Source: Promethearchaeota archaeon (GTDB lineage: Archaea > Asgardarchaeota > Lokiarchaeia > Sigyniarchaeales > SOKP01). From it: a DNA stretch of 64,000 nucleotides. The stretch is taken from assembly GCA_018238625.1 (NCBI GenBank), contig JABCSY010000008.1, positions 1 through 64,000 of the forward strand. The letters are read 5' to 3'. The notes beneath the pieces were generated by a model. That model was not told the DNA's origin, did not search any database, and saw nothing but the letters and a program-made list of their open reading frames with translations. The position numbers were made by a program, and so were the translations under genes. Of the stretch, positions 1-64,000 are shown piece after piece; positions within the stretch are counted from its first letter, which is position 1, and each line of letters opens with the position of its first letter.

Positions 1-68
1 ATAAATTTATAAAAAAACAATGTGTTAATTTTATTGTGTTTAAAACATATAATAAATGATGAATAAAT

Positions 69-374
69 ATGGGTAAGACTATAACATCAAGGTTACCAGA
101 TAAAATGGTTGAAGAGATAGAAAGAATTGCAAAGTTAGAGAATCTTGATAGGTCTAGTGTCGTGAGAAGGCTATTAAATAAGGCAATTCCCGAATGGAAA
201 CTAGAGTATGCTTTAAAATTATATCAACATAAAGAAATTTCTTTAGGAAAAGCAGCGGAATTAAGTTCTCTATCTATATGGGAAATGTTAGAAAAATTGT
301 CACAAAATAGTATTCCTCTTAATTATGACCTTGAAGAATTAGAAAGTGATTTGGAAAAGGTTAAAGAATTATGA
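69..374 (+). CDS. UPF0175 family antitoxin-like protein (N-terminal ribbon-helix-helix, C-terminal HTH)
   Basis: RHH start (TITSRLPDKMVEEIERIAK..DRSSVVRRLL) and UPF0175 motif ISLGKAAELSSLSIWE; overlaps next ORF by ATGA. Confidence 0.85.
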   Translation: MGKTITSRLPDKMVEEIERIAKLENLDRSSVVRRLLNKAIPEWKLEYALKLYQHKEISLGKAAELSSLSIWEMLEKLSQNSIPLNYDLEELESDLEKVKEL

Positions 375-871
375 CACAATATTCAATCATTTCAAATGCA
401 ACTCCTTTAATTGCATTCATTAAAAAAAATGAACTATCCATATTAAAAACCCTTTTTAAAGAAATAATTATTCCTAAAGCTGTTTATGATGAGATTTTAA
501 ATACACCTAGAACTTTAAATAAAGAAGGAGAGATTTTAAAGAAAGAAATAAAAAACAAATGGATTCGTATTAGAGAAATTACTAAACTAAAATTTTCTGA
601 ATTAAATCTTGGAAGAGGAGAAACCGAAGCACTTAATTTATGTATAGAATCCAATAACCCATTATTACTTATTGATGAAAAAAAAGCAAGGAATATCGCT
701 AAATCTTTAAAGATAGATGTATTAGGAACTATAGGGATATTATTACTCGTTAATAAAAGAGGGCTAAAAAATGAACAAGAAATATTAGAAAATTTAGATC
801 TTTTAATTAAAAAGGGGTTTTATTTGTCAAGCGAAGTAATTTTAGGTTTTTTAAATAAAATTAGGAAATGA
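371..871 (+). CDS. DUF3368 PIN-domain protein (VapC-like partner of UPF0175)
   Basis: ISNATPLI, IPKAVYDE, LGRGETEAL, LLIDEKKAR, VLGTIGIL motifs; coupled to the UPF0175 gene. Confidence 0.9.
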   Translation: MTQYSIISNATPLIAFIKKNELSILKTLFKEIIIPKAVYDEILNTPRTLNKEGEILKKEIKNKWIRIREITKLKFSELNLGRGETEALNLCIESNNPLLLIDEKKARNIAKSLKIDVLGTIGILLLVNKRGLKNEQEILENLDLLIKKGFYLSSEVILGFLNKIRK

Positions 872-1005
872 GTTATAAAATAAATTATAATATGTCTATT
901 AATTTAGATAATTTTAGTATATCGATTGATTATATTTGCATAGGGAAATATATCCATTTTCTCTTATTTCTTGTTTAATGTTCTATATTTTTCTATAACG
1001 ATAGG

Positions 1006-1251
1006 TTATTTAACCAGAAATACCATCAGACTAAGAACAAAGTAGTAGAGTTGATAAGGACTGACCATTATTCTTTCGATTAAACCCATGTAATTATTTT
1101 TGGCAAAGATGCCTGAGATAATTACAAGAATTAATGAAACTATAGCTGAAATGAGTGAGAACGTAGCAAAAGCACTCCATACTGCTACTAACTGTAATCG
1201 AAACCACAGTGCCACCATCCCAGCAATTGTGAATATTCCTATTGCAACCAC
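1006..1251 (-). pseudogene. 5'-truncated DUF998-like membrane protein remnant
   Basis: Three hydrophobic helices ending GLIERIMVSPYQLYYF, resembling the DUF998 C-terminal G-x-x-(E/Q)-R motif; no room for an N-terminal half before the HxlR stop. Confidence 0.5.
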
Positions 1252-1266
1252 AAGGTTGCAATATTT

Positions 1267-1707
1267 TTAGATCTTTCCCCGATGCATCCAAAAGAGAAAC
1301 AACGGTACTAATAAAAGAATTAATTTTCTCCCGTATTCGGTCAATTTATAAGACACGCCAACGGGGCGAGTGTTGTGGATTATCCTATCAAGAATCTTAT
1401 TTTCTTCCAATTCTTTTAATCGATCGTTAAGGATTCGTGAACTTATTTTTGGTAATCCTTTTTTTAATTCACTATAGTGGGATTCACCTAACACCAGTGT
1501 AAGATATAAAATATCAATTGTCCACTTACCTTGGATTAAACTTATTGCTTGGCGAAGGCCCTCTCTTTCCATATTAAGTCGATTGAGGTCGTGTGGAAAT
1601 TTATGTAATTCACGAACTACGCAATCCTCAGAAGTTTTTATAATTACAGGAATTAATTCCAAAAGTTCTTTAAAAGTTTCAAAATTTTCTTCATTCATTA
1701 AAATCAC
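1267..1707 (-). CDS. HxlR-family winged-helix transcriptional regulator
   Basis: LIQGKWTIDIL, YSELKKGLPKISSRILNDRLKELEE, VSYKLTEYG; divergent from a flavoprotein gene. Confidence 0.9.
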   Translation of the reverse strand: MILMNEENFETFKELLELIPVIIKTSEDCVVRELHKFPHDLNRLNMEREGLRQAISLIQGKWTIDILYLTLVLGESHYSELKKGLPKISSRILNDRLKELEENKILDRIIHNTRPVGVSYKLTEYGRKLILLLVPLFLFWMHRGKI

Positions 1708-1886
1708 ATATAGAAAGATGGTGTAAAATTATGCATCTTACGTTAAAAAAGTTCCTTTTTCCTTTATTAGGGAAGATTAAATTAATATAATTAACAATAA
1801 AAGTAATTGAAAGAAATGATGATACAATTAATTTTAAACTATATTTAATAGAAATTTAATTTTTGACTATTGGAGGATTAATTAAA

Positions 1887-2546
1887 ATGAAAGTGTTAGG
1901 AATAATTGGAGCTGCTCGTAAAAATGGAACTGTTAGTTCATTAACAAAAAAAGTTTTGGAAGGAACACAAGAAAATGGGAATTTAACAGAACTTATTAAC
2001 TTGTATGATTACGATATTCAACACTGTAAAGGTTGTTGGAGTTGTCATACGGGGAAGTGTACGATAGACGACGATTTTGAGAAAGTTTTTATTAAAATAA
2101 AAGAAGCAGATATTATTATTTTAGGAAGTCCAGTTTATTGGGCGAATATCTCAGGGATTATGAAAACATTTTTCGATAGACATACAGTTCACATGCATAA
2201 CCGATTCCCTGATGGACGTGATTTATGGAAACTTCCGACAAGAGAAAAAATTAAAAAAGGTAGAAATGCTTTGAAAAAATTTGGTCCCATGGATAGAGAA
2301 GATTTTAAGAAAAAGCAATATATCTTAATTGTAGCATCAACTGTTCCTTTTAAACACATCTTTGGTGGGAGAAAAGAAGTAGTTCCAACAATAAATGCAT
2401 TGAAAAGATATATTAACAAGTTACAAGGAAAATTAATTGGTAAACTCATTTACACGGATACATTGTTCCGATTTTTTAAGAAAAAAAGAGATAAAATGAT
2501 GAATAAAGCTTTTCGACTCGGAAAATCTCTTAAAAAAACGCCATAA
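1887..2546 (+). CDS. Flavodoxin-family / iron-sulfur flavoprotein (FMN_red)
   Basis: MKVLGIIGAARKNG start with GGAGG SD at 1872; CKGCWSC..C cluster motif; GSPVYWANISGIMKTFFDR. Confidence 0.9.
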   Translation: MKVLGIIGAARKNGTVSSLTKKVLEGTQENGNLTELINLYDYDIQHCKGCWSCHTGKCTIDDDFEKVFIKIKEADIIILGSPVYWANISGIMKTFFDRHTVHMHNRFPDGRDLWKLPTREKIKKGRNALKKFGPMDREDFKKKQYILIVASTVPFKHIFGGRKEVVPTINALKRYINKLQGKLIGKLIYTDTLFRFFKKKRDKMMNKAFRLGKSLKKTP

Positions 2547-2801
2547 GATTTGGGAAAAAACAAAAAGAAATGAGTAGAAGTTGAGATATTTTGAGGATAT
2601 GGAATCTTATTGATTATATAGACGACCCAATAGTTTTAAATGCGTTAAAAAAAATTATCACATTAAATTAGAAGAAATTAATAGTCTCTATTTGTTTTAT
2701 TTATTTAAAGATAAGATTTATTTGGTTAATCTTATTAGTTTTAAAGAATAATTTAGACGGAAAATATATTAAAATTAAAATATTTCATATGGGGTGATTT
2801 T

Positions 2802-2957
2802 TTGAGCAAACGAGGGAGAATGGGAGGATCTAAAGCTGCAGGACCGGGTGGTAGTTGCAAGTGTCCTAAATGTGGCAAAACTATGAAACATCAAGTGGGC
2901 ATACCTTGCTACCAGCAAAATTGTCCAAAATGTGGTACTAAAATGGTTAGAAAATAA
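2802..2957 (+). CDS. 51-aa Cys-rich double zinc-ribbon/metal-binding microprotein (not in the ORF track)
   Basis: Manual translation MSKRGRMGGSKAAGPGGSCKCPKCGKTMKHQVGIPCYQQNCPKCGTKMVRK; GGTGA SD before TTG. Confidence 0.85.
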   Translation: MSKRGRMGGSKAAGPGGSCKCPKCGKTMKHQVGIPCYQQNCPKCGTKMVRK

Positions 2958-3122
2958 GTAGATATTCATAAGACTTTAAAATATATTTATAATCCACTTT
3001 TTTTAATGAACGAATTTTCTTATATTTTATATTGTAGATTACGATGCGTACTTAATCGATCTTAAATTCCCTCTAAAAGATCATTAAATCTTATTATTTT
3101 TACCTTAATTTTTTAATAAGGT

Positions 3123-3374
3123 TATCATACGATTGATAATCGGTTTGTATTGGGTAATTTTTTATTTAATCTAATACTTGATTGAATAAAATTAAGTTAA
3201 TCTTTAAACAAAGATACTCAATTAAGTTAAAATTTAAATTTCAGTTAGGTTATTACTATGCTAATCAGCTTCCCGAACATGGGTCCGAACTGGGTGGCTT
3301 TTAAAACCTTATTCACGAGTCTTGATTTAGATGTGGTTGTTCCAGATCCAACTAATCGAGAAGCTATTAAGATT
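3123..3374 (+). repeat. Direct repeat copy 1 (upstream element + first 39 codons of a COG3581-like gene); copy 2 at 11625-11866
   Basis: 3123-3218 vs 11625-11720: 92/96 identical by manual alignment; coding part 36/39 aa identical. Confidence 0.95.
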
Positions 3375-3458
3375 CGAATAGAATCCTTCACTGAAATTAT
3401 TAAGCGCAAGAAGAGAATGCAAGCTGGAAAAAAGAAAGCGAAAAGAAGCGTGCAATAA
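3258..3458 (+). pseudogene. Deletion-scar chimera: N-terminus of a COG3581-like subunit joined to the C-terminus of a related reductase subunit
   Basis: Residues 1-39 match ORF 11750; then RIESFTEIIKRKK resembles the ends of ORF 3485 (RVESFVEMIRRKK) and ORF 6933 (RIEAF). Confidence 0.8.
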
Positions 3459-3484
3459 TCGTTTCGTACAATAATCCCAACCCT

Positions 3485-5911
3485 GTGTTTAACATGAGCG
3501 AAGAAAAACTAGCAATACATAAAAGAAAAGTAGAAGCGATCTCTGAAATGGTTAGAAATGCGTACGATAACGCGAAGCCGGGGGAATATTTCTCTCTAAA
3601 AAAGGCAAGCGTTTCCCACATGGCTCCACAGCCGGATAATCCGACCTATAGTGACAAGCCGATAGACGTGAGGTCACTTACAGACATTATTGAGATAAAC
3701 ACGGATACAAGGACGTGTATTGCAGAAGCAGGGATTACTTTTGTTAGGCTTGCAACAGAAACCTTAAAGTATGGGCTCGTACCGCAATGTGTTTCCGAGC
3801 TCAAGGGAATCACGATAGGCGGGGTAGTAGCAGGATGTTCAGTTGAATCCATGTCTTTCAAGTATGGGGGATTTTTCGATTCCTGTGAAGAAATAGAGAT
3901 TGTGACAGGAACAGGTGACATAATGTTATGCACGAAAAGTGATAACCATGAAATATTCGAGATGCTGCACGGGAGTTTCGGCACGATTGCAATCATCACG
4001 CTCCTGAAGTTCAAGCTCGTTCCAGCAAAAGAGTGCGTCCGCATCGATTACATCCGTTACGATACTTTTAGTGAATACATGGAAGCTATCAAGCAACACT
4101 ACGAAAAGCAGGATATTGAAATGATGGACGGGCTTATCTTCTCCGAGAATATGAACGTACTCTGCGTTGCCAGCTTCGTTGATGAGGAGGAAGCTCCTTA
4201 CAAGAGTGAATATTTCTACGATATTTATTACAAAAGTGCGATGAAAAAAAAGCGAGACTTCCTCTCCACCATAGATTATTTTTTCAGGTATGATGCAGAT
4301 TGCCACTGGTCGATACGGAATGTTGCTGGAGGAATTTTTGAGAATAAAGTAGTCCGGTGGTTAGTAGGGCCCTTTATACTTGGATCGACAAATATTCTTA
4401 AGATCAGCGAACGATTGCCATTTTTAACTAAGAAGGGGGGAGAACCGGACGTGATTATTGATGTCTTCATACCAATCACTCACGCGGAAGAGTTTTTCAA
4501 TTGGTACCTGGAGTTATTTGATTACTTCCCGGTTTGGATCGTCCCTTACCGCATGCAAAAAAACAAACTAGATGGGTACAAGTTCTACCCGTGGCTCAAT
4601 CAAGACATGATCGCTCCCATCGAGGATGAACTATTCATAGATTTTGCCATCTACGGGTTCGAGCAAAAAAGAAAGGGATTTAACTTCTATAAAGCGCTAG
4701 AAGAAAAGGTTCATGAGCTCAGGGGAATGAAAACCCTGATAACTCACAATTTCTACGAGGAAGACTTGTTCTGGAAGGTATATAACAAAAAATTTTACGA
4801 TAAAGTGAAAGAACGAACGGATCCCAAGAACCTATTTCGAAACTTGTACGAAAAGACGAATTATAAAAATCAGAAAAAGACTGAAAAGACGAAAAGACTG
4901 AAGGTAGGTATACCACGTTCCCTGTATTTCTACAAGTATTTTCCATTATGGGAAGGAATGCTTACAAGTCTTGGTTGCGAAGTTATTGTGAGTCCAGAAA
5001 CAAACAAAGAAATTCTTACCAACGGATCTAATCAATCTGCAACCGATTTATGCATTCCAGTCAAGATTCATTATGGTCACGTGAATTATTTATCGAGAAA
5101 TCACCCCGATCTAGATTTTATATTTGTTCCAAGACTCATTAGTAAAAGTAATGATCATTATTTTTGTCCGAAATTCCTGATCCTTCCAGATGTCACTCAA
5201 CACTCAGCAGTTTCTAATATTCCCGTTATTGAATGGATTTTTAATGCCAGGGAACATTCAATGATGAAATCAGCAATAGATTTTGGAAAAACATTAGATA
5301 AATCAAAAGAAGAATCAAAACTGGCGTATGAGAATGGATATAAAAAACTTGAAGAATTCCATGAGTTGATTGAGGATGGAATTCTTGTTCCTGATGCATT
5401 TTACAAAATGTATCCTTTTGAAAAATATCCAAATTATAAGTTTAAGAAAAGATTTCGACCTAAACTTAACAAAGATTATGAAAATTATCCACTTTCATTA
5501 ATGGTTCTTGGTCATCCATACAATACTTATGAATCAATTATTAATCATGGATTAATGGATATTCTCAAATCCAATTTTGTTGATGTTGTAACTGTTGAAA
5601 ATGCTCCAAAGGAAATCTTCTCAAGAAGAGTTGAAATTGATGATAATTTTTGCAATTTCTGGGATAATGAAGATGAATTGATGCAATTATCTGATTATGT
5701 TATACATAATGAAGAGATTGATGGGGGTATTTTCTTGATTTCTTTTGCATGTGGTCCTGATTCTTTAATTCAAGAATTGGTAATGCAGGATTTTGACATG
5801 AAAGATAAGCCTTATATTAATCTCACATTAGATGAACACACTGGAGAATCTCAAATAACTACAAGAGTAGAATCTTTTGTCGAAATGATAAGGAGGAAGA
5901 AATACAAATGA
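3485..5911 (+). CDS. Fusion: DHCR24/BfaA-like FAD-binding oxidoreductase (VAO/PCMH family) + DUF2229/COG3580 activase-partner domain
   Basis: N-part ITIGGVVAGCSVESMSFKYG, HGSFGT, YDKVKERTDPKNLFRNLYEK; C-part KVGIPRSLYFYKYFPLW, LCIPVKIHYGH, CPKF, SFACGPDS, LDEHTGE..TRVESF. Confidence 0.85.
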   Translation: MFNMSEEKLAIHKRKVEAISEMVRNAYDNAKPGEYFSLKKASVSHMAPQPDNPTYSDKPIDVRSLTDIIEINTDTRTCIAEAGITFVRLATETLKYGLVPQCVSELKGITIGGVVAGCSVESMSFKYGGFFDSCEEIEIVTGTGDIMLCTKSDNHEIFEMLHGSFGTIAIITLLKFKLVPAKECVRIDYIRYDTFSEYMEAIKQHYEKQDIEMMDGLIFSENMNVLCVASFVDEEEAPYKSEYFYDIYYKSAMKKKRDFLSTIDYFFRYDADCHWSIRNVAGGIFENKVVRWLVGPFILGSTNILKISERLPFLTKKGGEPDVIIDVFIPITHAEEFFNWYLELFDYFPVWIVPYRMQKNKLDGYKFYPWLNQDMIAPIEDELFIDFAIYGFEQKRKGFNFYKALEEKVHELRGMKTLITHNFYEEDLFWKVYNKKFYDKVKERTDPKNLFRNLYEKTNYKNQKKTEKTKRLKVGIPRSLYFYKYFPLWEGMLTSLGCEVIVSPETNKEILTNGSNQSATDLCIPVKIHYGHVNYLSRNHPDLDFIFVPRLISKSNDHYFCPKFLILPDVTQHSAVSNIPVIEWIFNAREHSMMKSAIDFGKTLDKSKEESKLAYENGYKKLEEFHELIEDGILVPDAFYKMYPFEKYPNYKFKKRFRPKLNKDYENYPLSLMVLGHPYNTYESIINHGLMDILKSNFVDVVTVENAPKEIFSRRVEIDDNFCNFWDNEDELMQLSDYVIHNEEIDGGIFLISFACGPDSLIQELVMQDFDMKDKPYINLTLDEHTGESQITTRVESFVEMIRRKKYK

Positions 5912-6939
5912 ATGAACCAGAATTTATCAAAAATATTCTTTCAGATGATGTGGATGACAAGTTATATCTAGGAATCGATGTCGGAAGTGTCTCCACGAAA
6001 TGTGCAATAATTAATGAGAGAAATGAATTATTGTATGCTACCTGGACCAGAAATGATGGTTCTCCCATTGTTTCTACACAAGAAAATCTAAAATACATGG
6101 AAGAAGTCCTTCCCGATAACATCGAAAAAAGTATTTGTGGTGTTGGGACAACAGGTTCTGCCAGGTATTTAATAAAAGCTCTTATCGGTGCAGATATAGC
6201 AAAACCTGAAATAATTGCTCATGCAATTGGAGCTTCAACTTATACCCCTGATGTGAGAACAATTCTTGAAATCGGGGGACAGGACAGCAAAGTTATATTG
6301 ATGAAAAATGGCATCGTAACAGATTTTAACATGAACAGTGTTTGTGCTGCCGGAACTGGTTCTTTTCTAGATCACCAAGCAGTTCGGATCAAGGTTCCAA
6401 TTGAAGAATTTGGGGATTATGCTCTTCGGGCAGAAGAGGAGGTTTCAATTGCAGGACGATGCACAGTTTTTGCCGAATCTGATATGATCAGTAAACAACA
6501 AGAAGGATATTCTAAAGAATCAATTATCAAGGGATTGTGTAAAGCTCTTGTTAGAAACTACTTGAATAATGTTTGCAAGGGAAAAAAAATGTATCCTCCC
6601 TTTGTATTCCAGGGAGGAGTTGCAGCAAATTCCGGAATAAAAAATGCTTTTGAAGAAGAATTGGGGTATGAAGTCATTGTTCATGAGAACTATTACGTGA
6701 TGGGAGCATTTGGTTCAGCCATTTTGGCAAAGGAACATGTAAATGGACAGATATCTTCTTTTCATGGCCTAAAAGTTAGTGAAATGAACTTGGCTCCAGG
6801 TTCATTTGTCTGTCCTGATTGTGCAAATAGATGTACAGTTAAATACCTTGTCAGGGAAGAAGATAAAAGTAGAGTAACTGGAAGAGAAAAGGATGATGCG
6901 ATATTTGCACGATGGAATAGTAGGTGCGGTAAATGGTAA
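5908..6939 (+). CDS. HgdC/BcrAD_BadFG-type ATP-dependent activase (COG1924)
   Basis: LGIDVGSVSTK, TTGSAR, EIGGQDSK, MNSVCAAGTGSFL, AGRCTVFAESD, FQGGVAAN; C-terminal CPDCANRC...RCGKW. Confidence 0.92.
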   Translation: MNEPEFIKNILSDDVDDKLYLGIDVGSVSTKCAIINERNELLYATWTRNDGSPIVSTQENLKYMEEVLPDNIEKSICGVGTTGSARYLIKALIGADIAKPEIIAHAIGASTYTPDVRTILEIGGQDSKVILMKNGIVTDFNMNSVCAAGTGSFLDHQAVRIKVPIEEFGDYALRAEEEVSIAGRCTVFAESDMISKQQEGYSKESIIKGLCKALVRNYLNNVCKGKKMYPPFVFQGGVAANSGIKNAFEEELGYEVIVHENYYVMGAFGSAILAKEHVNGQISSFHGLKVSEMNLAPGSFVCPDCANRCTVKYLVREEDKSRVTGREKDDAIFARWNSRCGKW

Positions 6940-8267
6940 ATGTTAGAGTTTCATTTTCACGAATGGGTTGGAGCTATATTTTTTTCAAAGGTTTATTCCA
7001 TGATCTTCCTGGTATTGAAGTTGTTGAACCCCCTCTAGTAAACACTGAAATCGTTAGTGAAGGAGTCAAAAATTCTCCTGAATTCGTTTGTTTTCCATTT
7101 AAAGTCATTCTTGGTGAAATGATAAACCTGTATCGTAATTATGATGTTAAAGATTTTGCGATGATTGCTGACTACGGCCCTTGTCGAGCAGGAATGTATG
7201 GTGTTGTCCAGAAAAGAATCCTGAAAAGCATGGGATTCAAGGATGTTAGAATGTTTTATCTACGTCAAGATGATTTCAGAAATCTTGAATGGCTAAGGGT
7301 ATTTCGTGATTTAGAAAAAAGAACAGGAAGAAAATTTGAGGACTATAAAGTTTTAAGAAACACACTCTTGTTCATGGTCAAAGCATACTATGTTGAAAGA
7401 ATAACCCATATTGAAGGACTTGTTAGATGTCGAGAAAAAAACAAAGCAATGACTACCAAAGTAGTTCATACTTTGATGAATTTACTTGATAACGAAAATA
7501 ATTTGATGAAATTATCTAATTTTGATAGAACGATAGATGAAAAATTTCGCAAGATTCCTATTGACAAGGAAATGGAACCTTTGAGGGTTTGTTATACTGG
7601 GGAAATCCAAGTCATGTTGGAGAAATGGGTTAATTATGATCTGATGGGAGAATTAGGCGTCATGGGTATCGAGGTTCACAAGCAGTATGATGTCTTTGAT
7701 TGGGTCATGTACAAACTTGACGCCAGCAAACGAAGAAGACGGCTTAAACATAGTGCAAGAAAGTATATTCCAATGGATATAGGAGGCGAGGCATTATGGA
7801 ACATGGGAAGTTATCTTGAGTCTCAAGAAAAAGGCTTCAACGGCTATGTACACATTTTTCCCTTCACCTGCATGCCTGAAATATCCCTCATGGGAATGTT
7901 AGAAGCTGAGAAAAACATGGACAAGTTTTACATGCCCCACATTCATTTTAGTCTTGATGGAAGTTCTGGTTTTGAAGGACTTAGAACAAGAATCGAAGCA
8001 TTTCATGATTTAATGGTTGGCAACAAGAAAAATAATCCCTTGTTTAGAGATGCCAAGTATGTGGTCCCGGATGAGATAAAAAATATATATTTTAAGCCGA
8101 AATCCAATTTTGAATATTTCGTGTCTAGTATTGAAACCCCAATGTCAAAGGTTTTAACAATGCTGAATCCATCAAAGAAATTAGATGTAGGATTCGCCGT
8201 TAAGAATGGACTCGAGTTTTTTTCAAGAAATTCGTTTTTTGGTATCGGATCTCTTTTTAACCTTTGA
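6933..8267 (+). CDS. COG3581/HGD-D-like Fe-S reductase-dehydratase subunit (PlsR-like)
   Basis: SPEFVCFPFK, GPCRAGMY, GEI, IGGEA, PFTCMPE, SGFEGLRTRIEAF. Confidence 0.85.
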   Translation: MVNVRVSFSRMGWSYIFFKGLFHDLPGIEVVEPPLVNTEIVSEGVKNSPEFVCFPFKVILGEMINLYRNYDVKDFAMIADYGPCRAGMYGVVQKRILKSMGFKDVRMFYLRQDDFRNLEWLRVFRDLEKRTGRKFEDYKVLRNTLLFMVKAYYVERITHIEGLVRCREKNKAMTTKVVHTLMNLLDNENNLMKLSNFDRTIDEKFRKIPIDKEMEPLRVCYTGEIQVMLEKWVNYDLMGELGVMGIEVHKQYDVFDWVMYKLDASKRRRRLKHSARKYIPMDIGGEALWNMGSYLESQEKGFNGYVHIFPFTCMPEISLMGMLEAEKNMDKFYMPHIHFSLDGSSGFEGLRTRIEAFHDLMVGNKKNNPLFRDAKYVVPDEIKNIYFKPKSNFEYFVSSIETPMSKVLTMLNPSKKLDVGFAVKNGLEFFSRNSFFGIGSLFNL

Positions 8268-8397
8268 GAAGCTATTTTGTTATGAAAGAAATATCAACAG
8301 ACTAAGAATGAACCTAAAATTAAAACCTTACTTTCAATTAACTTTATTTTTTAAGCAAATTATAATAAATAATAATATTGACTTTCTAGTTAGAATT

Positions 8398-9282
8398 ATG
8401 GATGAAATTGATTTTATCATTCTTAAAAAACTAATGGAAAACTCTCGCGTGACGTATAGAGAATTAGCAGAAATAATCGATATGTCCGTAAGCTCTACTC
8501 ATAAACGTATAAATAAACTTTTAGAAAATGGGGTTATCAAGGCATTTACTGCCCGACCAAGTGCAATAGCATTAAAATATCTATCTGTTATAGTTTTTGG
8601 TACTTCTAATGCAAAATCATTGGATGCTGTTAGTAAAGAGTTAGGGCAACATGAAAATATTAATAACGTTGCTATTGCAACCGGTAAAATGCTGTATATC
8701 TCTTCATATTTAAGAGATATAACAGGTCTTCGTGATTTTTCTGCTTATGTCTCAAAAACAGCTAATATAAGCGAACCTACTGTTGGAATTATGGATATAC
8801 CTTATATAACAACCCCAGAACCACTAACCACCATTGATTATAAAATACTAAAGTCTCTAAATAGAGATTCAAGGAAGCCTCTAACAGATATTGCAGATGA
8901 AGTAGGGCTTTCTGCTAAAACCGTTAGAAAACGATTAGATCGAATGATTGAGAATTACTTAGTAGAATTTACAATTGAAATGACCTTAAAATCTGAACAT
9001 AATTTGATTACAGGGTTCCATATATCTTTAAACGAAGGCACTAGCATAGACTCATCAATACAAAATATATATGAGAAATTTAAACAAAATGTTATTTATT
9101 GTATAAGCTATAGTAATATTCCTAACTTCTTTACAATGTATATATGGACAAAAGCGATTCAAAACTCCCAGAAAATTAACGAAGAACTACAATCTGAAGG
9201 ATTCAAAGATATTATTCCTATTATCTTCTTACATTCAGAATTTTACGATTGTTGGGTTGATCAATTACTTAGAACTAAATGA
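8398..9282 (+). CDS. Lrp/AsnC-family regulator with two HTH domains
   Basis: MDEIDFIILKKLMENSRVTYRELA and LTTIDYKILKSLNRDSRKPLTDIA; ATG 8398 preferred over 8206, which overlaps the previous gene. Confidence 0.88.
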   Translation: MDEIDFIILKKLMENSRVTYRELAEIIDMSVSSTHKRINKLLENGVIKAFTARPSAIALKYLSVIVFGTSNAKSLDAVSKELGQHENINNVAIATGKMLYISSYLRDITGLRDFSAYVSKTANISEPTVGIMDIPYITTPEPLTTIDYKILKSLNRDSRKPLTDIADEVGLSAKTVRKRLDRMIENYLVEFTIEMTLKSEHNLITGFHISLNEGTSIDSSIQNIYEKFKQNVIYCISYSNIPNFFTMYIWTKAIQNSQKINEELQSEGFKDIIPIIFLHSEFYDCWVDQLLRTK

Positions 9283-9566
9283 AATTGCGATTTTTTTCTA
9301 TTCCCAAATTTCACCTAAATGGCTAGAATTTTGGTAAATTTAGTTTCATTTTATTTCGAGATGAGGCTAAAAATGAGGACTTTATTGTTTTTTTTGATTA
9401 GTTTATTATTTTAGAATTTGAAAATTTCATCAAGAATCCCTCCCTACCATTTAAGGTAAATAAACACCCATGGTTGATTTTTTTCATTCTTGGCGAACAT
9501 GCTCTTATTAGAGCCCCAATCCCTATTAAAATTATAAAAAAAATAAAAAAAAATAAAAATAAATAG

Positions 9567-10382
9567 GTGATAAAAATTACACAAAATACCAAAACAACAA
9601 TATATTATTTCTCAGGCACAGGAAACTCATTACATATGGCCAAAACTCTTAAAGAAAAGCTAAATGATTGTGAACTTATACCGATTGCGGGTCTTATTAA
9701 TCAAGATTCCATAATCGCCACATCGGAAAAAGTTGGCTTTGTTTTTCCAGTGTACAATTGGGCTCTACCTAAAATCGTCGCTGATTTTATTGAGAAGATT
9801 GATTTAAGTAATATAAAATATATTTTTGCTCTTTGTACTAAAGGCGGTCCTGGCAGGCAGTATGTGATACCAATGATGAATAGTTTATTGAAACCAAAAA
9901 ACAAGCAACTTGATGCAGCATTCCTAATAAAAGTTTTTTCAGCTTTCATATTAGCCGGACACAACCCCATGCATTCAAAAGAAAAACAACTAAAAAGAAT
10001 AAAGGACGCTGAATTAAAATTAGATAAAATTGTTGAGATTATTCGTAATAATGAGAAAGGAAAGGGAAAGAAAGGTTCTATAATACCAATGAAAGGGACA
10101 TATAAATCTTTTATAGAGAAGGTAAATACTGAAGATGAAAACTACTATACAGATGAAAAGTGTAATGGTTGTGGAATTTGTCAAAAAATCTGTCCTGTCG
10201 ATAATATTAAACTCGTAAATGACAAACCTGAGTGGCAACATAAATGTCAACAGTGCTTATGTTGCCTCCATTATTGTCCCCAAAAAGCTATTCAATTTGG
10301 TGAATATACTCCAGGTAGGGAGAGATATAATCATCCACATATAAAAGTGAAGGAATTAATTAATCAAAAACAAGTAGTATAA
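9567..10382 (+). CDS. EFR1-family flavodoxin-ferredoxin fusion
   Basis: YFSGTGNS, GFVFPVY; CNGCGICQKICP and CQQCLCCLHYCP. Confidence 0.92.
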   Translation: MIKITQNTKTTIYYFSGTGNSLHMAKTLKEKLNDCELIPIAGLINQDSIIATSEKVGFVFPVYNWALPKIVADFIEKIDLSNIKYIFALCTKGGPGRQYVIPMMNSLLKPKNKQLDAAFLIKVFSAFILAGHNPMHSKEKQLKRIKDAELKLDKIVEIIRNNEKGKGKKGSIIPMKGTYKSFIEKVNTEDENYYTDEKCNGCGICQKICPVDNIKLVNDKPEWQHKCQQCLCCLHYCPQKAIQFGEYTPGRERYNHPHIKVKELINQKQVV

Positions 10383-10395
10383 AGGTGGAAACAAG

Positions 10396-10935
10396 TTGAA
10401 CAAGAGAGAAGCGATTAAAAGCTGGTTATCTGAACGCGTAGAGGAAGAATTGGAAGATTACGACGAACTCTCGTTGGAAGATCGTGTCATATCCATCGCT
10501 ATAATTATGGTTTTCCCCTTGATTGTGTTTTACTTCGTTGCCCATCAGACTTTATCAACAGGTTTTTTCACTGCAACATTCGGCACGTTGGAAATGGTCC
10601 TGCTGTATGGATCTCTGATTTATTGGATTTTTACATGTACCGTGTTATTACTTGAGCTCAAAGACCTCTCTCGCGACATAGATTCTTTTGGTGGGCTTTT
10701 TTTTGCCGCTGTCGGCTTTGCTTGGCTCTTTGTGGTCTTTCCCTTTGACTTTGCTTATTTTGCAGACGTGATGCCGGATTCCCTCAGATTTCTGGTACTG
10801 TGGGTTTCCAATGACATTGCTCGAGTGCTGTTGGTGCTAGGATTCATAGTGCATCTATTTTTGGCAGTATTCTCAGGGATACACCGCGTGATGGTTCGCA
10901 AGGAGCTCGCGCGAAGAAAAAAAATAAATAAATAG
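10396..10935 (+). CDS. Uncharacterised 4-TM membrane protein
   Basis: Four hydrophobic segments; AAGGTGG SD; visibly higher GC than neighbours. Confidence 0.7.
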   Translation: MNKREAIKSWLSERVEEELEDYDELSLEDRVISIAIIMVFPLIVFYFVAHQTLSTGFFTATFGTLEMVLLYGSLIYWIFTCTVLLLELKDLSRDIDSFGGLFFAAVGFAWLFVVFPFDFAYFADVMPDSLRFLVLWVSNDIARVLLVLGFIVHLFLAVFSGIHRVMVRKELARRKKINK

Positions 10936-10975
10936 GTAAATCTTATAATTTTTTTTTTAATTATGGAAAAGGTGA

Positions 10976-11464
10976 ATGAAAATAAAACTATGGATAATAC
11001 ATAAGAACGGAATTGGATTCTCAAAGATTATTGCTGAGATGGTTCAGGATCGTTTAGAAGATGATATTGATGTATCAGTAGGAAATGCCAAAAAGATTGA
11101 TCCTTCTTTCTTGTTGGAGGAAAAGTTAGATTACATAATTATCGGAGATATTATTAGTGAGGCAATACCTAGTTTAGAAATCCAAAAGTGGTTGTTAAAA
11201 TTCGGTGAAATTTCAAAAATTAATAATCTTATCCTTAAGGCTTTATCAGGTTTTTATATTGCAATAACTAATATTAAAATCGAACCACTCTGGGTTGAAT
11301 TTCTTCAAGAAAAAGTAAAAGCTGAAATAATCTACCCTCCAATATTACATTTAAAGTTAAATATAGCAGAATTTGCACTAGAAAATGGAGCTCTTGAATT
11401 AATTAAAGATTATTCTAATAATTTAATTGAATTTTTTATTGAGAATAAAAAAAAGAAAAACTAG
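10976..11464 (+). CDS. Degenerate flavodoxin-fold protein
   Basis: IIHKNGIGFSKIIAE resembles a decayed flavodoxin S-x-x-G-N-T loop; DYIIIG strand; GGTGA SD. Confidence 0.55.
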   Translation: MKIKLWIIHKNGIGFSKIIAEMVQDRLEDDIDVSVGNAKKIDPSFLLEEKLDYIIIGDIISEAIPSLEIQKWLLKFGEISKINNLILKALSGFYIAITNIKIEPLWVEFLQEKVKAEIIYPPILHLKLNIAEFALENGALELIKDYSNNLIEFFIENKKKKN

Positions 11465-11624
11465 AGTTGTAGAATATGGAAGAACAAAAGATTATTGAAT
11501 AATTTTTCTATAGTGATAATTCTACTCAGTTTTTTTATTAAGATTAATTTTACTATTTTAATAAGATAGGTTTATTGATATCTATTTTTTAATTATTAAT
11601 TTTACTCAGTTTTTTTATTAAAAA

Positions 11625-11720
11625 TATCATACGATTGATAATCTGTTTGTATTGGGTAATTTTTTATTTAATCAAATACTTGATTGAGTAAATTTAAGTT
11701 AATCTTTAAACAAAGATACT
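11625..11720 (+). promoter_or_regulatory. Conserved promoter/operator element: two ATCA-N6-TGAT palindromes plus a palindrome over the putative TATA box
   Basis: TATCA-TACGAT-TGATA (11625-11640), AATCA-AATACT-TGATT (11670-11685), ATCTTT-AAAC-AAAGAT (11702-11717); conserved at 3123-3218. Confidence 0.65.
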
Positions 11721-11749
11721 GACTATTAACTTGAGGATTTTTCCAAGAA

Positions 11750-12940
11750 ATGATAATTTCTTTTCCCAATATGGGCCCCAACTGGGTAGCATTTAAGACG
11801 CTATTTACAAGCCTTGGTCTAGATGTAGTTATTCCAGATCCAACGAATCGAGAAGCGATTAAGATTGGGGTAAAACACTCCCCCGAATTTGTGTGTTTCC
11901 CGTTTAAAGCGACTATTGGAGATTTCGTGAATGCTATAAAGAAGGGAGCAGATACGCTAGTCATGGCAATAGATTGTGGACCATGTAGATTTGGCTTTTA
12001 CGCGAGCGTCCAAGAACGTATTTTGAAGGATATGGGATATAAAAATATTACGGTTATCCCCCTCGACCAAGCAGATTTACTTGATTTTAAATGGGTCAAA
12101 ACTCTTCAAGAAGTTAGTGGTCGAAAGGACTTGTTTATGTATTCAAAGTTCGTTAAGGCTGTAATTCTTTTCCTAAAGAAAGCTAAGCTATTAAACGATA
12201 TTCAAACTGCCGAAGGTATCTTCCGAGCTTACGAGCGCAATCAGGGAGATACGACGGAATTGATTAGAAACTTATTGAATAAGCTTGATCAAGCTAATAC
12301 GCTCCCAGAATTGAGAAAATTCAAAAGCGTTATTAAGCAAGATTTTAGCAATTTAGATACAGATAAGACCCGAACGCCTCTACGGGTTGGTGTTTCGGGA
12401 GAGATTCACATTAATTTGGAACCATACGTAAATTTAGATATCCGTAGAAAGCTGGGTGAGATGAACATTGAAGTACACCAGAGCTTGAGCTTATACGATT
12501 GGGTTGTCCATAAATTCCATTTAAATTATCACAGAAAGTGGTTAGAACACCTTTCGCAACCATATTTACCGATGGACATTGGCGGAGAGGCGATGTGGGT
12601 GCTAGGTGAATATATAAATAAAGCTCAAGCGGGGTTTGATGGCTTCGTTCATCAATATCCGTTCCTCTGTATGCCAGAAGTGACGGCACGGACGATTTTA
12701 ACTAATAAACTTAAGGGAATTTACGATCTTCCCATCATTTACTTCTCTTTCGACGAGCAGAGCGGATTGGCGGGCTTCAGGACTAGGCTAGAAGCATTCT
12801 CTGACCTAATGTATGGTCGTAGGAATAAAGAAATTAAAAATAACGCCAAATTCGTAGCAAATGGTAATAAAAAGATTTATCCGCATTATGGCGGTTTATT
12901 TTATAATGAATGCGCTCAATTAATTCAAAATTCGGTTTAA
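11750..12940 (+). CDS. COG3581/HGD-D-like Fe-S reductase-dehydratase subunit (PlsR-like), paralog of 6933
   Basis: ISFPNMG, SPEFVCFPFK, GPCRFGFY, GEI, IGGEA, PFLCMPE, FDEQSGLAGFRTRLEAF. Confidence 0.87.
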   Translation: MIISFPNMGPNWVAFKTLFTSLGLDVVIPDPTNREAIKIGVKHSPEFVCFPFKATIGDFVNAIKKGADTLVMAIDCGPCRFGFYASVQERILKDMGYKNITVIPLDQADLLDFKWVKTLQEVSGRKDLFMYSKFVKAVILFLKKAKLLNDIQTAEGIFRAYERNQGDTTELIRNLLNKLDQANTLPELRKFKSVIKQDFSNLDTDKTRTPLRVGVSGEIHINLEPYVNLDIRRKLGEMNIEVHQSLSLYDWVVHKFHLNYHRKWLEHLSQPYLPMDIGGEAMWVLGEYINKAQAGFDGFVHQYPFLCMPEVTARTILTNKLKGIYDLPIIYFSFDEQSGLAGFRTRLEAFSDLMYGRRNKEIKNNAKFVANGNKKIYPHYGGLFYNECAQLIQNSV

Positions 12941-12958
12941 TGATAAAGGTGAGATTAT

Positions 12959-13984
12959 ATGGAAGAAGTTACTGAAAAAGTTACTAAAGTAGGAAAAAAA
13001 AAAGATGCTTTCCTTGGTATTGACATAGGAAGCGTGAGTTGCAAATTTGTTTTAATGGATACAGATGGAAATTTACTTACTAGCGTGTTTTTACGAAATA
13101 GAGGTTCTCCCATCGACTCAGCCAAGGCAGGAATGGCCGAGTTACGCGATAACATAGAAGAAAGCGAAAATTTAGGCGATTACGAGATTCGTTGCTGTGG
13201 TACCACAGGTTCGGCACGGTATCTAACAAAAGCAATCGTTGGTGCCGATCTCGCTAAAACCGAGATAATAGCCCACGCAGTTGCAGCGCAAACTATCTAT
13301 CCCGATGTAAAAACGATATTAGAAATTGGCGGTCAAGATTCGAAAATTATCATTCTACGGGACGGAATAATCGTAGATTTTGCGATGAATTCTGTATGCG
13401 CTGCTGGAACGGGTTCATTTCTCGATCACCAAGCAGCGAGGCTTGGGACAGTTATAGAAGATTTTGGCTCTTACGCTATAAAATCAAAAAATCCTGTAAG
13501 TATTGCGGGAAGATGTACTGTTTTCGCAGAGTCTGATATGATTCACAAGCAAAACGCGGGTTACTCTAAAGAGGATATTATTGCAGGTTTATGCGATTCA
13601 CTTGTGCGCAACTATATGAACAACGTAGGTAAGGGCAAAGACTTAGAAGAACCCATTGTATTCCAAGGTGGCGTTTCTTACAACGAAGGGATCATTGAAG
13701 CATTTGAAAGACATTTAGGTTGCAAAGTAATTGTTCCTGAATATAATGTCCTAATGGGGGCTTTAGGAATGGCAATTTTGGTTAGAGATTTCTATTTAGA
13801 GCACGAACATCAAACCGTATTTCGAGGACTCGAAGTATCAGATATTGAGTTCACGACATCAGCGTTTAACTGTGGAGATTGCCCGAATAACTGCGAAATA
13901 GTCCAAGTAAAGATGCCTCAAGAAGGAAATAAGATTATAGCACGCTGGGGCTCTCGTTGTGGTAAATGGGATCAAGTAGATTAA
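12959..13984 (+). CDS. HgdC/BcrAD_BadFG-type ATP-dependent activase (COG1924), paralog of 5908
   Basis: LGIDIGSVSCK, EIGGQDSK, CAAGTGSFL, RCTVFAESD, CGDCPNNC...RCGKW; AGGTGA SD. Confidence 0.92.
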   Translation: MEEVTEKVTKVGKKKDAFLGIDIGSVSCKFVLMDTDGNLLTSVFLRNRGSPIDSAKAGMAELRDNIEESENLGDYEIRCCGTTGSARYLTKAIVGADLAKTEIIAHAVAAQTIYPDVKTILEIGGQDSKIIILRDGIIVDFAMNSVCAAGTGSFLDHQAARLGTVIEDFGSYAIKSKNPVSIAGRCTVFAESDMIHKQNAGYSKEDIIAGLCDSLVRNYMNNVGKGKDLEEPIVFQGGVSYNEGIIEAFERHLGCKVIVPEYNVLMGALGMAILVRDFYLEHEHQTVFRGLEVSDIEFTTSAFNCGDCPNNCEIVQVKMPQEGNKIIARWGSRCGKWDQVD

Positions 13985-14146
13985 TTTCGAATTATATAAT
14001 CTAATCTTTTGATAACATACTTTTCAAACTATTATTGTATTTATAACCTTTAAATTTAATAAACGAATATTTGAATAAAAATAAGAAAAAACATATCTAG
14101 TAGAGTTATTAAAATATTGTCCAATTTTTAATAAAAGAGAAGTAAA

Positions 14147-14341
14147 ATGACAGAATTTTTTAAGCAATTAAAGGACTTGGGCGAGGGTTTTCTCGAGTCC
14201 TTGCAACATAATACAAAACTATCGACAATATTTGATATTTATTTAGAAAAAGTAATCCCTTCATTTGTTTCCGAAAAAGAGTTAAAGGAATATTACGAGA
14301 GACGGATGGAGGAAGTTAATAACTTCATAGACAAACTATAA
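14147..14341 (+). CDS. Small helical hypothetical protein
   Basis: 64-aa ORF, 14 bp before the acyltransferase on the same strand. Confidence 0.6.
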   Translation: MTEFFKQLKDLGEGFLESLQHNTKLSTIFDIYLEKVIPSFVSEKELKEYYERRMEEVNNFIDKL

Positions 14342-14355
14342 GCGAGGGAAAAAAG

Positions 14356-15045
14356 ATGGTTGAAACATCTTCCGAGGAGACGGAAACGAAAGGAAAAGAT
14401 AAGGTGCTTAGTAAGAATCTTATGGAAGACATTTTTTACGCAGTTACCAAAGGTTTAGGAAACTTTGGTTTAACGGCATTCGCAGACTTACAAATTGAAG
14501 GGCGTGAAAACGTACCTATTATAGGAAGAGCGATTTTAACTACGATTAGCCACAACGCGTTAAGAGATATGGCGATTATAAGTCAAGTTACTGGACGAAG
14601 AGTTCACTTTATGGTCCATCATAAACTGATGAAGAATCAAATGTACGGGCCCGTTCTTAAGTCGTTAGGCATGTTTCGCAGTACCCTCGATAAGGACGAT
14701 ACCATACCTATAGATAAAGTGTTCCACTATCTTAACGAAGTTGGGGATCTTGTAGCCATGACGCCGGAATCAAAACTTACACCCGAAATTCAGGTGAAAG
14801 CAATGGCGGGAATCATTAAATTTGCAGTTGCTGGAAAAGCACCTATAATCCCCATAGCAATATACACGGAAAACGCGAAAATTTTAGGTATGTTTAAAAC
14901 ACAGGGGTTAAGAGTAAAAATCGGGACCCCACTTAAGGTAGAGAAACGATTGTCTCGACCAAAATATCGAGATGAGAGATACGAACTCGCTGAGGATATT
15001 TTAAGAATTATTGATTCCCTTAAACCAGAACCCGATATTGAATAA
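14356..15045 (+). CDS. PlsC/LPLAT-family lysophospholipid acyltransferase
   Basis: IEGRENVP, HX4D (HNALRD), VHFM, MTPES (variant of FPEG), APIIPIAI, VKIGTP. Confidence 0.85.
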   Translation: MVETSSEETETKGKDKVLSKNLMEDIFYAVTKGLGNFGLTAFADLQIEGRENVPIIGRAILTTISHNALRDMAIISQVTGRRVHFMVHHKLMKNQMYGPVLKSLGMFRSTLDKDDTIPIDKVFHYLNEVGDLVAMTPESKLTPEIQVKAMAGIIKFAVAGKAPIIPIAIYTENAKILGMFKTQGLRVKIGTPLKVEKRLSRPKYRDERYELAEDILRIIDSLKPEPDIE

Positions 15046-15078
15046 ATATAAAATTAAACATAAAAACGAGGTTTTATT

Positions 15079-15342
15079 ATGGAAAAGAGCCAAAGTTCAG
15101 AACTGAACAATTTTCAAATAAACATAAGTAGTTTAAGTGAAGAGTTAGAACACAGAAAAGAAGATCTTATAAAAGAATTAAATATCCCTGGAAAGATTGA
15201 GCCCTCGTCTGAACCAAATGTGGATTTAGGCGATGTTATAGGAGATATCTTCTATGAATCGATGAAAAACTTCTTTGAAGTAGGGTTTAAACTTGCCGAA
15301 AGTTTAAGTCTTGAGTTTAACACAGTAAATCAGGATGAGTAA
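15079..15342 (+). CDS. Hypothetical acidic protein
   Basis: 87-aa ORF with GAGG SD, co-oriented after the acyltransferase. Confidence 0.6.
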   Translation: MEKSQSSELNNFQINISSLSEELEHRKEDLIKELNIPGKIEPSSEPNVDLGDVIGDIFYESMKNFFEVGFKLAESLSLEFNTVNQDE

Positions 15343-15456
15343 ACTAAATTTTATAAAATAATAGAGAAAAAAAGTTTTTAGTTAGTTAAATTGTTTAGAA
15401 TTCTTATAATTCTAATTTTTTCATTTTAAATATTATTAGAGTTAATTTTTGTTAAC

Positions 15457-16077
15457 CTATTTAATATAAATCAACCATTCAAACTTTTGACCTTTATAAT
15501 CTCCATCTCCAGTACCTACAAGTTCAAAACCAGTATGCTCGTGCCATAGAGCGGACGCTTTGTTCATTAAAGGTAGTTTTACTATGAACGCAACTAAAGG
15601 AATGTCTATTTCTACCAACGCTTTCTCCAAAATGGCAGTCCCAACGCCTTTGCGTTTGAATTCGGGTACGATGCTAATTTGGTCCAAATAAGCAAAACTT
15701 CTTTTTTCGTTAACGAGCAAATCTAAAATTTCTTTATCTTCAATATGGAGATTTTGCAAAGTTTTCCTAATCGTTTTTATGTTATTTTCGTTATTATATA
15801 TACTTGCGAAGCCAATGACATCTCCGCGTTTATTTTTCGCAACATAAATCTTCTTGTTAACATCTTGAATAAGTTGGACGTAAAAATCTTCGTCAACTTC
15901 TTTTCTCAGGAAGCCACGCTCTTCTAATTCTTTTCTTTGTTCATCTGTAATATCGTCGAAATCGCGTATTTCAATTAAGTTTTGCTTAAGTGCGTTGTGA
16001 ATTCCTAAAGAATCTTTTAAACCTGCAATTTGAACTATTACTTCAAAATTTTTTGAGTCTACATTTTTATTAACCAT
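15457..16077 (-). CDS. GNAT-family N-acetyltransferase
   Basis: YLDQISIVPEFKRKGVGTAIL, NKASALWHEHTGF; GGTGA SD. Confidence 0.9.
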   Translation of the reverse strand: MVNKNVDSKNFEVIVQIAGLKDSLGIHNALKQNLIEIRDFDDITDEQRKELEERGFLRKEVDEDFYVQLIQDVNKKIYVAKNKRGDVIGFASIYNNENNIKTIRKTLQNLHIEDKEILDLLVNEKRSFAYLDQISIVPEFKRKGVGTAILEKALVEIDIPLVAFIVKLPLMNKASALWHEHTGFELVGTGDGDYKGQKFEWLIYIK

Positions 16078-16196
16078 TTAAAACTCACCATAATTTACGT
16101 AAAAGTCTAACAAATGATTGTAATATTCATCCAAATAAAAGAATATTTTAAATTTATAATATATTTAGATTAGTTAAACTTTTCAAGGAAATAAAT

Positions 16197-17591
16197 ATGA
16201 CAATCTCAACTGAAGAAGAGTATACTTTTAAAGTTACTCTTGTTTTTTGGAAATTTTATGAGCTAGGACTATATTTTGAGCTACCAGAAGTAAGAAAGTA
16301 TTTAGAAAAAGAAGGCTCTCTAAAACTATATAAAGACTATCGGTGTAAAATCGATGTTCCCGGACAAGAAAAAAAATGTAGCCAACCATTAAAGTGGATT
16401 TCAAGTCAATCTGTGAATTTTGCTCCCGTTTGTTTTAAGATCGGCGAGTCAGATAGGTTTTCTTGCGCTACAGTACCTGATGTGGTTGGAAAGATTAGAT
16501 TAGAAGGGCACATCCATTACGGCTCAGTTTTAGTAATCCATTGCGAATTAACTTTCGAGAATTACCACAAGATTGAGGATTTTATAGAAATATCCCAACC
16601 CTCAAACATGATCCTGGAAAGCACCGGGAGACCCATAACAGAAAAATTCGTAGAAATAAGAGAAAATGTTATAACGTTATTAAAAAAAGGTAATTTTCCG
16701 GAAAAGGCAAAATTAGAATCTTCGCTAGAGCCGTGGCACCATACTTGGTTTATTTGGGACGCAAAACCCGACTTTAACAGAGCAGATTATCGCTTTATTG
16801 GAAAAGATATCGGTAAGAATGCGCGATATTCAATAGGACTTACTTTAAGAACGGACAAATATAGAGAACTAGATCCTGTAGCGTATCGAGATCAGATTAA
16901 CCTTAAAAACTTATCTCCATATTTAGACGAATTCGTGATGATTACTCACGCTGGGAACGTGATAATCCCGGGACCAGGTCTTATGGATCCCAATTCTATG
17001 AAAAACTTACTTATCGATACACTCTTTGGTCCAGAAGTTGGCAACGTTCAGAGATTTTTAATCCTCATGCATATGGAAAACATACTAATTGTAGCAGATA
17101 AATTCGATGAAGTCATCTCAGAGACCAGAGCTAGAGAAGAAAGCTTGACTTTGATGGATACAATCGAGAGATTAGAAAAACTGGAAACAGAACTCAACAG
17201 AATAATTCTTGAATTAAATAAAGATATAATAATCTCTAAAATAACTCGCTTATTATTTACTAGCACTTTTAAAACAAGTATGTTTAACGAAATGATAGAT
17301 AAGCTAGATGGTTTTAAGTTTTCAAAGCAAACTGACGATGTAATCGGCAGAGTCAGGAAGACTCTTAATAGACAGAGGAACACTCTAAATACAAAATCGG
17401 CAGCAATAGAAAATAAATTTTTAGCTATTCTAAATTATCTTGCCGTTTTCGAGATAGCGATTTTAATCATATCTTTAGCTTTAGGTGATATATTCGAAGG
17501 TACGATTTGGGGTATTGCCCAGATTGGAGTAGCTATTGCATTTGTTATTGGAGCATTTTCTGTATATAGATCGCAAGAAAAAAAGCTATAA
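16197..17591 (+). CDS. Uncharacterised protein with long helical stalk and two C-terminal TM helices (CorA-like architecture)
   Basis: Soluble alpha/beta N-part, coiled region, terminal TM hairpin; no GMN motif. Confidence 0.6.
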   Translation: MTISTEEEYTFKVTLVFWKFYELGLYFELPEVRKYLEKEGSLKLYKDYRCKIDVPGQEKKCSQPLKWISSQSVNFAPVCFKIGESDRFSCATVPDVVGKIRLEGHIHYGSVLVIHCELTFENYHKIEDFIEISQPSNMILESTGRPITEKFVEIRENVITLLKKGNFPEKAKLESSLEPWHHTWFIWDAKPDFNRADYRFIGKDIGKNARYSIGLTLRTDKYRELDPVAYRDQINLKNLSPYLDEFVMITHAGNVIIPGPGLMDPNSMKNLLIDTLFGPEVGNVQRFLILMHMENILIVADKFDEVISETRAREESLTLMDTIERLEKLETELNRIILELNKDIIISKITRLLFTSTFKTSMFNEMIDKLDGFKFSKQTDDVIGRVRKTLNRQRNTLNTKSAAIENKFLAILNYLAVFEIAILIISLALGDIFEGTIWGIAQIGVAIAFVIGAFSVYRSQEKKL

Positions 17592-17689
17592 CGTCGTACA
17601 ATTCTATTAAACTTAATTTTTTTTTTAAATTTTTTCCTTTGTTTAATCATTAAAAAATATAAAACAAAAATAAAAATGAAAGTTATTTA

Positions 17690-19102
17690 TTAAACTCTTG
17701 ATTGCTTTTCCGCGTGAAGTTCTTGAAGTTTTTCCTTTACTTTCTTTAGCTTTTCACCATCCAAGGGGTATTTATAGACGGCAATTAAACCAAGACACAT
17801 TGCTATTACTGGAAATATAAATATCAATACCCTTAACCCAAAAATAATTTCTTGAGTTATAGTTTCTGGTTCAAAAACAGTCCATCCAGCGCTCGTAAAC
17901 ACAGTACTAATAGCGAGAACGACGAAAACAGTAGATAATCTGAAGAAAAAAGCTTTTACTCCGTAATAACCAGCTTCTCTACGAGTCCCTGTAATCGTTT
18001 CGTCTTCATCGATAATATCGGCCAAAATTAGATCGCCAAGAAATATGGGGCCGGCTAACCCTATTCCTATTAGAAAAAACACAATTAAACCTTGTATTTT
18101 ATCGTTTATAAACATTAAAGGAATAAGTGTTAATATCCAAACGATTACAGATATTAACCAAGTTTTTCGAGGACCCATCTTTTTAACAACGGGTTTCCAC
18201 AGAACATTTATGAAAAACGCTGATGAAATAAACGTTATGGCTAATAATAATCCTAGAAAAATAGTTTCTCCTTCGCCAATATTTAAAGCGTATTTACCGT
18301 ATAGCGGTACTATCGTAGTTTGCATTCCTATTACAAACCAAATAGCTATTTCGGCGGGGATGTAGGTCATAAATGTTTTATTCTTAATACATATCTTTAC
18401 CGATTCAAGTAAGCTAGGTGCGTTTTTATATTCGTGTTGAAATGCAACTCTTTCCTTTGGACTAATTTTTAAAAAAAGTAAGCCAAAAATTACGATTATG
18501 ACCGCATTAATCACTCCAAAAATTTGAAATTCAGGCAAATAAGTTGGATTTGAAAAATCGGGGATGAAGATTGTTGGTAAAACAAAAGATATAAGTAATC
18601 CAATTATGTAAAATGCCATTTTAATAGCGTTAGCTTTCCTTCTTTCAGCATCAGTAATAAATAACTCTGGAAATAAAGCTATTAAATTTACATCGAACAT
18701 TGTAAAGAAAAACTCAAAAATGATAATAATAACGAGAAAATAAGCGAAATTAATAAGCTCGTTAGTGATCCCGAATGATAGCGGTGGATAAAACAACAAT
18801 ATAGATATTATGGCCATAGGAATAATCGAAATCATCATATAAGGGAAACGGCGCCCCCATTTTGTATGAGTTCGATCTGATAGCGCACCTAAAATGGGAT
18901 CATTGATGCTATTCCAAACCGACCAAATAATGAAACCAATTGTTATTAAATGAACATTGATTCCAATTACAGCAAAATAAAACGTGAACGTTAGAAGAGC
19001 AAACGTTTGATACGCCGCTGTATTAACTATTTGACTTGTGCTATAGGCTGCTGCTTTTTTAAATGAATACCGTGTTGTATCATATTTTTCTTTTTCATTC
19101 AT
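17690..19102 (-). CDS. MFS transporter, GPH (MelB-like) family
   Basis: WNSINDPILGALSDRTHTKWGRRFPY; LADIIDEDE..TGTRREAGYYG; about 12 TM. Confidence 0.92.
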   Translation of the reverse strand: MNEKEKYDTTRYSFKKAAAYSTSQIVNTAAYQTFALLTFTFYFAVIGINVHLITIGFIIWSVWNSINDPILGALSDRTHTKWGRRFPYMMISIIPMAIISILLFYPPLSFGITNELINFAYFLVIIIIFEFFFTMFDVNLIALFPELFITDAERRKANAIKMAFYIIGLLISFVLPTIFIPDFSNPTYLPEFQIFGVINAVIIVIFGLLFLKISPKERVAFQHEYKNAPSLLESVKICIKNKTFMTYIPAEIAIWFVIGMQTTIVPLYGKYALNIGEGETIFLGLLLAITFISSAFFINVLWKPVVKKMGPRKTWLISVIVWILTLIPLMFINDKIQGLIVFFLIGIGLAGPIFLGDLILADIIDEDETITGTRREAGYYGVKAFFFRLSTVFVVLAISTVFTSAGWTVFEPETITQEIIFGLRVLIFIFPVIAMCLGLIAVYKYPLDGEKLKKVKEKLQELHAEKQSRV

Positions 19103-19303
19103 AATTTATCGTTTTAAAAAGAATTTTTATTAATTGGAATAATGTGAATCTTATATTTAATCATTTATTTATTGATTTTAAATACGTAAGAAGAATAAGT
19201 GATCTAATACCTACAAATTAATTTTAAAACTTTAGTTCTTCTTCTAAAAAATCGCTTTCAATAAAAGCTGTAATAAAAAATAGAATAAAAAAATGTTTTT
19301 TGT

Positions 19304-19795
19304 TTAATATCTTGTTCTTGAAGCTTGAATTCGTAGCTTTGCTTTTGTTCGTTCTTTATCGTCCTGTAAAATAACATACCGGGTTTTAGAAGGAAGAATT
19401 ATTTCGTATTCTTCTTCAGCGATTGTGGAGTCCTTCTTTAAATGGTCTTTCTCTCTCAATATTACTGTAACCCTTTCTATGGCATCCCTTCCTGCTTTAA
19501 CTGTTTTGAACTGACTCCACACATTCATATCCGCTTTAGACGTAAAGCTTTGATTTCTTTGAAGCTTTATCGTTCCCTTATTTGGGAATCTAGCCTTAAA
19601 GACCTTAGGCCCGTCCACTTTGAAATAGAATTCGCCGCGCCAACCGAGCATATCGTAATCCTTGAGAGTTTTTAGGCTCATTAAGTCAATACTGATGAGG
19701 AAACGCTCTTTCTCTTCTCCGACATTGTCCTGTGTAAAACTTTGGTCTTTAGCATAAGTTTTCTTACCTTTTGCGTAATATCTTCTTGACGTTAT
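19304..19795 (-). CDS. Stand-alone C2-domain-like protein, probable ATA start (ORF track start 19681)
   Basis: Frame open upstream of 19681 to ATA at 19795, preceded by AAGGTG; LKDYDMLGWRGEFYFKV and VILREKDHLKKDSTIAE resemble C2 loops 1 and 3. Confidence 0.55.
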   Translation of the reverse strand: MTSRRYYAKGKKTYAKDQSFTQDNVGEEKERFLISIDLMSLKTLKDYDMLGWRGEFYFKVDGPKVFKARFPNKGTIKLQRNQSFTSKADMNVWSQFKTVKAGRDAIERVTVILREKDHLKKDSTIAEEEYEIILPSKTRYVILQDDKERTKAKLRIQASRTRY

Positions 19796-20069
19796 AAAAC
19801 ACCTTTACAATCAATAGTTAAGTTTTAAAATTTATATAGTGAGAGAATTTATATTTTTATTTATTAAAAAACATAATAATAATGGAATAATAATTTAGCC
19901 TACTTTTTCCCTTTATTCTCAAAATGCAAATTTTCTTTTAATTTCTGAAATTGGGAAGAATGTGGGCGAGTAAAATATATATAGTCTTGATAATTAAAAC
20001 AATATAATTGATTATTTCAATTATAACGCGAAATTCTAATTAAAAATTATAAAAAAAAAACTGATATCG

Positions 20070-20777
20070 ATGGATGATAATAGTTTAACGAAAAAGTTCG
20101 ATGTATCTGTAGGAAAAGATAATTTACCAAGAATCAAACTCTATGTAAAAACTTGGTGGTATAGACTTTTAATCGGTTCTGGAGCGTTTGCTGCCTTATG
20201 GATTTTCATGACATTTATTTGGGTAAAAAATATAAATAATTTTGGTGCTGAGATCGCTGAAATTTGCATATTTTGGACAAATATTTTTTTAGGTACCTTA
20301 ACTTTTAGTACCCTTATCATTGGATGGCTACAGAGAACGGCTTTTGTAGTATTCAAAATTGACGCTCAACAAAATCTCTTAATTTACGAAATGTATTGGT
20401 CAAGCATTCGGGCTAAGCATAAAAAGTTCAAATTAGAAGATATAGACCGTTTTGACGTTTTTAAACGCTTAAGAAGCCGAGGAAAGTATGGAAGCGTTGA
20501 ATGGGAGTGTTTAGGTTTAAATTTTCGTGCAGGAAGTCCAATGTACATAACCAGCCCAAAAGAGGAACCTAATACAATTAAGTACGCCAAAAGACTGAAC
20601 GAATTCTTAGCATCTAATACAAACATTAATAAAGGTCGGTTAAGTGAAGAAATAACGCCAGAATTTAGCGAACGAGCTAAAAAATTAATGAAGGTTTATT
20701 GCATAGCTTTATTAGCAATCATTATTACAGCGATTATCGTAGTAGTCTGGATTATAGTAGGTAACCCTCCAACATAA
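20070..20777 (+). CDS. Uncharacterised membrane protein (2 TM + beta-rich soluble domain + C-terminal TM)
   Basis: Hydropathy pattern; central domain resembles bacterial PH-like domains. Confidence 0.6.
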   Translation: MDDNSLTKKFDVSVGKDNLPRIKLYVKTWWYRLLIGSGAFAALWIFMTFIWVKNINNFGAEIAEICIFWTNIFLGTLTFSTLIIGWLQRTAFVVFKIDAQQNLLIYEMYWSSIRAKHKKFKLEDIDRFDVFKRLRSRGKYGSVEWECLGLNFRAGSPMYITSPKEEPNTIKYAKRLNEFLASNTNINKGRLSEEITPEFSERAKKLMKVYCIALLAIIITAIIVVVWIIVGNPPT

Positions 20778-20952
20778 ACTGAATTAATTGAATCATTAAA
20801 AAAAATTACATTTTTCTTATTTTTATTTTTAGGATTTTCTATCTGTTTTTTGAATGAATACTCGCTTCATACAAATAATTTTTCGATATTTTAATTAATA
20901 AACCATGATATTTTTAGAATTATAACTAATTAAGTTTTTAGATGAGAATTTC

Positions 20953-21600
20953 GTGTCTAATGATAAATTTTATCAAGAAATAACTGAAGCAATCGTAAGT
21001 CTTGACAAAGAAAAAACTATTGAATTGGCTAATAAAGCAATTCAAGAAAAGATGAATCTTCTTGAAGTAATAGAGAAAGGGTTTGGCGCGGGGATCCGTA
21101 AAATAGGGGATTTATGGGACGAAGGAGAGTTTTTCCTTCCAGAACTAATGCTTGGAGGGACTATTATGCAAGAATCTATGCAACTTCTTTTTCCACACAT
21201 AGGAACAGAGAGAGATAGCATCTCAAATGGAAAAGTAGTAATTGCAACAATAGAAGGAGACATTCACTCAATAGGAAAAACGATTGTCGCTACAATGTTG
21301 AGTGCCAATGGTTTTGAAGTTTTTGATCTAGGCGCTGACATTCCAGCTGAAAAAATTATCGAAGTTGCTATTGAAAAGAATGCAGACATCATTGGAGTTT
21401 CTGCTCTATTGACTACAACTATGATCGGTCAAAAAAAGATAATAGAAATACTCGAAACTAAAGGCATCCGAGACAATTTCAAAGTGATACTTGGGGGCGC
21501 TCCAGTTTCTAACGCTTGGGTAGAAGAGTGCAAAGCAGATGGATTTGCTGGTAGCGCCGTAGAGGCTGTTAATTTAGTTAAGAACCTTTTAAAAATTTAA
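20953..21600 (+). CDS. Methyltransferase cognate corrinoid protein (MttC/MtgC-like)
   Basis: FLPELM cap domain, GDIHSIGK B12-binding motif, SALLTTTM, GGAPVS. Confidence 0.95.
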   Translation: MSNDKFYQEITEAIVSLDKEKTIELANKAIQEKMNLLEVIEKGFGAGIRKIGDLWDEGEFFLPELMLGGTIMQESMQLLFPHIGTERDSISNGKVVIATIEGDIHSIGKTIVATMLSANGFEVFDLGADIPAEKIIEVAIEKNADIIGVSALLTTTMIGQKKIIEILETKGIRDNFKVILGGAPVSNAWVEECKADGFAGSAVEAVNLVKNLLKI

Positions 21601-21626
21601 AGATCGCTTATTTGAGGTAAATTGCT

Positions 21627-22517
21627 GTGTTGTTCCACGATTGGTTAAAAAACGATTCGAAAATCATATTATTTGACGGAGGAATGGGATCAGAGATATT
21701 TAAGCGTGGAATCACGCCCGGAAAGCTTCCCGATACCCTCAATATCGATCGACCGGACGTAATTTTTGAGATACATAAATCTTATTACGACGCTGGCGCA
21801 GATATGTGCCAAACAAGTACTTTTGGATCCAGTTTTTTAAATTTGCAAGGCTATAAAATTGAGAGCCAAATTAAAGAGTTAACTGAGAGCGCCTTAAAAA
21901 ATATAAAAAGAGCTTGCCCTCCCAATCGATTAATTGTAGGCGATATTGGCCCGTCTGGTGTATTTAAGCCTCCAGTAGGAAAAGCAACCGTTGACCAATG
22001 GGTTTCCAGCTATGTAAAACAGGTAGGCTTTTTAGAAAAAGGAGTAGATCTCTGGCATATTGAGACTATTTCAGACATTGAAGAAATGGAAGCTGCGATA
22101 AAAGCGATAAGAGAGATTTCAAAAAAACCCATTATAAGCTCAATGACATACAAAAAAACTAAAAAAAAAAAATTTTTCACCATTATGGGCGATTCTTTAG
22201 AAAAGTGCGTGCGAAGACAAGAGGATTTAAATGTTGACGTGATTGGAGCGAATTGTACGTTAGGAAGCGATGAAATGATAGGATTAATAAAGGAATTAAA
22301 AGAGCTTACTAATAAACCCATATCAGCAAAACCTAACGCGGGTCAACCAGGAATCGATCAAAACAATAGAGCCGTTTATGCTCAACCAATAAAGGATTTC
22401 GTAAGTGATATTCACGAAATTATTCAAATAGGTGCTAAAATCGTTGGAGGGTGCTGTGGTACGTCTCCAACTACTATAAAAGAAATAAAAAAACTTATAG
22501 ATTCACTAGAGAATTAA
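21627..22517 (+). CDS. Homocysteine S-methyltransferase domain (stand-alone MetH N-terminal module)
   Basis: FDGGMGS, IHKSYYDAGAD, GDIGPSG, GANC, KPNAGQP, GGCCGT (Zn ligands). Confidence 0.93.
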   Translation: MLFHDWLKNDSKIILFDGGMGSEIFKRGITPGKLPDTLNIDRPDVIFEIHKSYYDAGADMCQTSTFGSSFLNLQGYKIESQIKELTESALKNIKRACPPNRLIVGDIGPSGVFKPPVGKATVDQWVSSYVKQVGFLEKGVDLWHIETISDIEEMEAAIKAIREISKKPIISSMTYKKTKKKKFFTIMGDSLEKCVRRQEDLNVDVIGANCTLGSDEMIGLIKELKELTNKPISAKPNAGQPGIDQNNRAVYAQPIKDFVSDIHEIIQIGAKIVGGCCGTSPTTIKEIKKLIDSLEN

Positions 22518-22541
22518 CTAAATGAGAGTGAGTATGTTAAG

Positions 22542-23978
22542 ATGGGAATATTAAGGCCAAGAATTAACGTTTTAGATGAAGATCATAAAGTAAAGATATT
22601 CAATGAGGCTAAAGATATTTTAGAAAATCTGGGAATATTTTTAGAAAATGATGACGCTAAAGAATTATTTAACAGCGAGGGAGTTAATCACGAGGGTTCT
22701 CGATACTTCATTCCTTCTGATTTAGTCGATAAATGTCTCAAATCTGTTCCAAGTGAGATCAAACTTTTTGATAGAGAGGGTAAAGAGCATATTACTCTAG
22801 CGAATGATAATGTTCATTACGATCCTGGCTCAGCAGCGATATTATTTTTGGACGAGAATACGGGGACAATTAGAAACGCGTTCGAAAAAGATTTCGTACG
22901 CTTTTCAAAGGTAGTAGAGCATTTAAAGTATATTGAAGCTCAAAGTACTGCTATAGTTTATCAAGATGTCCCCACCCAGGCACAAGATTGGCATAGGTTA
23001 TATGTCGCATTATCTAATTGTTATAAACCAGTTATTACAGGGACATTTCGAAAAGAAAGTTTTCCAATTATGAAAGAATTATTGTTAAGTTGTCGATTAT
23101 CAGAGGATGATTTAGCAAGGAAACCTTTAGCTATCTTCGATGCTTGTCCGAGTCCTCCACTAAAGTGGTCTGACTTAACATCTCAATCCCTTATCGATGC
23201 CGCCAAGAGTATGATCCCATCTGAGTTTGTGTCTATGCCGTTAGCAGGGGCTAGCGCTCCAATAAGTTTGATAGGGTGCATAACTCAACACTCTGCAGAA
23301 TGTTTAGCAGGGGTTGTAATTGGACAGCTAGCAAAAAAGGGCGCGCCTTTGATTTGGGGTGGATCGCCCGCAGTATTAGACATGAAGCAAGGTACAACTC
23401 CAATGGGGGCAATTGAAACAATGATGATTAATTTAGGGGATGTTGAAATGGGAAAATTTATGAAAATGCCCACTCATGCTTATATGAGCCTTAGTGACTC
23501 CAAAGTTCCAGACGCTCAAGCAGGATTCGAAGGGGGCATGGGAGCTCTTTTAGCGGGACTTGCTGGCATAAATATGATTTCGGGCCCTGGCATGTTAGAT
23601 TTTGAATCCACGCAAAGCATTGAAAAATTAGTAATTGATAATGAAATAGTAGGAATGGTAAAAAGACTCCTAAGAGGGGTAGAAGATCACGGTACTCCAT
23701 TTGCTTCTGAAATTTTAAAGGACTACAATGATAAAGAGGAATTACTCTCGCATCCAACAACTTTAAAGCTTTTTAGAAAGGAGCTTTTTATAGTTAGTCC
23801 GGTAATAGATCGCATGTCTCGAGACGCTTGGAAAGAGAATGGCGCTAAATCTGCACGAAAAAGAGCTAAAGAGCAAGCTTCGAAATTAATCAATAAAGGT
23901 TCACTCAAACCTATCGATGATAATTTAATCAAAGAATTAGAGATCATCACTTTAAAGAACCTAAAATCCTTAAAATAA
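22542..23978 (+). CDS. MttB-superfamily methyltransferase without pyrrolysine (MtgB-like)
   Basis: SPPLKW, GASAPISLIG, SDSKVPDAQAGFE, GMLDF, LVIDNEI; no in-frame TAG. Confidence 0.9.
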   Translation: MGILRPRINVLDEDHKVKIFNEAKDILENLGIFLENDDAKELFNSEGVNHEGSRYFIPSDLVDKCLKSVPSEIKLFDREGKEHITLANDNVHYDPGSAAILFLDENTGTIRNAFEKDFVRFSKVVEHLKYIEAQSTAIVYQDVPTQAQDWHRLYVALSNCYKPVITGTFRKESFPIMKELLLSCRLSEDDLARKPLAIFDACPSPPLKWSDLTSQSLIDAAKSMIPSEFVSMPLAGASAPISLIGCITQHSAECLAGVVIGQLAKKGAPLIWGGSPAVLDMKQGTTPMGAIETMMINLGDVEMGKFMKMPTHAYMSLSDSKVPDAQAGFEGGMGALLAGLAGINMISGPGMLDFESTQSIEKLVIDNEIVGMVKRLLRGVEDHGTPFASEILKDYNDKEELLSHPTTLKLFRKELFIVSPVIDRMSRDAWKENGAKSARKRAKEQASKLINKGSLKPIDDNLIKELEIITLKNLKSLK

Positions 23979-24012
23979 TATCAATAAAATTTAGGATTTA
24001 TTCATAGCTCAC

Positions 24013-24106
24013 ATATTATATTTTAACTTACACTCCTAATGATAGAATATATATATTTACTAAATACCATATATATTATATTTTAACTTACCTAATGATA
24101 GAATAT
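24013..24106 (+). repeat. Imperfect tandem duplication of an upstream/promoter segment
   Basis: ATATTATATTTTAACTTA(CACT)CCTAATGATAGAATAT at 24013-24050 and again without CACT at 24073-24106. Confidence 0.9.
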
Positions 24107-24782
24107 GCTTGATAATAAATCGGATATATTGATACTGATTCATTTGATTAAAAGCCCTGATAAAAAATTCCATGTTAATGAATTATATGCATCTCTGAAA
24201 TTGAACCGTAAAATGAAACACGAAGAAGAATATGGTAGAAAAGCAATTGCGAGCTTAATAGGGAACAGGATGATTCGCGAGACTCCTACAGAGATACCTC
24301 TGGAAAAAAAATACCAAATTACAGATAAAGGCGTTAAAGCCTTGAAGATTCATTTTCGGGAGTCTGTTTACAAGTTTCTTTTATGGAAAAAGGAAAAAGA
24401 GTTTACAGTAGAGAATCTACAGGGTTTTTATTCATTTGAAGTTGATCAGGAAATGTTAGTAAAGGTTACAAATGATATTGTTAAAGAAAAGGGAATAATT
24501 CGAACCATTCATTCTAACGATGGAGAACTCAAATTTGTAATTACAGAAAAGGGACAAAAAGAAAGAGAGAGGGAAACTCGTAGAACTCTTAGTGGAATAC
24601 GTCGTAAAGCTAAAAAAAAGGAAAGCTCTAAAACTTTTTATGTGGATGAGGTAGGTCTGGGTGGTCAAGTAGTAAGAAGTTATTCTACATCAAAAGGTGA
24701 ACTCAAATGGGTTATAATATGTATTGCTGTCTTTACAGTTGTTGCTATCCTTGCACTCGTACTTATGACAGAGTTTCGGTAA
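24105..24782 (+). CDS. Tandem winged-helix protein with C-terminal TM anchor
   Basis: Two wing motifs KYQITDKG and KFVITEKG; terminal WVIICIAVFTVVAILALVLM. Confidence 0.6.
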   Translation: MLDNKSDILILIHLIKSPDKKFHVNELYASLKLNRKMKHEEEYGRKAIASLIGNRMIRETPTEIPLEKKYQITDKGVKALKIHFRESVYKFLLWKKEKEFTVENLQGFYSFEVDQEMLVKVTNDIVKEKGIIRTIHSNDGELKFVITEKGQKERERETRRTLSGIRRKAKKKESSKTFYVDEVGLGGQVVRSYSTSKGELKWVIICIAVFTVVAILALVLMTEFR

Positions 24783-24941
24783 AGTTTTATGGATGAGTTG
24801 AAGCGCCCATTTTCGGTGTTAGATTATGAATCAATCGATGAAAATCTTTCATAATATATCCCTGGTGGGGACAATCCGTCCTATGTTATTAGGTCGTCAA
24901 TATAATTCCTTAACTCCTCAAATTTCTCAACTTTATCATAC

Positions 24942-25637
24942 CTAAATTATATCTAAAATTCGAGATATCTCTCTGGCGTAAATTATCGCACCTTTGCTAT
25001 TGAGGTGTCCGCCGTCTATAGTCAACATCAACTGTCTTTTCCTACTTATTTTTTCTACCCAGTTCACTCTTTTTGATCTAAAATAATCTAAAGGTAAGTT
25101 TAAAGGATGATCCATTAGATTATAACCAGATATGCTTTTTCTTAATATCTTATCAAAAAATGGACTTACATCTGCTACATATGCTCCATGTTTAGAACCA
25201 ACTTCCTTAATTTGATCGTTAACTAATCTTCTTTTTTGGTTTATCGAAGAATTTAAGTCTTCTCCTAAGCAACTTAAGGTAGTTATTATTATCTTTGCTT
25301 TGCTATGCAAACTTATCGTTCTTAATCCTTTATCATACAAGTCTTTTATCTTGTTTAATGGAGTTACTTTTCTAATGCTTGTGAAATTCCACTTTTTTTT
25401 GACATAAGGTAAGAAAAGATCGTTGTGCCCAGCTTCAATTACTATTATATCGTAATTTTCAGTATGTGTTTTCAAAATTTTTAAAAGTCTCGTAAAAATT
25501 CCAGATATGGTATCTCCACCGCGTCCATGATTTTTACACCGAAATTCAGGGAAATAATGTTGAATTATATCTACATATCCGATTCCTATTTTACCCTCAG
25601 TAATGCTATCGCCAATAAAAAGTATTTTTTTGGTCAT
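24942..25637 (-). CDS. SGNH/GDSL lipase-esterase
   Basis: FIGDSIT, GRGGDT, EAGHND, DGGHLN. Confidence 0.93.
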   Translation of the reverse strand: MTKKILFIGDSITEGKIGIGYVDIIQHYFPEFRCKNHGRGGDTISGIFTRLLKILKTHTENYDIIVIEAGHNDLFLPYVKKKWNFTSIRKVTPLNKIKDLYDKGLRTISLHSKAKIIITTLSCLGEDLNSSINQKRRLVNDQIKEVGSKHGAYVADVSPFFDKILRKSISGYNLMDHPLNLPLDYFRSKRVNWVEKISRKRQLMLTIDGGHLNSKGAIIYAREISRILDII

Positions 25638-25643
25638 CTCAAT

Positions 25644-26588
25644 TCATAATATATTTTTTTCGTAATTAATTACGAGCACAGCAACTAACACAATAACTCC
25701 ACCAACCATATTCCATAGTAGGATAGTTTCAGTTCTGTTTAAAAGCATTGAAAATAGTAGAGTTAAAAACGGTTCTAAATACAAGAAAGAAGCTCCTTTC
25801 GAAGATTTAAGCTCCTTTTGTGATTTCTGCCAGATGAAATACCCGATAATATAACAGCCAATACCCAAATATATTCCTGATAGGAAAACATAAATATTAA
25901 AAAAATTATGGATAAAAATGAGCAATTCCTTATTTAATATTACGATAATGAACAACTCTATAGTCCCAAAATAAGCGATGTATTTTAAGGTTTTGAAATT
26001 TGGTTTATTTCTTATAATTCTTTTTGTTATTATTGAATAAAACGCCCATGTTATTGGCGTCATAAGAGCGTATAAATAGCCTAAGAAGTTAGGCGTTGTT
26101 GGAGTAAGCGTTCGTAAATCTCCTCCCGTAACTAATAAAAAACCACCTACGGTTGCAATAGCAAAACCCAGGATTTTAACCTTAGTCAACCTTTCTTTAA
26201 AAAAGATTAAAGCTAAAAATGTTATTACTACTGGGGATAAAAGGCACACAAAAAAAGCGGGTAAAGAGGGTCCAATTAATTCTATTGCAGAATATTGAGC
26301 GCCAAAGAAAAGTAAAATACCACAAAAGCTTGCGATAATTAAATATATCCATTCCTTTCTTGTGTATCGAAGATTTTCTTTTTTCTTATTCTTGCGGTAT
26401 TTATCAACCTGTCTTTTTCGATTAATAAGAAAATATAGATCAGCAATAATAAATACCAGTGATACTATTAGAAATCGGGTTAACGCAATAGACATAGGTG
26501 GAATAAATTGCAGTGCAATATCCACTAGAACAAATGAGAAACTCCAGATAATAATCATTACGATTAATAACGCGTAAATTATTAACAT
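25644..26588 (-). CDS. DMT/EamA-family transporter
   Basis: 10 TM with two EamA repeats (IWSFSFV..RF; FLYLEPFLT). Confidence 0.9.
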   Translation of the reverse strand: MLIIYALLIVMIIIWSFSFVLVDIALQFIPPMSIALTRFLIVSLVFIIADLYFLINRKRQVDKYRKNKKKENLRYTRKEWIYLIIASFCGILLFFGAQYSAIELIGPSLPAFFVCLLSPVVITFLALIFFKERLTKVKILGFAIATVGGFLLVTGGDLRTLTPTTPNFLGYLYALMTPITWAFYSIITKRIIRNKPNFKTLKYIAYFGTIELFIIVILNKELLIFIHNFFNIYVFLSGIYLGIGCYIIGYFIWQKSQKELKSSKGASFLYLEPFLTLLFSMLLNRTETILLWNMVGGVIVLVAVLVINYEKNIL

Positions 26589-26668
26589 TTTGAAAAGATT
26601 ATTTAATCAATATTTTATATTTGCATTATTTTATTATATTATTAAATTAAGAAGCATAATTATTTTTT

Positions 26669-27268
26669 TTGGCAAGCAAAGTTTTGAAAGAATTTAGTTA
26701 TTCCATCAATTTGGCTCTTGTTGGAGCAGAAGATTCTAAAAAAAGGATCTTTTTAGATTATTTAAAGGAGATTTCCTTAAAATTTTCTTCGGAAGACTTA
26801 ATTTGGAAGTTTTTCTTTCTATTTGAGGATATTCCTATAAATCTAAAAGTCATTCTTGCAGATAGTTTTGAGGATTTAATTAGTAAGAAAATTCCCTTTA
26901 AGAGATTTGACGCAATAATAATTGCAGCAAATATTTACAATGATAAATCGATTAATATTATTAATATTGAAAATTATACGACATTTTCTCAACGCTTTAT
27001 GTTCGATGGCATATCTGTTTTAGCAGGAATTGATCCTTTTTTAATCTTAAAAAATAAACCTCTAATTGAAAGGAGAATAAATGAATTTAGTTTAATCCAT
27101 AAAACAAGAGAACTCGAACTTTTATATTGTTTTAAAATTCAAAACCTACAAAGAGATGTTAAAGATGTATTCGATAAAATTTTAAACGATATACATTTCA
27201 AATTAGAATTTTTAAACCCAGAGTTATTTGAACGAGCAAAGGCTTACGGAAGAATTCTTTCTAAGTAG
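26669..27268 (+). CDS. Degenerate Ras/Rab-like small GTPase (pseudo-GTPase)
   Basis: INLALVGAEDSKKR (decayed G1), FDAIIIAANIYNDKSI, SVLAGID (decayed G4), VKDVFDKIL. Confidence 0.6.
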   Translation: MASKVLKEFSYSINLALVGAEDSKKRIFLDYLKEISLKFSSEDLIWKFFFLFEDIPINLKVILADSFEDLISKKIPFKRFDAIIIAANIYNDKSINIINIENYTTFSQRFMFDGISVLAGIDPFLILKNKPLIERRINEFSLIHKTRELELLYCFKIQNLQRDVKDVFDKILNDIHFKLEFLNPELFERAKAYGRILSK

Positions 27269-27428
27269 ATTGAATTGTGTAAGATAGGTAACTAAATCAA
27301 CGACCAAACTAAGTAAATAATATAAGGATACATTTTAGATATGAAAAACAAGTTAACTTATTATTCTTGAATTTATTAAGAAACTTAGCACCAAAATAAA
27401 AATGTTTATTTTTTAGAGTTGAAATTAA

Positions 27429-27617
27429 ATGGGAGAAGATAACTTACTGACAATTGAAAAAACTGAAGGCAGACGAATATGTCCATCCTGCAGTGAAGAA
27501 CATAAAAATTTGATTCACGAGTCGACTGACAAAACAAATATTATAAACGATTATCCCAGAGTATACGGTAAGAAATATCGTTGTGGAAGATGTGGTCAAG
27601 AGTGGCGTGAAAAATGA
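27429..27617 (+). CDS. Small zinc-ribbon protein
   Basis: EGRRICPSC...YGKKYRCGRCGQEW; same domain at the C-terminus of ORF 59949. Confidence 0.85.
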   Translation: MGEDNLLTIEKTEGRRICPSCSEEHKNLIHESTDKTNIINDYPRVYGKKYRCGRCGQEWREK

Positions 27618-27784
27618 ACCTAATTCTGTAAAACTTTTTATTATTCCTTTTTTTGAGAACTTTGCTTTTAAAATAAATAGTTAAATAGCAAAAAATCTAA
27701 TATAAATATCAAACAAAAAAATTAATCTTGTCTAATTATAAACTAACAGAAATGGGACAATATTTGATTTTTTTAGCATAATAT

Positions 27785-28474
27785 ATGGATATAGCAAGAT
27801 TCATTCAAGTTTTTATAGTTCAAGGGTTAACCGGTTTATTTTATCTGTTTATAGCGTATAGAATTTTAAAGAGAGAATCGAAAGGACCTAACCTTATATT
27901 AAGTGGATTTTATTTATCTGTGGCTTTTGCTGTTATTATAAATGTGATTTACGCGTTCATTTTAGTAGAATTCGTTGTCCATATACTACACTTTTTAACT
28001 TACTATCTGCTGTGCCTTTCTTTAATCTTCTTACTCATTTTTGTATTATTAGTTGACAAATCGGACAAGGTTATAACTCCCAAAATTCAATTAGTATTAA
28101 TAATTTCATTTGGCGTTCTTTTACTTGGCCTATGGTTTATACCAGACGGTATTGTAATTAATGCAAGTACGGATTGGAAACCCGAGTGGAGTTGGCCTTT
28201 CTTAACCTATAGTTTTATTATTTGTAGCTCGATAGCTATTGTTCCTACAACTTATTTTTCTTTAAAACTATATTTTAAATTCGAGTACAAGGAATTAAAG
28301 AAGAGATGGAAGTATTTTTTAGTTGGTATTTTCGCATATTTCTTTTTATTTTGTGGTACTACAATCTCCAATACATTAGCCGACCCAACTTTTAGGTTAA
28401 TATGGTCTCTCGCATCGTTACCGGTGCTTATTTTTCTGTACTTTGTTTATTATGGCGTTGCGAAGCAATTTTAA
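27785..28474 (+). CDS. Stand-alone 7TM protein (HisKA_7TM-like sensor fold)
   Basis: Seven hydrophobic helices; NLILSGFY, WKPEWS, KKRWKYF, YYGV; no cytoplasmic output domain. Confidence 0.75.
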   Translation: MDIARFIQVFIVQGLTGLFYLFIAYRILKRESKGPNLILSGFYLSVAFAVIINVIYAFILVEFVVHILHFLTYYLLCLSLIFLLIFVLLVDKSDKVITPKIQLVLIISFGVLLLGLWFIPDGIVINASTDWKPEWSWPFLTYSFIICSSIAIVPTTYFSLKLYFKFEYKELKKRWKYFLVGIFAYFFLFCGTTISNTLADPTFRLIWSLASLPVLIFLYFVYYGVAKQF

Positions 28475-28543
28475 TATTATTTCTATTTTTTACCATTCAA
28501 AAAATTACAAATTAAATTTTTTACTCCTCAATACAAATCAGAT

Positions 28544-28584
28544 TTAAATAGGAAAAATACAATTAAATAGGAAAAATACAATTA
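28544..28584. repeat. 19-bp perfect tandem duplication upstream of the second 7TM gene
   Basis: TTAAATAGGAAAAATACAA x2, then TTA. Confidence 0.9.
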
Positions 28585-28650
28585 TATGTTATCAAAATTA
28601 AAAAATTAAAAAATTTCAAACAATAAAAAAAATTCAAGTGAAGTCAAAAA

Positions 28651-29373
28651 ATGACTCTTTATGAAATGTCACCGGCTCGTATTATAACTGTATATGCAGC
28701 ACAAGGTTTTATGTGTCTTTTTTTCCTTTTTTTGGCCTACAAAATTCTCAAAAGAGATAGAAAACGACTAAACTTAATCTTTTCAGGGTTTTATATATCT
28801 CCCGCTATTGGATTTATTATAAATTTTATTTATGCCCCTCTTACCGATGTATCTGTTGTGCTAATGCTAAACTTTCTCACTAACTTCTTTATCTTCTATG
28901 CTGTAATATTTATTGTAGTTTTTAATTTAATTCTTTTAAAATCTGAAAAGGCAATTACGTCAAAGAAGCAACTAACAATTCTCATTTTGTACGGTATTGC
29001 TATGTTTTCAATGATAGGATTTTTATTATATCCTGTTCCTGGTTTTGGTGTTACTTTTAACGCAAATTGGAGCCCTATTTGGAGCGCCCCATTCTTCTTA
29101 TATCTTGTAGTAATCGAAACTATTGGAACATTTCCAGCACTTTATCTATCATTTCAGGTTTATAAGAAATTTGAAGATGAGCAAATAAAAAAGAAGTGGA
29201 AATTCTTTATATTCGGATTATGCTCAATTTTTATCTTTATGTATGGAATTTTTATTTCTAACGCTTTAAATATTGACATCTTTAGAACCGTAATAGGATT
29301 AGTAGGCTTGATATTAGCTCTTATAGGCGCTTATATGATGTACTATGGAGTGGGACGTCAAATAGAAAAATAA
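28651..29373 (+). CDS. Stand-alone 7TM protein, paralog of 27785
   Basis: NLIFSGFY, WSPIWS, KKKWKFF, YYGVGRQ. Confidence 0.75.
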   Translation: MTLYEMSPARIITVYAAQGFMCLFFLFLAYKILKRDRKRLNLIFSGFYISPAIGFIINFIYAPLTDVSVVLMLNFLTNFFIFYAVIFIVVFNLILLKSEKAITSKKQLTILILYGIAMFSMIGFLLYPVPGFGVTFNANWSPIWSAPFFLYLVVIETIGTFPALYLSFQVYKKFEDEQIKKKWKFFIFGLCSIFIFMYGIFISNALNIDIFRTVIGLVGLILALIGAYMMYYGVGRQIEK

Positions 29374-29535
29374 TTTTTATTAAAATCTTTCCTTTTTTTT
29401 ATCATCTCAAATTTTATCTTTTAGTATTGCAATTAATTATTATAGATAAATTCAAAATTAGCGTAAGTTAAAATTCATTTTAATTCATTCAAGTAGTAAT
29501 ATTTATCATTCTTAAGTGTAATAATACATATAAAA

Positions 29536-29892
29536 GTGTTTTTTATGTCTAGTGAGCTCGAACGGGTTAGAGGTGTTGGACCAATAGCTGCTATAAACCT
29601 CAATAAAGCAGGTGTGAATACAATTGAAGAGGTCGCAAACTCTACAACCGAACAGCTAGCATGGATTAAGGGCATTGGTATCATCTCGGCGAAAAAAATA
29701 ATAGAAAACGCAAATGAATTACTTCAACTAGAGAAAAGCATCCAGAAAGTTTTAGATTCCATAAAAGAGAACTTTGTAAAAAACTGTCCAAAATGCGGCG
29801 GGGATATGAAAAGCAAATATATTATTCTTGGACCTGATAGGCGAATAAAAGCAAAACAATGTACTGTTTGTAAGTTTTATTTACCTGAATAA
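29536..29892 (+). CDS. Helix-hairpin-helix (RadA-N/HHH_5-like) + zinc-ribbon protein
   Basis: VRGVGP..L..AG..TIEEVA, IKGIG; CPKC...CTVC. Confidence 0.8.
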   Translation: MFFMSSELERVRGVGPIAAINLNKAGVNTIEEVANSTTEQLAWIKGIGIISAKKIIENANELLQLEKSIQKVLDSIKENFVKNCPKCGGDMKSKYIILGPDRRIKAKQCTVCKFYLPE

Positions 29893-29918
29893 TCTTGTTC
29901 AATTAAAAAAGTCAAGGC

Positions 29919-30878
29919 TTACATTCCTAATCCAAATAGAAATACGAAGGCCATAGCATAAAGGAATATAAAAAATATTCCCGCTTTTTTGTCCATTTTT
30001 TTTCTGGCTGCTACTACAACAATTACAATTATACTAACAAAGAGCGTATATAAAACCGTAGGTACCGCTAATTCTGCTGAGACCGCTTGAGGGAAGAAGA
30101 CCTGGCCAATACCTATAGATAAAGTAGAATCTACTATACAAGACCCGACTATATCTCCAATTGCAATGGAATGATGCCCGTGACGAAGGGCGTGTACGTC
30201 AACGACGAGTTCTGGTAGCGATGTTCCTATTGAGAGTATGAAGAAACTAATGATATATTCGTGAATACTTAGAGCTTGCGATATATAAATAACAGATTCT
30301 ACGATGGCATAGGAGCCAATTGTGACGCCCCCAAAACCAATTGCAGCAAACAAAAGTAGAAATTTTTTACTCTTCGTTGGTTGCGTCGTTTCTATCAATT
30401 CTACCCTGTGCATTATACTCTCCTTATTAGCGTTAAATATCAACCAAAAATAAATTACAAGGCTGAAAACCATAAATAGCGCGTTTAAACGAGTAATGTA
30501 TCCTTTCTCAACAACAGAAAAGATCAATAATAAAGACAGAACTTCGCAAGAACCTAATATAATTATGTCCTTTCTATTAACATGAAACGCACCACAAATT
30601 AGTGGCAGAAGTCCAAAAACTAAAGTGAGTTGCGTGAGATCTGAACCAACAGAATCTCCTACGTCGATATCTCCGTGACCTAAAGAACATGAAATAATTG
30701 AATTAAAAATTTCAGAAATATCAGTGCCTATGGAGACTAAAGTCACTCCAATTATTAATGGTGATATCCCTAAGGCTGTTGCAAGTAAAGCTGAGTTTTT
30801 TACGGCAAATTGACTAGAAAAGATTATAACAACAACTCCTCCTATGAGAATAAAAAAAGCTACGATTATTTCAAACAT
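29919..30878 (-). CDS. Na+/Ca2+ antiporter, CaCA (YrbG-like) family
   Basis: Two alpha repeats SIGTDISE..GDSVGS and SIGTSLPE..GDIVGS. Confidence 0.92.
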   Translation of the reverse strand: MFEIIVAFFILIGGVVVIIFSSQFAVKNSALLATALGISPLIIGVTLVSIGTDISEIFNSIISCSLGHGDIDVGDSVGSDLTQLTLVFGLLPLICGAFHVNRKDIIILGSCEVLSLLLIFSVVEKGYITRLNALFMVFSLVIYFWLIFNANKESIMHRVELIETTQPTKSKKFLLLFAAIGFGGVTIGSYAIVESVIYISQALSIHEYIISFFILSIGTSLPELVVDVHALRHGHHSIAIGDIVGSCIVDSTLSIGIGQVFFPQAVSAELAVPTVLYTLFVSIIVIVVVAARKKMDKKAGIFFIFLYAMAFVFLFGLGM

Positions 30879-31177
30879 TAAATTACATCCTCTTTATAAA
30901 ATATTCCGTTGTATCGTAAATCCCAAAATAGAATTCATCAAGAAATACCAACTAAGTTTATCGGTCTAACTTGAATTAGCGTCTAAAAACATTTTTGAAT
31001 AAATGATATTGCAGCTTAATTTTCGAGATTAATTGAATAAAAATTCAAATTATTTAAAGTAGTGTACCATTCATCATTTAGCTGTAAATTATTTAAATAT
31101 TATCTTTTTTCTTTGCAAAAATTACTTGGTTAAAAATTGACTTTAATTTCAGTAAAAACTTCTTGATTTTACTTCTT

Positions 31178-31930
31178 TCATAGTCTTTGGATTAATTCTG
31201 ACATTATTTCTCCTCCATTACCTCTTAAAAAGAGATCAGCAATATTATCCATTGCGGTACGCTCTCGATTTACGAAGATTACTTTTGCTCCACTTTCTTT
31301 CGCGATAGAAGGTAAAAGGTTTGCTGGGGATATCAGTAAAGAGCTTCCTATCATCAGAAAACAATCACAAGATCTACAAGCGTTCATTGCTCTTTCTATC
31401 ACGCTTGGGCGCAATGGTTCTCCAAATAGCACTACTTTTGGTTTTATATACCCACTACATTCACAAACGGGATATTTAACGCTCTTAGTCTCAACTTCTT
31501 CAAATAGAAATTCTTTTTTACACCTAATACACTCTAATTTTTCATAAGAACCGTGTAATTCGTAAATTGGTAGATTAGTATAAGTTCCACTTCCCGCGCG
31601 TTTATGTAGTACGTCTACATTTTGAGTGATTATTGCAATCATTTTTCCTAGCTTTTCCAGCTCAACAATCGCGTAATGAATTTGATTCGGCTTCGCGTTA
31701 ACTACGATGTCGACTAATTCGTTGTGCATAGTCCAGAACTTGCTCGGATCTTCTAGAAAGTAGCGGTAGCTCGCATAAATCGAAGGGTCGTAGCGAGACC
31801 ACAAACCCCCCTCGCTTCTAAAGTCTGCGATTCCAGATTCAGTTGAAGCTCCTGCTCCCGTAAACACAACGATTTTCTCGGAATTCTTTACGATTTCAGT
31901 TGCTTTCTTTAGGCTTTCTTCATTAGACAT
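31178..31930 (-). CDS. cobB: Sir2-family NAD-dependent protein deacylase
   Basis: TGAGASTESGIADFR, TQNVD, ELHGS, KPKVVLFGE, IGSSL. Confidence 0.93.
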   Translation of the reverse strand: MSNEESLKKATEIVKNSEKIVVFTGAGASTESGIADFRSEGGLWSRYDPSIYASYRYFLEDPSKFWTMHNELVDIVVNAKPNQIHYAIVELEKLGKMIAIITQNVDVLHKRAGSGTYTNLPIYELHGSYEKLECIRCKKEFLFEEVETKSVKYPVCECSGYIKPKVVLFGEPLRPSVIERAMNACRSCDCFLMIGSSLLISPANLLPSIAKESGAKVIFVNRERTAMDNIADLFLRGNGGEIMSELIQRL

Positions 31931-31956
31931 TAAATCACAATAATAAATAATCTATT

Positions 31957-32652
31957 TTAAAAATTATAATATGTTCCAATATCGGCAAAAGTATATCTAG
32001 CATAAGTCCAAGTTCGTATTTTCCGTATAAATCGCGCGAATAATTTCCACGTCCATTTGATCTTTGCCTGGGATTGATATATATTTAACCATTCCTTCAG
32101 AACCTCTGCTTTGACATCATCGATGGTGTATTCAAATTGCAGATCCTTCGAATCTTCCTGAAATTTACCGTAGGAGGGAATAAAATAAACAAAGTATTCA
32201 ATATCTGCTAAGTTAAGTTCTTTCGCAGCGCCTACGGCTATATCGTGAGTAGCTTGATGGTCCGCGTGAAAGTTGTGAGTGCTTGGTAAAACCAATCTAT
32301 CGACACCTTTAATAATTGGCATTGCTTTTTCGATCCCTTCTTTTACATATTTCTGTCCGTCGGCATCGTGAAAATTAAATAAATGATGATTTTGATGAGG
32401 AAGCCCCAAAAATTCAATTGCATTTTTTGCTTCATTTGTCCTCATTTTGGCAACATCATCTTCGGTCATTTTGGCAACATCTTCGGAATACACATCGTTT
32501 CCAGATCTATAGCACGCTCTTCCGTCAGTGACGGTAATGATATGGATATCGTGTGTGTTTTCTTTAATCCATTCAAGGAGAATAGGGCCGGGTCCGAATA
32601 ACAAATCGTCCGGATGAGGTTCAAAAATAACGATCTTCAATATAAACTCCAA
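31957..32652 (-). CDS. PIG-L family deacetylase
   Basis: PHPDD, VTDG, R..EA..A..LG, HADH. Confidence 0.9.
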   Translation of the reverse strand: MEFILKIVIFEPHPDDLLFGPGPILLEWIKENTHDIHIITVTDGRACYRSGNDVYSEDVAKMTEDDVAKMRTNEAKNAIEFLGLPHQNHHLFNFHDADGQKYVKEGIEKAMPIIKGVDRLVLPSTHNFHADHQATHDIAVGAAKELNLADIEYFVYFIPSYGKFQEDSKDLQFEYTIDDVKAEVLKEWLNIYQSQAKIKWTWKLFARFIRKIRTWTYARYTFADIGTYYNF

Positions 32653-32868
32653 ATTAAGTTTTAAATAGTTCTTTGACTAACAATATAATTAAATTTGTAA
32701 TAAAAGTTTTTAAAATTTCAACAATAAACAAGTAAGAGAAAATAAATTTCGAGGTTAATTAAACAATATTTAAATGAGATATTGTATAAATTAACTTAAA
32801 ATTTAAACCAATTGATAATTAAAAGATTTAGGATTTTAAATTAAAACTTAAATATGTAGTGAATAATA

Positions 32869-34329
32869 ATGGCTAAAATAAAAAAACAAAAAGGATATGA
32901 GAATTCTAGGATTATCATGTCATCTTATGGAATGGCTCAGTTCTTCGGTCAATGGATCACAGGACCATTTGGATTATTTGTTTTCTTTTTCTATGAGGCA
33001 GAAATCGGATTGAATGTAGTATTATGCGGCACTGCTTTTATTATATTCTCATTGTGGAATGCTATTAACGATCCACTTATAGGTTATTTGCTGGAACGTA
33101 TAAAGATGCCATGGGAGAAAAGATGGGGAAAAAGATTTCCATGGATATTACTTATATCAATACCATGGCTTTTTTCTTACTTATCGATATTTTTAGTTCC
33201 ACCCAGTTGGTATGGTACGCCTCAGTTAGTAGCAAACAATCAATGGCTAATTTTTGCGTGGTTTTTGATTACACTTTGTTTATATGATACACTTTATACA
33301 CTTTGGAATGTAAATTCAAACGCACTTTATCCTGATAAATTTCAGAGTTTGGGTGAACGAAGAACAGCAACTACGATTGGAACTTTAATTGGTATGATGG
33401 GCATTGTCGCAGGATTCATTATTCCGCCTATGTTTGTTCAAAATTCATTTCCTGAAACTTATCGTTTAGCAGGTTGGATTAGCGTTGGATTAGGAATAAT
33501 ATTCTTCCTCTTAATGGTTCCTGGTGTCTTTGAAGGACCAAAATTAAGAGCCAGATATCAAGAATATAGGATGAAAGCTGAAGAACTAGAACGCGAACCA
33601 TTTTTAAAAAGTGTTAGAAGAGCAGTATCAGATCGTCGCTTTATGGTTAAAACTATATTTTTCTTTGGATATCAAACAGGTGTTGCTTTATTACAAGCTT
33701 CAGCATTTTATATGGTTATTTTTGTCTTAAACGAAGATTCAGGGTTTTTAAGCATTCTGATGGCATTTATGCTCCTTGGTGCTTTCGCTTCAGTACCTCT
33801 TTGGGGGTATTTTGCGCATAGAGTAAATAATAATAAAAAATTGAGTCTTTATGCTGGCTTGGCAATGTTTATAACTTTTTTACCAATTTTTTTCGTAGAT
33901 GGATTACTATTTTATCTCATAGCATTGTTCTTGTTTGGAATAGGTCTTGGGGGTCAGTGGGTAATGGACCCTCCAACTATGGGGGATGTTCTCGACGATC
34001 TAGCTGTTCGGACAGGAAAAAGACAAGCAGCACTCTATTATGGATATAATTTATTTTTCATTCGACTTAGTGGAACTTTTCAAGCGTTAGTATTTATTGT
34101 TGTTCATATCCTAACAAATTTTCCTGCAGGAGTACAAACTTATGAAGGTTTAGTTAGTGTGGTTGGAGCTGATAATGTTTTCTGGCCTTTATTGGGGATT
34201 AGAATCCATGCTGCTCTTATTCCAGCTATATTTGTGCTTATCACAATCTTAATTTTTTGGAAGTGGTATGATCTTACGCCAGACAAGGTTGCGGCAAATC
34301 AAGAAAAATTAAAAGAACTTGGTCTATAA
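32869..34329 (+). CDS. MFS transporter, GPH family
   Basis: WNAINDPLIG, WGKRFPW, GDVLDD..TGKRQ. Confidence 0.9.
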   Translation: MAKIKKQKGYENSRIIMSSYGMAQFFGQWITGPFGLFVFFFYEAEIGLNVVLCGTAFIIFSLWNAINDPLIGYLLERIKMPWEKRWGKRFPWILLISIPWLFSYLSIFLVPPSWYGTPQLVANNQWLIFAWFLITLCLYDTLYTLWNVNSNALYPDKFQSLGERRTATTIGTLIGMMGIVAGFIIPPMFVQNSFPETYRLAGWISVGLGIIFFLLMVPGVFEGPKLRARYQEYRMKAEELEREPFLKSVRRAVSDRRFMVKTIFFFGYQTGVALLQASAFYMVIFVLNEDSGFLSILMAFMLLGAFASVPLWGYFAHRVNNNKKLSLYAGLAMFITFLPIFFVDGLLFYLIALFLFGIGLGGQWVMDPPTMGDVLDDLAVRTGKRQAALYYGYNLFFIRLSGTFQALVFIVVHILTNFPAGVQTYEGLVSVVGADNVFWPLLGIRIHAALIPAIFVLITILIFWKWYDLTPDKVAANQEKLKELGL

Positions 34330-34555
34330 TTACAACTTTCATTTTTTTTTTTATAAAAGTATTAAAAATAATATCTACAGAATTTCTTTTATTTATTATA
34401 TTTCTATTTTACTGTGTAAACTGCAAAACTTTAAAGAAATATTCAATAAACATTTTAAAAAAAAAAAGATTATATGGAACTTCACGAATTACGCACGCTA
34501 CTAATGTTAAACCTGCAAAAGTGTATAGGGATTGGGAGTTTTATTCGAACATAAG

Positions 34556-35602
34556 TCACCAACGCCAATAAATATCTTCAGCGTGACCTAACATCTTTTC
34601 AATATGAATCTTTTCTCCATTATCTAAAACTAGGTCGCCAGAAAAAAAGCCGTGCATCAAGGAAGAGTTAAGATAAATTAAGCCAAAATTCATTTTTTCT
34701 CTGTGTGGTATAATTGGTTCAATCACCATATTAAACCTATTATCGTTGCTCGTAAATTTCCAAGGTTTAGTAGGATCACGATTTTCGTGGTGGAAGGTAA
34801 CCTCATCAAATTTATGAGCTTTTCCATCGTAGAAAATGATGTTTTCCGTATGGGTTGCCCCTTCTTTACTACCGACTGAACCGAAACCATAGCCAATGTT
34901 AAAAGCAACTGGCACTCCAGAGACAAGTCCGCAACCAGAAGCCCAAAGCCAATGCGTTTTATAAGGCCATATCCCGCGCCCCCAGTCCATGAGACCAAAA
35001 GATGTTTCAGGTTCAAATGTATACGATTTATCTCCAATCGCAATAGAGCCCTCTGCAGGCATGTAATTAATCTTATGGTTATAGTAAAACAACCTTGGAT
35101 CGTTATATCCAGTAACGACCACAGTGTTATCCATTTTAGGGTCGTCATTAAGAGTGATTGAACCTTTTAACCCTTTATTTTGAAAGGAGGGGTCGTCAAT
35201 AGTAAGAATTCGTTTATTGCCTTGTTTCGAGATAGTAGCGTTAAATTTTTTGGTTGGAAACTCAATAACGCTATCTTCTAAAGAGTTTAAGGGGAGAACT
35301 TTAGATTTTGTAAAGAATTTAAACAAACCTCTACCGTTTCTTTTAATGTTTTTAAAATCGAGCCATACATAACTCATTTGAGTCAAATACCCTATATCTC
35401 CTATAGTTAACTGAAATCCAAAGTCCTTGTTTAATACAGAAAAATGGTCCCATTCTTTTATTCTCGTCCAACCTTTACCTATTTTTTCCTTATTGTATTT
35501 TAATAAAGGTTTTCTTGCCCATCCGCGTTGAACAAGCGAACCATCGTCGTTAAATAGGTTTGAGGGTTCTATTATCTCATTTTGATTACCCATAACTTTC
35601 AC
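34556..35602 (-). CDS. DUF2804 family protein
   Basis: GWAR, RIKEWD, FYYNHKIN, DWGRGIWPY, FNIGYGFG, ENIIF, terminal RW. Confidence 0.85.
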   Translation of the reverse strand: MKVMGNQNEIIEPSNLFNDDGSLVQRGWARKPLLKYNKEKIGKGWTRIKEWDHFSVLNKDFGFQLTIGDIGYLTQMSYVWLDFKNIKRNGRGLFKFFTKSKVLPLNSLEDSVIEFPTKKFNATISKQGNKRILTIDDPSFQNKGLKGSITLNDDPKMDNTVVVTGYNDPRLFYYNHKINYMPAEGSIAIGDKSYTFEPETSFGLMDWGRGIWPYKTHWLWASGCGLVSGVPVAFNIGYGFGSVGSKEGATHTENIIFYDGKAHKFDEVTFHHENRDPTKPWKFTSNDNRFNMVIEPIIPHREKMNFGLIYLNSSLMHGFFSGDLVLDNGEKIHIEKMLGHAEDIYWRW

Positions 35603-35710
35603 TTTAAATTTGTTTAAGAATATTAATATTTCAAGTTTTAAAAAAATAAAGATTGTTGTTTGTGTTTGTTTTTTCCTACTGTTAAAAATCTTAAAAAAAA
35701 ATATGGAAGA

Positions 35711-37108
35711 TTATTCTATTTTCTGACAGATTAGGTCTATTTTTTCAATTGTCCCGTCAACAATTTCGTTAGAGTGAAGAATACACATGTAAAATCTACT
35801 TCCAGCTACAGAAATGATTTCTTGATCCACTAAAGCGGCACCAATATGTTCCATAAACTTTTTCCTTGACGGGAGCTGACCTACTTGTTCAGAAATGTCA
35901 AAACTTAAACCAAAAAGGCACGATGTATGAAAGTGAACTGTACCGCCAAGATTATATGAAAACCACGGTAATTCATATTTAGCGAAAACTTCATTTAACC
36001 CATTTGCTAATCGAGCTCCTGCCTTTCCAACTTTTTCTGTTGCACCCGTTTCCTCAACTAATTTCATCGCATGATAAGCAGCGGCACATGTTAAAGGATT
36101 TGCTGCTAATGTCCCTCCACTATAAGCTCTTTTTCCACCACCCACTCCAGCTGCGCAAAAGCGCATTATTTCTTCCTTACCACCAATAGCGGCCGCAGAA
36201 GGATATCCATGTCCTACAATTTTCCCAAAAACAGATAAATCAGGAGTATAACCGTAATATGCTTGACCCCCACCCATATGCAACCTAAAAGCGCACACAA
36301 CTTCGTCTGAAATCAATAATGCTCCATTTTCGCGGCACAATTCTTCTACTTCTTTATTGAAACCAAGTCTTACGGGATTGGCTCCTGACTCGCCCCCCAT
36401 AGGCTCGATAATTACGGCAGCTACTTTGCGCTTCTCTTTAAACATCTGGCGCAACATTTCAATGTCGTTGGGAGGGCAGGAATCCATCCATTTGAATATT
36501 GATTTTGGAATCCCATGTGATTCTAATAATTTTGTACCGGGCACATGCATGTCGTAAACCAATTGATCTGACCATCCGTGGTAGCTTCCACCGATTTTAA
36601 TAATCCATTTACGATTTGTAGCAACTCTGGCAATCCTTATAGCAAGCATATCGGCTTCCGTACCCGTTTGAAGCCATCTTATAACTTCACAAGATGGAAA
36701 ATGTTTCTGAAGTTCTTCAGCGGCAAGATATTCGTATTCGTTAGTTATTCCATGACATGGTCCAATATTCCGAATAACTTCGATAACCTTTTCCGTCAAA
36801 ACCGGATGATTATGACCAAGGATTATAGGTCCTCCGTCCATTAAATAATCAGTAAGTATAATATCATCTACAGTTTCCATGTAACAGTCAAAAACGCGCT
36901 TACTAGCTAAGGGGAATGGATAATTAAAAGCAAGGTTATGTTCTACACCTCCAGGGATTATTTTTCTTGCTCTCTCAAAAGCAATCTTTGATTTCGCATG
37001 ATTTTTCTCATACCTTTCTATTATTGCTTTTAATTCGTTTGGCTTAAATTTGCTAACAGGCAAATCAACAATATTTTTAATTTTAGTTATTTTTTCCTCA
37101 TATTCCAT
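35711..37108 (-). CDS. Class III PLP aminotransferase, glutamate-1-semialdehyde aminomutase-like
   Basis: IPGGV, GPIILGH, TGTEA, YHGWSD, ISDEV, FGKIVG, GTLAANP. Confidence 0.88.
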   Translation of the reverse strand: MEYEEKITKIKNIVDLPVSKFKPNELKAIIERYEKNHAKSKIAFERARKIIPGGVEHNLAFNYPFPLASKRVFDCYMETVDDIILTDYLMDGGPIILGHNHPVLTEKVIEVIRNIGPCHGITNEYEYLAAEELQKHFPSCEVIRWLQTGTEADMLAIRIARVATNRKWIIKIGGSYHGWSDQLVYDMHVPGTKLLESHGIPKSIFKWMDSCPPNDIEMLRQMFKEKRKVAAVIIEPMGGESGANPVRLGFNKEVEELCRENGALLISDEVVCAFRLHMGGGQAYYGYTPDLSVFGKIVGHGYPSAAAIGGKEEIMRFCAAGVGGGKRAYSGGTLAANPLTCAAAYHAMKLVEETGATEKVGKAGARLANGLNEVFAKYELPWFSYNLGGTVHFHTSCLFGLSFDISEQVGQLPSRKKFMEHIGAALVDQEIISVAGSRFYMCILHSNEIVDGTIEKIDLICQKIE

Positions 37109-37219
37109 AAAAATCCCTTTAAATTATTAAATGGTAAAGCCAATTAAAAAGACTTATTTTAAATAGGAAAGCCTTCCATAAAAAAATCTTTATTTACTTT
37201 AAGAACATTTATATTTAAT

Positions 37220-38845
37220 ATGTCAGACTCACAAAAAAAATATATTCTTGCAATTGATCACGGTACAGGTGGACCTAAGACCGCTATAGTCTCAACCCAA
37301 GGTGAAGTTGTCGATTGGGCATTTCAAGAAGTTCCTTTACACGTAGAAAAAGGAGGCGGAGTTGAACAGGATCCAAACGATTGGTGGAATGCCATTCTTA
37401 AGACAGCTAAACAAGTGATTGGCAACGGAAAAGTCTCGGTTAATGACATAGTGGGTGTTTGTAATTCGAGTCAATGGAGTGGTACTGTGGCTCTAGATAA
37501 AAATGGAGATCATTTAATGAATTCTATAATATGGATGGACACTCGAGGCGCACCTTATATGAAAAAATTCCATAAAAGTTTAATCCAAGTAAGTGGATAT
37601 TCTGCGCGTAAAATGTTAAAATTAATTAAGGTTACAGGTGGAGGCGCAAGTTTATCCGGAAAGGATCCTCTTGCCCATATTTTGTGGATAAAAGATTGCC
37701 GTCCAGAAATTTACGATAAAACTTTTATGTTTTTGGAACCCCACGATTATGTGAATTTAAAATTTACGGGCAAATTTGCTGCCTCTTACGCTTCCATTCA
37801 CATGCATTTTTTAACAGACATTCGAGATATCAACGATATCAAGTATTACAATAAATTAATGAAAATGGCTAAAGTCGACCCAAATAAATTCCCTACAGAT
37901 TTAAGATGGTCTACAGAGGTTCTAGGACCAATCAAAGACGAAATTGCTGACGAGCTTGGTTTAAAAAAAGGTATTAAAATGATCATGGGCGCGCCAGATC
38001 TACAAACAGCAACTATTGGTTCAGGAGCGGTTAGAGATTACGAAGGACACATTTACATAGGAACGTCCGACTGGCTATTATGTCACGTACCATACAAAAA
38101 AACAGATATCTTTCATAATATGGCTAGCTTCCCATCAGCAATAAAAGGGCGGTATTTTGTAGCAAACGAACAAGAAATAGCGGGTGGAGCTTTATCGTTT
38201 CTAAGAGATAAGATTCTATATCATAAGGATGAACTATTAAGAGAGGAACAAGTTCCAGATGTCTATAAAATATTCGATCGAATCGTAGAAAATGTTCCAG
38301 CAGGTTCTAATAATTTAATTTTTACGCCGTGGCTTATCGGAGAAAGAGCTCCCGTAGACGACCATGCCGTTCGTGGTGGTTTCTACAACTTATCGTTAGA
38401 GATGTCGCGAGAACATCTAATAAGAGCAATCTTTGAGGGTGTTGCATATAACGTGAAGTGGCTTCTTCAATATGTTGAAAAATTCATCCAAAAATGGAAA
38501 ATGAAAGAAACTCCGGGAATGACGAAAAAAGACTTTGTAATGCCCGAGCTTAACATAATTGGTGGTGGAGCGACTAGTAATATCTGGTGTCAAATTTTTG
38601 CCGATGTTCTTAATAGGACAATTAAACAAGTTAAAGACCCAATACAAGCAAATGCTCGTGGAGCCGCATTTATCGCGTCAGTTGGGCTGGGGTACCTTAC
38701 TTGGGACCAAATCCCCGGACTAATCGAATATTCAAATGTCTTTAAACCAAATCCCGAAAACAGAGCTATATACGACAAGCTTTTTAGCGAATACACCAAT
38801 ATATATAAAATTATGCGTAAAACATATAAACGCTTGAATGAGTGA
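37220..38845 (+). CDS. FGGY-family carbohydrate kinase (xylulokinase-like)
   Basis: LAIDHGT, VEQDPNDWW, IIWMDTR, IGTS, PWLIGERAP, RAIFEGVA, GGGATS. Confidence 0.92.
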   Translation: MSDSQKKYILAIDHGTGGPKTAIVSTQGEVVDWAFQEVPLHVEKGGGVEQDPNDWWNAILKTAKQVIGNGKVSVNDIVGVCNSSQWSGTVALDKNGDHLMNSIIWMDTRGAPYMKKFHKSLIQVSGYSARKMLKLIKVTGGGASLSGKDPLAHILWIKDCRPEIYDKTFMFLEPHDYVNLKFTGKFAASYASIHMHFLTDIRDINDIKYYNKLMKMAKVDPNKFPTDLRWSTEVLGPIKDEIADELGLKKGIKMIMGAPDLQTATIGSGAVRDYEGHIYIGTSDWLLCHVPYKKTDIFHNMASFPSAIKGRYFVANEQEIAGGALSFLRDKILYHKDELLREEQVPDVYKIFDRIVENVPAGSNNLIFTPWLIGERAPVDDHAVRGGFYNLSLEMSREHLIRAIFEGVAYNVKWLLQYVEKFIQKWKMKETPGMTKKDFVMPELNIIGGGATSNIWCQIFADVLNRTIKQVKDPIQANARGAAFIASVGLGYLTWDQIPGLIEYSNVFKPNPENRAIYDKLFSEYTNIYKIMRKTYKRLNE

Positions 38846-38875
38846 GTAATATAAAAAAAAATAATAAAAAAAATT

Positions 38876-40741
38876 TTAACCTTTTATTTCTTTTCCGCTT
38901 TCCATTTTTGCGAAATCTTTTTCTTGGAGTGTTCTTCTCTGTACTTTTCCAGTTATTGACACGGGAAGTTTTCGAGCGACCTCAATTAGTCTTGGGCTCT
39001 TCCATTTCGCCATATTTTCCAAGCACCATTTCTTAATATCTTCAATTTCGATATTTTTTCCAACTTTAAACCCTTTCTTTAATACAACCCAGGCTTTCAC
39101 CTTTTCACCAGTGTTTTCGTCAGGTAATCCCGCTACAGCAACTTGATCTATCGCAGGATGGTGTCCTAATAAATCCTCGACTTCTTTTGGGTACACAGAA
39201 TGTCCAGAAACTTTAATTAGCGATTTCTTCCTATCTCTTATTTCACAGAAACCGTGCTCGTCCATAAATCCAATATCTCCCGTAAGTAGCCAGCGTTTTC
39301 CGCCCCACATTTTAAGGTTATCTTCCTGTTCCTTTTGTTTTCCCAAATAACCCAGCATGACTTGAGGGCCCGCAACACATATTTCACCCGTATGTTCTAC
39401 GCCAAAATTATTTCTTTCAAGAGTTCCGTCACAAATTGGTCCAGCTTCAAAATTATCGGAATCGAAGATAGCCCAATCGGTACCCGGGAGGGGTAGTCCT
39501 AATTTTCCAGATTTGTTTGGCCCCCAAAATGGTGCTACACTTACTACAGGAGATGTTTCGGTTAAACCATAACCAACTCGTATCGGGCAAAAGATTTCTT
39601 CGAAAGAAACGCGAATATTATCGTGGAGAGGTCCCGCTCCTTGTGTCGCATATTTTAGTTTTTTGGTAAAATCGTACTTCTTGTTATACTCCTCAACGCC
39701 CATTTTATTTACATAATCAGTCAATCTCTTAAATAACATTTCAACGCCCGTATACATAATTCCTTGAGGGGTATCAAGTTTATTTATCGTCTCGGATAAA
39801 ACATCGTCAGAAGGGGGTTTTGGAAATAGAAGCATTTGCATTCCTAAAGATAAAGCACCCGACATAACGCACGTTAACCCAAAGCTATGAAAGAAAGGTA
39901 TACTGCCAATTGTTACCATACCCGGTTGGAGATTTGTCCACGGTTTAATCATATATAAGTTTGAGATGAGGTTAGCATGACTAAGCATAGCAACTTTAGG
40001 TAACCCCGTTGTTCCGCCAGTCATAAGGTATACTGCGGGATCGGTCCATGGGTCTATATCTACGGTAACATCTTTTGGTTCGGTTTCTTCAATTATTTGT
40101 TTCATCCAATAAATCTTGTAATCTTCTGTTTCACTAGGAATTTTATCTTTTGCGCTTGGAATTCCAAGTTGTTGTACAGTTTCCTCGTCAGCAGTGAAAA
40201 AATCGGTAAAATTCGAAGGTATCAAGTACTTTACGCTAGTTTTTGGAAGAATAGTAGCAGGTCCAGCGATATATAACATATCCATTAGTACTAAAACTTT
40301 CGCCTTCGTCATAGTTAGAGCATGTAATAACTCCATAGGTTTATATGTAGGATTGATACCTTGTACGATTGCCCCAATATATTGACAACCCATATAGGCA
40401 ACAACAAAATTTATGGAATTAGGAAGGTCAATTGCTACGACATCTCCTTTTCTGATACCTAACGTATGGTAAAGGAATGTGCCAAATTTTTTTCCGTATT
40501 CGAATAATTTTCTTAGTTTAACTTTTTCCATGTAGGAACCATAAGCAAATATACAAATATCATTATCCCATATTCCATAGTCATCGGCAGACTTAATAAA
40601 TCCCTTCCACAGCGGGGTTATATCAATACCATCCACATCTTTAAGTTGTTTTGGAACGCCTTCAGGCCAATAATCCCCGAACCATACTTTATTTTCGTCG
40701 ACTAAAAATTCTTTATCATTTAAACTTGTCATTTTATCCAC
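38876..40741 (-). CDS. Long-chain fatty acid--CoA ligase (AMP-binding)
   Basis: MTGGTTGLPK, GYGLTETSP, LLTGDIG, DRKK, TGKVQRR. Confidence 0.92.
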   Translation of the reverse strand: MDKMTSLNDKEFLVDENKVWFGDYWPEGVPKQLKDVDGIDITPLWKGFIKSADDYGIWDNDICIFAYGSYMEKVKLRKLFEYGKKFGTFLYHTLGIRKGDVVAIDLPNSINFVVAYMGCQYIGAIVQGINPTYKPMELLHALTMTKAKVLVLMDMLYIAGPATILPKTSVKYLIPSNFTDFFTADEETVQQLGIPSAKDKIPSETEDYKIYWMKQIIEETEPKDVTVDIDPWTDPAVYLMTGGTTGLPKVAMLSHANLISNLYMIKPWTNLQPGMVTIGSIPFFHSFGLTCVMSGALSLGMQMLLFPKPPSDDVLSETINKLDTPQGIMYTGVEMLFKRLTDYVNKMGVEEYNKKYDFTKKLKYATQGAGPLHDNIRVSFEEIFCPIRVGYGLTETSPVVSVAPFWGPNKSGKLGLPLPGTDWAIFDSDNFEAGPICDGTLERNNFGVEHTGEICVAGPQVMLGYLGKQKEQEDNLKMWGGKRWLLTGDIGFMDEHGFCEIRDRKKSLIKVSGHSVYPKEVEDLLGHHPAIDQVAVAGLPDENTGEKVKAWVVLKKGFKVGKNIEIEDIKKWCLENMAKWKSPRLIEVARKLPVSITGKVQRRTLQEKDFAKMESGKEIKG

Positions 40742-40878
40742 TAATCTTTCAGTATCATATTTTATATTAGATAATAGAAATTTTTCTATTATTATAATAT
40801 CTTTGATATACTATTATATAATAATTTAACTTGCTTTGGTTTAAGTTTCAATTTATTAATTGACAATTTTGAACATTT

Positions 40879-41736
40879 ATGGGATTTAAAGAAAACTTCA
40901 AGGAAAAGTTAAGAGAAATACTGAGCGAGGAGGAATTATCCGTTCTTCCGCGGGGTTTCCAAACCATAGGTAGAGTAATAATAATTAGATTAAACCCCGT
41001 ATTGCTGGAGAAAAAAATCCTTATTGCAAAAAAGTATATGGAACTTTTACCGAGTACTAGATCTGTCTATCTAAACATGGGCAGAATTAAAGGAAAATAT
41101 AGAACGCCAGAAAATATCGTGTTTTTAGTGGGAGAAGATAATCCAATTGTGGACCATAGAGAACACGGAGTTATCTATAGATTCGATTTTACTAAGATTA
41201 TGTTTAGTATGGGAAATCTGAACGAAAGAAAATTTTTAGCAACTTTAGTGAAAGAAAATGAGGTAATTGTGGACATGTTCGCGGGTATTGGATACTTTTC
41301 TTTGCCAATCGCGAAACATTCGAAGCCAAAAATAATATATAGTATAGAGCTCAACCTTGAATCCTTTAAATTCTTAACTGAAAATATCAAAATTAATCAT
41401 CTCGATGATATAATTGTCCCAATTAATGGCGATAGTAAGATTGAAGTTATTAAATTGAGTAAATCTGGAGTGAGAGCTGACCGAGTGATAATGGGCGTCT
41501 TTCCGGCTCCAAAAGACTTTATTAAAGAAGCCTTAACTTTAACAAAGGAGAGTGGAACAACCTTTCATTATGAAGGGGTCGCTACGAAAGAAAATTACCT
41601 AAGTTTGTTCAATGAATTTAAAGAAATTGCAGAAACAAGTAGTTTCAAATGCGATTTATTATCAGAAAGATTTGTAAAAAGTTATGGTCCACATTTATAC
41701 CATGTTGTTATCGATATCTTAGTAAGTAAAGATTAA
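40879..41736 (+). CDS. taw2: tRNA(Phe) wyosine-pathway aminocarboxypropyltransferase (Met-10/Trm5 family)
   Basis: FDFTKIMFSMGNLNER, VDMFAGIGYFSLPIA, ADRVIMG, VKSYGPHLYHVVID. Confidence 0.75.
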   Translation: MGFKENFKEKLREILSEEELSVLPRGFQTIGRVIIIRLNPVLLEKKILIAKKYMELLPSTRSVYLNMGRIKGKYRTPENIVFLVGEDNPIVDHREHGVIYRFDFTKIMFSMGNLNERKFLATLVKENEVIVDMFAGIGYFSLPIAKHSKPKIIYSIELNLESFKFLTENIKINHLDDIIVPINGDSKIEVIKLSKSGVRADRVIMGVFPAPKDFIKEALTLTKESGTTFHYEGVATKENYLSLFNEFKEIAETSSFKCDLLSERFVKSYGPHLYHVVIDILVSKD

Positions 41737-41742
41737 GACGCT

Positions 41743-43197
41743 TTATTCGTTTCTTACTTCTTGATCTGTTATCATTAGCGCTCTCTTTTTCATAATTTCA
41801 TTTATTTCATTATAATCTTTTTCAGCAGTAAAGAAAAGTGGAACCCAAAAACAAATTGAAATTAGTCCAAAAATTAGCGTGGACCAAAAAATTGTAGCAG
41901 AAAAACTACCTGTCATAGTAACCACGAATCCTCCAATAACGGCACCTGATGCTCGCCCTATAGTGTCAATAAAGGAGCCCACCGCAATCATGGTACCTCG
42001 GTTTTCGGGGAAGTTTACGTCAATAAGAGAACTATACCAGTTAGGACCAATACCCATTGTAAAAGCAAGCCCAAGCCCTATAAACATGCAGTAAATTAAC
42101 CAAAAGACCCAAAATACAATGTCGTTGACGATTAGAGCACCAAAAAAGAAGGATGAGCTCGTTACGTTAGGCGACATCGCAAATGCGAATAGAAGAAATG
42201 GTAGATTTAAAATTGAACAGATTACTGCCACCTTCACCCTACCAGAAAGATCTCCATTTTGAACTTTTTTATCTCCCCAATGAGCAAGCCCAAACTGACC
42301 AATGATTAATCCTAACACCACCGCAAACAATAATAATATAATGACCTTGAGATCAACGACATTAACACCAATCTCAAGTTGAATATAAGGAAAAATGTAA
42401 GCTACTAATAGTCCGGAAGCAATAACATCGAAAAAGTTAAACATTAAAAAGAAGTTCGACTTTCTTTTAAAAATAAACTTCAAATCTGAAAATTTAATTT
42501 TATATGAATAGCGAATGTCTTCGTCTGTTAAAACATTTTCTAAAGATTTCTCTTTTGCCGCTCTTTTAGGTTCTACGGTAATAAAAAAATTTAATATAGT
42601 AAAAATAAGCGCAATAATTCCCAGGAAAAAGTACGGTAACCGCCATGTGTATAAAAATTCGGGATAAGTAATGGCAATAAAGTTAATTTTTTCAGGAATG
42701 GTTAACGATTCAATCGCTCCATAGTCAATCGCGTTAAACGCTAAAGCAATTGCTCCAGCAACGAGACTTCCAATAGTGGATATTAAACCCCAGAAGGCGA
42801 AAGATTTTGAACGAGAATCCGATGAGACTATATCAGCTAAATAAGAAATTACAAGTGGAGTTGTTACGCTTACAGCAATCGCAGCAACGATTCTAGTAAG
42901 GATTAATTGCCAAAACTCTTCAACAAATATGTGTAATATCGCCGTTATTGACCATAAACACCCCGCAAAAATTAAAATCTTTTTTCTTTGTATCAAATCG
43001 GTCAAATAACCAAACATTAGTACCGAAACTCCATTAACGATCGTATAAACGCTAATGATGATCCCTATACTATCAAAATATATACCTAAATCTGCAGCAA
43101 TTAAAACTTCATTAGGAAGGAATAAAGCACTGTCCATTAAAATGATTAAGATTAAAGATAAAAAGAAAAATAACGAAATAAGCTCCCTTTTCTTCAT
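41743..43197 (-). CDS. MFS transporter
   Basis: GYLTDLIQRKK motif A; about 12 TM; DVNFPENRGT. Confidence 0.9.
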   Translation of the reverse strand: MKKRELISLFFFLSLILIILMDSALFLPNEVLIAADLGIYFDSIGIIISVYTIVNGVSVLMFGYLTDLIQRKKILIFAGCLWSITAILHIFVEEFWQLILTRIVAAIAVSVTTPLVISYLADIVSSDSRSKSFAFWGLISTIGSLVAGAIALAFNAIDYGAIESLTIPEKINFIAITYPEFLYTWRLPYFFLGIIALIFTILNFFITVEPKRAAKEKSLENVLTDEDIRYSYKIKFSDLKFIFKRKSNFFLMFNFFDVIASGLLVAYIFPYIQLEIGVNVVDLKVIILLLFAVVLGLIIGQFGLAHWGDKKVQNGDLSGRVKVAVICSILNLPFLLFAFAMSPNVTSSSFFFGALIVNDIVFWVFWLIYCMFIGLGLAFTMGIGPNWYSSLIDVNFPENRGTMIAVGSFIDTIGRASGAVIGGFVVTMTGSFSATIFWSTLIFGLISICFWVPLFFTAEKDYNEINEIMKKRALMITDQEVRNE

Positions 43198-43361
43198 ATT
43201 AAGCTCACATGTATAAATTTTATAAAATTAATTTTAATTCGTCGTAATCTTATAATAACCTTTACCTTTTTCTATAGCGATATTTTTAAATTCGCATCTA
43301 TCAAAACTAATAATTACACATATATTTTTAAAAATTTTATACAATAAATCGAAAAAAATGA

Positions 43362-44465
43362 TTGAAAATGTCTGAAGAAAAAATTGAAGTTGAATCAGAA
43401 AGATCGGAACAATTACACAAGCGATACGAGTGGTTAGATCAATTCAGAGGGTTAGTTATTGTTTTATTGATCGTCTCTGTAATAACTTGGCCGCTATCGG
43501 GTGATTTTTTAGGTAGCGTTATTCCAATAGGACCTCCTCTTTTAAACCATGGCTTTCAATACTATAAAGGATATCCAGCAATAATCACTATTATAGACAT
43601 CGGCCAGCAAATCTTTATGTTTATATTAGGGTATGTAGGATTTATCGCGTTTAATAGTAGAAGAGAGAAAAAAGGCATTGTTGCGGCGTGGAAACATGGT
43701 CTTATAAGGGTTGCCGTTCTATACGGCTTATCCTTATTGGCTGACGGATTAATTGGTGGATTGCTTCTTGGAGGCTCTATCCCTTGGGATGAGGTTTTAT
43801 ATAAAGGAACGCTAGCAAATCTGGCGATTGGCTCGTTTGCAGCGTATTTAAGCGTATTTCTTATTCCAAAAAAAGCGGATCATAGAATCTATTTGTGTAT
43901 CGGCATACTAATTTTGCACGCTGCATTATATTTTCTCCCGGGTTTTGACCATTACGGACCAGTCGATGGACCTCTAATATTTCCGTGGAACGCACTTAAT
44001 CACGCCGCCATTGCGATAGCGGGTACTTGCTTTTCTCAATGGTACAAACTTGATCCTAGCGATCCGAGCGTTGGATTTAAGAAAAGAATCCTCCCAATAT
44101 CTACAATTGCTATTATAGCGTTTTATTGCTTTGACTGGATTCAATACGCAGAGCACCACGATGCCACAACCTCTCTTGCTTTGTTAGCAATAGCTGCTTC
44201 TGGATTCTTGATCGCAGTCTTTTATGGGTTTGAGAAAATGAATTTTAAAGTCCCGGTGCTTTCCGAAATGGGAAAAAACATGCTACTTTTGTTCATTATT
44301 GCTTTTATCTTCGATCAATATGTTGGCTTTTTGGCAGATGGTTATAGAGATTTTCTTATAGCAAACCCCATACTTACTATGATTCTGGTTGGAGTTTTAC
44401 CAATTGCTATAGAAGCAGGAATCGCAATGCTGCTAGCAAGAAAAAACATTATTGTCAAAATCTAA
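43362..44465 (+). CDS. HGSNAT/DUF1624-like membrane acyltransferase
   Basis: RYEWLDQFRGL, conserved H (LLNHG), ITIID, F..G, many TM helices. Confidence 0.7.
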   Translation: MKMSEEKIEVESERSEQLHKRYEWLDQFRGLVIVLLIVSVITWPLSGDFLGSVIPIGPPLLNHGFQYYKGYPAIITIIDIGQQIFMFILGYVGFIAFNSRREKKGIVAAWKHGLIRVAVLYGLSLLADGLIGGLLLGGSIPWDEVLYKGTLANLAIGSFAAYLSVFLIPKKADHRIYLCIGILILHAALYFLPGFDHYGPVDGPLIFPWNALNHAAIAIAGTCFSQWYKLDPSDPSVGFKKRILPISTIAIIAFYCFDWIQYAEHHDATTSLALLAIAASGFLIAVFYGFEKMNFKVPVLSEMGKNMLLLFIIAFIFDQYVGFLADGYRDFLIANPILTMILVGVLPIAIEAGIAMLLARKNIIVKI

Positions 44466-44659
44466 TTATTATCTAACTTTTTTTCTTTTATTTTTTGAAC
44501 CAAATCAACATTATACAATTTTATAAAATGGAAATATTACTTGGTTTTATTATTCTCTTTAAGTGAGTAAAAAAGTAAGAATTTTACTGTAAAATATATA
44601 AAAGCAGAAAATTATTATATTTTTGAATAAAATTATTAAAATGATTCTGGTGGGTATTT

Positions 44660-45934
44660 TTGAAAATTATTAAAATTGGATTAGACTATAGTCACGACGG
44701 CATGTTAACTTTAGAAGCGTCTAGCTATGCGGATTTCACTCAGTTCTTATTTGCTTCTGGTTATAAATTAGGAAAGATCGAGGCTGGCTTTTACGCGTTA
44801 GAAAAAGCTCGAATTTACGATGCAGTTATTATATCTATACCTAAAAACATTAACTTAAAACCGAAAGAAATAGAAGTTTTAGAGGAATACGTAAGAACTG
44901 GCGGAAGTTTACTTATTATAGGCTCCCGAGGCGGAGAGTATTTAAATAGAACCAATATAAATGAATTAACGAGGAAGTTTGGGTTTGAATTCTTTACGGA
45001 TGATGTTAATGATTCAGTGAATTACGTTAATTTGCAAAAAAGACCGTTATTAACTGATTTTAAACAACATTATATCACCGAAAACATAAAAAAGATAGTT
45101 TTATCAAGCTCCTGTTCGTTAGCAACCTTAGGTTTTGTAGAAGACGAAAAAAACATACAGGTTGAGGTGTTAGTAAGAGGCGGCTTAAATTGTTGGAGGA
45201 ATAAATTCGAAGATCAGAAATGGATTGAAGAGGATAGTCCTAAAATCCCATTACTTGTTGCCGTTAATTACTACAAAGGTAAAGTCGTTGCCTTTGGGAC
45301 ATTATCCATATTTTCATCTCTTGGAAGAGAATACGGGTTTTCTGCTTTTGATAACGATATAATAATTGCAAACATATTAAGATGGCTCACTTTAGACGTT
45401 GAATCCGAAGGACAAGTGGTTACTATCGATCTACAAAAGGATTTGTTTTATTGGGCGAATTCTATTGCTAAAGAAGAAAGGTGGGGAAGTTTCTCTGATT
45501 TAATTAATGTTAGCCTAAAACATTTTAAAGATAATTATAATTCAATAATAAAGGAATTAAAAGATATTCAACAAGAAAGATATCAGAGAAAACAAGAGTA
45601 CAAAGAAGCTGTAAAAGAAGAAAAAGAAGAGGAAAAAGTTATAGATTTGATACCGAAAAGGAAGAAAGAAGATTTAGAAGATATAATAAGCGCAATTGAA
45701 AACGCTTCAGGAGAGACATTTGAACGCTCATTTAAGTCCGATGAGGAAGAATCTACAGAAGAAACTAAAGAAAACGCACCAGAAGAATTTTCTGAAGAAT
45801 TGCCAGAAGATCTTAACAGTTTAACCGTGAAAGAATTGAAAAGCTATTGTAAAAAGCATGAGATTAACCTCCCCGCTAAAGCAAGGAAAGCAGACATCAT
45901 TAAGATTCTTCTATATGTTTTAGACGAAGATTAA
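44660..45934 (+). CDS. DUF4350/GIFT (GATase-like) domain + RHH-like segment + acidic linker + SAP/HeH-like domain
   Basis: LDYSH, YVRTGGSLL, NINELTRKFG, GKVVAFG, DN..NILRWL; VTIDLQKDL..WGSFSDLIN; LNSLTVKELK..KARKADII. Confidence 0.7.
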   Translation: MKIIKIGLDYSHDGMLTLEASSYADFTQFLFASGYKLGKIEAGFYALEKARIYDAVIISIPKNINLKPKEIEVLEEYVRTGGSLLIIGSRGGEYLNRTNINELTRKFGFEFFTDDVNDSVNYVNLQKRPLLTDFKQHYITENIKKIVLSSSCSLATLGFVEDEKNIQVEVLVRGGLNCWRNKFEDQKWIEEDSPKIPLLVAVNYYKGKVVAFGTLSIFSSLGREYGFSAFDNDIIIANILRWLTLDVESEGQVVTIDLQKDLFYWANSIAKEERWGSFSDLINVSLKHFKDNYNSIIKELKDIQQERYQRKQEYKEAVKEEKEEEKVIDLIPKRKKEDLEDIISAIENASGETFERSFKSDEEESTEETKENAPEEFSEELPEDLNSLTVKELKSYCKKHEINLPAKARKADIIKILLYVLDED

Positions 45935-46022
45935 TCTTAACTCAACCTAAAAATAAAAATAACATGCTTCTTTTTCAAAATCATCACTATAAACTACTTT
46001 TAACTAACAAATAGGTTTTTTT

Positions 46023-47426
46023 TTGAATAGATTTCTTTTTGTGTTAGGATCGAACTGGCAGCTGTCTTTGGCAGAACTGGACAATCTTTTAAAGAATTCG
46101 GAATTTCAAGGACGAATAACCGATTATTCGGCAAACATCGCGATAGTTGAGTTTGAATCGCTGCAAAAGAGCAAGTATTATGTAAACGATTTGATGAAAA
46201 TTCAATATATTTTAGGAGGTTGCCAGAAAATTGCTGAAATCTATGATTTTATTGACATCCAAACTATCTACGACGCCTTTCCGACAACTGTAGAGAAATT
46301 TAAAAAGATTGATTTTACTAGAAAGGGAATTTTGAAGGTTGTAAACTCCACGCTTAATAAAATATTCCCAAGGATACAAAATGAAAGTATATTTTACGCT
46401 GTATCGGTCTATCCAAACCTATTTGATGATGATTATTATTCTGATGTGTTAGTAAAGCATTTTCTACCGTTTTTGAATAAATCCATTATGAGCTTGTTAA
46501 AAGAGAACGGTGCTAAAAAATCGTTATACTATAAATACCCCGAAGAAAATATTAAAGCGGGTAATTTAAATCCAATTTTCCCCCATCACTTAATAAAATA
46601 TGGCTTATTCAATAAGGATCGCGCAGAAATTATATTCGGATTTACAGAAGAAGGAGTATATATCGCGCGTACTTTTACTGCTGACGATCCGAATTTTAAA
46701 AAAAAGATTGACGAAGAAAGGCCATTTAAGGAGTTTAAAAGCAGTATTTCGCCAAAATTGGCAATTATTATGCTAAATTTTTTAAATTTGTTTGAAGAAA
46801 GAGAAAATAATCTAATTCTTGATCCATTTGTGGGTAATGGTACAGTTCTTTTATTTGCATTAATAGAAGATTTTCAAATTTGTGGTTCTGATATTGATGG
46901 TACCAAAGTTAAGAATACTTTGCGTAATATAAATTGGCTTTTAAAGGAGCTTGAAGAGCCAATTCCACTAATGTTAAATGAAAGTGTTAAAAAAGCAGAC
47001 GTTAAGAAATTGTCATCTTCTTTTAGCAAGGAATATTTTGATGGGATTTGTACGGAACCGGAATTGGGACCTTTTTTCAAACAAAAACCTTACTACACAG
47101 AAGCCAAAGAGCTTATTGATTCAAAACTAAACTCGATTTACGAAGCTACTTTTAGAGAAGGTTATAAAGTTTTAAAACCTAAGCGTAGAATATGTATCGT
47201 ATTACCGATCTTCAATACAATTGATGGAGGCGAAGTTCAATTAAGAATTGAAGAAATAGCTAGGAAACACAACTTTGAACTCGTGCCAATGTTAGATCTA
47301 AATAGAATAGTTAATAAATCGAACCGGAAGCTTCAATTTAAGAAAGGACAAGTTAGAGCTATAATCGATGCCAAAAAGAATCAAATAATTAAAAGAAAAC
47401 TTTATGTTTTCGAAAAGATGAGCTAA
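46023..47426 (+). CDS. Trm11/TrmG10-like (UPF0020) RNA methyltransferase
   Basis: SLAEL, RPF..SISPKLA, ILDPFVGNGT, GSDID, ICTEPELG. Confidence 0.8.
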   Translation: MNRFLFVLGSNWQLSLAELDNLLKNSEFQGRITDYSANIAIVEFESLQKSKYYVNDLMKIQYILGGCQKIAEIYDFIDIQTIYDAFPTTVEKFKKIDFTRKGILKVVNSTLNKIFPRIQNESIFYAVSVYPNLFDDDYYSDVLVKHFLPFLNKSIMSLLKENGAKKSLYYKYPEENIKAGNLNPIFPHHLIKYGLFNKDRAEIIFGFTEEGVYIARTFTADDPNFKKKIDEERPFKEFKSSISPKLAIIMLNFLNLFEERENNLILDPFVGNGTVLLFALIEDFQICGSDIDGTKVKNTLRNINWLLKELEEPIPLMLNESVKKADVKKLSSSFSKEYFDGICTEPELGPFFKQKPYYTEAKELIDSKLNSIYEATFREGYKVLKPKRRICIVLPIFNTIDGGEVQLRIEEIARKHNFELVPMLDLNRIVNKSNRKLQFKKGQVRAIIDAKKNQIIKRKLYVFEKMS

Positions 47427-47438
47427 CCCGGTTAAAAT

Positions 47439-48119
47439 ATGAATCATATCAAAATTCTAGACCAAATTGAACGAGTCTTAAAAGGAGAGGCTCACCTTGA
47501 TGGGCTAGCTAGAAAAAAGCAAGACCCATTTAAAATCTTAATATCTACAATATTATCTGCAAGATCTAGAGATGCAAATACTCGAGAAGCTACAAATAGT
47601 TTATTTACAAAATATCAAACTCCAAAAGAAATCGCAGAAGCGAGCGTAGAAGATTTAGAGATTTTAGTCCATAAATCAGGCTTTTATAAGGTTAAAGCGG
47701 CTCGCATTAAAGAAGTTTCTCGAATAATAAAAGAAGATTATCAAGGAATTGTACCAAAAGATTTTGAAGAGTTAGTTTCTCTTCCTGGAGTAGGCCCTAA
47801 AACAGCTAATTGTGTATTGGTATACGCCTTTAAAATTCCCGCAATACCAGTGGATGTTCACGTTCATAGAATCCCTAACAGATTAGGTTGGATAAAAACA
47901 ACTAAACCAGGGCAAACCGAAGAAGAATTAAAGCGAATTATTCCTCGAGATCAATGGATTAGAGTGAATCGATTATTTGTGAGGTTTGGACAAGAGATTT
48001 GCTTGCCAATTCGTCCAAAATGCGATATTTGCCCTTTAAACGACATTTGTCCTAAGGATTTTTCGATGGAAATAGCTATGAGAAACAAAAAAAAGAAAAC
48101 TCAATCAAATAAACGATGA
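47439..48119 (+). CDS. nth: Endonuclease III
   Basis: PFKILISTILSA, LPGVGPKTA, VDVHVHRI, CX6CX2CX5C. Confidence 0.95.
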   Translation: MNHIKILDQIERVLKGEAHLDGLARKKQDPFKILISTILSARSRDANTREATNSLFTKYQTPKEIAEASVEDLEILVHKSGFYKVKAARIKEVSRIIKEDYQGIVPKDFEELVSLPGVGPKTANCVLVYAFKIPAIPVDVHVHRIPNRLGWIKTTKPGQTEEELKRIIPRDQWIRVNRLFVRFGQEICLPIRPKCDICPLNDICPKDFSMEIAMRNKKKKTQSNKR

Positions 48120-48251
48120 ATGATTGAACCAGGTTTTTGTGTCTTTATCAATCCAGATTTACTCGATTAAAAATGAAATTTAAATATATTTAATAATAAT
48201 CTTGTTTATAACATCATATTACTAATATTAATGAGAAGTTCTTCGCTTTTA

Positions 48252-49172
48252 ATGTCAATTATTACTCTTAAAGGATTATCGAAAAAATACGGGAAGAAAA
48301 CCGTTGTAAACAACCTCTCACTTGAAATCAAAAAGTCTTGTTTCGCCTTTTTAGGTCCAAACGGTGCTGGAAAAACAACCACGCTTTTAATGATCTTGGG
48401 GCTGATAAAACCTTTGAAAGGAGAAATAACGATTCTAGGGAAAAACATCAAAAATCAATCGAAACTAGTGCGCCAAAAAGTAGGGTTTCTACCAGAAAAC
48501 GTAGGTTTTTATCCTAGTAAGACCGGAAGAGAATTAGTAGCTTTAATTTTAGAACTGAGAACTAAACAAAAACAAGCGACCGAACAAATCGATTCTAATT
48601 TAAAATGGTGCGGATTAAAAGAAGAATATTGGGATAAAAAAACGAAATCTTATTCGCAAGGTATGCGTCAACGATTAGGTATCGCGCTAGCATTTGCAGG
48701 AAATCCTGAAATTGTTGTTTTAGACGAACCTTTCTCTAACATCGATCCGCTTGGAAGAGAAGATTTTATTAACAAAATTAATGTAAAACAAAAACAAGGT
48801 ATTACCATACTTATTTCAAGCCATATTACCTCAGATGTAGAAAAATTAGCAGATACAGTAACGATCATAGATGACGGCGTAGTAAAAATTTCTGATTCGA
48901 TTTTCACGCTCATGAAAAACTTAGAGTACGACGAATACGAAATCTTTTCCAACAAATTTCAAGCAAACGATGTAATTACAAAAATTAACGAAATTTATTT
49001 AGATAAAAAAGAGTGGTTCCTCGAACCACCAACAGTCTTAAGAGATAGTTTAATTGTCAAAACCAAATTTCCATACGAATTAAAAACCTACTTGGAAAAC
49101 TTTAACAACTTTGAAATGAAACCACTAACGGGAGTGTTACAAAAAATATATAAATTAACTATGGAGGGTTAA
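48252..49172 (+). CDS. ABC-2 type transporter ATP-binding subunit
   Basis: GPNGAGKTT, YSQGMRQR, LDEP, SSH; ATG 48252 (MSIITL) preferred. Confidence 0.93.
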   Translation: MSIITLKGLSKKYGKKTVVNNLSLEIKKSCFAFLGPNGAGKTTTLLMILGLIKPLKGEITILGKNIKNQSKLVRQKVGFLPENVGFYPSKTGRELVALILELRTKQKQATEQIDSNLKWCGLKEEYWDKKTKSYSQGMRQRLGIALAFAGNPEIVVLDEPFSNIDPLGREDFINKINVKQKQGITILISSHITSDVEKLADTVTIIDDGVVKISDSIFTLMKNLEYDEYEIFSNKFQANDVITKINEIYLDKKEWFLEPPTVLRDSLIVKTKFPYELKTYLENFNNFEMKPLTGVLQKIYKLTMEG

Positions 49173-49175
49173 ATC

Positions 49176-49955
49176 GTGTTAAAGAATGTTACGCAAAACG
49201 AGTTCATTAAGTATCAAATTATTTTAATTAAATTCTTTTTTAAAAAAATATTGAAAAGTTGGCGAACTATTTTTTGCGTAATAATGATAATTTTTCCCGT
49301 TTTTACTGCTTATCGTATGATTAACAGTCCAATCACTCAATATAATATCGATTATTTGTTTTTCAATGGTTTTGTTGGTTTTTCCATTTTACTTTTTCGG
49401 TTGATGTACATAATAATATTTAGCGATATCGTATCAGAGGAATTTTCAAATAAATTTGCTATGATGCTGTATTCTACGCCACCCTCACGTAAAAGGATTT
49501 TATTATCAAAAGTTATAGCGATAATTCTATATTCTACAGCGTTAGAACTCATGTCTTTCGTTATAGTGGGGGCAGTTTTATTAATAAGCACTGGTTTAAT
49601 TGTTTCTTTAGAAATTTTACTTATAGGATTCCTCATGATATTTTTGACTTTTCTCTTTAGTTTCTCGATATCGTTTATGCTGTCAACATTAACGCGTAAT
49701 GTAATCATTTCAATACTTATCCCCATTCTTTATTTTTTCTTTGTAGAACAATTCTTTATAGTTATCGGTTTAGAAAATTTTTCATATTACTATTTTGTTA
49801 ATAGAATGATCGAGGTAATCTCCAATTATCTCCTTAGTGGAGCGTTTATCTTAGGAATAGAAGAAGTAAGTTGGTTAATTGGCTTAATTTCCTTTCCAGT
49901 AATTATGTTTCTAATAACTATATTTATTTTTAGTAAATTGGACATTAGAACTTAA
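49176..49955 (+). CDS. ABC-2 type transporter permease
   Basis: 6 TM; VSEEF...LYSTPPSRKRILLSK. Confidence 0.88.
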   Translation: MLKNVTQNEFIKYQIILIKFFFKKILKSWRTIFCVIMIIFPVFTAYRMINSPITQYNIDYLFFNGFVGFSILLFRLMYIIIFSDIVSEEFSNKFAMMLYSTPPSRKRILLSKVIAIILYSTALELMSFVIVGAVLLISTGLIVSLEILLIGFLMIFLTFLFSFSISFMLSTLTRNVIISILIPILYFFFVEQFFIVIGLENFSYYYFVNRMIEVISNYLLSGAFILGIEEVSWLIGLISFPVIMFLITIFIFSKLDIRT

Positions 49956-49963
49956 AAATGATT

Positions 49964-50542
49964 TTAATAAGTTTCAAAGGTTTTTTTCTTCCTCTTAAAA
50001 GCAAAACCGATTGAAAAGCCTCCTAATAACCCAAAGATATGAGCAAAATAGTTGATTCCGGGCGAAAACGAGGAAACTAAGAAATAAAACACGTAAAATA
50101 AGCCTAACATTATTAAGGGAGTGTCCCTTTCCACTATTACTAACGATAAAGTAGCCCCAATCAATCCGAAAATTGCACCAGATGCGCCTAGGCTTATTAC
50201 ATTAAGGGGTAACAAATATAATGAAAACATATTTCCAATCAATCCTGAAATGAAATATATCAATAAGAATTCGAATTTGGAAAAATTGAGCTCGACATAA
50301 GTTCCAAAAAGCAAGAGTGCGATCATATTAGAGAAAAGGTGCATAACGTCACCGTGTAAAAACATAGAAGTAAATAGGCGCCAAACTTCAAGTTCGACAA
50401 AGATTTTGCTATTAATTTGAACCAATTGATAAAATAAATCCTCGAAAGCTAAAGAGAAAAAAAAGTACAAAAGTGCATTTATAGAAATCAGAAAAATAGT
50501 TATCCTAGCTTCCTTAAAATTTGATGTCTCTAAAACAAACAT
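49964..50542 (-). CDS. Rhomboid intramembrane serine protease
   Basis: WRLFTSMFLH, HLFSNM, GASG, AHIFG. Confidence 0.95.
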   Translation of the reverse strand: MFVLETSNFKEARITIFLISINALLYFFFSLAFEDLFYQLVQINSKIFVELEVWRLFTSMFLHGDVMHLFSNMIALLLFGTYVELNFSKFEFLLIYFISGLIGNMFSLYLLPLNVISLGASGAIFGLIGATLSLVIVERDTPLIMLGLFYVFYFLVSSFSPGINYFAHIFGLLGGFSIGFAFKRKKKTFETY

Positions 50543-50652
50543 AACTTAATTATCCCAAAAGATTTGACACAATTAGTATTTTATAATCTTTTAATATAAA
50601 TAGTTTTAATAACTATAATGTTTATCAATAAGTTTGTAGACAAAACGGAAAA

Positions 50653-51792
50653 ATGGAAAATCGTAAATTATTTCGTTCAAAAATACAGCTGTTATTTACG
50701 CTATATTTTAACGGCTATTTGAAAGATATTAGGCTATTTAAGGCATTTTTAGATGTTCCTCTAAAAGAATTTATACCAAAAGAAATACAGGATCAAGTTA
50801 GAATTTACAACGACGCCCCAGTTCTATTTTACTTCGATAAAGAACGGCCAGATACGCTTAGAACGATCTCTGCCCCCCATATGATTTCGATCATGTTACA
50901 AGAATTAATATTGAATGACAATGACGATTTACTTATTTTAGGAGCAAAAAGCGGATATATCGCCGCGTTAGCTCATAAATTAGCTCCAAATGGTAGAATT
51001 GTAATAATAGAAGCAAATCCAAAGATCGCAAATGTTACTTTAGAAAATTTAAGAAAAGCTAATCTTCTTGATAAAGTTGAAGTTATCGTAAGAAATCCTT
51101 TATTAGGATTTAGTGAACGATACCCTTGGCAAAAAATCCTCGTAACTGGTGCTATAAAAGAAGATAGAATATCTACATTATTGCAACAACTCGACCCGAA
51201 CGAAGGCGTTTTGTTCGCTCCAATTGGTGAAGAGATGATTCAGACATACACCCAAATAATTCGTTATGAGGAAGAAAGGTTTTATGGAAAGAAGCATTTA
51301 CAAGTAAGGTTTACACCACTAATGACTCAAGTTGAATTAGACGAATTAAAATTGGATACTGATTTTGAAGAATTGGATGAATCAATCAACCAATCAAGAA
51401 CAGATCAATTTAATGACGTTTCTTATACGAAAAATATATCTGTTAATTATGAATCTAATATATTGGATGAAGTAAGGCTAGAACCTTATTCAAAAAGTCA
51501 ATCTTACGATATAAAACCTGAGAATATCTTTTATGCTTTTCTACAGCATAAGGACCAAACAATCGATTCGGCAAATAATAAGGAAAATTTAGAATATTTA
51601 GAAAATATAATTAATTCTTTAGAACAAATAAAAACATATAATAGCTTGGTTAAAAAAGAAATTGAAAAAAGGAAAACTGATTCTCCAATATTGGATAAAA
51701 AAATTAAAATAATTGATAAATATCAATTAGAAGTTGATATTGTACAAACAAAAATTAAGAAAGAGATGAATAAATTCCAAAAACACGCTTAA
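50653..51792 (+). CDS. Protein-L-isoaspartate O-methyltransferase-like protein with C-terminal extension
   Basis: TISAPHM, LGAKSGYIAAL, VTGA, APIG, VRFTPL; about 150-aa acidic/coiled tail. Confidence 0.8.
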   Translation: MENRKLFRSKIQLLFTLYFNGYLKDIRLFKAFLDVPLKEFIPKEIQDQVRIYNDAPVLFYFDKERPDTLRTISAPHMISIMLQELILNDNDDLLILGAKSGYIAALAHKLAPNGRIVIIEANPKIANVTLENLRKANLLDKVEVIVRNPLLGFSERYPWQKILVTGAIKEDRISTLLQQLDPNEGVLFAPIGEEMIQTYTQIIRYEEERFYGKKHLQVRFTPLMTQVELDELKLDTDFEELDESINQSRTDQFNDVSYTKNISVNYESNILDEVRLEPYSKSQSYDIKPENIFYAFLQHKDQTIDSANNKENLEYLENIINSLEQIKTYNSLVKKEIEKRKTDSPILDKKIKIIDKYQLEVDIVQTKIKKEMNKFQKHA

Positions 51793-51847
51793 GACTGCAT
51801 TTTAAATTAAATAAAAAATAAAAAAATAGAATAATAAAAAAGATTTT

Positions 51848-53953
51848 TTAAGTATATTTTCCCTTAAACTCCTTTAACTTTGCTAACACTTCGTCTCTTA
51901 AAGAACCAACAACTAATTTATCTGTTTTGATATCTTTAGCAAACTGCATAAATTGATGTAAAACAGGCCCCGGTGGAAATTGGTCCCTCATATCTTCTAT
52001 GAAAGCGCTTAAGACATTTCCGGTTATGGTTTGATCTATTTTCTTAAAAATATTTGAAAAAAGATCGTTAATAATAGCACTTTTCCCTGTACTTATTGAA
52101 GTAATAGAACCCTTAACAGTTTGAGCGGGAGCCCCCTCTTGATTATCAGATGATTGAGCCGATTCAGAACCTTCACGGCCTTGAACAATGATCTCTGGTT
52201 CATATCTTGGATAGTCCCCCTGTCCAGAACAGCTGTAATTAAGGCTTAATGAATCATTCCCCTTCAATTCAGCAATTTTGACTTGTAATTCAGATTCTTC
52301 CCCAATTTTAACTACATTATAGTCATCGATGTTAATATTAGTTAAATCAAAGCCTTTAGGGATTTTATCCTTAACAATAATATTTTCTAACTCTACGTTT
52401 CCTTTATTTTGAATTCTAACGCTAATGGAGAATTCTCCTTCAGACGTTCCAGGTTTTATGCTTTTAAGCGTTTTCAGTTTGCGCTTAACGTATTTCACTT
52501 TAATCTCTGGTTCTATATCTGGAGATTTAGTAAATAAATTTCCTTCAACTGGGCTATTTATTTCTATTTTTATAGGAGTTTTATAAAGCGTTTCTGTAGG
52601 TGGTCTTGGATTCCTTGCTTTAAGTGGGTATGAGACAATTAATTTAGCGTCTTGGATAAATTCGTTAGATAGATTGAAAAATTCGAGGATAATTTGGTGT
52701 TTTGAGTCTGGACTTTGGTCACTCGGTGCAAGTTCAATTTTTTTAGTAAAATCAGTTCGAGAACTAATATCTATATTCCCTAGCGTAACTTTAACTTGAT
52801 TTATTAATGGTGGTACAAAATCTTGAGGAATTTCATCTATAATGTTAATTGCTCCTATAATTGAAGTACCATTATTGACAATTGTATTTTCTATTACCAT
52901 GTCTGTATTCGCGTAGGCATCAACCTCGGGAGGGTTAATAGATTTATTTATACTAGCTCTTAAAACGGGGTAAACGGTGGACTCCTTATTAATTTCACCA
53001 ACAACTCTAGTAAGCACCACAAATAACGGTGTAAACTCGATCGAGGAACTTAATTCAGGAACGTCCTTAGATTCAACTTGAAAATCAAAATCCCACGACT
53101 GTTCAGGATTAAGTAATCGGTTAGGGGCTTGAGATACGACATTTTCGGTTCCCGTAGTAATTTTTTGTGAAACTTTAACGTTTTCTACTCTAACTTGAAA
53201 CTCCGACTCGTTAATAAATTCAACACTACAATCCCACATTCCCGGTTGAGAACCTTCGTCTCTATCAATTCCAGACATCGAATCAGTGAGTCCTCGAACT
53301 TCGGGAGTAATCATGGTTAGTTTATAATTATTGATTAAGTAAGTAACATCTAACGTTCCTAAGGCTTTTACATCGCTATCTTTTAAATTTACCGTACAAG
53401 TTAATTCTAACTCAGCTCTTTGTTGTCCATCTAACGATACGATATCCCAACTCAGAAATCTTAATTCTGACTCCTCAATTATACCAGCAACACCGATATT
53501 AGGGGTAAGAATCTCAATTTCTTGGAAGAACGAAGGTATCTCTCTTTTCACTTTAATGTTTGATATAGGTATGTCTAAAGGGTTCGTTAAGACAAGCTTT
53601 AATTTGCATTTATTTTCAGTTTCAAACAGAAATGCGTTATTTACTTTATCTGAAATTGACATAGTAGTATCAAAAATATCGACGACTTTAAGGGAAGGTT
53701 CTTTTAAATTTTGAACTTCGTATTCGTTTTTATATTCTTGAGTAGGGTTTAAAATCCCCACATCCAATTCTCTTGAACTGATTGTTGTATTAACAATTTC
53801 TTTTAAATCGCATCCTAAATTCCATAGCCGACTTTTCTGGGAAGGGTTCTTTATTAAAATTTTTCCGTTTCCTTTAATTTCTTTTTGATTTAATTGACCA
53901 TCTAAAAGAGTTTTTTCATTTTCTGTAATATCAACGATTATTAAATCCGACAT
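51848..53953 (-). CDS. Large cytoplasmic beta-sandwich repeat protein (DUF11/Ig-like modules)
   Basis: Repeated N-x-G/S...I.NI.V.D.IP..F motifs; no signal peptide or TM; helical C-terminal domain. Confidence 0.65.
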   Translation of the reverse strand: MSDLIIVDITENEKTLLDGQLNQKEIKGNGKILIKNPSQKSRLWNLGCDLKEIVNTTISSRELDVGILNPTQEYKNEYEVQNLKEPSLKVVDIFDTTMSISDKVNNAFLFETENKCKLKLVLTNPLDIPISNIKVKREIPSFFQEIEILTPNIGVAGIIEESELRFLSWDIVSLDGQQRAELELTCTVNLKDSDVKALGTLDVTYLINNYKLTMITPEVRGLTDSMSGIDRDEGSQPGMWDCSVEFINESEFQVRVENVKVSQKITTGTENVVSQAPNRLLNPEQSWDFDFQVESKDVPELSSSIEFTPLFVVLTRVVGEINKESTVYPVLRASINKSINPPEVDAYANTDMVIENTIVNNGTSIIGAINIIDEIPQDFVPPLINQVKVTLGNIDISSRTDFTKKIELAPSDQSPDSKHQIILEFFNLSNEFIQDAKLIVSYPLKARNPRPPTETLYKTPIKIEINSPVEGNLFTKSPDIEPEIKVKYVKRKLKTLKSIKPGTSEGEFSISVRIQNKGNVELENIIVKDKIPKGFDLTNINIDDYNVVKIGEESELQVKIAELKGNDSLSLNYSCSGQGDYPRYEPEIIVQGREGSESAQSSDNQEGAPAQTVKGSITSISTGKSAIINDLFSNIFKKIDQTITGNVLSAFIEDMRDQFPPGPVLHQFMQFAKDIKTDKLVVGSLRDEVLAKLKEFKGKYT

Positions 53954-54079
53954 TTTCTCTGCTTCCTTACTTTATATTGTTTTATTGACAAATTTTTAAC
54001 AATAAAAAAATAAAGTTCAAATTAATAAATTTTAGGAAATAGAGAATTTTAAAATCAAAATTAAGATTAATTAATTAAG

Positions 54080-54934
54080 TTGAAAGATCAAAATAATTTT
54101 TACTTTTGGCAAATTATCGCGCAATTTAATGTTTTAATGAAATCTGCCATTGAAGGACCCAATTGTACAGATCCTCAAATTTGTAAGGGAGATTGTTGTT
54201 CTATCAAAATTGATGTTCCAAAAATTCTAGCTGAAGAATATATTAAAAGAGGATATGCCAGTAAGAGAGATTTCGTTAGAAGCAACATATTTACTTTTCA
54301 GTTAAGGTTTAATGAAAAAACGGGAAAATGTTTTTTATTTGATAAAGAAATAAATGGATGTTTGATTCACAAATCTGGAATTAAACCCCCCCAATGTTGG
54401 ATTTATCCTACAGGATTCTCAAATCTGAATAGTAATGAAATCAGTTGTAAGAAAAGCTCTGGATGGAGTATAATTAATATTACAAAGGCAAAAGAAGCCG
54501 AAAAGCTTTTGCAAAAATATATTTTTCTATGTCATATTGAAGCTAAAAAAGAATTCAGATTAATTAGAGAGAGATTAGGTTATAAGGATAGTAGAAATTC
54601 AAAATTGAAGTTTAAACTTTTAAAAGAAGAGCTTATGAGTATTGCTCCAAGTCATTTAGGAGGGTTTAAAGATTTTTGGGACCGTATTAGCCTCTTACCC
54701 GCTGAAGGATTGTCTTTACAGATGAAAAAATTTTGTTTTATTCATAACAATAATTGTAATATTCTCTCTGATAACTTCTTGAGCTGTAATAAAATATGTG
54801 AAGTGGTAGCAATCAAATTAATCGAATTTCTACGACTTAATTTATATCCATACATTAAAAACAATGGTTCGGATATCTGCGGCGATTACCCTTTGTTTAA
54901 ATTGTTTAACCACAGCAAATTATTCGCTGTTTAA
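54080..54934 (+). CDS. YkgJ-family (CxxCxxCC) cysteine-cluster protein
   Basis: C...CKGDCC, CFLFD, CLIH..KPPQCWIYP. Confidence 0.8.
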   Translation: MKDQNNFYFWQIIAQFNVLMKSAIEGPNCTDPQICKGDCCSIKIDVPKILAEEYIKRGYASKRDFVRSNIFTFQLRFNEKTGKCFLFDKEINGCLIHKSGIKPPQCWIYPTGFSNLNSNEISCKKSSGWSIINITKAKEAEKLLQKYIFLCHIEAKKEFRLIRERLGYKDSRNSKLKFKLLKEELMSIAPSHLGGFKDFWDRISLLPAEGLSLQMKKFCFIHNNNCNILSDNFLSCNKICEVVAIKLIEFLRLNLYPYIKNNGSDICGDYPLFKLFNHSKLFAV

Positions 54935-55116
54935 TAATGTTGTGTCATTAAGGAATTTTGTCGGATATCTAAATAGTTATTAATCTTACTATTTATTGGA
55001 TATTCCGAAGATAATATCTACGTATTACTTATTTTTAAGATTATTATCTTTATCTGTTTAAATAAGATTTATATATTACGTATGAAATATATTTAATTAA
55101 AACTTAATGTGATTTT

Positions 55117-55485
55117 ATGTCATTTGGAGATAAACCTTTATCTGAATTAACCGAGAAAGTTTTTTCTGAGAAATATGAATTTGTTAACGGCCCGCAAAAA
55201 TTAAAAGGGCAATCCGGTAAATACTGGACGTTTAATGCGGTTATTAATAACGGGAAGCATGGTAGATATGGCGTATTTATTCGAGATTGGAAAAGAGAAA
55301 TATCTATTACTCAATTAAGACAACTACATAAAGCGTGCGTTGATATCCCCGAGATAGAAGGGGGTATTATGATTTGTAATATTGCCACAGATTTTTCGCG
55401 TGATTATAGCACTCAATTTGGAATTCAGCTTCTCTCACGTGGTCATCTGGTAAGCAAATTGCGTAATAGGGAATTTCAATTTTAA
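55117..55485 (+). CDS. Mrr-like PD-(D/E)XK fold protein, catalytic residues apparently lost
   Basis: LKGQSGKYWTFNAVI..VFIRDWKREISITQL, GGIMIC, FS..A/S...GIQL. Confidence 0.6.
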   Translation: MSFGDKPLSELTEKVFSEKYEFVNGPQKLKGQSGKYWTFNAVINNGKHGRYGVFIRDWKREISITQLRQLHKACVDIPEIEGGIMICNIATDFSRDYSTQFGIQLLSRGHLVSKLRNREFQF

Positions 55486-55598
55486 ATTTTTTTAATTTTA
55501 TTAGACCCATTCTCAAGATAGTAAATTTATTTATTTCTCATTCTATTTACTTAAGTGTACTATATTAATTAATTATTAAAAGTATAAAGTGGAATATT

Positions 55599-56783
55599 TT
55601 GCTTACAAATAGAGTAAAAGGCGTTGAATACGCAATAAGAGAAATAGCTGCTGTTGCTCATGAAGTAGCTAAAAGTGGTAAAAAGGTTTATCATTTAAAT
55701 ATTGGAGATCCAGTTGCCTATGACTTTCCTACTCCCGAATTTATTTCAGAGGCTTTATTTAAAGCTAGTCGCGAGGGTAAAAATAATTACGTCAATTCAC
55801 TAGGTGTTATTGAGCTACGAGAAGAAATTGGCAGAATTCTTAGTGAAAAACAAAACTTAAATATTGGAATCGATGATATTCTGGTTACTTCAGGAGTTAC
55901 TGAAGGAATTTATTTTATTATAGCCGGATTAATCGAAAACGGTAAAGAATTACTTATACCAGGTCCATCGTACCCATTATATATTAATTACGCTAAATTT
56001 TTTGATGGAAAACCAGTCGAATATGCGCTTAACGAGGATGATGATTGGGAGCCTGACATTGAAGATTTAAGGAAGAAAATTACAAATAAGACTCAAGCAA
56101 TATTAATATGCACTCCAAATAATCCAACTGGGGTCATGTACGGAGAGAAAAAGATTAAGGAAATAATAGATTTAGCTGGAGAATATGACTTACCTATTTT
56201 ATCTGATGAAATTTACGATCAAATAGTATATGATAAGCCTTATGTCTGTCCCGCTTCCTTAACTAAAGACGTTCCCATTATTGGCTTAAACGGTTTTTCA
56301 AAAACGCATTTAGTAACTGGATGGAGGCTCGGATATCTTTATTACCACGACCCTGAAAATAAACTCGACGAATTAAAGAATGGCATAGCAAAAATGGCGA
56401 GAGCGCGTCTATCTGCTAATTCCGTTGCTCAATTTGCGGCAGTAGATATTTTAAAAACTTCAAGCAACCACACCGTAGAAATGGTACAAAAATTAAAAGA
56501 ACGAAGGGATTACTCGTACAATAGGTTGCGAAAAATTGAGGGTATTAGTTGCGTTAAGCCTAATGGAGCGTTTTACCTCTTCCCAAAACTAGATCTTAAA
56601 GAATTAGGAAAATGGAAAGACGATAAGGAGTTAGTAGTGGATTTACTTAAAGAAACAGGCGTTTGTACGGTTTATGGTTCTGGTTTTGGAGATTATGGAA
56701 AAGGACATCTGCGAATAACTTTTCTGCCAAAAGTAGAAATCCTTGAAAAAGTATACAACCTAATTGAAGAACACTTAAAGTAA
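55599..56783 (+). CDS. Class I/II PLP aminotransferase, alanine aminotransferase-like
   Basis: VEYAIR, LNIGDP, PNNPTG, SDEIYD, GFSK..TGWRLG, GAFYLFP. Confidence 0.9.
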   Translation: MLTNRVKGVEYAIREIAAVAHEVAKSGKKVYHLNIGDPVAYDFPTPEFISEALFKASREGKNNYVNSLGVIELREEIGRILSEKQNLNIGIDDILVTSGVTEGIYFIIAGLIENGKELLIPGPSYPLYINYAKFFDGKPVEYALNEDDDWEPDIEDLRKKITNKTQAILICTPNNPTGVMYGEKKIKEIIDLAGEYDLPILSDEIYDQIVYDKPYVCPASLTKDVPIIGLNGFSKTHLVTGWRLGYLYYHDPENKLDELKNGIAKMARARLSANSVAQFAAVDILKTSSNHTVEMVQKLKERRDYSYNRLRKIEGISCVKPNGAFYLFPKLDLKELGKWKDDKELVVDLLKETGVCTVYGSGFGDYGKGHLRITFLPKVEILEKVYNLIEEHLK

Positions 56784-56833
56784 AGATTGAATAATAATAA
56801 AAAAAAGAAAAGTGGAATTTAATATAAATTTGT

Positions 56834-57022
56834 CTATAAATCTCTTGCTTTAACCGTTTTTCTTCCATTTGCTTTAGCACGCCGAATGGCATTGTCAAGG
56901 ATCTTAATTATTATACCATTAAAAGTATCTCCATCAAGCACACCTGAGCTTGTGTTACATGCCTTTGCTTTTATATACTCTCGAACTTTTGATTTTACAT
57001 ATAAGGGTTCTACCTTAGCCAT
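56834..57022 (-). CDS. Short histone-fold protein with truncated alpha3 (DUF1931/face-to-face type)
   Basis: LYVKSKVREYIK...AIRRAKANGRKTVKARDL-stop; GAGG SD. Confidence 0.85.
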   Translation of the reverse strand: MAKVEPLYVKSKVREYIKAKACNTSSGVLDGDTFNGIIIKILDNAIRRAKANGRKTVKARDL

Positions 57023-57365
57023 TTTTTTCCTTCCTCTTCTTATAATTCTTATAAAGTATTAAAAAATCAGTTACAAATCAATTATAATTGATTTTTTATT
57101 AATATTAATTTTACCATCTGAGCTTTTAAATGTTTTGTCATATCTTAATAATCTTCCAAATAATTATCCAAATACGGCATTATTTGAACCACTATGGGAC
57201 TTAAGAAATTAATCGTAAAGGTGCTATTTAATTGATGCAGAGTAAAAAAAATCAAATCCTAATAACAATTCAAGGCATCGCGATTGAACTAAGAAGGGAA
57301 AATTAAGAAAAAAAAGAGTGGTTTTTTGTTATTTTGTTTTAGCGAAGAGAAATTTATGTTTTTCT

Positions 57366-57710
57366 CTATTTTGGAGGAGCAAGCACGATTTCAATGCTTG
57401 AAACGTTGTTAGTCTGCCCATTTTCTCCTTCGAGTTGTTCTGTACTGAGTGTAATTCCTTTGTATTCGGTTCCTTTTAAGAATCTATTTCTTAAAATCTC
57501 ACATACATCAACAGCATGGGAAATAGCTCTCCCTCTGGCCTTAACTGTGCAATCTTCTCCTTTATTGAGGATCATCATAGTGGCCATAACATAATTCATA
57601 GTGGGTCTACGTCCAACAAAGACCGAATTTTCTTCTCGAGGCATTCGTTTTTTAACTTCTTTAACTTCTGTTTCTGTTTCTGTTTCTGTTTCTGTTTTTT
57701 CTTCAGGCAT
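57366..57710 (-). CDS. albA: DNA/RNA-binding chromatin protein Alba with acidic N-terminal tail
   Basis: VFVGRRPTMNYV, VKARGRAISHAVDVCE, VSSIEIVL; ATG at 57710 (ORF track uses GTG 57722). Confidence 0.95.
   Translation of the reverse strand: MPEEKTETETETETEVKEVKKRMPREENSVFVGRRPTMNYVMATMMILNKGEDCTVKARGRAISHAVDVCEILRNRFLKGTEYKGITLSTEQLEGENGQTNNVSSIEIVLAPPK
57666..57695. repeat. (TTCTGT)5 hexanucleotide microsatellite encoding the Alba TE repeat
   Basis: Five perfect copies read directly. Confidence 0.95.
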
Positions 57711-57994
57711 TTTTTTTTTCACTTTTCTGTTTTGTATTTTTTTGTATACTGTATCGTTGTTATCTCGTAATTTTTTTATTATTACGATTTTTAAACTATA
57801 ATTTTTAAAATATTTTTCTTCATAAAAATTTTATTATCTTACTAATAATGTGATTTAATATTCTATACTCAGATTTTCAACTCATTTAAAGGTGTTTTAG
57901 CAATCTACTTCTCTAAAACGTTTTTTAAGAAGGTTTATAATTCAAATGTAACTTTTGGATAATAACAAAAAAACTATAAAAAAATTAAGAAAAA

Positions 57995-58219
57995 TTACAA
58001 ATCTTCCAATTTCAGTCCAAGAAACATTAGAAACCATGCGAGAAAAAGTAGTACCGTTCCTATAATGCCCCAAGATTCCGTGTGGTTGAATATTCCAAGA
58101 GCTAGAGGGGGCAGTACACCTGTAAGTCCAAAGAATAAACCAGTTAATACATACAATCCTCCTGCTATTGCGAGGATAGATAAAATTACAATCCCTTTTG
58201 TTAGTGGAGTCCAAGCCAT
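57995..58219 (-). CDS. 74-aa two-TM hairpin membrane protein, copy 3
   Basis: MAWTP...GG...LP.LALG...E.WG.IG...AW.LMFLG.KL; AGGCGA SD. Confidence 0.9.
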   Translation of the reverse strand: MAWTPLTKGIVILSILAIAGGLYVLTGLFFGLTGVLPPLALGIFNHTESWGIIGTVLLFLAWFLMFLGLKLEDL

Positions 58220-58354
58220 TTAGTATCGCCTAATTTATCAAAATAAAATGTGTAATTAATAATTCCTAATTATTCCTACATAAAAGGTTTATTTTTAACT
58301 TTTGGAAAATCATAGAGATCTTAATAGTAAAAAAATAAAAAAAAATATGAAAAA

Positions 58355-58579
58355 TTACAAACTTTCTAATTTTAGTCCAAGAAACATTAACCACCATGCG
58401 AAAAACATTAGTATCGTTCCTATAATGCCCCAGGTTTCCGTGTGGTTGTATGTTCCAAGAGCCAAAGCGGGCAGTAGATCTGGAGTTACAAAGAATAAAT
58501 TGATTAATATATAAAATCCCCCTACGAATAGGAGGAACGATAAAATTACTGTAAATTTCACTAGTGGAGTCCAAGCCAT
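58355..58579 (-). CDS. 74-aa two-TM hairpin membrane protein, copy 2
   Basis: 49/74 aa identical to copy 3; AGGTGA SD. Confidence 0.9.
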   Translation of the reverse strand: MAWTPLVKFTVILSFLLFVGGFYILINLFFVTPDLLPALALGTYNHTETWGIIGTILMFFAWWLMFLGLKLESL

Positions 58580-58714
58580 TTAATATCACCTAATTTATCA
58601 AAATAAAATGTGTAGTTAATATTCGCTAATTATTCACTAACAAAAGGTTTATTTTTAACTTTTGAAAAATCATAAAGAACTTAATAGTAAAAAAATAAAA
58701 AAAAATATTAAAAA

Positions 58715-58939
58715 TTACAAACCTTTTAATTTTACGCCAAGAAACATTAGAAACCAAGCGAGAAATACTAGTCCCATTCCTATAACGCCCCAAGTTTCTG
58801 AGGGGGTGAATGTTCCAAGAGCCAAAGTGGGTAATACACCTGAAAATCCAAAGAATATTTCAGTTAATACAAACAATCCTCCCGCTAATACGAGGAAGGA
58901 GAACATTACAGTCCATTTTGTTGGTGGAGTCCAAGCCAT
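58715..58939 (-). CDS. 74-aa two-TM hairpin membrane protein, copy 1
   Basis: Same length and motifs as the other two; AGGTGA SD. Confidence 0.9.
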   Translation of the reverse strand: MAWTPPTKWTVMFSFLVLAGGLFVLTEIFFGFSGVLPTLALGTFTPSETWGVIGMGLVFLAWFLMFLGVKLKGL

Positions 58940-59045
58940 TTAATATCACCTAATTTATCAAAATATAATGTGTAATTAATATTTACTAATTATTCCTATA
59001 TATAAGTTTAATTTTTATAAACAAAAAGTAGGTATTTAATTTAAT

Positions 59046-59723
59046 TTAATTTATTTGTTTTTGATTTGTTTTTGGTGGTTGTATCTCAGAAGAATCTTGG
59101 TTATTATCATTAATTTTCTTTTGGTTTTTATCTCTATCTTCATCATCTTCTTGAAAAATATCCCGAATTATGCTTATTACGAGGAACACAGATATTATGA
59201 CTAGTAAAGGAATTAATAACCCAGACTCTGTTAAGACAATCTTTACCCATCCAATATATGGTATTCCACCTATTACCACCCCTATTATACGAGTTTCTGG
59301 GACAGATGCTTGATCTGGTAGCGAGTTAGCGTCCCCTTTTGTAATGAAATACCATGTATCTCCATTCAAATACTTACCAACTACGCGATGGACAATAGGT
59401 TCTTCAGGAGCTCCAACCCATAATCCACGAGCGTCAAATACTATTACATCTCCATTTTTATCTTCAGCTGTACCATTTATTATATCCTCAGGATTGGCAC
59501 CCGCTACGAATAATAAGTCTCCTTCGCGAATATTAGGCTCCATAGAGCCAGAAACTACGATAACTATAGGGGCCTCTGTATTAAGAACAACTTGTAAACC
59601 AAAATAGAGCAAAAAGGAGCCGAAGAACGCAATACATATCATTACACCAGCAATAATTACTTTTTTGTGAGATATGGGGGTTTTTTCTTTTTCTTTTGAG
59701 TTCTTCAAATTTTTCGTATCCAT
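59046..59723 (-). CDS. sec11: Signal peptidase I, archaeal/ER Sec11 type
   Basis: VVSGSMEP, GDLL, GDVIVF, PIVHRV, TKGDAN, IPYIGW. Confidence 0.93.
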   Translation of the reverse strand: MDTKNLKNSKEKEKTPISHKKVIIAGVMICIAFFGSFLLYFGLQVVLNTEAPIVIVVSGSMEPNIREGDLLFVAGANPEDIINGTAEDKNGDVIVFDARGLWVGAPEEPIVHRVVGKYLNGDTWYFITKGDANSLPDQASVPETRIIGVVIGGIPYIGWVKIVLTESGLLIPLLVIISVFLVISIIRDIFQEDDEDRDKNQKKINDNNQDSSEIQPPKTNQKQIN

Positions 59724-59948
59724 CTTTTTTAAAAATCTCCTTTCTCTTGTCTAAATAAATAAAGATGCTAATATATATTTTCTTCTTACACTAATGATGA
59801 GATTTAAAATATCGAATCGAGTTATTTCATGTGTTTTTTGGTCCTTTTTGTCTAGAAATAAATCTAGAGATAGTATTTTATAGAATAGCATCTTAAAATA
59901 TTTGTATTAAACTAATTAAAACATAAATCATCTCAAAAACTCATAAGG

Positions 59949-60485
59949 TTGAGGCTTTACTGCATGTTTTTAGAAGATCCGGTCTTAAAAGAATATATTA
60001 TTGACGATATTGTTAGAGAAGTTAATCATAAAGGATTGAATATCGAAAAGATTTATGTAGAGAGTTTTGTCGACAATTTTTTTGACGAATATGAACGATT
60101 ACCAAAAAGGAGTGAGATTAATCCTATTGTTTCAAGTTATATTAAAATGATCAAAGATAGCGCACCAATTATTGAATTATCTCAAACTTCTGATGAATTT
60201 AAATCAAATGTAGACGTGATTGAACCTGTAGTTAAAAGTTTTCTTCAGAAAAAAAACTTAATTGTCTCAATTAAAAGCGAAGGGCTTTTCTGTCGCTCAG
60301 GAGAAACATTAACGATTCCAAAACCAGAGGGCCGTAGATTATGTCCAATATGCGACAACGAAAACTGGTACAAAATCCATGAAACAATCGATCGAACAGA
60401 TATTATTTGCGATACAACGTTTCCTAAAATTTACGGAAAGAAATATACTTGTAGCGGTTGCGGAACTGTTTGGAAGGAAAAGTAA
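59949..60485 (+). CDS. Hypothetical protein with C-terminal zinc ribbon (same family as 27429)
   Basis: EGRRLCPIC...FPKIYGKKYTCSGCGTVWKEK. Confidence 0.8.
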   Translation: MRLYCMFLEDPVLKEYIIDDIVREVNHKGLNIEKIYVESFVDNFFDEYERLPKRSEINPIVSSYIKMIKDSAPIIELSQTSDEFKSNVDVIEPVVKSFLQKKNLIVSIKSEGLFCRSGETLTIPKPEGRRLCPICDNENWYKIHETIDRTDIICDTTFPKIYGKKYTCSGCGTVWKEK

Positions 60486-60686
60486 ATTCTGTAAGATAAC
60501 GTTACAAGTCTTAATGATTAAGATAATTTGCGTTGCGTTCCTTTCCCTCAATAAAGCATTCAATTTCGAGAAAAATCTGATTATATTTCATAAGTTTTAA
60601 AACTAGAAATTTTAAATAGTTCGAGGTTCAAAGTTAAATTAAAATAAAAAATTGACTTTCTTTTATTAAAATATTAAAAATTAAGC

Positions 60687-61655
60687 GTGTTAATTATGGA
60701 AACAGATTATGCAATAATTTATAATCCTATTGCTGGAAAACCAACACAGACCGAGAAAGATATAGAATATGCAAAAAAATGTTTAGATGATTTTAAGATT
60801 TCTTACAAGTTATTCAAAACAGAATTTGCAGGACATGCTATCAGTCTGGCTAACCAGTTAGCAAAAGAGGGATATCGTGTCATTGGAGCTGGCGGAGATG
60901 GAACTTGTAATGAAGTTTTTCACGGCGTTATTAGCTCTAATTCAGGAGCTTTATGCGGGTTTATCCCAATGGGTTCTGGAAACGACATCCCTGCGGCAAT
61001 TGGAATCACACCTGACATTAAAAGAGCGTGCGAAATTATAGCAGAAAACCACACTAGTAAGTCAGATATTGGGTTCGCCAAAACAGACGAAGGAGTAGAG
61101 CGATACTTTCTGGGCATTGGAAGCCAGGGATTTGACGGTGAGGTGGCTAGAAGATCAAATGAAAATAAAGAAAAAAATTATAATGCGATTATTCTTAAAA
61201 CGTTATTCTCGTGGAAAAGTAGAGAGATAAAGGTCACGATGGATAACGACACTTACGAAGGAATAGCTAACCTGGCTGCTGTAGGTAATGGAGGTGCTTA
61301 TGGGGGCGGGATGTATGTATGTCAAAGAGCTAAAGTTGATGATGGGTTATTTGATATAAGCGTAGTAAACATTGGAAAATTTAAACTTCTTCTTCAATTT
61401 AAAAGGATGTATGACGCGTCGCTTTTGCCTCATCCGGATATTTCTGAATACCAAAGCAAGAAAGTGAGGATTGAAATGAAAAATCCTGAAGATGAGCCTT
61501 ACGTGTGTCAAGTTGACGGCGAGGTTTTAGGGACCCTTCCAATTACATATGAAAGTATTAAAGACGGCTACGAATTTATTCGTCCCAAAATAGACGAAGT
61601 CGCAGAAGCATTTAAAGAGAAGTATGGAAGATACTTCTATGTATGTGAACATTAA
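60687..61655 (+). CDS. Diacylglycerol/lipid kinase family (YegS/DgkB-like)
   Basis: IYNPIAG, AGGDGTCNEV, PMGSGND, GFDG, YGGG, DDGLFD, QVDGE. Confidence 0.93.
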   Translation: MLIMETDYAIIYNPIAGKPTQTEKDIEYAKKCLDDFKISYKLFKTEFAGHAISLANQLAKEGYRVIGAGGDGTCNEVFHGVISSNSGALCGFIPMGSGNDIPAAIGITPDIKRACEIIAENHTSKSDIGFAKTDEGVERYFLGIGSQGFDGEVARRSNENKEKNYNAIILKTLFSWKSREIKVTMDNDTYEGIANLAAVGNGGAYGGGMYVCQRAKVDDGLFDISVVNIGKFKLLLQFKRMYDASLLPHPDISEYQSKKVRIEMKNPEDEPYVCQVDGEVLGTLPITYESIKDGYEFIRPKIDEVAEAFKEKYGRYFYVCEH

Positions 61656-61701
61656 ATAATATTTTATTTTCTTTTGAGAATTTAATTACATAAGTATTGA
61701 T

Positions 61702-62322
61702 ATGCCTGACTGGGACGATATATTCACAAAACGAGGTAAAGTCTTTACAAATCCACATCAAGATATGGAAAGATTAACCAAAGTCTTTAAGGAAAGTGGC
61801 GTTCAGCGCGTTTTAGACTTAGGATGTGGGGCCGGCAGGCATCTATTGTTTTTCTCAAAGAAAGGGTTTGATGTTTACGGTCTCGATAAATCGCCAAAAG
61901 GTTTAGAAATTGCTAAAAATTGGTTAGACGAAGAAAAATTATCAGCAAAACTAATAAATCAGAGAATTGATGAAAAATTTCCTTATGAGAACGATTTTTT
62001 TGATGTTATTATCTCAATTCAAGTAATTCATCATAATTTAATGAAAAAAATACGCTTTTCCGTTAAAGAAATTGAGAGAGTCTTAAAACCAAAAGGATTT
62101 ATTTTTATCACAGTTCCTTTTCTTCAAGTTTTCCCCGTAAAAAAGTGGGAATTGAAAAAAGTCGAAAAAAGAACTTATATTCCTCAATCAGGTCCAGAAG
62201 AGGGGCTTCCTCATCATTTCTTTACAATAGCTGAACTAAAACGTGTTTTTAACGCTTTTGAATTGTTAGAAATATATACAGATAAAACCAATCATCGCGC
62301 AATCTTAGGAAAGAAGAAATAA
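61702..62322 (+). CDS. Class I SAM-dependent methyltransferase
   Basis: VLDLGCGAGRH, FDVIIS, RVLKPKG. Confidence 0.92.
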   Translation: MPDWDDIFTKRGKVFTNPHQDMERLTKVFKESGVQRVLDLGCGAGRHLLFFSKKGFDVYGLDKSPKGLEIAKNWLDEEKLSAKLINQRIDEKFPYENDFFDVIISIQVIHHNLMKKIRFSVKEIERVLKPKGFIFITVPFLQVFPVKKWELKKVEKRTYIPQSGPEEGLPHHFFTIAELKRVFNAFELLEIYTDKTNHRAILGKKK

Positions 62323-62336
62323 AATGCAATGTCCGT

Positions 62337-63521
62337 TTAGACTGAATTTTTAGGTTTGATCAACCTTGAACGAACGATTAACAAAACAGATGCTATACCG
62401 ATGATTGGTAGAAGAATCACAATTAAAGTCAATAAATCAGAATTAGGAAGGTTAAAATCGTCGTTCCACGGAAATTTTCCTTGAAATTGGTTGTTAGGTT
62501 CTAAGTAGTTATTGTAAATGAATTGCTCTACTGTTTTTCCCGTTACTTCGAGACTATAATTTGAAATATGAGATAAATTATCTTCGGTCGTGTGATGGTA
62601 AGGCCAAGAGGGGTTATTCCAAAAGTTAATGATTAAATCTGCTGAGGGAATTCCGTAATTTACAAATGGTACGTGGTCATCGGTAATGGAATTGATTGTT
62701 GGATCAGAAGGAAATTGGGAAGTATATCCTAATTCTCTACCGGTCTCAAATAATTCGTTCAATAACGAGGAGGTTGAATGTTGTTCGCTAATAAATTTTA
62801 AATTTGCTCCTCCAACCATATCTAATAATATCATCGCATCAAAATGCTCTTTAGAAGAATTATAAAAGTTTTCAATGTCTTGTACAAATTTTGTAGAACC
62901 TTCACACCAGTCCCAAAGTAAAATTCCATGGCTATAATCATCACCTTGATCTTCCGCATCAAAAAACAAAAACCAAATTTGTACAGACAGATTTTGTCTT
63001 CTATCATATAAAACATTAGCAAGTTCTATTAAAACGGCGCTACCACTAGCTCCATCGTTGGCTCCTGGAACGGGTAAGTTTTGATTTGCGCTATCTTTTG
63101 TGGCTCTCGCCCTTGAGTCGTAATGAGCGCCTAAAATTAAAATATTAGAAAAGTTTTCGTTCATTTTAAACAACACATTTTGACAATCTACCGAATAAAT
63201 TGTAAAGTTATGAAGAGTGTAGTTTATCGAAGGTTCGATTTCTTGAAATTTTGAGACGAAATATGTGGCACAATCTTCTCTACCTTGAGTCCCAGGCGTC
63301 CTATAATGCGTTGTATTGATATTTAACTGATCTTCTACATATGTATACGCGTTATCACCGTTAAAATATAAATTAACATCTAAATTTGTGAATGTATTAC
63401 TATTCGATAATAAAATAATTGAGATAGTAATCGGTATTACCACAATTAGCACAATCGATATAGTCAAGATTAGTTTGTGAGATTTTTTTATATGAATCCA
63501 CCAATGATAAGATACATTCAA
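62337..63521 (-). CDS. M28-family metallopeptidase / glutaminyl cyclase-like, with N- and C-terminal TM helices
   Basis: GAHYDSR, GANDGASG, FFDAED, LLDMVG, DDHVPF, HHTTED. Confidence 0.88.
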   Translation of the reverse strand: MNVSYHWWIHIKKSHKLILTISIVLIVVIPITISIILLSNSNTFTNLDVNLYFNGDNAYTYVEDQLNINTTHYRTPGTQGREDCATYFVSKFQEIEPSINYTLHNFTIYSVDCQNVLFKMNENFSNILILGAHYDSRARATKDSANQNLPVPGANDGASGSAVLIELANVLYDRRQNLSVQIWFLFFDAEDQGDDYSHGILLWDWCEGSTKFVQDIENFYNSSKEHFDAMILLDMVGGANLKFISEQHSTSSLLNELFETGRELGYTSQFPSDPTINSITDDHVPFVNYGIPSADLIINFWNNPSWPYHHTTEDNLSHISNYSLEVTGKTVEQFIYNNYLEPNNQFQGKFPWNDDFNLPNSDLLTLIVILLPIIGIASVLLIVRSRLIKPKNSV

Positions 63522-63575
63522 ACAACTTAGTATTATTATAATAAAAATAAAAAATAAAAAATATATTTATTTAGT

Positions 63576-63998
63576 TTAGAGTGGTTCAAAACCTAAATCT
63601 ATTTTTGTTTCACCTTTTATATCTGTCTCCAAAAATGTAGATTTTACTGGCATACCTACGTTAATTGTTTCTGGTTTACTTTCGTCCACACCTACTAATT
63701 GGCCACTAACCATTGGTCCTTCGTCAAGCTTAATAACCGAGAAACAATAAGGTTTATTTCTGCCGTAGCCTTTCTCTACAAAAAAAGGTGTACCTACAGT
63801 AATGCATGTAAAGGCAGCAATTTTACCTTTTCCTGACATCTCAACCCATTCCATATTAGCTGAATTACATTTCGTGCATAACTTTCTAACAGGAACATAT
63901 TGCTCGCCACAATCTTTGCATTTTGAACCCATCAATTTTTTATTACGAATATAATCCAAATAACTTTCTATTGTAAAATCTTTATCTGCTTCTGTCAT
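63576..63998 (-). CDS. DUF35 Zn-ribbon OB-fold protein (acyl-CoA/thiolase partner)
   Basis: CKDCG..P...CTKC, SGKGKI, PY...LDEGP; start lies at the window edge. Confidence 0.9.
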   Translation of the reverse strand: MTEADKDFTIESYLDYIRNKKLMGSKCKDCGEQYVPVRKLCTKCNSANMEWVEMSGKGKIAAFTCITVGTPFFVEKGYGRNKPYCFSVIKLDEGPMVSGQLVGVDESKPETINVGMPVKSTFLETDIKGETKIDLGFEPL

Positions 63999-64000
63999 TT

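What the first reader, a model, noticed from the sequence alone, without database searches (positions are those of the whole stretch)
3258..15342. Duplicated plasmalogen/ether-lipid reductase-like (PlsA/PlsR/Ger domain set) system linked to a PlsC acyltransferase in a probable Asgard archaeon
Seen: two co-oriented gene sets. Set 1 is COG3580 fusion (3485) + activase (5908) + COG3581 (6933). Set 2 is COG3581 (11750) + activase (12959), then a small ORF, an HX4D acyltransferase (14356) and a small ORF. An AsnC regulator, an EFR1 flavodoxin-ferredoxin and a flavodoxin-like gene lie between the sets. Established: HgdC-type activase, DUF2229 and HGD-D-like domains make up Clostridium perfringens PlsA/PlsR (acyl ester to vinyl ether) and bacterial glycerol ester reductase Ger (alkyl ethers). 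HgdC-type activases take electrons from ferredoxin or flavodoxin, and PlsC makes acyl-ester glycerolipids. Inference: a split, archaeal route that acylates a glycerolipid and then reduces the ester to a (vinyl) ether, i.e. bacterial/eukaryote-type ether lipids across the lipid divide. Split COG3580/3581/1924 operons also occur without a known function, so the substrate is unproven.
Basis: partly seen in the sequence, partly recalled or inferred. Interest (0 to 1): 0.9.

Follow-up and report, generated by a model that had tools for sequence, protein, structure and literature searches.

The report
Lokiarchaeal acyltransferase-linked iron-sulfur reductase operon
A Lokiarchaeon keeps all of its bacterial-type lipid acyltransferase genes in one operon with an ATP-driven iron-sulfur reductase distantly related to the bacterial enzymes that turn ester lipids into ether lipids, which gives a concrete way to test whether these relatives of eukaryotes make non-archaeal lipids.

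Summary
Two paralogous sets of a split DUF2229 reductase (COG3580-like, COG3581-like, HgdC-type activase) lie at 3485-8267 and 11750-13984.

Four things were missed:
- The 808-aa "COG3580 fusion" carries an N-terminal DHCR24-like (delta-24-sterol-reductase-like) FAD domain.
- Set 2's missing COG3580 gene lies on a 6-kb contig (C10), behind a HAD phosphatase and a double AGPAT-type acyltransferase. That contig probably abuts the window start.
- Set 1 is a three-gene module inserted into an older operon: HAD, PlsC x2, COG3580, COG3581, activase, p64, small PlsC-like. A promoter copy and a 66-codon chimeric ORF sit at its left edge.
- The in-window 229-aa "HX4D" protein is degenerate. Only 1 of 12 distinct orthologues has the His.

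The PlsC linkage is conserved: 36 of 39 Asgard type-A genes have one, against 0 of 50 bacterial, 0 of 12 Asgard type-B and 0 of 6 fused genes. In the tree, however, these triads form a clade apart from proteins with the PlsA/Ger architecture. The nearest bacterial triads sit in sporulation loci.

Ester-to-ether lipid chemistry is the best reading (about 0.5) but is unproven. This is a new variant of a known kind.

The parts
3091..3218 (+). Copy of the non-coding region that precedes the set-2 operon; probable promoter captured by set 1
   Evidence: 128-nt direct repeat, 89% identical to 11593-11720. By my reading of the alignment its core (~3120-3220) is about 95% identical.
3258..3458 (+). 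66-codon chimeric remnant: 5' ~39 codons of a COG3581b-type gene joined to a COG3580-type C-terminal tail. Recombination scar at the left edge of the inserted set 1.
   Evidence: 3258-3398 is 76% identical to 11750-11890. Homology ends after codon ~39. The tail aligns with the 3' ends of the COG3580 genes. It matches the start of C3581b orthologues at 54-83% identity.
3485..5911 (+). Fusion protein. Residues 1-465 are a DHCR24-like FAD oxidoreductase. Residues 466-808 are a COG3580-type reductase subunit ('Red1', DUF2229 plus HGD-D C-terminal piece).
   Evidence: Pfam. Stand-alone homologues of ~450 aa at up to 62% identity, one of them named delta(24)-sterol reductase at 56%. ESM Atlas cluster name for homologue P0005. 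The C-terminal half is 42% identical to the stand-alone C10 protein. Fused ORFs seen and in 29 of 59 metagenome loci, whole or cut.
5908..6939 (+). HgdC-type activase 1 (ATPase), with a C-terminal CxxCxxxC...C extension
   Evidence: TIGR00241 188.2 bits against a cut-off of 125.4. C146 and C185, and C302/C305/C309/C340, are conserved in 98-100% of 100 sequences.
6933..8267 (+). COG3581-type reductase subunit of set 1 ('Red2')
   Evidence: 41% identical to the 11750 gene. Colinear with residues ~1040-1400 of fused proteins. C53, C84 and C313 conserved in 99-100% of 109 sequences.
8206..9282 (+). Regulator with two AsnC-type HTH domains. The start is uncertain (the ORF overlaps the previous gene and the first HTH begins at residue 65). 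Part of a variable insert.
   Evidence: Pfam HTH_24 and HTH_AsnC-type. Relatives have nothing, a 107-130-aa AsnC fragment or other genes at this place.
9567..10382 (+). EFR1-family flavodoxin-ferredoxin fusion; a possible electron donor, but not conserved with the system
   Evidence: NF038196 247.3 bits against a cut-off of 75. By blastp no Asgard locus other than the window has an EFR1 match. 3 of 58 bacterial loci have one within 10 kb.
10396..10935 (+). 179-aa hydrophobic protein of no known family (variable insert)
   Evidence: No Pfam or NCBIfam hit.
10976..11464 (+). 162-aa protein of no known family.
   Evidence: No Pfam hit better than E=0.03.
11593..11720 (+). Non-coding region upstream of set 2 (probable promoter); the original of the copy at 3091-3218
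11750..12940 (+). COG3581-type reductase subunit of the ancestral (type A) operon
   Evidence: DUF2229 44.1 bits. Orthologues follow COG3580 in type-A operons. C49, C79 and C307 conserved in 99-100% of 109 sequences.
12959..13984 (+). HgdC-type activase 2 of the ancestral operon
   Evidence: TIGR00241 198.1 bits. Conserved Cys as in activase 1.
14147..14341 (+). 64-aa protein p64, conserved between the activase and the small PlsC-like gene; no family
   Evidence: Orthologues at 43-78% identity in L044/L102, L073, L081 and L082; 5 distinct sequences aligned; no Pfam hit.
14356..15045 (+). Small PlsC-like protein (PF01553 fold) whose catalytic His is not conserved; probably non-canonical or non-catalytic
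   Evidence: PF01553 38.2 bits; TIGR00530 38.2 bits against a cut-off of 102.95. His only in the window copy, 1 of 12 distinct orthologues.
15079..15342 (+). 87-aa protein p87, conserved after the small PlsC-like gene in close relatives; no family
   Evidence: Orthologues at 39-83% identity; no Pfam hit.

Best explanation
The window holds the downstream two thirds of a conserved Lokiarchaeial lipid operon.

The ancestral form, called type A here, has this gene order: a HAD-type phosphatase, two AGPAT (PlsC)-type acyltransferase domains, a COG3580-type subunit, a COG3581-type subunit, an HgdC-type activase, p64 and a degenerate small PlsC-like protein. The first three genes lie on contig C10 in this assembly.

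The two reductase subunits each keep three invariant cysteines. Their predicted fold is that of 2-hydroxyacyl-CoA dehydratase, benzoyl-CoA reductase and double-cubane proteins. By analogy they form a heterodimer carrying Fe-S clusters. The activase would inject a low-potential electron into it at the cost of ATP.

The most likely substrate is the acyl ester of a glycerolipid made by the co-encoded acyltransferases. It would be reduced and dehydrated to a vinyl or alkyl ether, as bacterial PlsA/PlsR and Ger do.

Set 1 (3485-8267) is a paralogous three-gene module. It derives from the same Asgard clade, spread recently among genera, and here sits between the ancestral COG3580 and COG3581 genes behind a copy of their promoter. 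Its COG3580 subunit is fused to a DHCR24-like flavoprotein, which would add a C=C reduction step.

Shown: gene content, domain families, colinearity with fused proteins, conserved cysteines, fold, conserved PlsC linkage, the insertion history, and presence in RNA libraries.

Inferred: heterodimer formation, electron flow, the lipid substrate and the ether product.
For: 1. Domains: DUF2229, the HGD-D C-terminal piece and TIGR00241 above its cut-off.

2. Colinearity: activase, COG3580 and COG3581 map in order onto residues ~320-650, ~670-1000 and ~1040-1400 of ten fused 1395-1481-aa proteins.

3. Fold: an AF2 model of the C10 COG3580 protein (pLDDT 85.9) matches HadB/C, DCCP, BzdNO and MbdON. 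15 of the 17 matches with E<=0.001 were listed and 13 of them are such chains; TM 0.49-0.55, probability 1.00.

4. Cysteines: C66, C104 and C292 are invariant in 112 COG3580 sequences. Three Cys are 99-100% conserved in 109 COG3581 sequences. The activase Cys pair and a CxxCxxxC...C motif are 98-100% conserved in 100 sequences.

5. All three PF01553 domains of this 97.9%-complete genome lie in this operon. The C10 558-aa protein scores TIGR00530 150.6 bits against a cut-off of 102.95. It has HX4D and PEGT twice, as do 23 of 27 double-domain orthologues.

6. Linkage: 36 of 39 distinct Asgard type-A COG3580 genes with >=2 kb of upstream sequence have a same-strand PlsC-like ORF within 3 kb. The figures are 0 of 12 for Asgard type B, 0 of 50 for bacterial split genes and 0 of 6 for fused genes. 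The linkage spans families f1, f2, f3 and f5, a locus labelled Helarchaeota and one labelled Woesearchaeota.

7. Contig join: metagenome contig L180 reads HAD, PlsC2x, COG3580b, RHH antitoxin, PIN-like, fusion. That joins C10 to the window start. L186 shows the whole operon on one contig.

8. The only DUF2229 proteins with a tested function are lipid ester reductases (PMC13159169 and PMC9702350, passages; search).

9. RNA: contigs from four metatranscriptome libraries of four studies cover 3454-8241. One also covers 11829-13666 and bin 14041-14580.
Against: 1. In the COG3580-domain tree (80 rows, quick IQ-TREE) the window's proteins are in a split-form clade. It is separated by a 100% SH-aLRT branch from all 19 fused or BBD proteins, that is, from the PlsA/Ger architecture. 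Identity to fused forms is only 20-30% for COG3580 and 20-29% over the long COG3581 alignments.

2. The nearest bacterial split triads (31-39% identity, 58 loci) have no lipid neighbours. Recurrent neighbours are spoIIAB, sigF, spoVAC/AD/AE and a GerA-family gene upstream, and lysA-like, PALP, CBS-polyA-polymerase and M50 genes downstream. Only 1 of 58 loci has any PlsC-like ORF.

3. The validated PlsA, PlsR and Ger sequences could not be fetched, so no direct comparison was made.

4. Three type-A genes lack an upstream PlsC (L042, L045, L051). 15 of 21 fusion genes with >=2 kb of upstream sequence have none, because set 1 often stands alone.

5. The in-window PlsC-like protein lacks a conserved catalytic His.

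6. Related genomes are kin, so the 36 of 39 overstates independent support.

7. According to the discussion of PMC13400652 (passage read), lipid analysis of the cultured Lokiarchaeon found only archaeal lipids. The authors add that the method might have missed ester lipids.

8. RNA-library contigs do not exclude carried-over DNA.
Confidence: 0.5

Rival explanations
1. The triad is an ATP-dependent dehydratase or reductase acting on a soluble acyl thioester, for example a 2-hydroxyacyl-CoA or an enoyl/aryl-CoA. It would tailor an unusual acyl chain that the co-encoded acyltransferases then attach to glycerol phosphate. The lipid link is real but the chemistry is on the acyl donor, not on the ester bond.
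For: The fold and cysteine pattern are those of HadBC, BzdNO and DCCP, all of which act on CoA esters or small molecules. One class-level relative (L074) has a LarA-type 2-hydroxyacid racemase gene inside the operon. The DHCR24-like domain could equally reduce an enoyl intermediate.
Against: No CoA-transferase, CoA-ligase or acyl-carrier gene is conserved in the operon by the blastp and Pfam annotation. Sequence membership in HGD-D or benzoyl-CoA reductase families fails. The only tested DUF2229 proteins act on lipid esters (PMC13159169, passages).
Confidence: 0.2
2. The split triad has a general function unrelated to lipids, unknown as in the bacterial sporulation loci. Its neighbourhood with PlsC-like genes in Lokiarchaeia is a lineage-specific operon arrangement without shared chemistry.
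For: 0 of 50 bacterial and 0 of 12 Asgard type-B COG3580 genes have an upstream PlsC. Bacterial neighbours are sporulation and lysine genes. Set 1 often stands alone: 15 of 21 fusion genes have no PlsC nearby.
Against: Tight, co-oriented linkage persists across at least four GTDB families plus loci labelled Helarchaeota and Woesearchaeota, despite rearrangements (PlsC genes single, double or triple, fused or not). Every PF01553 domain of the genome lies in this operon. One type-B triad has a DegV (fatty-acid-binding family) gene directly upstream.
Confidence: 0.15
3. The system modifies isoprenoid (archaeal) lipids. The PlsC-like enzymes acylate a lyso-archaeal lipid, and the reductase plus the DHCR24-like domain reduce or saturate it. 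DHCR24 reduces the terminal isoprene-unit double bond of sterol side chains. The product would be a mixed or fully ether lipid on an archaeal backbone.
For: The DHCR24-like domain is fused to the reductase. Asgard archaea lack sterol precursor synthesis (PMC8237579, passage), so the flavoprotein must have another lipid substrate. Chimeric lipids have been proposed for Lokiarchaeota (PMC6737245, passages).
Against: The fusion occurs only in part of one family: 17 of 54 f1 genomes plus one f19 genome (G071), and 0 of the other 191. It is therefore an add-on, not the core function. No isoprenoid gene was seen in the operon.
Confidence: 0.1

Closest known systems
Bacterial plasmalogen synthase PlsA/PlsR (Clostridium perfringens) and glycerol ester reductase Ger (Thermotoga maritima, Desulfatibacillum alkenivorans)
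   Same: Same domain inventory: BcrAD_BadFG activase, DUF2229 and HGD-D-like pieces. The three archaeal proteins are colinear with fused ~1400-aa proteins of that architecture. The organism has an anaerobic lifestyle, and Fe-S cysteines are conserved.
   Different: Split into three genes with one activase domain instead of two. Only 20-30% identical in the COG3580 part. Forms a separate clade from all fused and BBD proteins. Encoded with AGPAT-type acyltransferases and a HAD phosphatase, which fused forms in the same order lack (0 of 6). The validated sequences themselves were not available for comparison.
2-hydroxyacyl-CoA dehydratases (HgdAB/HadBC with HgdC/HadI), class I benzoyl-CoA reductases (BzdNOPQ, MbdONPQ) and the double-cubane cluster protein DCCP with DCCP-R
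   Same: The predicted fold of the COG3580 subunit matches (TM 0.49-0.55, probability 1.00). It has three Cys per subunit, and the activase of TIGR00241 type scores above its cut-off.
   Different: 13-16% identity in the structural alignments. The HGD-D profile is matched only over the last ~80 residues at about the gathering score. NCBIfam equivalogs for HadC and double-cubane score 17-18 bits against cut-offs of 350-700. There are no CoA-handling genes in the operon.
Split COG3580-COG3581-activase triads of Bacillota, Actinomycetota and others (function unknown)
   Same: Same three genes, the same order as the type-A operon, the same conserved cysteines and the same major clade.
   Different: 31-39% identical. 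They lie between the spoVA operon and lysA in spore formers, with no acyltransferase (0 of 50 upstream; 1 of 58 anywhere within 8 kb).
DHCR24 / delta(24)-sterol reductase family of FAD (VAO/PCMH-type) oxidoreductases
   Same: The N-terminal 465 residues are 56% identical to a protein that NCBI and UniRef name 24-dehydrocholesterol reductase (Anaeramoeba) and 62% identical to a stand-alone Sigynarchaeota protein. The nearest ESM Atlas cluster to homologue P0005 is auto-named delta(24)-sterol reductase.
   Different: Fused to an Fe-S reductase subunit, in an organism whose group lacks sterol precursor synthesis (PMC8237579, passage). The substrate is therefore not a sterol. The names are automatic annotations, not tests.
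Myxobacterial elbA-E ether-lipid operon
   Same: It also combines a HAD-family protein (ElbB) with an AGPAT-like acyltransferase domain (in ElbD) for ether lipid formation (PMC9131029, passages).
   Different: The ether-forming chemistry is entirely different (aerobic, FAR/AGPS-like) and there is no DUF2229 protein. The resemblance is by gene family only and no homology test was made here.

Membership tests
PlsA/PlsR/Ger (DUF2229 lipid ester reductases) | Activase (PF01869) domain(s) present | tested here: met
   PF01869 162 and 164.5 bits; TIGR00241 188.2 and 198.1 bits against a cut-off of 125.4. One domain per gene, not the tandem pair that PMC13159169 describes for Ger.
PlsA/PlsR/Ger (DUF2229 lipid ester reductases) | DUF2229 (PF09989) reduction domain followed by HGD-D-like pieces; whole set colinear with the fused enzyme | tested here: met
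   PF09989 153.8 bits (fusion) and 148.2 bits (C10 protein); HGD-D 30 and 28.2 bits. Colinear blastp matches to ten fused proteins.
PlsA/PlsR/Ger (DUF2229 lipid ester reductases) | Groups phylogenetically with proteins of the PlsA/Ger architecture | tested here: not met
   The split clade (61 rows) and the fused/BBD clade (19 rows) are separated at 100% SH-aLRT. Caveats: validated PlsA/PlsR/Ger sequences were not in the tree, the root is at the midpoint only, and the method was 'quick'.
PlsA/PlsR/Ger (DUF2229 lipid ester reductases) | Converts an sn-1 acyl ester to a vinyl or alkyl ether under anoxic conditions | not testable with these tools
   Needs expression and lipid analysis.
2-hydroxyacyl-CoA dehydratase / class I benzoyl-CoA reductase catalytic subunits (PF06050) | Full-length match to the HGD-D profile or to an NCBIfam equivalog above its cut-off | tested here: not met
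   HGD-D is matched only at profile positions 262-342 of 342. HadC scores 17.2 bits against 700 and double_cubane 17.8 against 350. The fold alone matches.
HgdC-type activase | TIGR00241 above its cut-off and the two cluster-ligand cysteines | tested here: met
   C146/C185 (activase 1) and C147/C186 (activase 2) are present in 100% of 100 sequences. That these two are the cluster ligands is recalled from HgdC, not tested.
PlsC / AGPAT acyltransferase | PF01553 with TIGR00530 above its cut-off and conserved HX4D and PEGT motifs | tested here: met
   For the C10 558-aa protein: PF01553 171.6 bits in two stretches and TIGR00530 150.6 bits against 102.95. 23 of 27 double-domain orthologues have >=2 HX4D and >=2 PEG[TG]. 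The motif definitions are recalled.
PlsC / AGPAT acyltransferase | The same features in the in-window 229-aa protein (14356-15045) | tested here: not met
   TIGR00530 38.2 bits against 102.95. The His of HX4D is present in 1 of 12 distinct orthologues (D in 5, K in 4, P in 1, unread in 1). PEGT is replaced by TPES or similar.
DHCR24 (delta-24 sterol reductase) | FAD_binding_4 domain and close similarity to named DHCR24 proteins; sterol substrate | tested here: inconclusive
   FAD_binding_4 49.9 bits. 56% identical to a protein annotated as DHCR24. Atlas name for a homologue. No curated DHCR24 sequence could be compared. A sterol substrate is implausible (PMC8237579, passage).
EFR1 ferredoxin | NF038196 above its cut-off | tested here: met
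   247.3 bits against 75.

The most novel reading that the evidence does not exclude
Set 1 is a self-contained synthase for saturated ether lipids. The ATP-driven Fe-S reductase turns the acyl ester of a glycerolipid into a 1-alk-1'-enyl (vinyl) ether. The fused DHCR24-like flavin domain then reduces that double bond on the same complex, giving a saturated alkyl ether. Together with the ancestral PlsC-linked set, this would mean that Lokiarchaeia make non-isoprenoid (or mixed) ether glycerolipids, that is, bacterial/eukaryote-type chains with archaeal-type linkage. It would also mean that a DHCR24-type enzyme had a membrane-lipid role in Asgard archaea unrelated to sterols. One bacterial metagenome contig (L216) places a stand-alone DHCR24-like gene tail to tail with a 1479-aa PlsA/Ger-type gene. 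This hints that the pairing arose more than once.
Probability: 0.22. Interest if true: 0.9.

Novelty: new variant of a known kind. Interest (0 to 1): 0.68.

Why it matters
Whether Asgard archaea, the closest known relatives of eukaryotes, can make anything other than archaeal isoprenoid ether lipids is a central open point in the 'lipid divide' and in models of eukaryogenesis.

PlsC/PlsY homologues and 'Ger homologs' have been reported separately in Lokiarchaeota (PMC6737245 and PMC13159169, passages). In this genome every PlsC-type domain sits in one operon with a distinct, split DUF2229 reductase. That operon is conserved across Lokiarchaeia, including MAGs labelled Promethearchaeum, a genus name I recall as that of a cultured Lokiarchaeon.

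This turns a scattered gene list into one defined five- to eight-gene unit that can be expressed, assayed and looked for in transcriptomes and lipidomes. The fusion to a DHCR24-like domain adds a mechanistic handle, and an unexpected non-sterol role for that enzyme family.

If the system proves to act on something else, it would still give a first functional context for a family of at least 2,611 representative clusters whose split members have no assigned function.

Tried and rejected
1. Direct comparison with validated PlsA, PlsR and Ger. No tool could fetch them by name or accession. The search for homologous proteins with lengths 'longer' gave 12 proteins, none named. The listing of cluster members named only a Coprobacter 'acyl-CoA dehydratase activase'. 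I used proteins of the same architecture as stand-ins and say so.

2. PDB sequence search with the 396-aa COG3581 protein found nothing, even at E<=10.

3. Conserved neighbours of stand-alone DHCR24-like genes. Clustering ORFs around the stand-alone loci among L202-L233 found only clusters shared by close relatives (at most 3 loci), so there was no informative context. Pfam on neighbours of L202 and L204 gave Ras/Roc GTPases, MFS, radical SAM and AAA proteins.

4. 'Flavodoxin-like' 162-aa ORF and the other small ORFs: no Pfam hit at E<=10. I did not fold them.

5. Idea that EFR1 is the dedicated electron donor. Rejected as a conserved feature, because it is absent from every other Asgard locus examined by blastp.

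6. Idea that the fusion is confined to close relatives. One search showed only three clusters at 88-98% identity. This was corrected: fusion or DHCR24-like matches occur in five f1 genera (g1, g12, g13, g15, g16).

7. RNA cover. No contig of the four RNA libraries lay on 1-3240, and 8641-11340 had next to none (depths 0.22 and 0.06 in X19). These stretches vary between strains, so this says nothing about transcription.

8. I did not run complex prediction. The COG3580/COG3581 pair is a split-gene case that would pass by likeness to solved structures.

9. The rest of the window (10 ORFs between 20 and 39 kb) showed no gene tied to the system.

10. Supplementary tables of PMC13159169 (table S21, data S2), which list the archaeal 'Ger homologs', were not open. 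They could show whether the split triads or only the fused proteins were counted there.

Full report
**1. What is in the window**

The region 3258-15342 carries co-oriented genes on the + strand. The families below come from Pfam and NCBIfam.

| Coordinates | Product | Evidence |
|---|---|---|
| 3485-5911 | 808-aa fusion | FAD_binding_4 (49.9 bits, residues 59-149), DUF2229 (153.8 bits, 473-705), C-terminal piece of HGD-D (30 bits, 723-802) |
| 5908-6939 | HgdC-type activase | TIGR00241 188.2 bits, cut-off 125.4 |
| 6933-8267 | 444-aa COG3581-like | matches only the first ~55 positions of DUF2229 |
| 8206-9282 | regulator | two AsnC-type HTH domains |
| 9567-10382 | EFR1 ferredoxin | NF038196 247.3 bits |
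| 10396-10935, 10976-11464 | two ORFs | no family |
| 11750-12940 | 396-aa COG3581-like | DUF2229 44.1 bits |
| 12959-13984 | second activase | TIGR00241 198.1 bits |
| 14147-14341 | 64-aa ORF | no family |
| 14356-15045 | 229-aa PlsC-like | PF01553 38.2 bits |
| 15079-15342 | 87-aa ORF | no family |

The two COG3581-like proteins are 41% identical and the two activases 54%. These are old paralogues, not a fresh duplication.

**2.

(a) The N-terminal 465 residues of the fusion are a DHCR24-like flavoprotein.
- Stand-alone ~450-aa homologues reach 62% identity. One of them is named 'FAD-binding oxidoreductase [Candidatus Sigynarchaeota archaeon]'.
- A 563-aa Anaeramoeba protein that NCBI and UniRef-dehydrocholesterol reductase is 56% identical.
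- The ESM Atlas cluster nearest to homologue P0005 is auto-named delta(24)-sterol reductase (the window's own sequence was not held).
- The best solved relatives are cytokinin dehydrogenases. Alkyl-DHAP synthase is a remote hit (E about 1e-4).

(b) Set 2 seemed to lack a COG3580 gene. A search of the genome with PF09989 found it on contig C10 (5,986 bp). On one strand C10 reads:
- a HAD phosphatase (260 aa);
- a 558-aa protein with two PF01553 domains (171.6 bits; TIGR00530 150.6 against 102.95);
- a 358-aa DUF2229 plus HGD-D protein, 42% identical to the C-terminal half of the fusion.

(c) The 66-aa ORF at 3258 is a scar.
- A 128-nt non-coding stretch before it is 89% identical to the stretch before the 11750 gene. 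By my reading of the alignment its core is about 95% identical.
- Its first ~39 codons copy that gene's start.
- Its tail looks like the end of a COG3580 gene.

**3. The operon in relatives**

I searched 41 related genomes and a draw of 251 genomes of the phylum with the C10 COG3580 protein. I then fetched 46 regions around matches and annotated their ORFs by blastp against the window's proteins.

A conserved 'type A' operon emerged:
- gene order: HAD, PlsC-like (two genes or one double-domain gene), COG3580, COG3581, activase, p64, small PlsC-like, p87;
- it is intact and uninterrupted in genomes G016, G006, G026, G177, G210 and G080;
- in family f2, including two single-contig genomes, it reads PlsC, PlsC, COG3580, COG3581, activase;
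- in a class-level relative (f5) and a locus labelled Helarchaeota, an 872-876-aa multi-PlsC protein and a 490-aa HAD-containing protein precede the triad.

In G000 and part of its genus, set 1 (fusion, activase 1, COG3581a) lies between the ancestral COG3580 and COG3581 genes. Metagenome contig L186 shows the whole arrangement on one contig. L180 reads HAD, PlsC2x, COG3580b, RHH antitoxin, PIN-like, fusion, which is exactly C10 followed by the window's first genes. C10 therefore almost certainly abuts the window start.

Many assemblies break at this locus.

**4. Set 1 is a mobile three-gene module**

In genera g15 and g16 it stands alone at other loci (L069-L072). There its proteins are 87-94% identical to the window's, while the type-A COG3580 of the same genomes is only 72% identical.

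The DHCR24-like part was found in 19 of 251 genomes of the phylum draw. All were in family f1 (17 of 54 plus G000) except G071, whose match is 94% identical and may be a binning error. The ORF is fused wherever it is complete.

In the metagenome scan, 29 of 59 loci carried the fusion or a cut piece of it at 90-99% identity (27 whole or cut, 2 frame-broken). Where sequence continued, activase 1 and COG3581a followed.

A locus labelled Woesearchaeota (L105) has an unfused relative in the same gene order: PlsC, COG3580 (56%), activase (66%), COG3581 (56%).

**5. Relation to PlsA/PlsR/Ger**

The activase, COG3580 and COG3581 proteins align in that order to residues ~320-650, ~670-1000 and ~1040-1400 of ten fused 1395-1481-aa proteins that carry two activase domains and DUF2229. 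This is the architecture PMC13159169 (passages) gives for Ger, as BBDHDDH.

A tree of the COG3580-type domain was built from 80 rows. Before building, 33 rows at least 80% identical to a kept row and every second bacterial split row (27) were dropped. The method was quick IQ-TREE with a midpoint root. It shows:
- a branch with 100% SH-aLRT separates all 19 fused and ~970-aa BBD proteins from the 61 split proteins;
- within the split clade, Asgard type A plus set 1 form one clade (99%, 21 rows);
- set 1 and L105 nest inside it next to family-f2 sequences (99%);
- a second Asgard group ('type B', 30-40% identical) is a separate clade (100%) among bacterial sequences.

The window's proteins therefore share the domain set and order of PlsA/Ger but not their clade, as far as stand-ins can show. 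The validated sequences could not be fetched.

Lokiarchaeia also encode the fused proteins (1389-1482 aa) and BBD-plus-~465-aa pairs. These are probably the 'Ger homologs' reported for Lokiarchaeota in PMC13159169. None of 6 fused genes has a PlsC neighbour. The paper's supplements were not open to me.

**6. How specific is the PlsC link?**

I built an HMM from 31 Asgard PlsC-like ORFs and counted distinct COG3580-type genes that have at least 2 kb of upstream sequence.

| Group | Same-strand PlsC-like ORF within 3 kb upstream |
|---|---|
| Asgard type A | 36 of 39 (exceptions L042, L045, L051) |
| DHCR24-like fusions | 6 of 21 |
| BBD-970 | 3 of 6 (those inserted into the type-A operon) |
| Asgard type B | 0 of 12 |
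| Bacterial split | 0 of 50 (1 of 58 has one anywhere within 8 kb) |
| Fused | 0 of 6 |

The groups were set by identity and locus number, not by PlsC presence. Many type-A loci are close kin, so the count overstates independent events.

In G000, all three PF01553 domains of the genome lie in this operon. Two PlsY-like ORFs lie elsewhere.

The nearest bacterial triads are from Bacillota, Actinomycetota, Chloroflexota and Calditrichota (31-39% identity). Their recurrent neighbours (8-16 loci each) are spoIIAB, sigF, spoVAC/AD/AE and a GerA-family gene upstream, and a lysA-like decarboxylase, a PALP enzyme, a CBS-polyA-polymerase and an M50 protease downstream.

**7. Features that bear on mechanism**

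- COG3580 has three invariant cysteines (C66, C104, C292; 112 sequences).
- COG3581 has three cysteines at 99-100% conservation (109 sequences).
- The activase keeps the Cys pair expected of HgdC-type proteins, plus a C-terminal CxxCxxxC...C motif at 98-100% (100 sequences).
- An AlphaFold2 model of the C10 COG3580 protein (pLDDT 85.9, pTM 0.83) matches (R)-2-hydroxyisocaproyl-CoA dehydratase, the double-cubane protein DCCP and the benzoyl-CoA reductase subunits BzdNO and MbdON. TM scores are 0.49-0.55 at 13-16% identity.
- The 558-aa acyltransferase and 23 of 27 double-domain orthologues have HX4D and PEG[TG] twice.
- The in-window 229-aa protein has H66-x4-D71. However, 11 of 12 distinct orthologues have D, K, P or an unread residue at the His position, and TPES-like residues instead of PEGT. 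It is probably not a canonical acyltransferase.
- The AsnC, EFR1, 179-aa and 162-aa genes are absent from the other Asgard loci examined and sit in a variable spot.

**8. Expression**

Contigs assembled from four metatranscriptomic libraries of four studies lie on 3454-8241 at 92-99% identity. One library also covers 11829-13666 and bin 14041-14580. This shows presence in RNA libraries. It does not prove transcription, because carried-over DNA cannot be excluded.

**9. Reading**

The best-supported account is an ATP-driven, HgdC-activated Fe-S reductase dedicated to a product of the co-encoded AGPAT-type acyltransferases. It most likely reduces a glycerolipid ester to a vinyl or alkyl ether.

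The lipid context rests on gene linkage. The chemistry rests on distant homology to the only tested DUF2229 enzymes.

The DHCR24-like fusion fits a further C=C reduction. Asgard archaea are reported to lack sterol precursor synthesis (PMC8237579, passage), so the substrate is not a sterol.

Against this reading stand four points:
- the separate clade;
- the non-lipid context of the bacterial triads;
- the degenerate in-window PlsC-like gene;
- the statement in PMC13400652 (discussion passage) that the cultured Lokiarchaeon showed only archaeal lipids, with the authors' caveat that ester lipids might have been overlooked.

**10. Novelty**

Searches of the held library for DUF2229, COG3580, COG3581 and PF09989 found only the Ger papers, a sponge preprint and unrelated surveys. 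Searches combining Asgard, PlsC, ether and Lokiarchae, Asgard lipidomics and DHCR24 with Asgard found no paper whose title, abstract start or searched passages describe a PlsC-triad operon or a DHCR24-like fusion.

The presence of PlsC/PlsY homologues (PMC6737245) and of Ger homologues (PMC13159169) in Lokiarchaeota is already in print. I saw passages only of all papers cited. Jackson et al. 2021 and Imachi et al. 2020 are cited through those passages and were not read.

Noticed in passing
window 69-871: A toxin-antitoxin-like pair lies at the window start: an RHH/UPF0175 protein (69-374) and a DUF3368 PIN-like protein (371-871). The same pair sits between COG3580b and the fusion in metagenome contig L180.
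   Followed up: partly
window 1267-2546: A divergent pair: an HxlR-type regulator (1267-1707, minus strand) and an NADPH-dependent FMN reductase / flavodoxin-like-fold protein (1863-2546). It lies just upstream of set 1 and was not seen at this place in the relatives examined.
   Followed up: no
L109-L166 (58 bacterial loci from genome contigs): In spore-forming Bacillota the split COG3580-COG3581-activase triad lies between the spoIIA/spoVA genes and a lysA-like gene. This is a conserved position that suggests a sporulation-linked role for a family with no assigned function.
   Followed up: partly
L074 11480-12862 (minus strand; G263, same class): A LarA-family nickel-pincer 2-hydroxyacid racemase homologue (NF052593, 247.9 bits, below its cut-off of 500) sits inside the PlsC/HAD/triad operon of this relative. 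Whether it could act on the 2-hydroxyl stereocentre of a glycerol derivative is open.
   Followed up: no
L076 6681-7637 (G223, another Asgard family): A DegV-family (fatty-acid-binding) gene lies directly upstream of, and co-oriented with, a type-B triad. This is a second, independent hint of a lipid context. It is one locus of the 12 type-B genes; Pfam was run on neighbours in five type-B loci (L052, L053, L076, L077, L078).
   Followed up: no
L216 6987-13732 (bacterial metagenome contig): A stand-alone DHCR24-like gene (42% identical) lies tail to tail with a 1479-aa protein that has two BcrAD_BadFG domains and DUF2229 (the PlsA/Ger-type architecture). It is the only one of the stand-alone loci among L202-L233 with a DUF2229 neighbour.
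   Followed up: partly
L038 10975-15335; L089, L092, L095; L173, L174: Lokiarchaeia of family f1 also carry a ~970-aa protein (two activase domains plus DUF2229) followed by a ~465-aa protein of no Pfam family. This two-gene layout recalls plsA-plsR. In several genomes it is inserted right after the type-A COG3580 gene, so up to three paralogous systems pile up at one locus.
   Followed up: partly
G000:C148:81818-83744: Two adjacent PlsY-like (PF02660) matches lie in open frames of 404 and 407 aa. By recollection that is about twice the usual PlsY length.
   Followed up: no
Activase C-termini: window 5908-6939 (residues 302-340) and 12959-13984 (residues 305-334): A CxxCxxxC...C motif after the ATPase domain is conserved in 98-100% of 100 split-triad activases. 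It aligns into the second activase domain of fused proteins. It may be an extra metal or Fe-S site, and is not part of the HgdC description I recall.
   Followed up: partly
Loci L088, L092, L099, L105; genome G071: Record titles name Hodarchaeota, Thorarchaeota, Hermodarchaeota and Woesearchaeota for loci whose genes are 56-82% identical to this Lokiarchaeon's operon. G071 (family f19) carries 88-94% identical copies. These are likely label or binning inconsistencies, or recent transfer.
   Followed up: no
window 21627-25637 and 37220-38845: A homocysteine S-methyltransferase-family gene and an MttB-family methyltransferase lie side by side (21627-23978). There is a GDSL lipase/acylhydrolase (24942-25637, minus strand) and an FGGY-family sugar/glycerol-type kinase (37220-38845).
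   Followed up: no

What the first reader, a model, noticed from the sequence alone, without database searches (positions are those of the whole stretch)
3485..5911. In-frame fusion of a DHCR24/BfaA-like FAD reductase to a DUF2229 (PlsA-type) domain
Seen: one 808-aa ORF. The first ~460 aa carry DHCR24-like motifs (TIGGVVAGCSVESMSFKYG; YDKVK..DP.NLFRNLYEK) and the rest is a complete COG3580 subunit. Established: DHCR24 and actinobacterial BfaA/TmsA are VAO-family flavoenzymes that reduce C=C bonds in lipids, and alkyl-DHAP synthase is in the same superfamily. Inference: the fusion could couple ester-to-vinyl-ether reduction with saturation of the alkenyl bond, giving a saturated alkyl ether. 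I do not know of this architecture being described.
Basis: partly seen in the sequence, partly recalled or inferred. Interest (0 to 1): 0.85.

Follow-up and report, generated by a model that had tools for sequence, protein, structure and literature searches.

The report
Flavoenzyme–PlsA-like fusion in Asgard archaea
An Asgard archaeon carries a real, conserved gene that welds a DHCR24-like flavin enzyme onto one subunit of an ATP-driven iron-sulfur enzyme of the kind bacteria use to turn ester lipids into ether lipids. The gene travels between lineages as part of a three-gene cassette.

Summary
The 808-aa ORF is real. Its true start is probably the ATG at 3495, giving 805 aa. It reads FAD_binding_4 domain, then a Lys/Thr-rich linker, then a complete DUF2229+HGD-D subunit.

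I found 25 distinct full-length in-frame copies. The linker varies only by in-frame indels, dN/dS is 0.09-0.52 in both halves, and contigs from four runs bridge the junction.

The architecture was found only in Promethearchaeota (Lokiarchaeia-type) MAGs, as three 90%-identity clusters among 5.8 billion proteins.

The gene is the first of a 4.8-kb cassette: fusion, BcrAD-type activase, second core subunit. Copies in at least seven genera are 89.5-98% identical in DNA and sit in different flanks. Cassette dS is 0.03-0.46, while neighbouring genes are saturated, so the cassette was exchanged recently.

The lipid reading has indirect support:
- The usual insertion site lies in a cluster with a tandem PlsC-type acyltransferase.
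- One separate bacterial clade keeps a stand-alone FAD homologue directly behind a ~1414-aa PlsA/Ger-like gene.

Against a necessary role:
- The FAD gene is rare among PlsA-like carriers (1 of 201 versus 143 of 201 genomes).
- It occurs in genomes with no PlsA-like match.
- Published Ger alone gives saturated ethers.

Verdict: observation confirmed, mechanism plausible but unproven.

The parts
3455..8288 (+). Three-gene cassette (fusion + activase + second core subunit) shared with other Promethearchaeota genomes
   Evidence: blastn identity is 89.5-98.0% over about 4.8 kb to 8 loci with different flanks. Homology begins at window 3452-3470 and ends at 8234-8288. Cassette dS is 0.03-0.46, against saturated or 3-7 times higher dS for the neighbours.
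3485..5911 (+). Fusion ORF, 808 aa from GTG 3485; likely start ATG 3495 (805 aa)
   Evidence: 25 distinct full-length in-frame copies.
3485..4849 (+). N-terminal flavoenzyme domain (residues 1 to about 455): FAD_binding_4 plus a cap domain with no Pfam model, DHCR24-like by automatic names
   Evidence: Pfam. AlphaFold2 model with pLDDT 93.3 and pTM 0.92. Best solved folds are cytokinin oxidases and DprE1, E about 1e-23 to 1e-18, TM 0.62-0.71. 40-63% identical to stand-alone proteins of about 445 aa. ESM Atlas names.
4850..4894 (+). Linker ...NYK(N/Q)(KKT/EKT)nKRLK..., variable in length
   Evidence: Alignment of 25 copies shows only in-frame indels. A 6-nt deletion at 4866 occurs in contigs of runs X15 and X17.
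4886..5908 (+). C-terminal DUF2229 + HGD-D core subunit ('DH', residues 468-808) with invariant Cys523, Cys561, Cys756
   Evidence: Pfam. Alignment of 24 family members: invariant C56, C94, C289 of the domain. A profile hits DCCP and HadC C-termini in the PDB. 44% identical to the stand-alone paralogue on G000:C10.
5908..6939 (+). BcrAD_BadFG ATPase (activase, 343 aa); its start overlaps the fusion's stop by 4 nt
   Evidence: Pfam E 2.7e-47. TIGR00241 acyl-CoA dehydratase activase, 188.2 bits against cut-off 125.4.
6933..8267 (+). Second core subunit (D', 444 aa); overlaps the activase gene by 7 nt
   Evidence: Weak DUF2229 N-terminal hit. AlphaFold2 pLDDT 80.9. All 19 Foldseek hits with E<=0.001 are DCCP, BzdNO/MbdON benzoyl-CoA reductase or HadBC chains. 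Invariant C53, C84, C313 in 19 homologues.
8268..8290 (+). Right border: stub of the 5' end of a further D'-type gene, cut at different lengths in different genomes
   Evidence: Border comparison of 14 loci.
3258..3458 (+). Chimeric remnant mini-ORF: the first ~39 codons of a 396-type D' gene joined to the last codons of a 358-type DH gene
   Evidence: Read. The same 3' DH stub and 5' D396 stubs lie upstream of the cassette in other loci.
11750..12940 (+). Paralogous D' subunit (396 aa) of the resident DH-D'-B system
   Evidence: Pfam DUF2229 N-terminus, E 2.4e-11. 39-42% identical to D444. The order DH-D'-B is conserved across families f1, f2, f7 and f29.
12959..13984 (+). Paralogous activase (341 aa)
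   Evidence: Pfam E 4.7e-48. TIGR00241 198.1 bits.
14356..15045 (+). PlsC-type acyltransferase (229 aa) next to the resident system
   Evidence: PF01553, E 1.4e-9.
9567..10382 (+). Flavodoxin_5 + 4Fe-4S ferredoxin-domain protein. A role as electron donor is inference only; it is not part of the cassette in other genomes.
   Evidence: Pfam. Absent next to the cassette in the other loci.

Best explanation
The ORF is a genuine fusion protein of a Promethearchaeota (Asgard) archaeon.

Its C-terminal half is one of the two iron-sulfur core subunits of a three-component, ATP-driven radical enzyme of the BCR/HAD superfamily. It belongs to the DUF2229 branch, the same branch as the bacterial plasmalogen synthase PlsA/PlsR and the glycerol ester reductase Ger. 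The two downstream, translationally overlapping genes supply the activase ATPase and the second core subunit.

The N-terminal half is a complete, autonomous flavoenzyme of the VAO/PCMH fold. It comes from a large family of stand-alone proteins that carry automatic Delta(24)-sterol reductase names.

Most likely (inferred, not shown) the core reduces and dehydrates the sn-1 acyl ester of a glycerolipid to an alk-1-enyl ether, as proposed for PlsA/PlsR. The tethered flavin domain then reduces that electron-rich C=C, by hydride from reduced FAD as in DHCR24 and BfaA. The product would be a saturated 1-O-alkyl ether.

The three genes form a 4.8-kb cassette that has recently moved between genera. 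It usually lands between the DH and D' genes of a resident paralogous system, which lies beside a tandem PlsC-type acyltransferase and a HAD phosphatase.
For: Shown:
- Domain content.
- VAO fold of the N-half and BCR/HAD fold of D444.
- The activase is above the curated cut-off.
- Three invariant Cys in DH and in D'.
- Overlapping start and stop codons.
- 25 distinct in-frame full-length copies with linker indels in multiples of three.
- dN/dS of 0.12-0.50 for the FAD half and 0.17-0.52 for the DH half in 10 pairwise comparisons.
- The junction is bridged by contigs of 4 of 4 runs laid, two of them metatranscriptome libraries.

Lipid link:
- In 9 of 9 loci fetched that hold the 358-type DH paralogue, a 553-583-aa ORF lies directly upstream, cut by the contig start in one of them. 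On G000:C10 this ORF is a tandem PF01553 acyltransferase, TIGR00530 150.6 bits against cut-off 102.95.
- In two genomes a canonical two-gene PlsA/PlsR-like pair (977 aa with 2x BcrAD + DUF2229, then 469 aa) lies directly before the fusion.

Independent association:
- Among 66 non-Promethearchaeota FAD loci, the only recurrent neighbour is a PlsA/Ger-like gene of about 1414 aa. It lies about 72 nt upstream on the same strand in 5 loci. 48 of the 66 loci have at least 4.4 kb of upstream sequence. Two more such loci appear among the metagenome contigs.
- In the tree these form one clade in which 7 of 7 members with upstream sequence show the adjacency. That clade is separated from the fusion clade by starred branches.

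Autonomy of the FAD enzyme: homologues stand alone in genomes with no match to the PlsA-like query (13 of 50). This argues against a mere electron-input module.

Established knowledge:
- PlsA/PlsR convert a diacyl ester to a vinyl ether by reduction and dehydration (passages citing Jackson 2021; PMC9702350).
- DHCR24 is an NADPH-dependent C=C reductase of the VAO/PCMH family (PMC9602106).
- BfaA, an FAD-binding oxidoreductase, is needed together with BfaB to make 10-methyl stearate (PMC5660069).
Against: - No activity data exist for any member of this FAD subfamily or for any split DH/D'/B system.
- The DH half is only 22-27% identical to the D domain of the PlsA-like proteins, and NCBIfam has no model that names it.
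- Ger of T. maritima and D. alkenivorans gives saturated 1-alkyl glycerol ethers in E. coli with no FAD partner (PMC13159169).
- In the phylum of the bacterial genome G353, a PlsA-like gene was found in 143 of 201 genomes and the FAD homologue in 1 of 201.
- Of 50 FAD-bearing genomes, only about 20 have a long PlsA-like match and 13 have none with this query.
- The closest unfused relative (62% identity, an Asgard-type contig) has no PlsA-like neighbour.
- The seven bacterial plsA-FAD loci are 82-90% identical to each other for the five compared, so they count as one evolutionary instance.
- Direct PlsA/PlsR adjacency in Promethearchaeota was seen in only 2 genomes.
- The DHCR24 label rests on automatic names only. 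The proteins I first took for eukaryotic DHCR24 turned out to be bacterial.
Confidence: 0.4

Rival explanations
1. The DH/D'/B core acts on glycerolipids, but the flavin domain reduces a different lipid double bond. Candidates are an unsaturated acyl or alkyl chain, or the terminal isopropylidene of an isoprenoid or sterol-like chain. The fusion would then reflect a shared pathway or shared membrane location, not consecutive steps on the same bond.
For: - The FAD family is widespread without any PlsA-like neighbour: 59 of 66 genome loci and 49 of 51 non-fused metagenome loci.
- It occurs in genomes with no PlsA-like match (13 of 50).
- It is common in Myxococcota, in small CPR/DPANN genomes and in Bdellovibrionota, by record titles.
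- Its automatic names are Delta(24)-sterol reductase.
- Sterol-making myxobacteria are reported to have ERG4/DHCR24-type homologues (PMC4919349, passages).
Against: - Two separate lineages link the FAD enzyme physically to DUF2229-type enzymes (fusion, and operon). A generic chain reductase would not be expected to do so.
- No sterol genes were looked for or seen in the window.
Confidence: 0.2
2. The system does not act on lipids. The split DH/D'/B enzymes are ATP-dependent reductases or dehydratases for some small molecule or CoA ester, like 2-hydroxyacyl-CoA dehydratases, benzoyl-CoA reductases or double-cubane proteins. The flavin domain carries out an adjacent redox step.
For: - The solved relatives by sequence and fold are DCCP, HadBC and BzdNO/MbdON.
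- No curated model names DH, D' or X469.
- Identity to PlsA-like D domains is low.
Against: - The DH gene lies next to a tandem PlsC-type acyltransferase, and in some loci a HAD phosphatase, across genera. A PlsC-like gene also lies upstream in 2 of the 4 loci of another family, f2, that were looked at (L024 and L206).
- PF09989 is the domain of PlsA/Ger (PMC13159169).
- The FAD partner also sits behind a full PlsA-type gene in bacteria.
Confidence: 0.15
3. The cassette works catabolically. The flavin domain oxidises an alkyl ether (or another lipid C-H next to O) to an enol ether or hemiacetal, as cytokinin dehydrogenase does for a C-N bond. The radical core then hydrates or rearranges it, letting a sediment heterotroph cleave ether lipids.
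For: - The best solved relatives of the FAD half are cytokinin dehydrogenases (E 4.5e-18 by sequence; E 2e-23 by fold).
- The cassette is accessory and laterally exchanged.
- An MFS transporter follows the closest unfused homologue, with a 4-nt overlap.
- An MFS_2 gene lies at window 17690-19102.
Against: - The nearest sequence relatives are labelled reductases, not oxidases.
- The acyltransferase context is biosynthetic or remodelling.
- No esterase or aldehyde-handling gene lies in the cassette.
Confidence: 0.12
4. The flavin domain is an electron-entry module. It takes reducing equivalents from NAD(P)H or another donor and passes them to the Fe-S clusters of the core, which needs two electrons per turnover.
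For: - Ester-to-vinyl-ether conversion is a net two-electron reduction.
- Fusion to the cluster-bearing subunit would shorten the electron path.
Against: - The family is mostly stand-alone and occurs in genomes with no match to the PlsA-like query (13 of 50).
- In the bacterial operon it is a separate protein.
- The full substrate (cap) domain is kept and confidently folded.
Confidence: 0.1
5. The fusion is an assembly or annotation artefact, or a decaying pseudogene.
For: Many contigs of other MAGs break inside the first 50-140 codons of the gene.
Against: - 25 distinct full-length in-frame copies.
- Purifying selection on both halves.
- The junction is bridged in 4 of 4 runs laid.
- The contig breaks are explained by the cassette being nearly identical in co-occurring genomes.
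Confidence: 0.01

Closest known systems
PlsA/PlsR anaerobic plasmalogen synthase (Clostridium perfringens) and single-gene PlsA of lactic acid bacteria
   Same: The same Pfam building blocks: BcrAD_BadFG activase, DUF2229 'reduction' domain, HGD-D and a second core domain. Both belong to the oxygen-sensitive BCR/HAD family (passages of PMC12838417, and PMC13159169). A canonical two-gene PlsA/PlsR-like pair sits directly upstream of the fusion in two Promethearchaeota genomes.
   Different: Here the parts are three separate genes, in the order DH, B, D', with one activase domain instead of two. DH is only 22-27% identical to PlsA-like D domains. A 460-aa flavoenzyme is fused to DH. No product is known.
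Ger, glycerol ester reductase (Thermotoga maritima Tmari_0479; Desulfatibacillum alkenivorans)
   Same: A DUF2229-type enzyme that yields saturated 1-O-alkyl glycerol ethers from esters. This is the end product proposed here. Ger homologues were reported in Lokiarchaeota (PMC13159169).
   Different: Ger is a single BBD... polypeptide and needs no flavin partner in E. coli. The cassette would split ether formation and saturation between a radical core and a flavin domain.
DHCR24 (Delta24-sterol reductase) and BfaA/TmsA (10-methylene-stearate reductase)
   Same: VAO/PCMH-fold flavoenzymes that reduce lipid C=C bonds instead of oxidising substrates (PMC9602106; PMC5660069). The N-half has FAD_binding_4 and no oxidase-type C-terminal Pfam domain. 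Its relatives carry automatic DHCR24 names.
   Different: No named DHCR24 or BfaA sequence could be compared. No BfaB-type methyltransferase recurs as a neighbour in 66 loci. There is no N-terminal membrane anchor: residues 2-29 are predicted as one long helix.
2-hydroxyacyl-CoA dehydratases (HgdAB/HadBC with activator), class I benzoyl-CoA reductases (BzdNO/MbdON) and double-cubane cluster proteins (DCCP)
   Same: The fold of D444 and the C-terminus of DH match these. The system has an ATP-dependent activase and Cys triads for Fe-S clusters.
   Different: Sequence similarity is marginal (TM 0.43-0.58, 10-14% identity). The substrates of these enzymes are CoA esters or small molecules. None has a fused flavoenzyme.

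Membership tests
BCR/HAD superfamily, ATP-driven Fe-S radical enzymes (activase + two core subunits) | BcrAD_BadFG/HgdC-type activase ATPase encoded alongside | tested here: met
   Window 5908-6939: PF01869, E 2.7e-47; TIGR00241 188.2 bits against cut-off 125.4.
BCR/HAD superfamily, ATP-driven Fe-S radical enzymes (activase + two core subunits) | Two homologous core subunits with the HGD-D fold | tested here: met
   DH: HGD-D hit, and a profile hits DCCP and HadC. D444: all 19 Foldseek hits with E<=0.001 are DCCP, BzdNO, MbdON or HadBC chains.
BCR/HAD superfamily, ATP-driven Fe-S radical enzymes (activase + two core subunits) | Conserved cysteines able to bind Fe-S clusters in the core subunits | tested here: met
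   Three invariant Cys in 24 DH homologues and in 19 D' homologues. Cluster binding itself was not tested.
PlsA/PlsR-Ger (DUF2229-type glycerolipid ester reductases) | DUF2229 (PF09989) reduction domain | tested here: met
   Residues 473-705, E 6.6e-45, nearly the full profile.
PlsA/PlsR-Ger (DUF2229-type glycerolipid ester reductases) | Two activase domains fused N-terminally to the D domain (BBD architecture, conserved in all alkyl-ether producers according to PMC13159169) | tested here: not met
   The fusion has no BcrAD domain. A single-domain activase is a separate gene. The BBD form exists as a different gene in some relatives but was not found in G000 with this query.
PlsA/PlsR-Ger (DUF2229-type glycerolipid ester reductases) | Close sequence relationship to a characterised PlsA or Ger | tested here: inconclusive
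   No named PlsA or Ger sequence was available. Against PlsA-like proteins of Promethearchaeota and bacteria, identity is 22-27% over the domain.
PlsA/PlsR-Ger (DUF2229-type glycerolipid ester reductases) | Makes alk-1-enyl or alkyl glycerol ethers from ester lipids under anoxic conditions | not testable with these tools
   Needs expression and lipid analysis.
VAO/PCMH flavoproteins | FAD_binding_4 domain and two-domain VAO fold | tested here: met
   PF01565, E 3.5e-13. Model pLDDT 93.3. Cytokinin oxidase and DprE1 matches, E 2e-23 to 1e-18.
DHCR24/BfaA-type C=C reductases within the VAO family | Orthology or close similarity to a characterised DHCR24 or BfaA | tested here: inconclusive
   Only automatic names support this: P0019, '24-dehydrocholesterol reductase', 56-59% identical, and the ESM Atlas clusters. 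Candidates taken for eukaryotic DHCR24 proved to be bacterial. No BfaB neighbour was seen.
DHCR24/BfaA-type C=C reductases within the VAO family | NAD(P)H-dependent reduction of a lipid C=C bond | not testable with these tools
   Needs an enzyme assay.

The most novel reading that the evidence does not exclude
The cassette is a self-contained, laterally mobile machine that converts fatty-acyl ester glycerolipids into saturated alkyl ethers in Asgard archaea. A radical Fe-S core makes the vinyl ether, and a tethered flavin domain acts as an anaerobic plasmalogen (alk-1-enyl ether) reductase, an enzyme activity not yet described. It would show that close archaeal relatives of eukaryotes handle bacterial-type lipids and swap the genes for doing so. 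It would also name the function of a large family of orphan 'DHCR24-like' prokaryotic flavoenzymes.
Probability: 0.2. Interest if true: 0.85.

Novelty: new variant of a known kind. Interest (0 to 1): 0.6.

Why it matters
How anaerobes obtain saturated alkyl ethers from esters is only partly understood, since the second reduction has no assigned catalyst. Whether Asgard archaea make or remodel fatty-acid-based lipids also bears on the 'lipid divide' problem in eukaryogenesis.

This fusion is a Rosetta-stone link between a DUF2229-type radical enzyme and an orphan flavin reductase family. It comes as a compact three-gene unit that can be tested directly in E. coli with published assays.

The cassette is also a clear case of recent gene exchange among Asgard lineages.

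Tried and rejected
- Complex prediction of the DH half against the FAD half as separate chains returned 'no answer' (score 0.00). It is no evidence either way.
- An alignment of the full-length protein with both sets of single-domain homologues (A5) misaligned the DH homologues. I therefore did not fold the whole fusion, and folded the FAD half and D444 separately.
- I first rooted the FAD tree on P0157, P0160, P0198 and P0223, taking them for eukaryotic DHCR24. One search shows their relatives are Chlamydiales and CPR 'FAD-binding oxidoreductases'. The root is therefore arbitrary, and only the unrooted splits are used.
- L146 seemed to carry a divergent FAD half (71%). It is a low-quality contig with frameshifts and N, 96.8% identical in DNA, and I dropped it as evidence.
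- No copy of the fusion was found in viral contigs: 7 pattern matches, none confirmed.
- Neighbours of the closest unfused homologues (L145, L054, L147, L151, L115) gave no lipid-specific lead. They are small GTPases, an MFS transporter, a glycosyltransferase, an alpha/beta hydrolase and an AAA protein.
- NCBIfam gave nothing above cut-off for the fusion, D444, D396, X469 or DH358.
- Alkyl-DHAP synthase as a model for the FAD half was rejected. It is a remote hit only (E 1e-4 to 2e-3).
- Literature searches found no description of the architecture: 'DUF2229' (4 papers hold the term, 3 listed); 'glycerol ester reductase' + 'FAD' (0 papers); 'DHCR24' + 'Asgard' (5 papers, none on this); 'plasmalogen' + 'Asgard' + 'ether lipid'.
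- Supplementary tables of PMC13159169 (domain architectures, Ger tree) could not be opened. They may list Asgard homologues.
- Jackson et al. 2021 was not read. It is cited only through passages of other papers.


Full report
OBSERVATION

Window 3485..5911 (+) is one open frame of 808 codons. Pfam finds three domains:
- FAD_binding_4 at residues 59-149;
- a nearly full-length DUF2229 at 473-705;
- the C-terminal part of HGD-D at 723-802.

They lie on invariant or nearly invariant columns of alignments of 40 and 23 family members. Seventeen left-border sequences from other loci all conserve the ATG at window 3495, while the bases around 3485 vary. The protein therefore most likely starts MSEEKL and has 805 residues.

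The next gene (5908-6939) overlaps the stop by 4 nt, and the third (6933-8267) overlaps the second by 7 nt.

IS THE FUSION REAL?

Yes, on four lines of evidence.

- In-frame copies. I collected 25 distinct ORFs of at least 780 codons from other genomes and metagenome contigs. In all of them the FAD part runs straight into the DH part. The linker (…NYK, then KKT/EKT repeats, then KRLKVGIPR…) differs only by indels in multiples of three.
- Loci that reach the junction. Of the 14 high-identity loci from the genome collection, 11 reach the junction and all 11 continue into DH. Of the 29 from the metagenome collection, 22 reach it and all 22 continue. Some loci are the same contig fetched twice.
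- Selection. Pairwise dN/dS against ten copies is 0.12-0.50 for the FAD half and 0.17-0.52 for the DH half.
- Independent runs. The stretch is held by runs of 12 studies, six of the runs being metatranscriptome libraries. In the four runs laid, contigs bridge 4850-4905. The two RNA-library contigs carry a 6-nt in-frame deletion at 4866. Contigs from RNA libraries do not prove transcription.

HOW WIDESPREAD IS THE ARCHITECTURE?

- In 5.8 billion proteins, only three 90%-identity clusters combine PF01565 with PF09989 and PF06050. They are 803-815 aa and 88-98% identical to the query. The same three appear in a second search, seeded with the DH half and restricted to longer proteins.
- In a full HMMER scan of 1.84 billion representatives, only five of the best 150 are long enough (775 aa or more) to hold both halves. 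All five are tandem FAD_binding_4 proteins. Cluster representatives can hide members, so this is good but not airtight evidence.
- Record titles of the high-identity loci read Promethearchaeota or Promethearchaeia archaeon.
- In a sample of 301 genomes of the phylum, at least 29 hold the gene or a fragment at 89% identity or more. Of these, 28 are in family f1 (69 genomes including G000), spread over six genera, and one is in f18. Fifteen matches of that call were not listed.

THE CASSETTE

The fusion, the activase and the 444-aa gene always travel together.

- DNA identity. It is 89.5-98.0% over about 4.8 kb and stops sharply at window ~3455 and ~8288. The flanks differ between genomes.
- Synonymous divergence. 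In the same loci the neighbouring genes are far more diverged. Against L026 (same genus), dS is 0.045-0.117 for the cassette genes, 1.49 for the acyltransferase, and too saturated to compute for D396 and B341. Against L130 it is 0.05-0.15 versus 0.33-0.41. Low synonymous divergence means recent exchange, not just constraint.
- Borders. On the left, different copies keep different lengths of the 3' end of a 358-type DH gene. On the right they keep different lengths of the 5' end of a further D'-type gene.
- Insertion site. The commonest site is between the DH and D' genes of a resident paralogous system, often leaving a duplicated 38-110-codon stub of D' upstream. Genomes of the sister family f2 without the cassette have DH directly followed by D'. 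The order DH-D'-B is conserved in families f1, f2, f7 and f29.
- The remnant in this window. The mini-ORF at 3258-3458 is such a remnant.
- Contig breaks. Many MAG contigs end 50-140 codons into the gene. This is expected if near-identical copies sit in co-occurring genomes.
- No copy was found in viral contigs.

WHAT THE PARTS ARE

- The 343-aa protein is an acyl-CoA-dehydratase-type activase, above the curated cut-off.
- DH aligns end to end with stand-alone 310-360-aa proteins. It keeps three invariant cysteines, P0001 residues 523, 561 and 756.
- D444 has only a weak Pfam hit. Its model (pLDDT 80.9) matches only DCCP, BzdNO/MbdON and HadBC chains among the 19 hits with E<=0.001. It too has three invariant cysteines.
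- The FAD half folds confidently (pLDDT 93.3, pTM 0.92) into the VAO/PCMH fold. Its best solved matches are cytokinin oxidases and DprE1.
- The sequence relatives of the FAD half are thousands of stand-alone proteins of about 445 aa. These are found in Myxococcota, Bdellovibrionota, Spirochaetota, CPR and DPANN lineages and other Asgard archaea, by record titles.
- In the tree, the nearest relatives of the FAD half are an Anaeramoeba protein that its sources name 24-dehydrocholesterol reductase (56-59% identical) and Asgard stand-alone proteins (62-63%).
- ESM Atlas clusters nearest by features are automatically named Delta(24)-sterol reductase.
- I could not compare a named DHCR24, BfaA, PlsA or Ger sequence. 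The DHCR24-like and PlsA-type labels are therefore family-level resemblances, not tested orthology.

EVIDENCE FOR A LIPID ROLE

- The 358-type DH paralogue is preceded by an ORF of about 555 aa in all 9 loci that hold it; in one the ORF is cut by the contig start. On G000:C10 this ORF is a tandem 1-acylglycerol-3-phosphate acyltransferase domain protein, TIGR00530 150.6 bits against cut-off 102.95. A HAD-family hydrolase precedes it.
- A further PF01553 acyltransferase follows the resident system in the window, at 14356-15045.
- In two genomes a canonical PlsA/PlsR-like pair lies directly before the fusion: 977 aa with two BcrAD domains and DUF2229, then 469 aa.
- G000 itself has no such gene with this query.

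THE INDEPENDENT ASSOCIATION IN BACTERIA

I clustered the neighbours of 66 non-Promethearchaeota FAD loci. The only family that recurs next to the FAD gene on the same strand is a ~1414-aa protein with two BcrAD domains and DUF2229.
- It lies about 72 nt upstream in 5 loci. Of the 66 loci, 48 have enough upstream sequence to show it.
- Two more such loci are among the metagenome contigs.
- These FAD proteins form one clade, 82-90% identical for the five compared. All 7 members with upstream sequence show the adjacency.
- That clade is separated by well-supported splits from the clade holding the fusion.

The flavoenzyme has thus become linked to a DUF2229-type enzyme at least twice: once by fusion and once by operon.

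EVIDENCE AGAINST A NECESSARY OR GENERAL ROLE

- Ger alone gives saturated 1-alkyl glycerol ethers in E. coli (PMC13159169, passages).
- In 201 genomes of the phylum of G353 (one of the operon carriers), a PlsA-like gene was found in 143 and the FAD homologue only in G353 itself.
- Of 50 FAD-bearing genomes, 37 have some match to the PlsA-like query. Only about 20 have a long one, and 13 have none, including several very small genomes.
- The closest unfused relative (62%) sits among small GTPase genes and is followed by an MFS transporter, with no PlsA-like gene on its 11-kb contig.

The family therefore has a function that does not depend on PlsA. This speaks against an electron-input role. 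It leaves open whether its substrate is a vinyl ether or another lipid alkene.

MECHANISM PROPOSED (INFERRED)

1. Reduced ferredoxin or flavodoxin charges the activase.
2. ATP hydrolysis drives a low-potential electron into the DH/D' clusters.
3. The sn-1 ester carbonyl of a glycerolipid is reduced and dehydrated to an alk-1-enyl ether, as proposed for PlsA/PlsR (passages).
4. The tethered flavin domain, reduced by NAD(P)H, delivers a hydride to the protonated enol ether. By recall, this is the same logic as DHCR24 on the Delta24 bond and BfaA on a 10-methylene group. The product is a 1-O-alkyl ether.

I put this at 0.4. The rivals and their tests are listed separately.

NOVELTY

The components belong to known families. 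What is new:
- the fused architecture;
- the split three-gene form with a flavin partner;
- its mobility among Asgard lineages.

None of these was found in print.

I rate it a new variant of a known kind, interest 0.6.

Noticed in passing
P0019, tree: The closest relative of the fusion's FAD half outside the fusion clade is a 563-aa protein of the anaerobic protist Anaeramoeba flamelloides. Its sources label it 24-dehydrocholesterol reductase. It is 56-59% identical and sister to the fusion clade with SH-aLRT 92, and it lies on a 16-Mb scaffold. This suggests transfer between Asgard-type archaea and an anaerobic eukaryote, which is not expected to need a sterol Delta24 reductase.
   Followed up: partly
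window 3258-3458: A 66-codon mini-ORF that joins the N-terminus of a 396-type D' gene to the C-terminal codons of a 358-type DH gene. It is a scar of recombination at the cassette's insertion site.
   Followed up: partly
G000:C10 (L038) versus window 1002-1251, 2435-2548 and 14017-14135: The 6-kb contig C10 carries HAD phosphatase, tandem PlsC and DH358. Short stretches at its two ends and one inner stretch are 89-97% identical to parts of the window. It is probably an alternative haplotype, or the missing upstream part of this locus. G000 has 7.6% contamination.
   Followed up: partly
window 69-871; L025 7968-8776: A UPF0175/RHH + DUF3368 pair resembling a toxin-antitoxin module. In genome G125 it lies directly after the cassette, but in this window it lies 2.6 kb before it.
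   Followed up: no
window 20953-23978: A corrinoid-protein (B12-binding) gene, a homocysteine S-methyltransferase-family gene and an MTTB-family methyltransferase gene lie in a row. This is a methylated-amine or betaine-type methyl-transfer module.
   Followed up: no
window 17690-19102 (-) and L145 9888-11168: An MFS_2 transporter lies near the resident lipid cluster. An MFS gene overlaps by 4 nt the end of the closest unfused FAD homologue in another Asgard-type contig. This is a possible lipid or lysolipid transport link.
   Followed up: no
P0134, P0146, P0152, P0155, P0168: Proteins of about 900 aa that are tandem duplications of the same FAD_binding_4 family.
   Followed up: partly
window 2803-2957: A small ORF with two CPKCG motifs (zinc-ribbon-like), between the FMN reductase gene and the cassette.
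   Followed up: no
window 8206-9282: The listed ORF overlaps the end of D444. The double AsnC-type HTH protein probably starts near 8410 (MDEIDF...), judging from the sequence after the cassette border.
   Followed up: no
L028 10975-15335; L034 6019-10404: Some Promethearchaeota genomes carry a canonical two-gene PlsA/PlsR-like pair (977-985 aa + 469-474 aa) inserted at the same DH|D' site. G326, a bacterial MAG, holds a 54%-identical homologue.
   Followed up: partly
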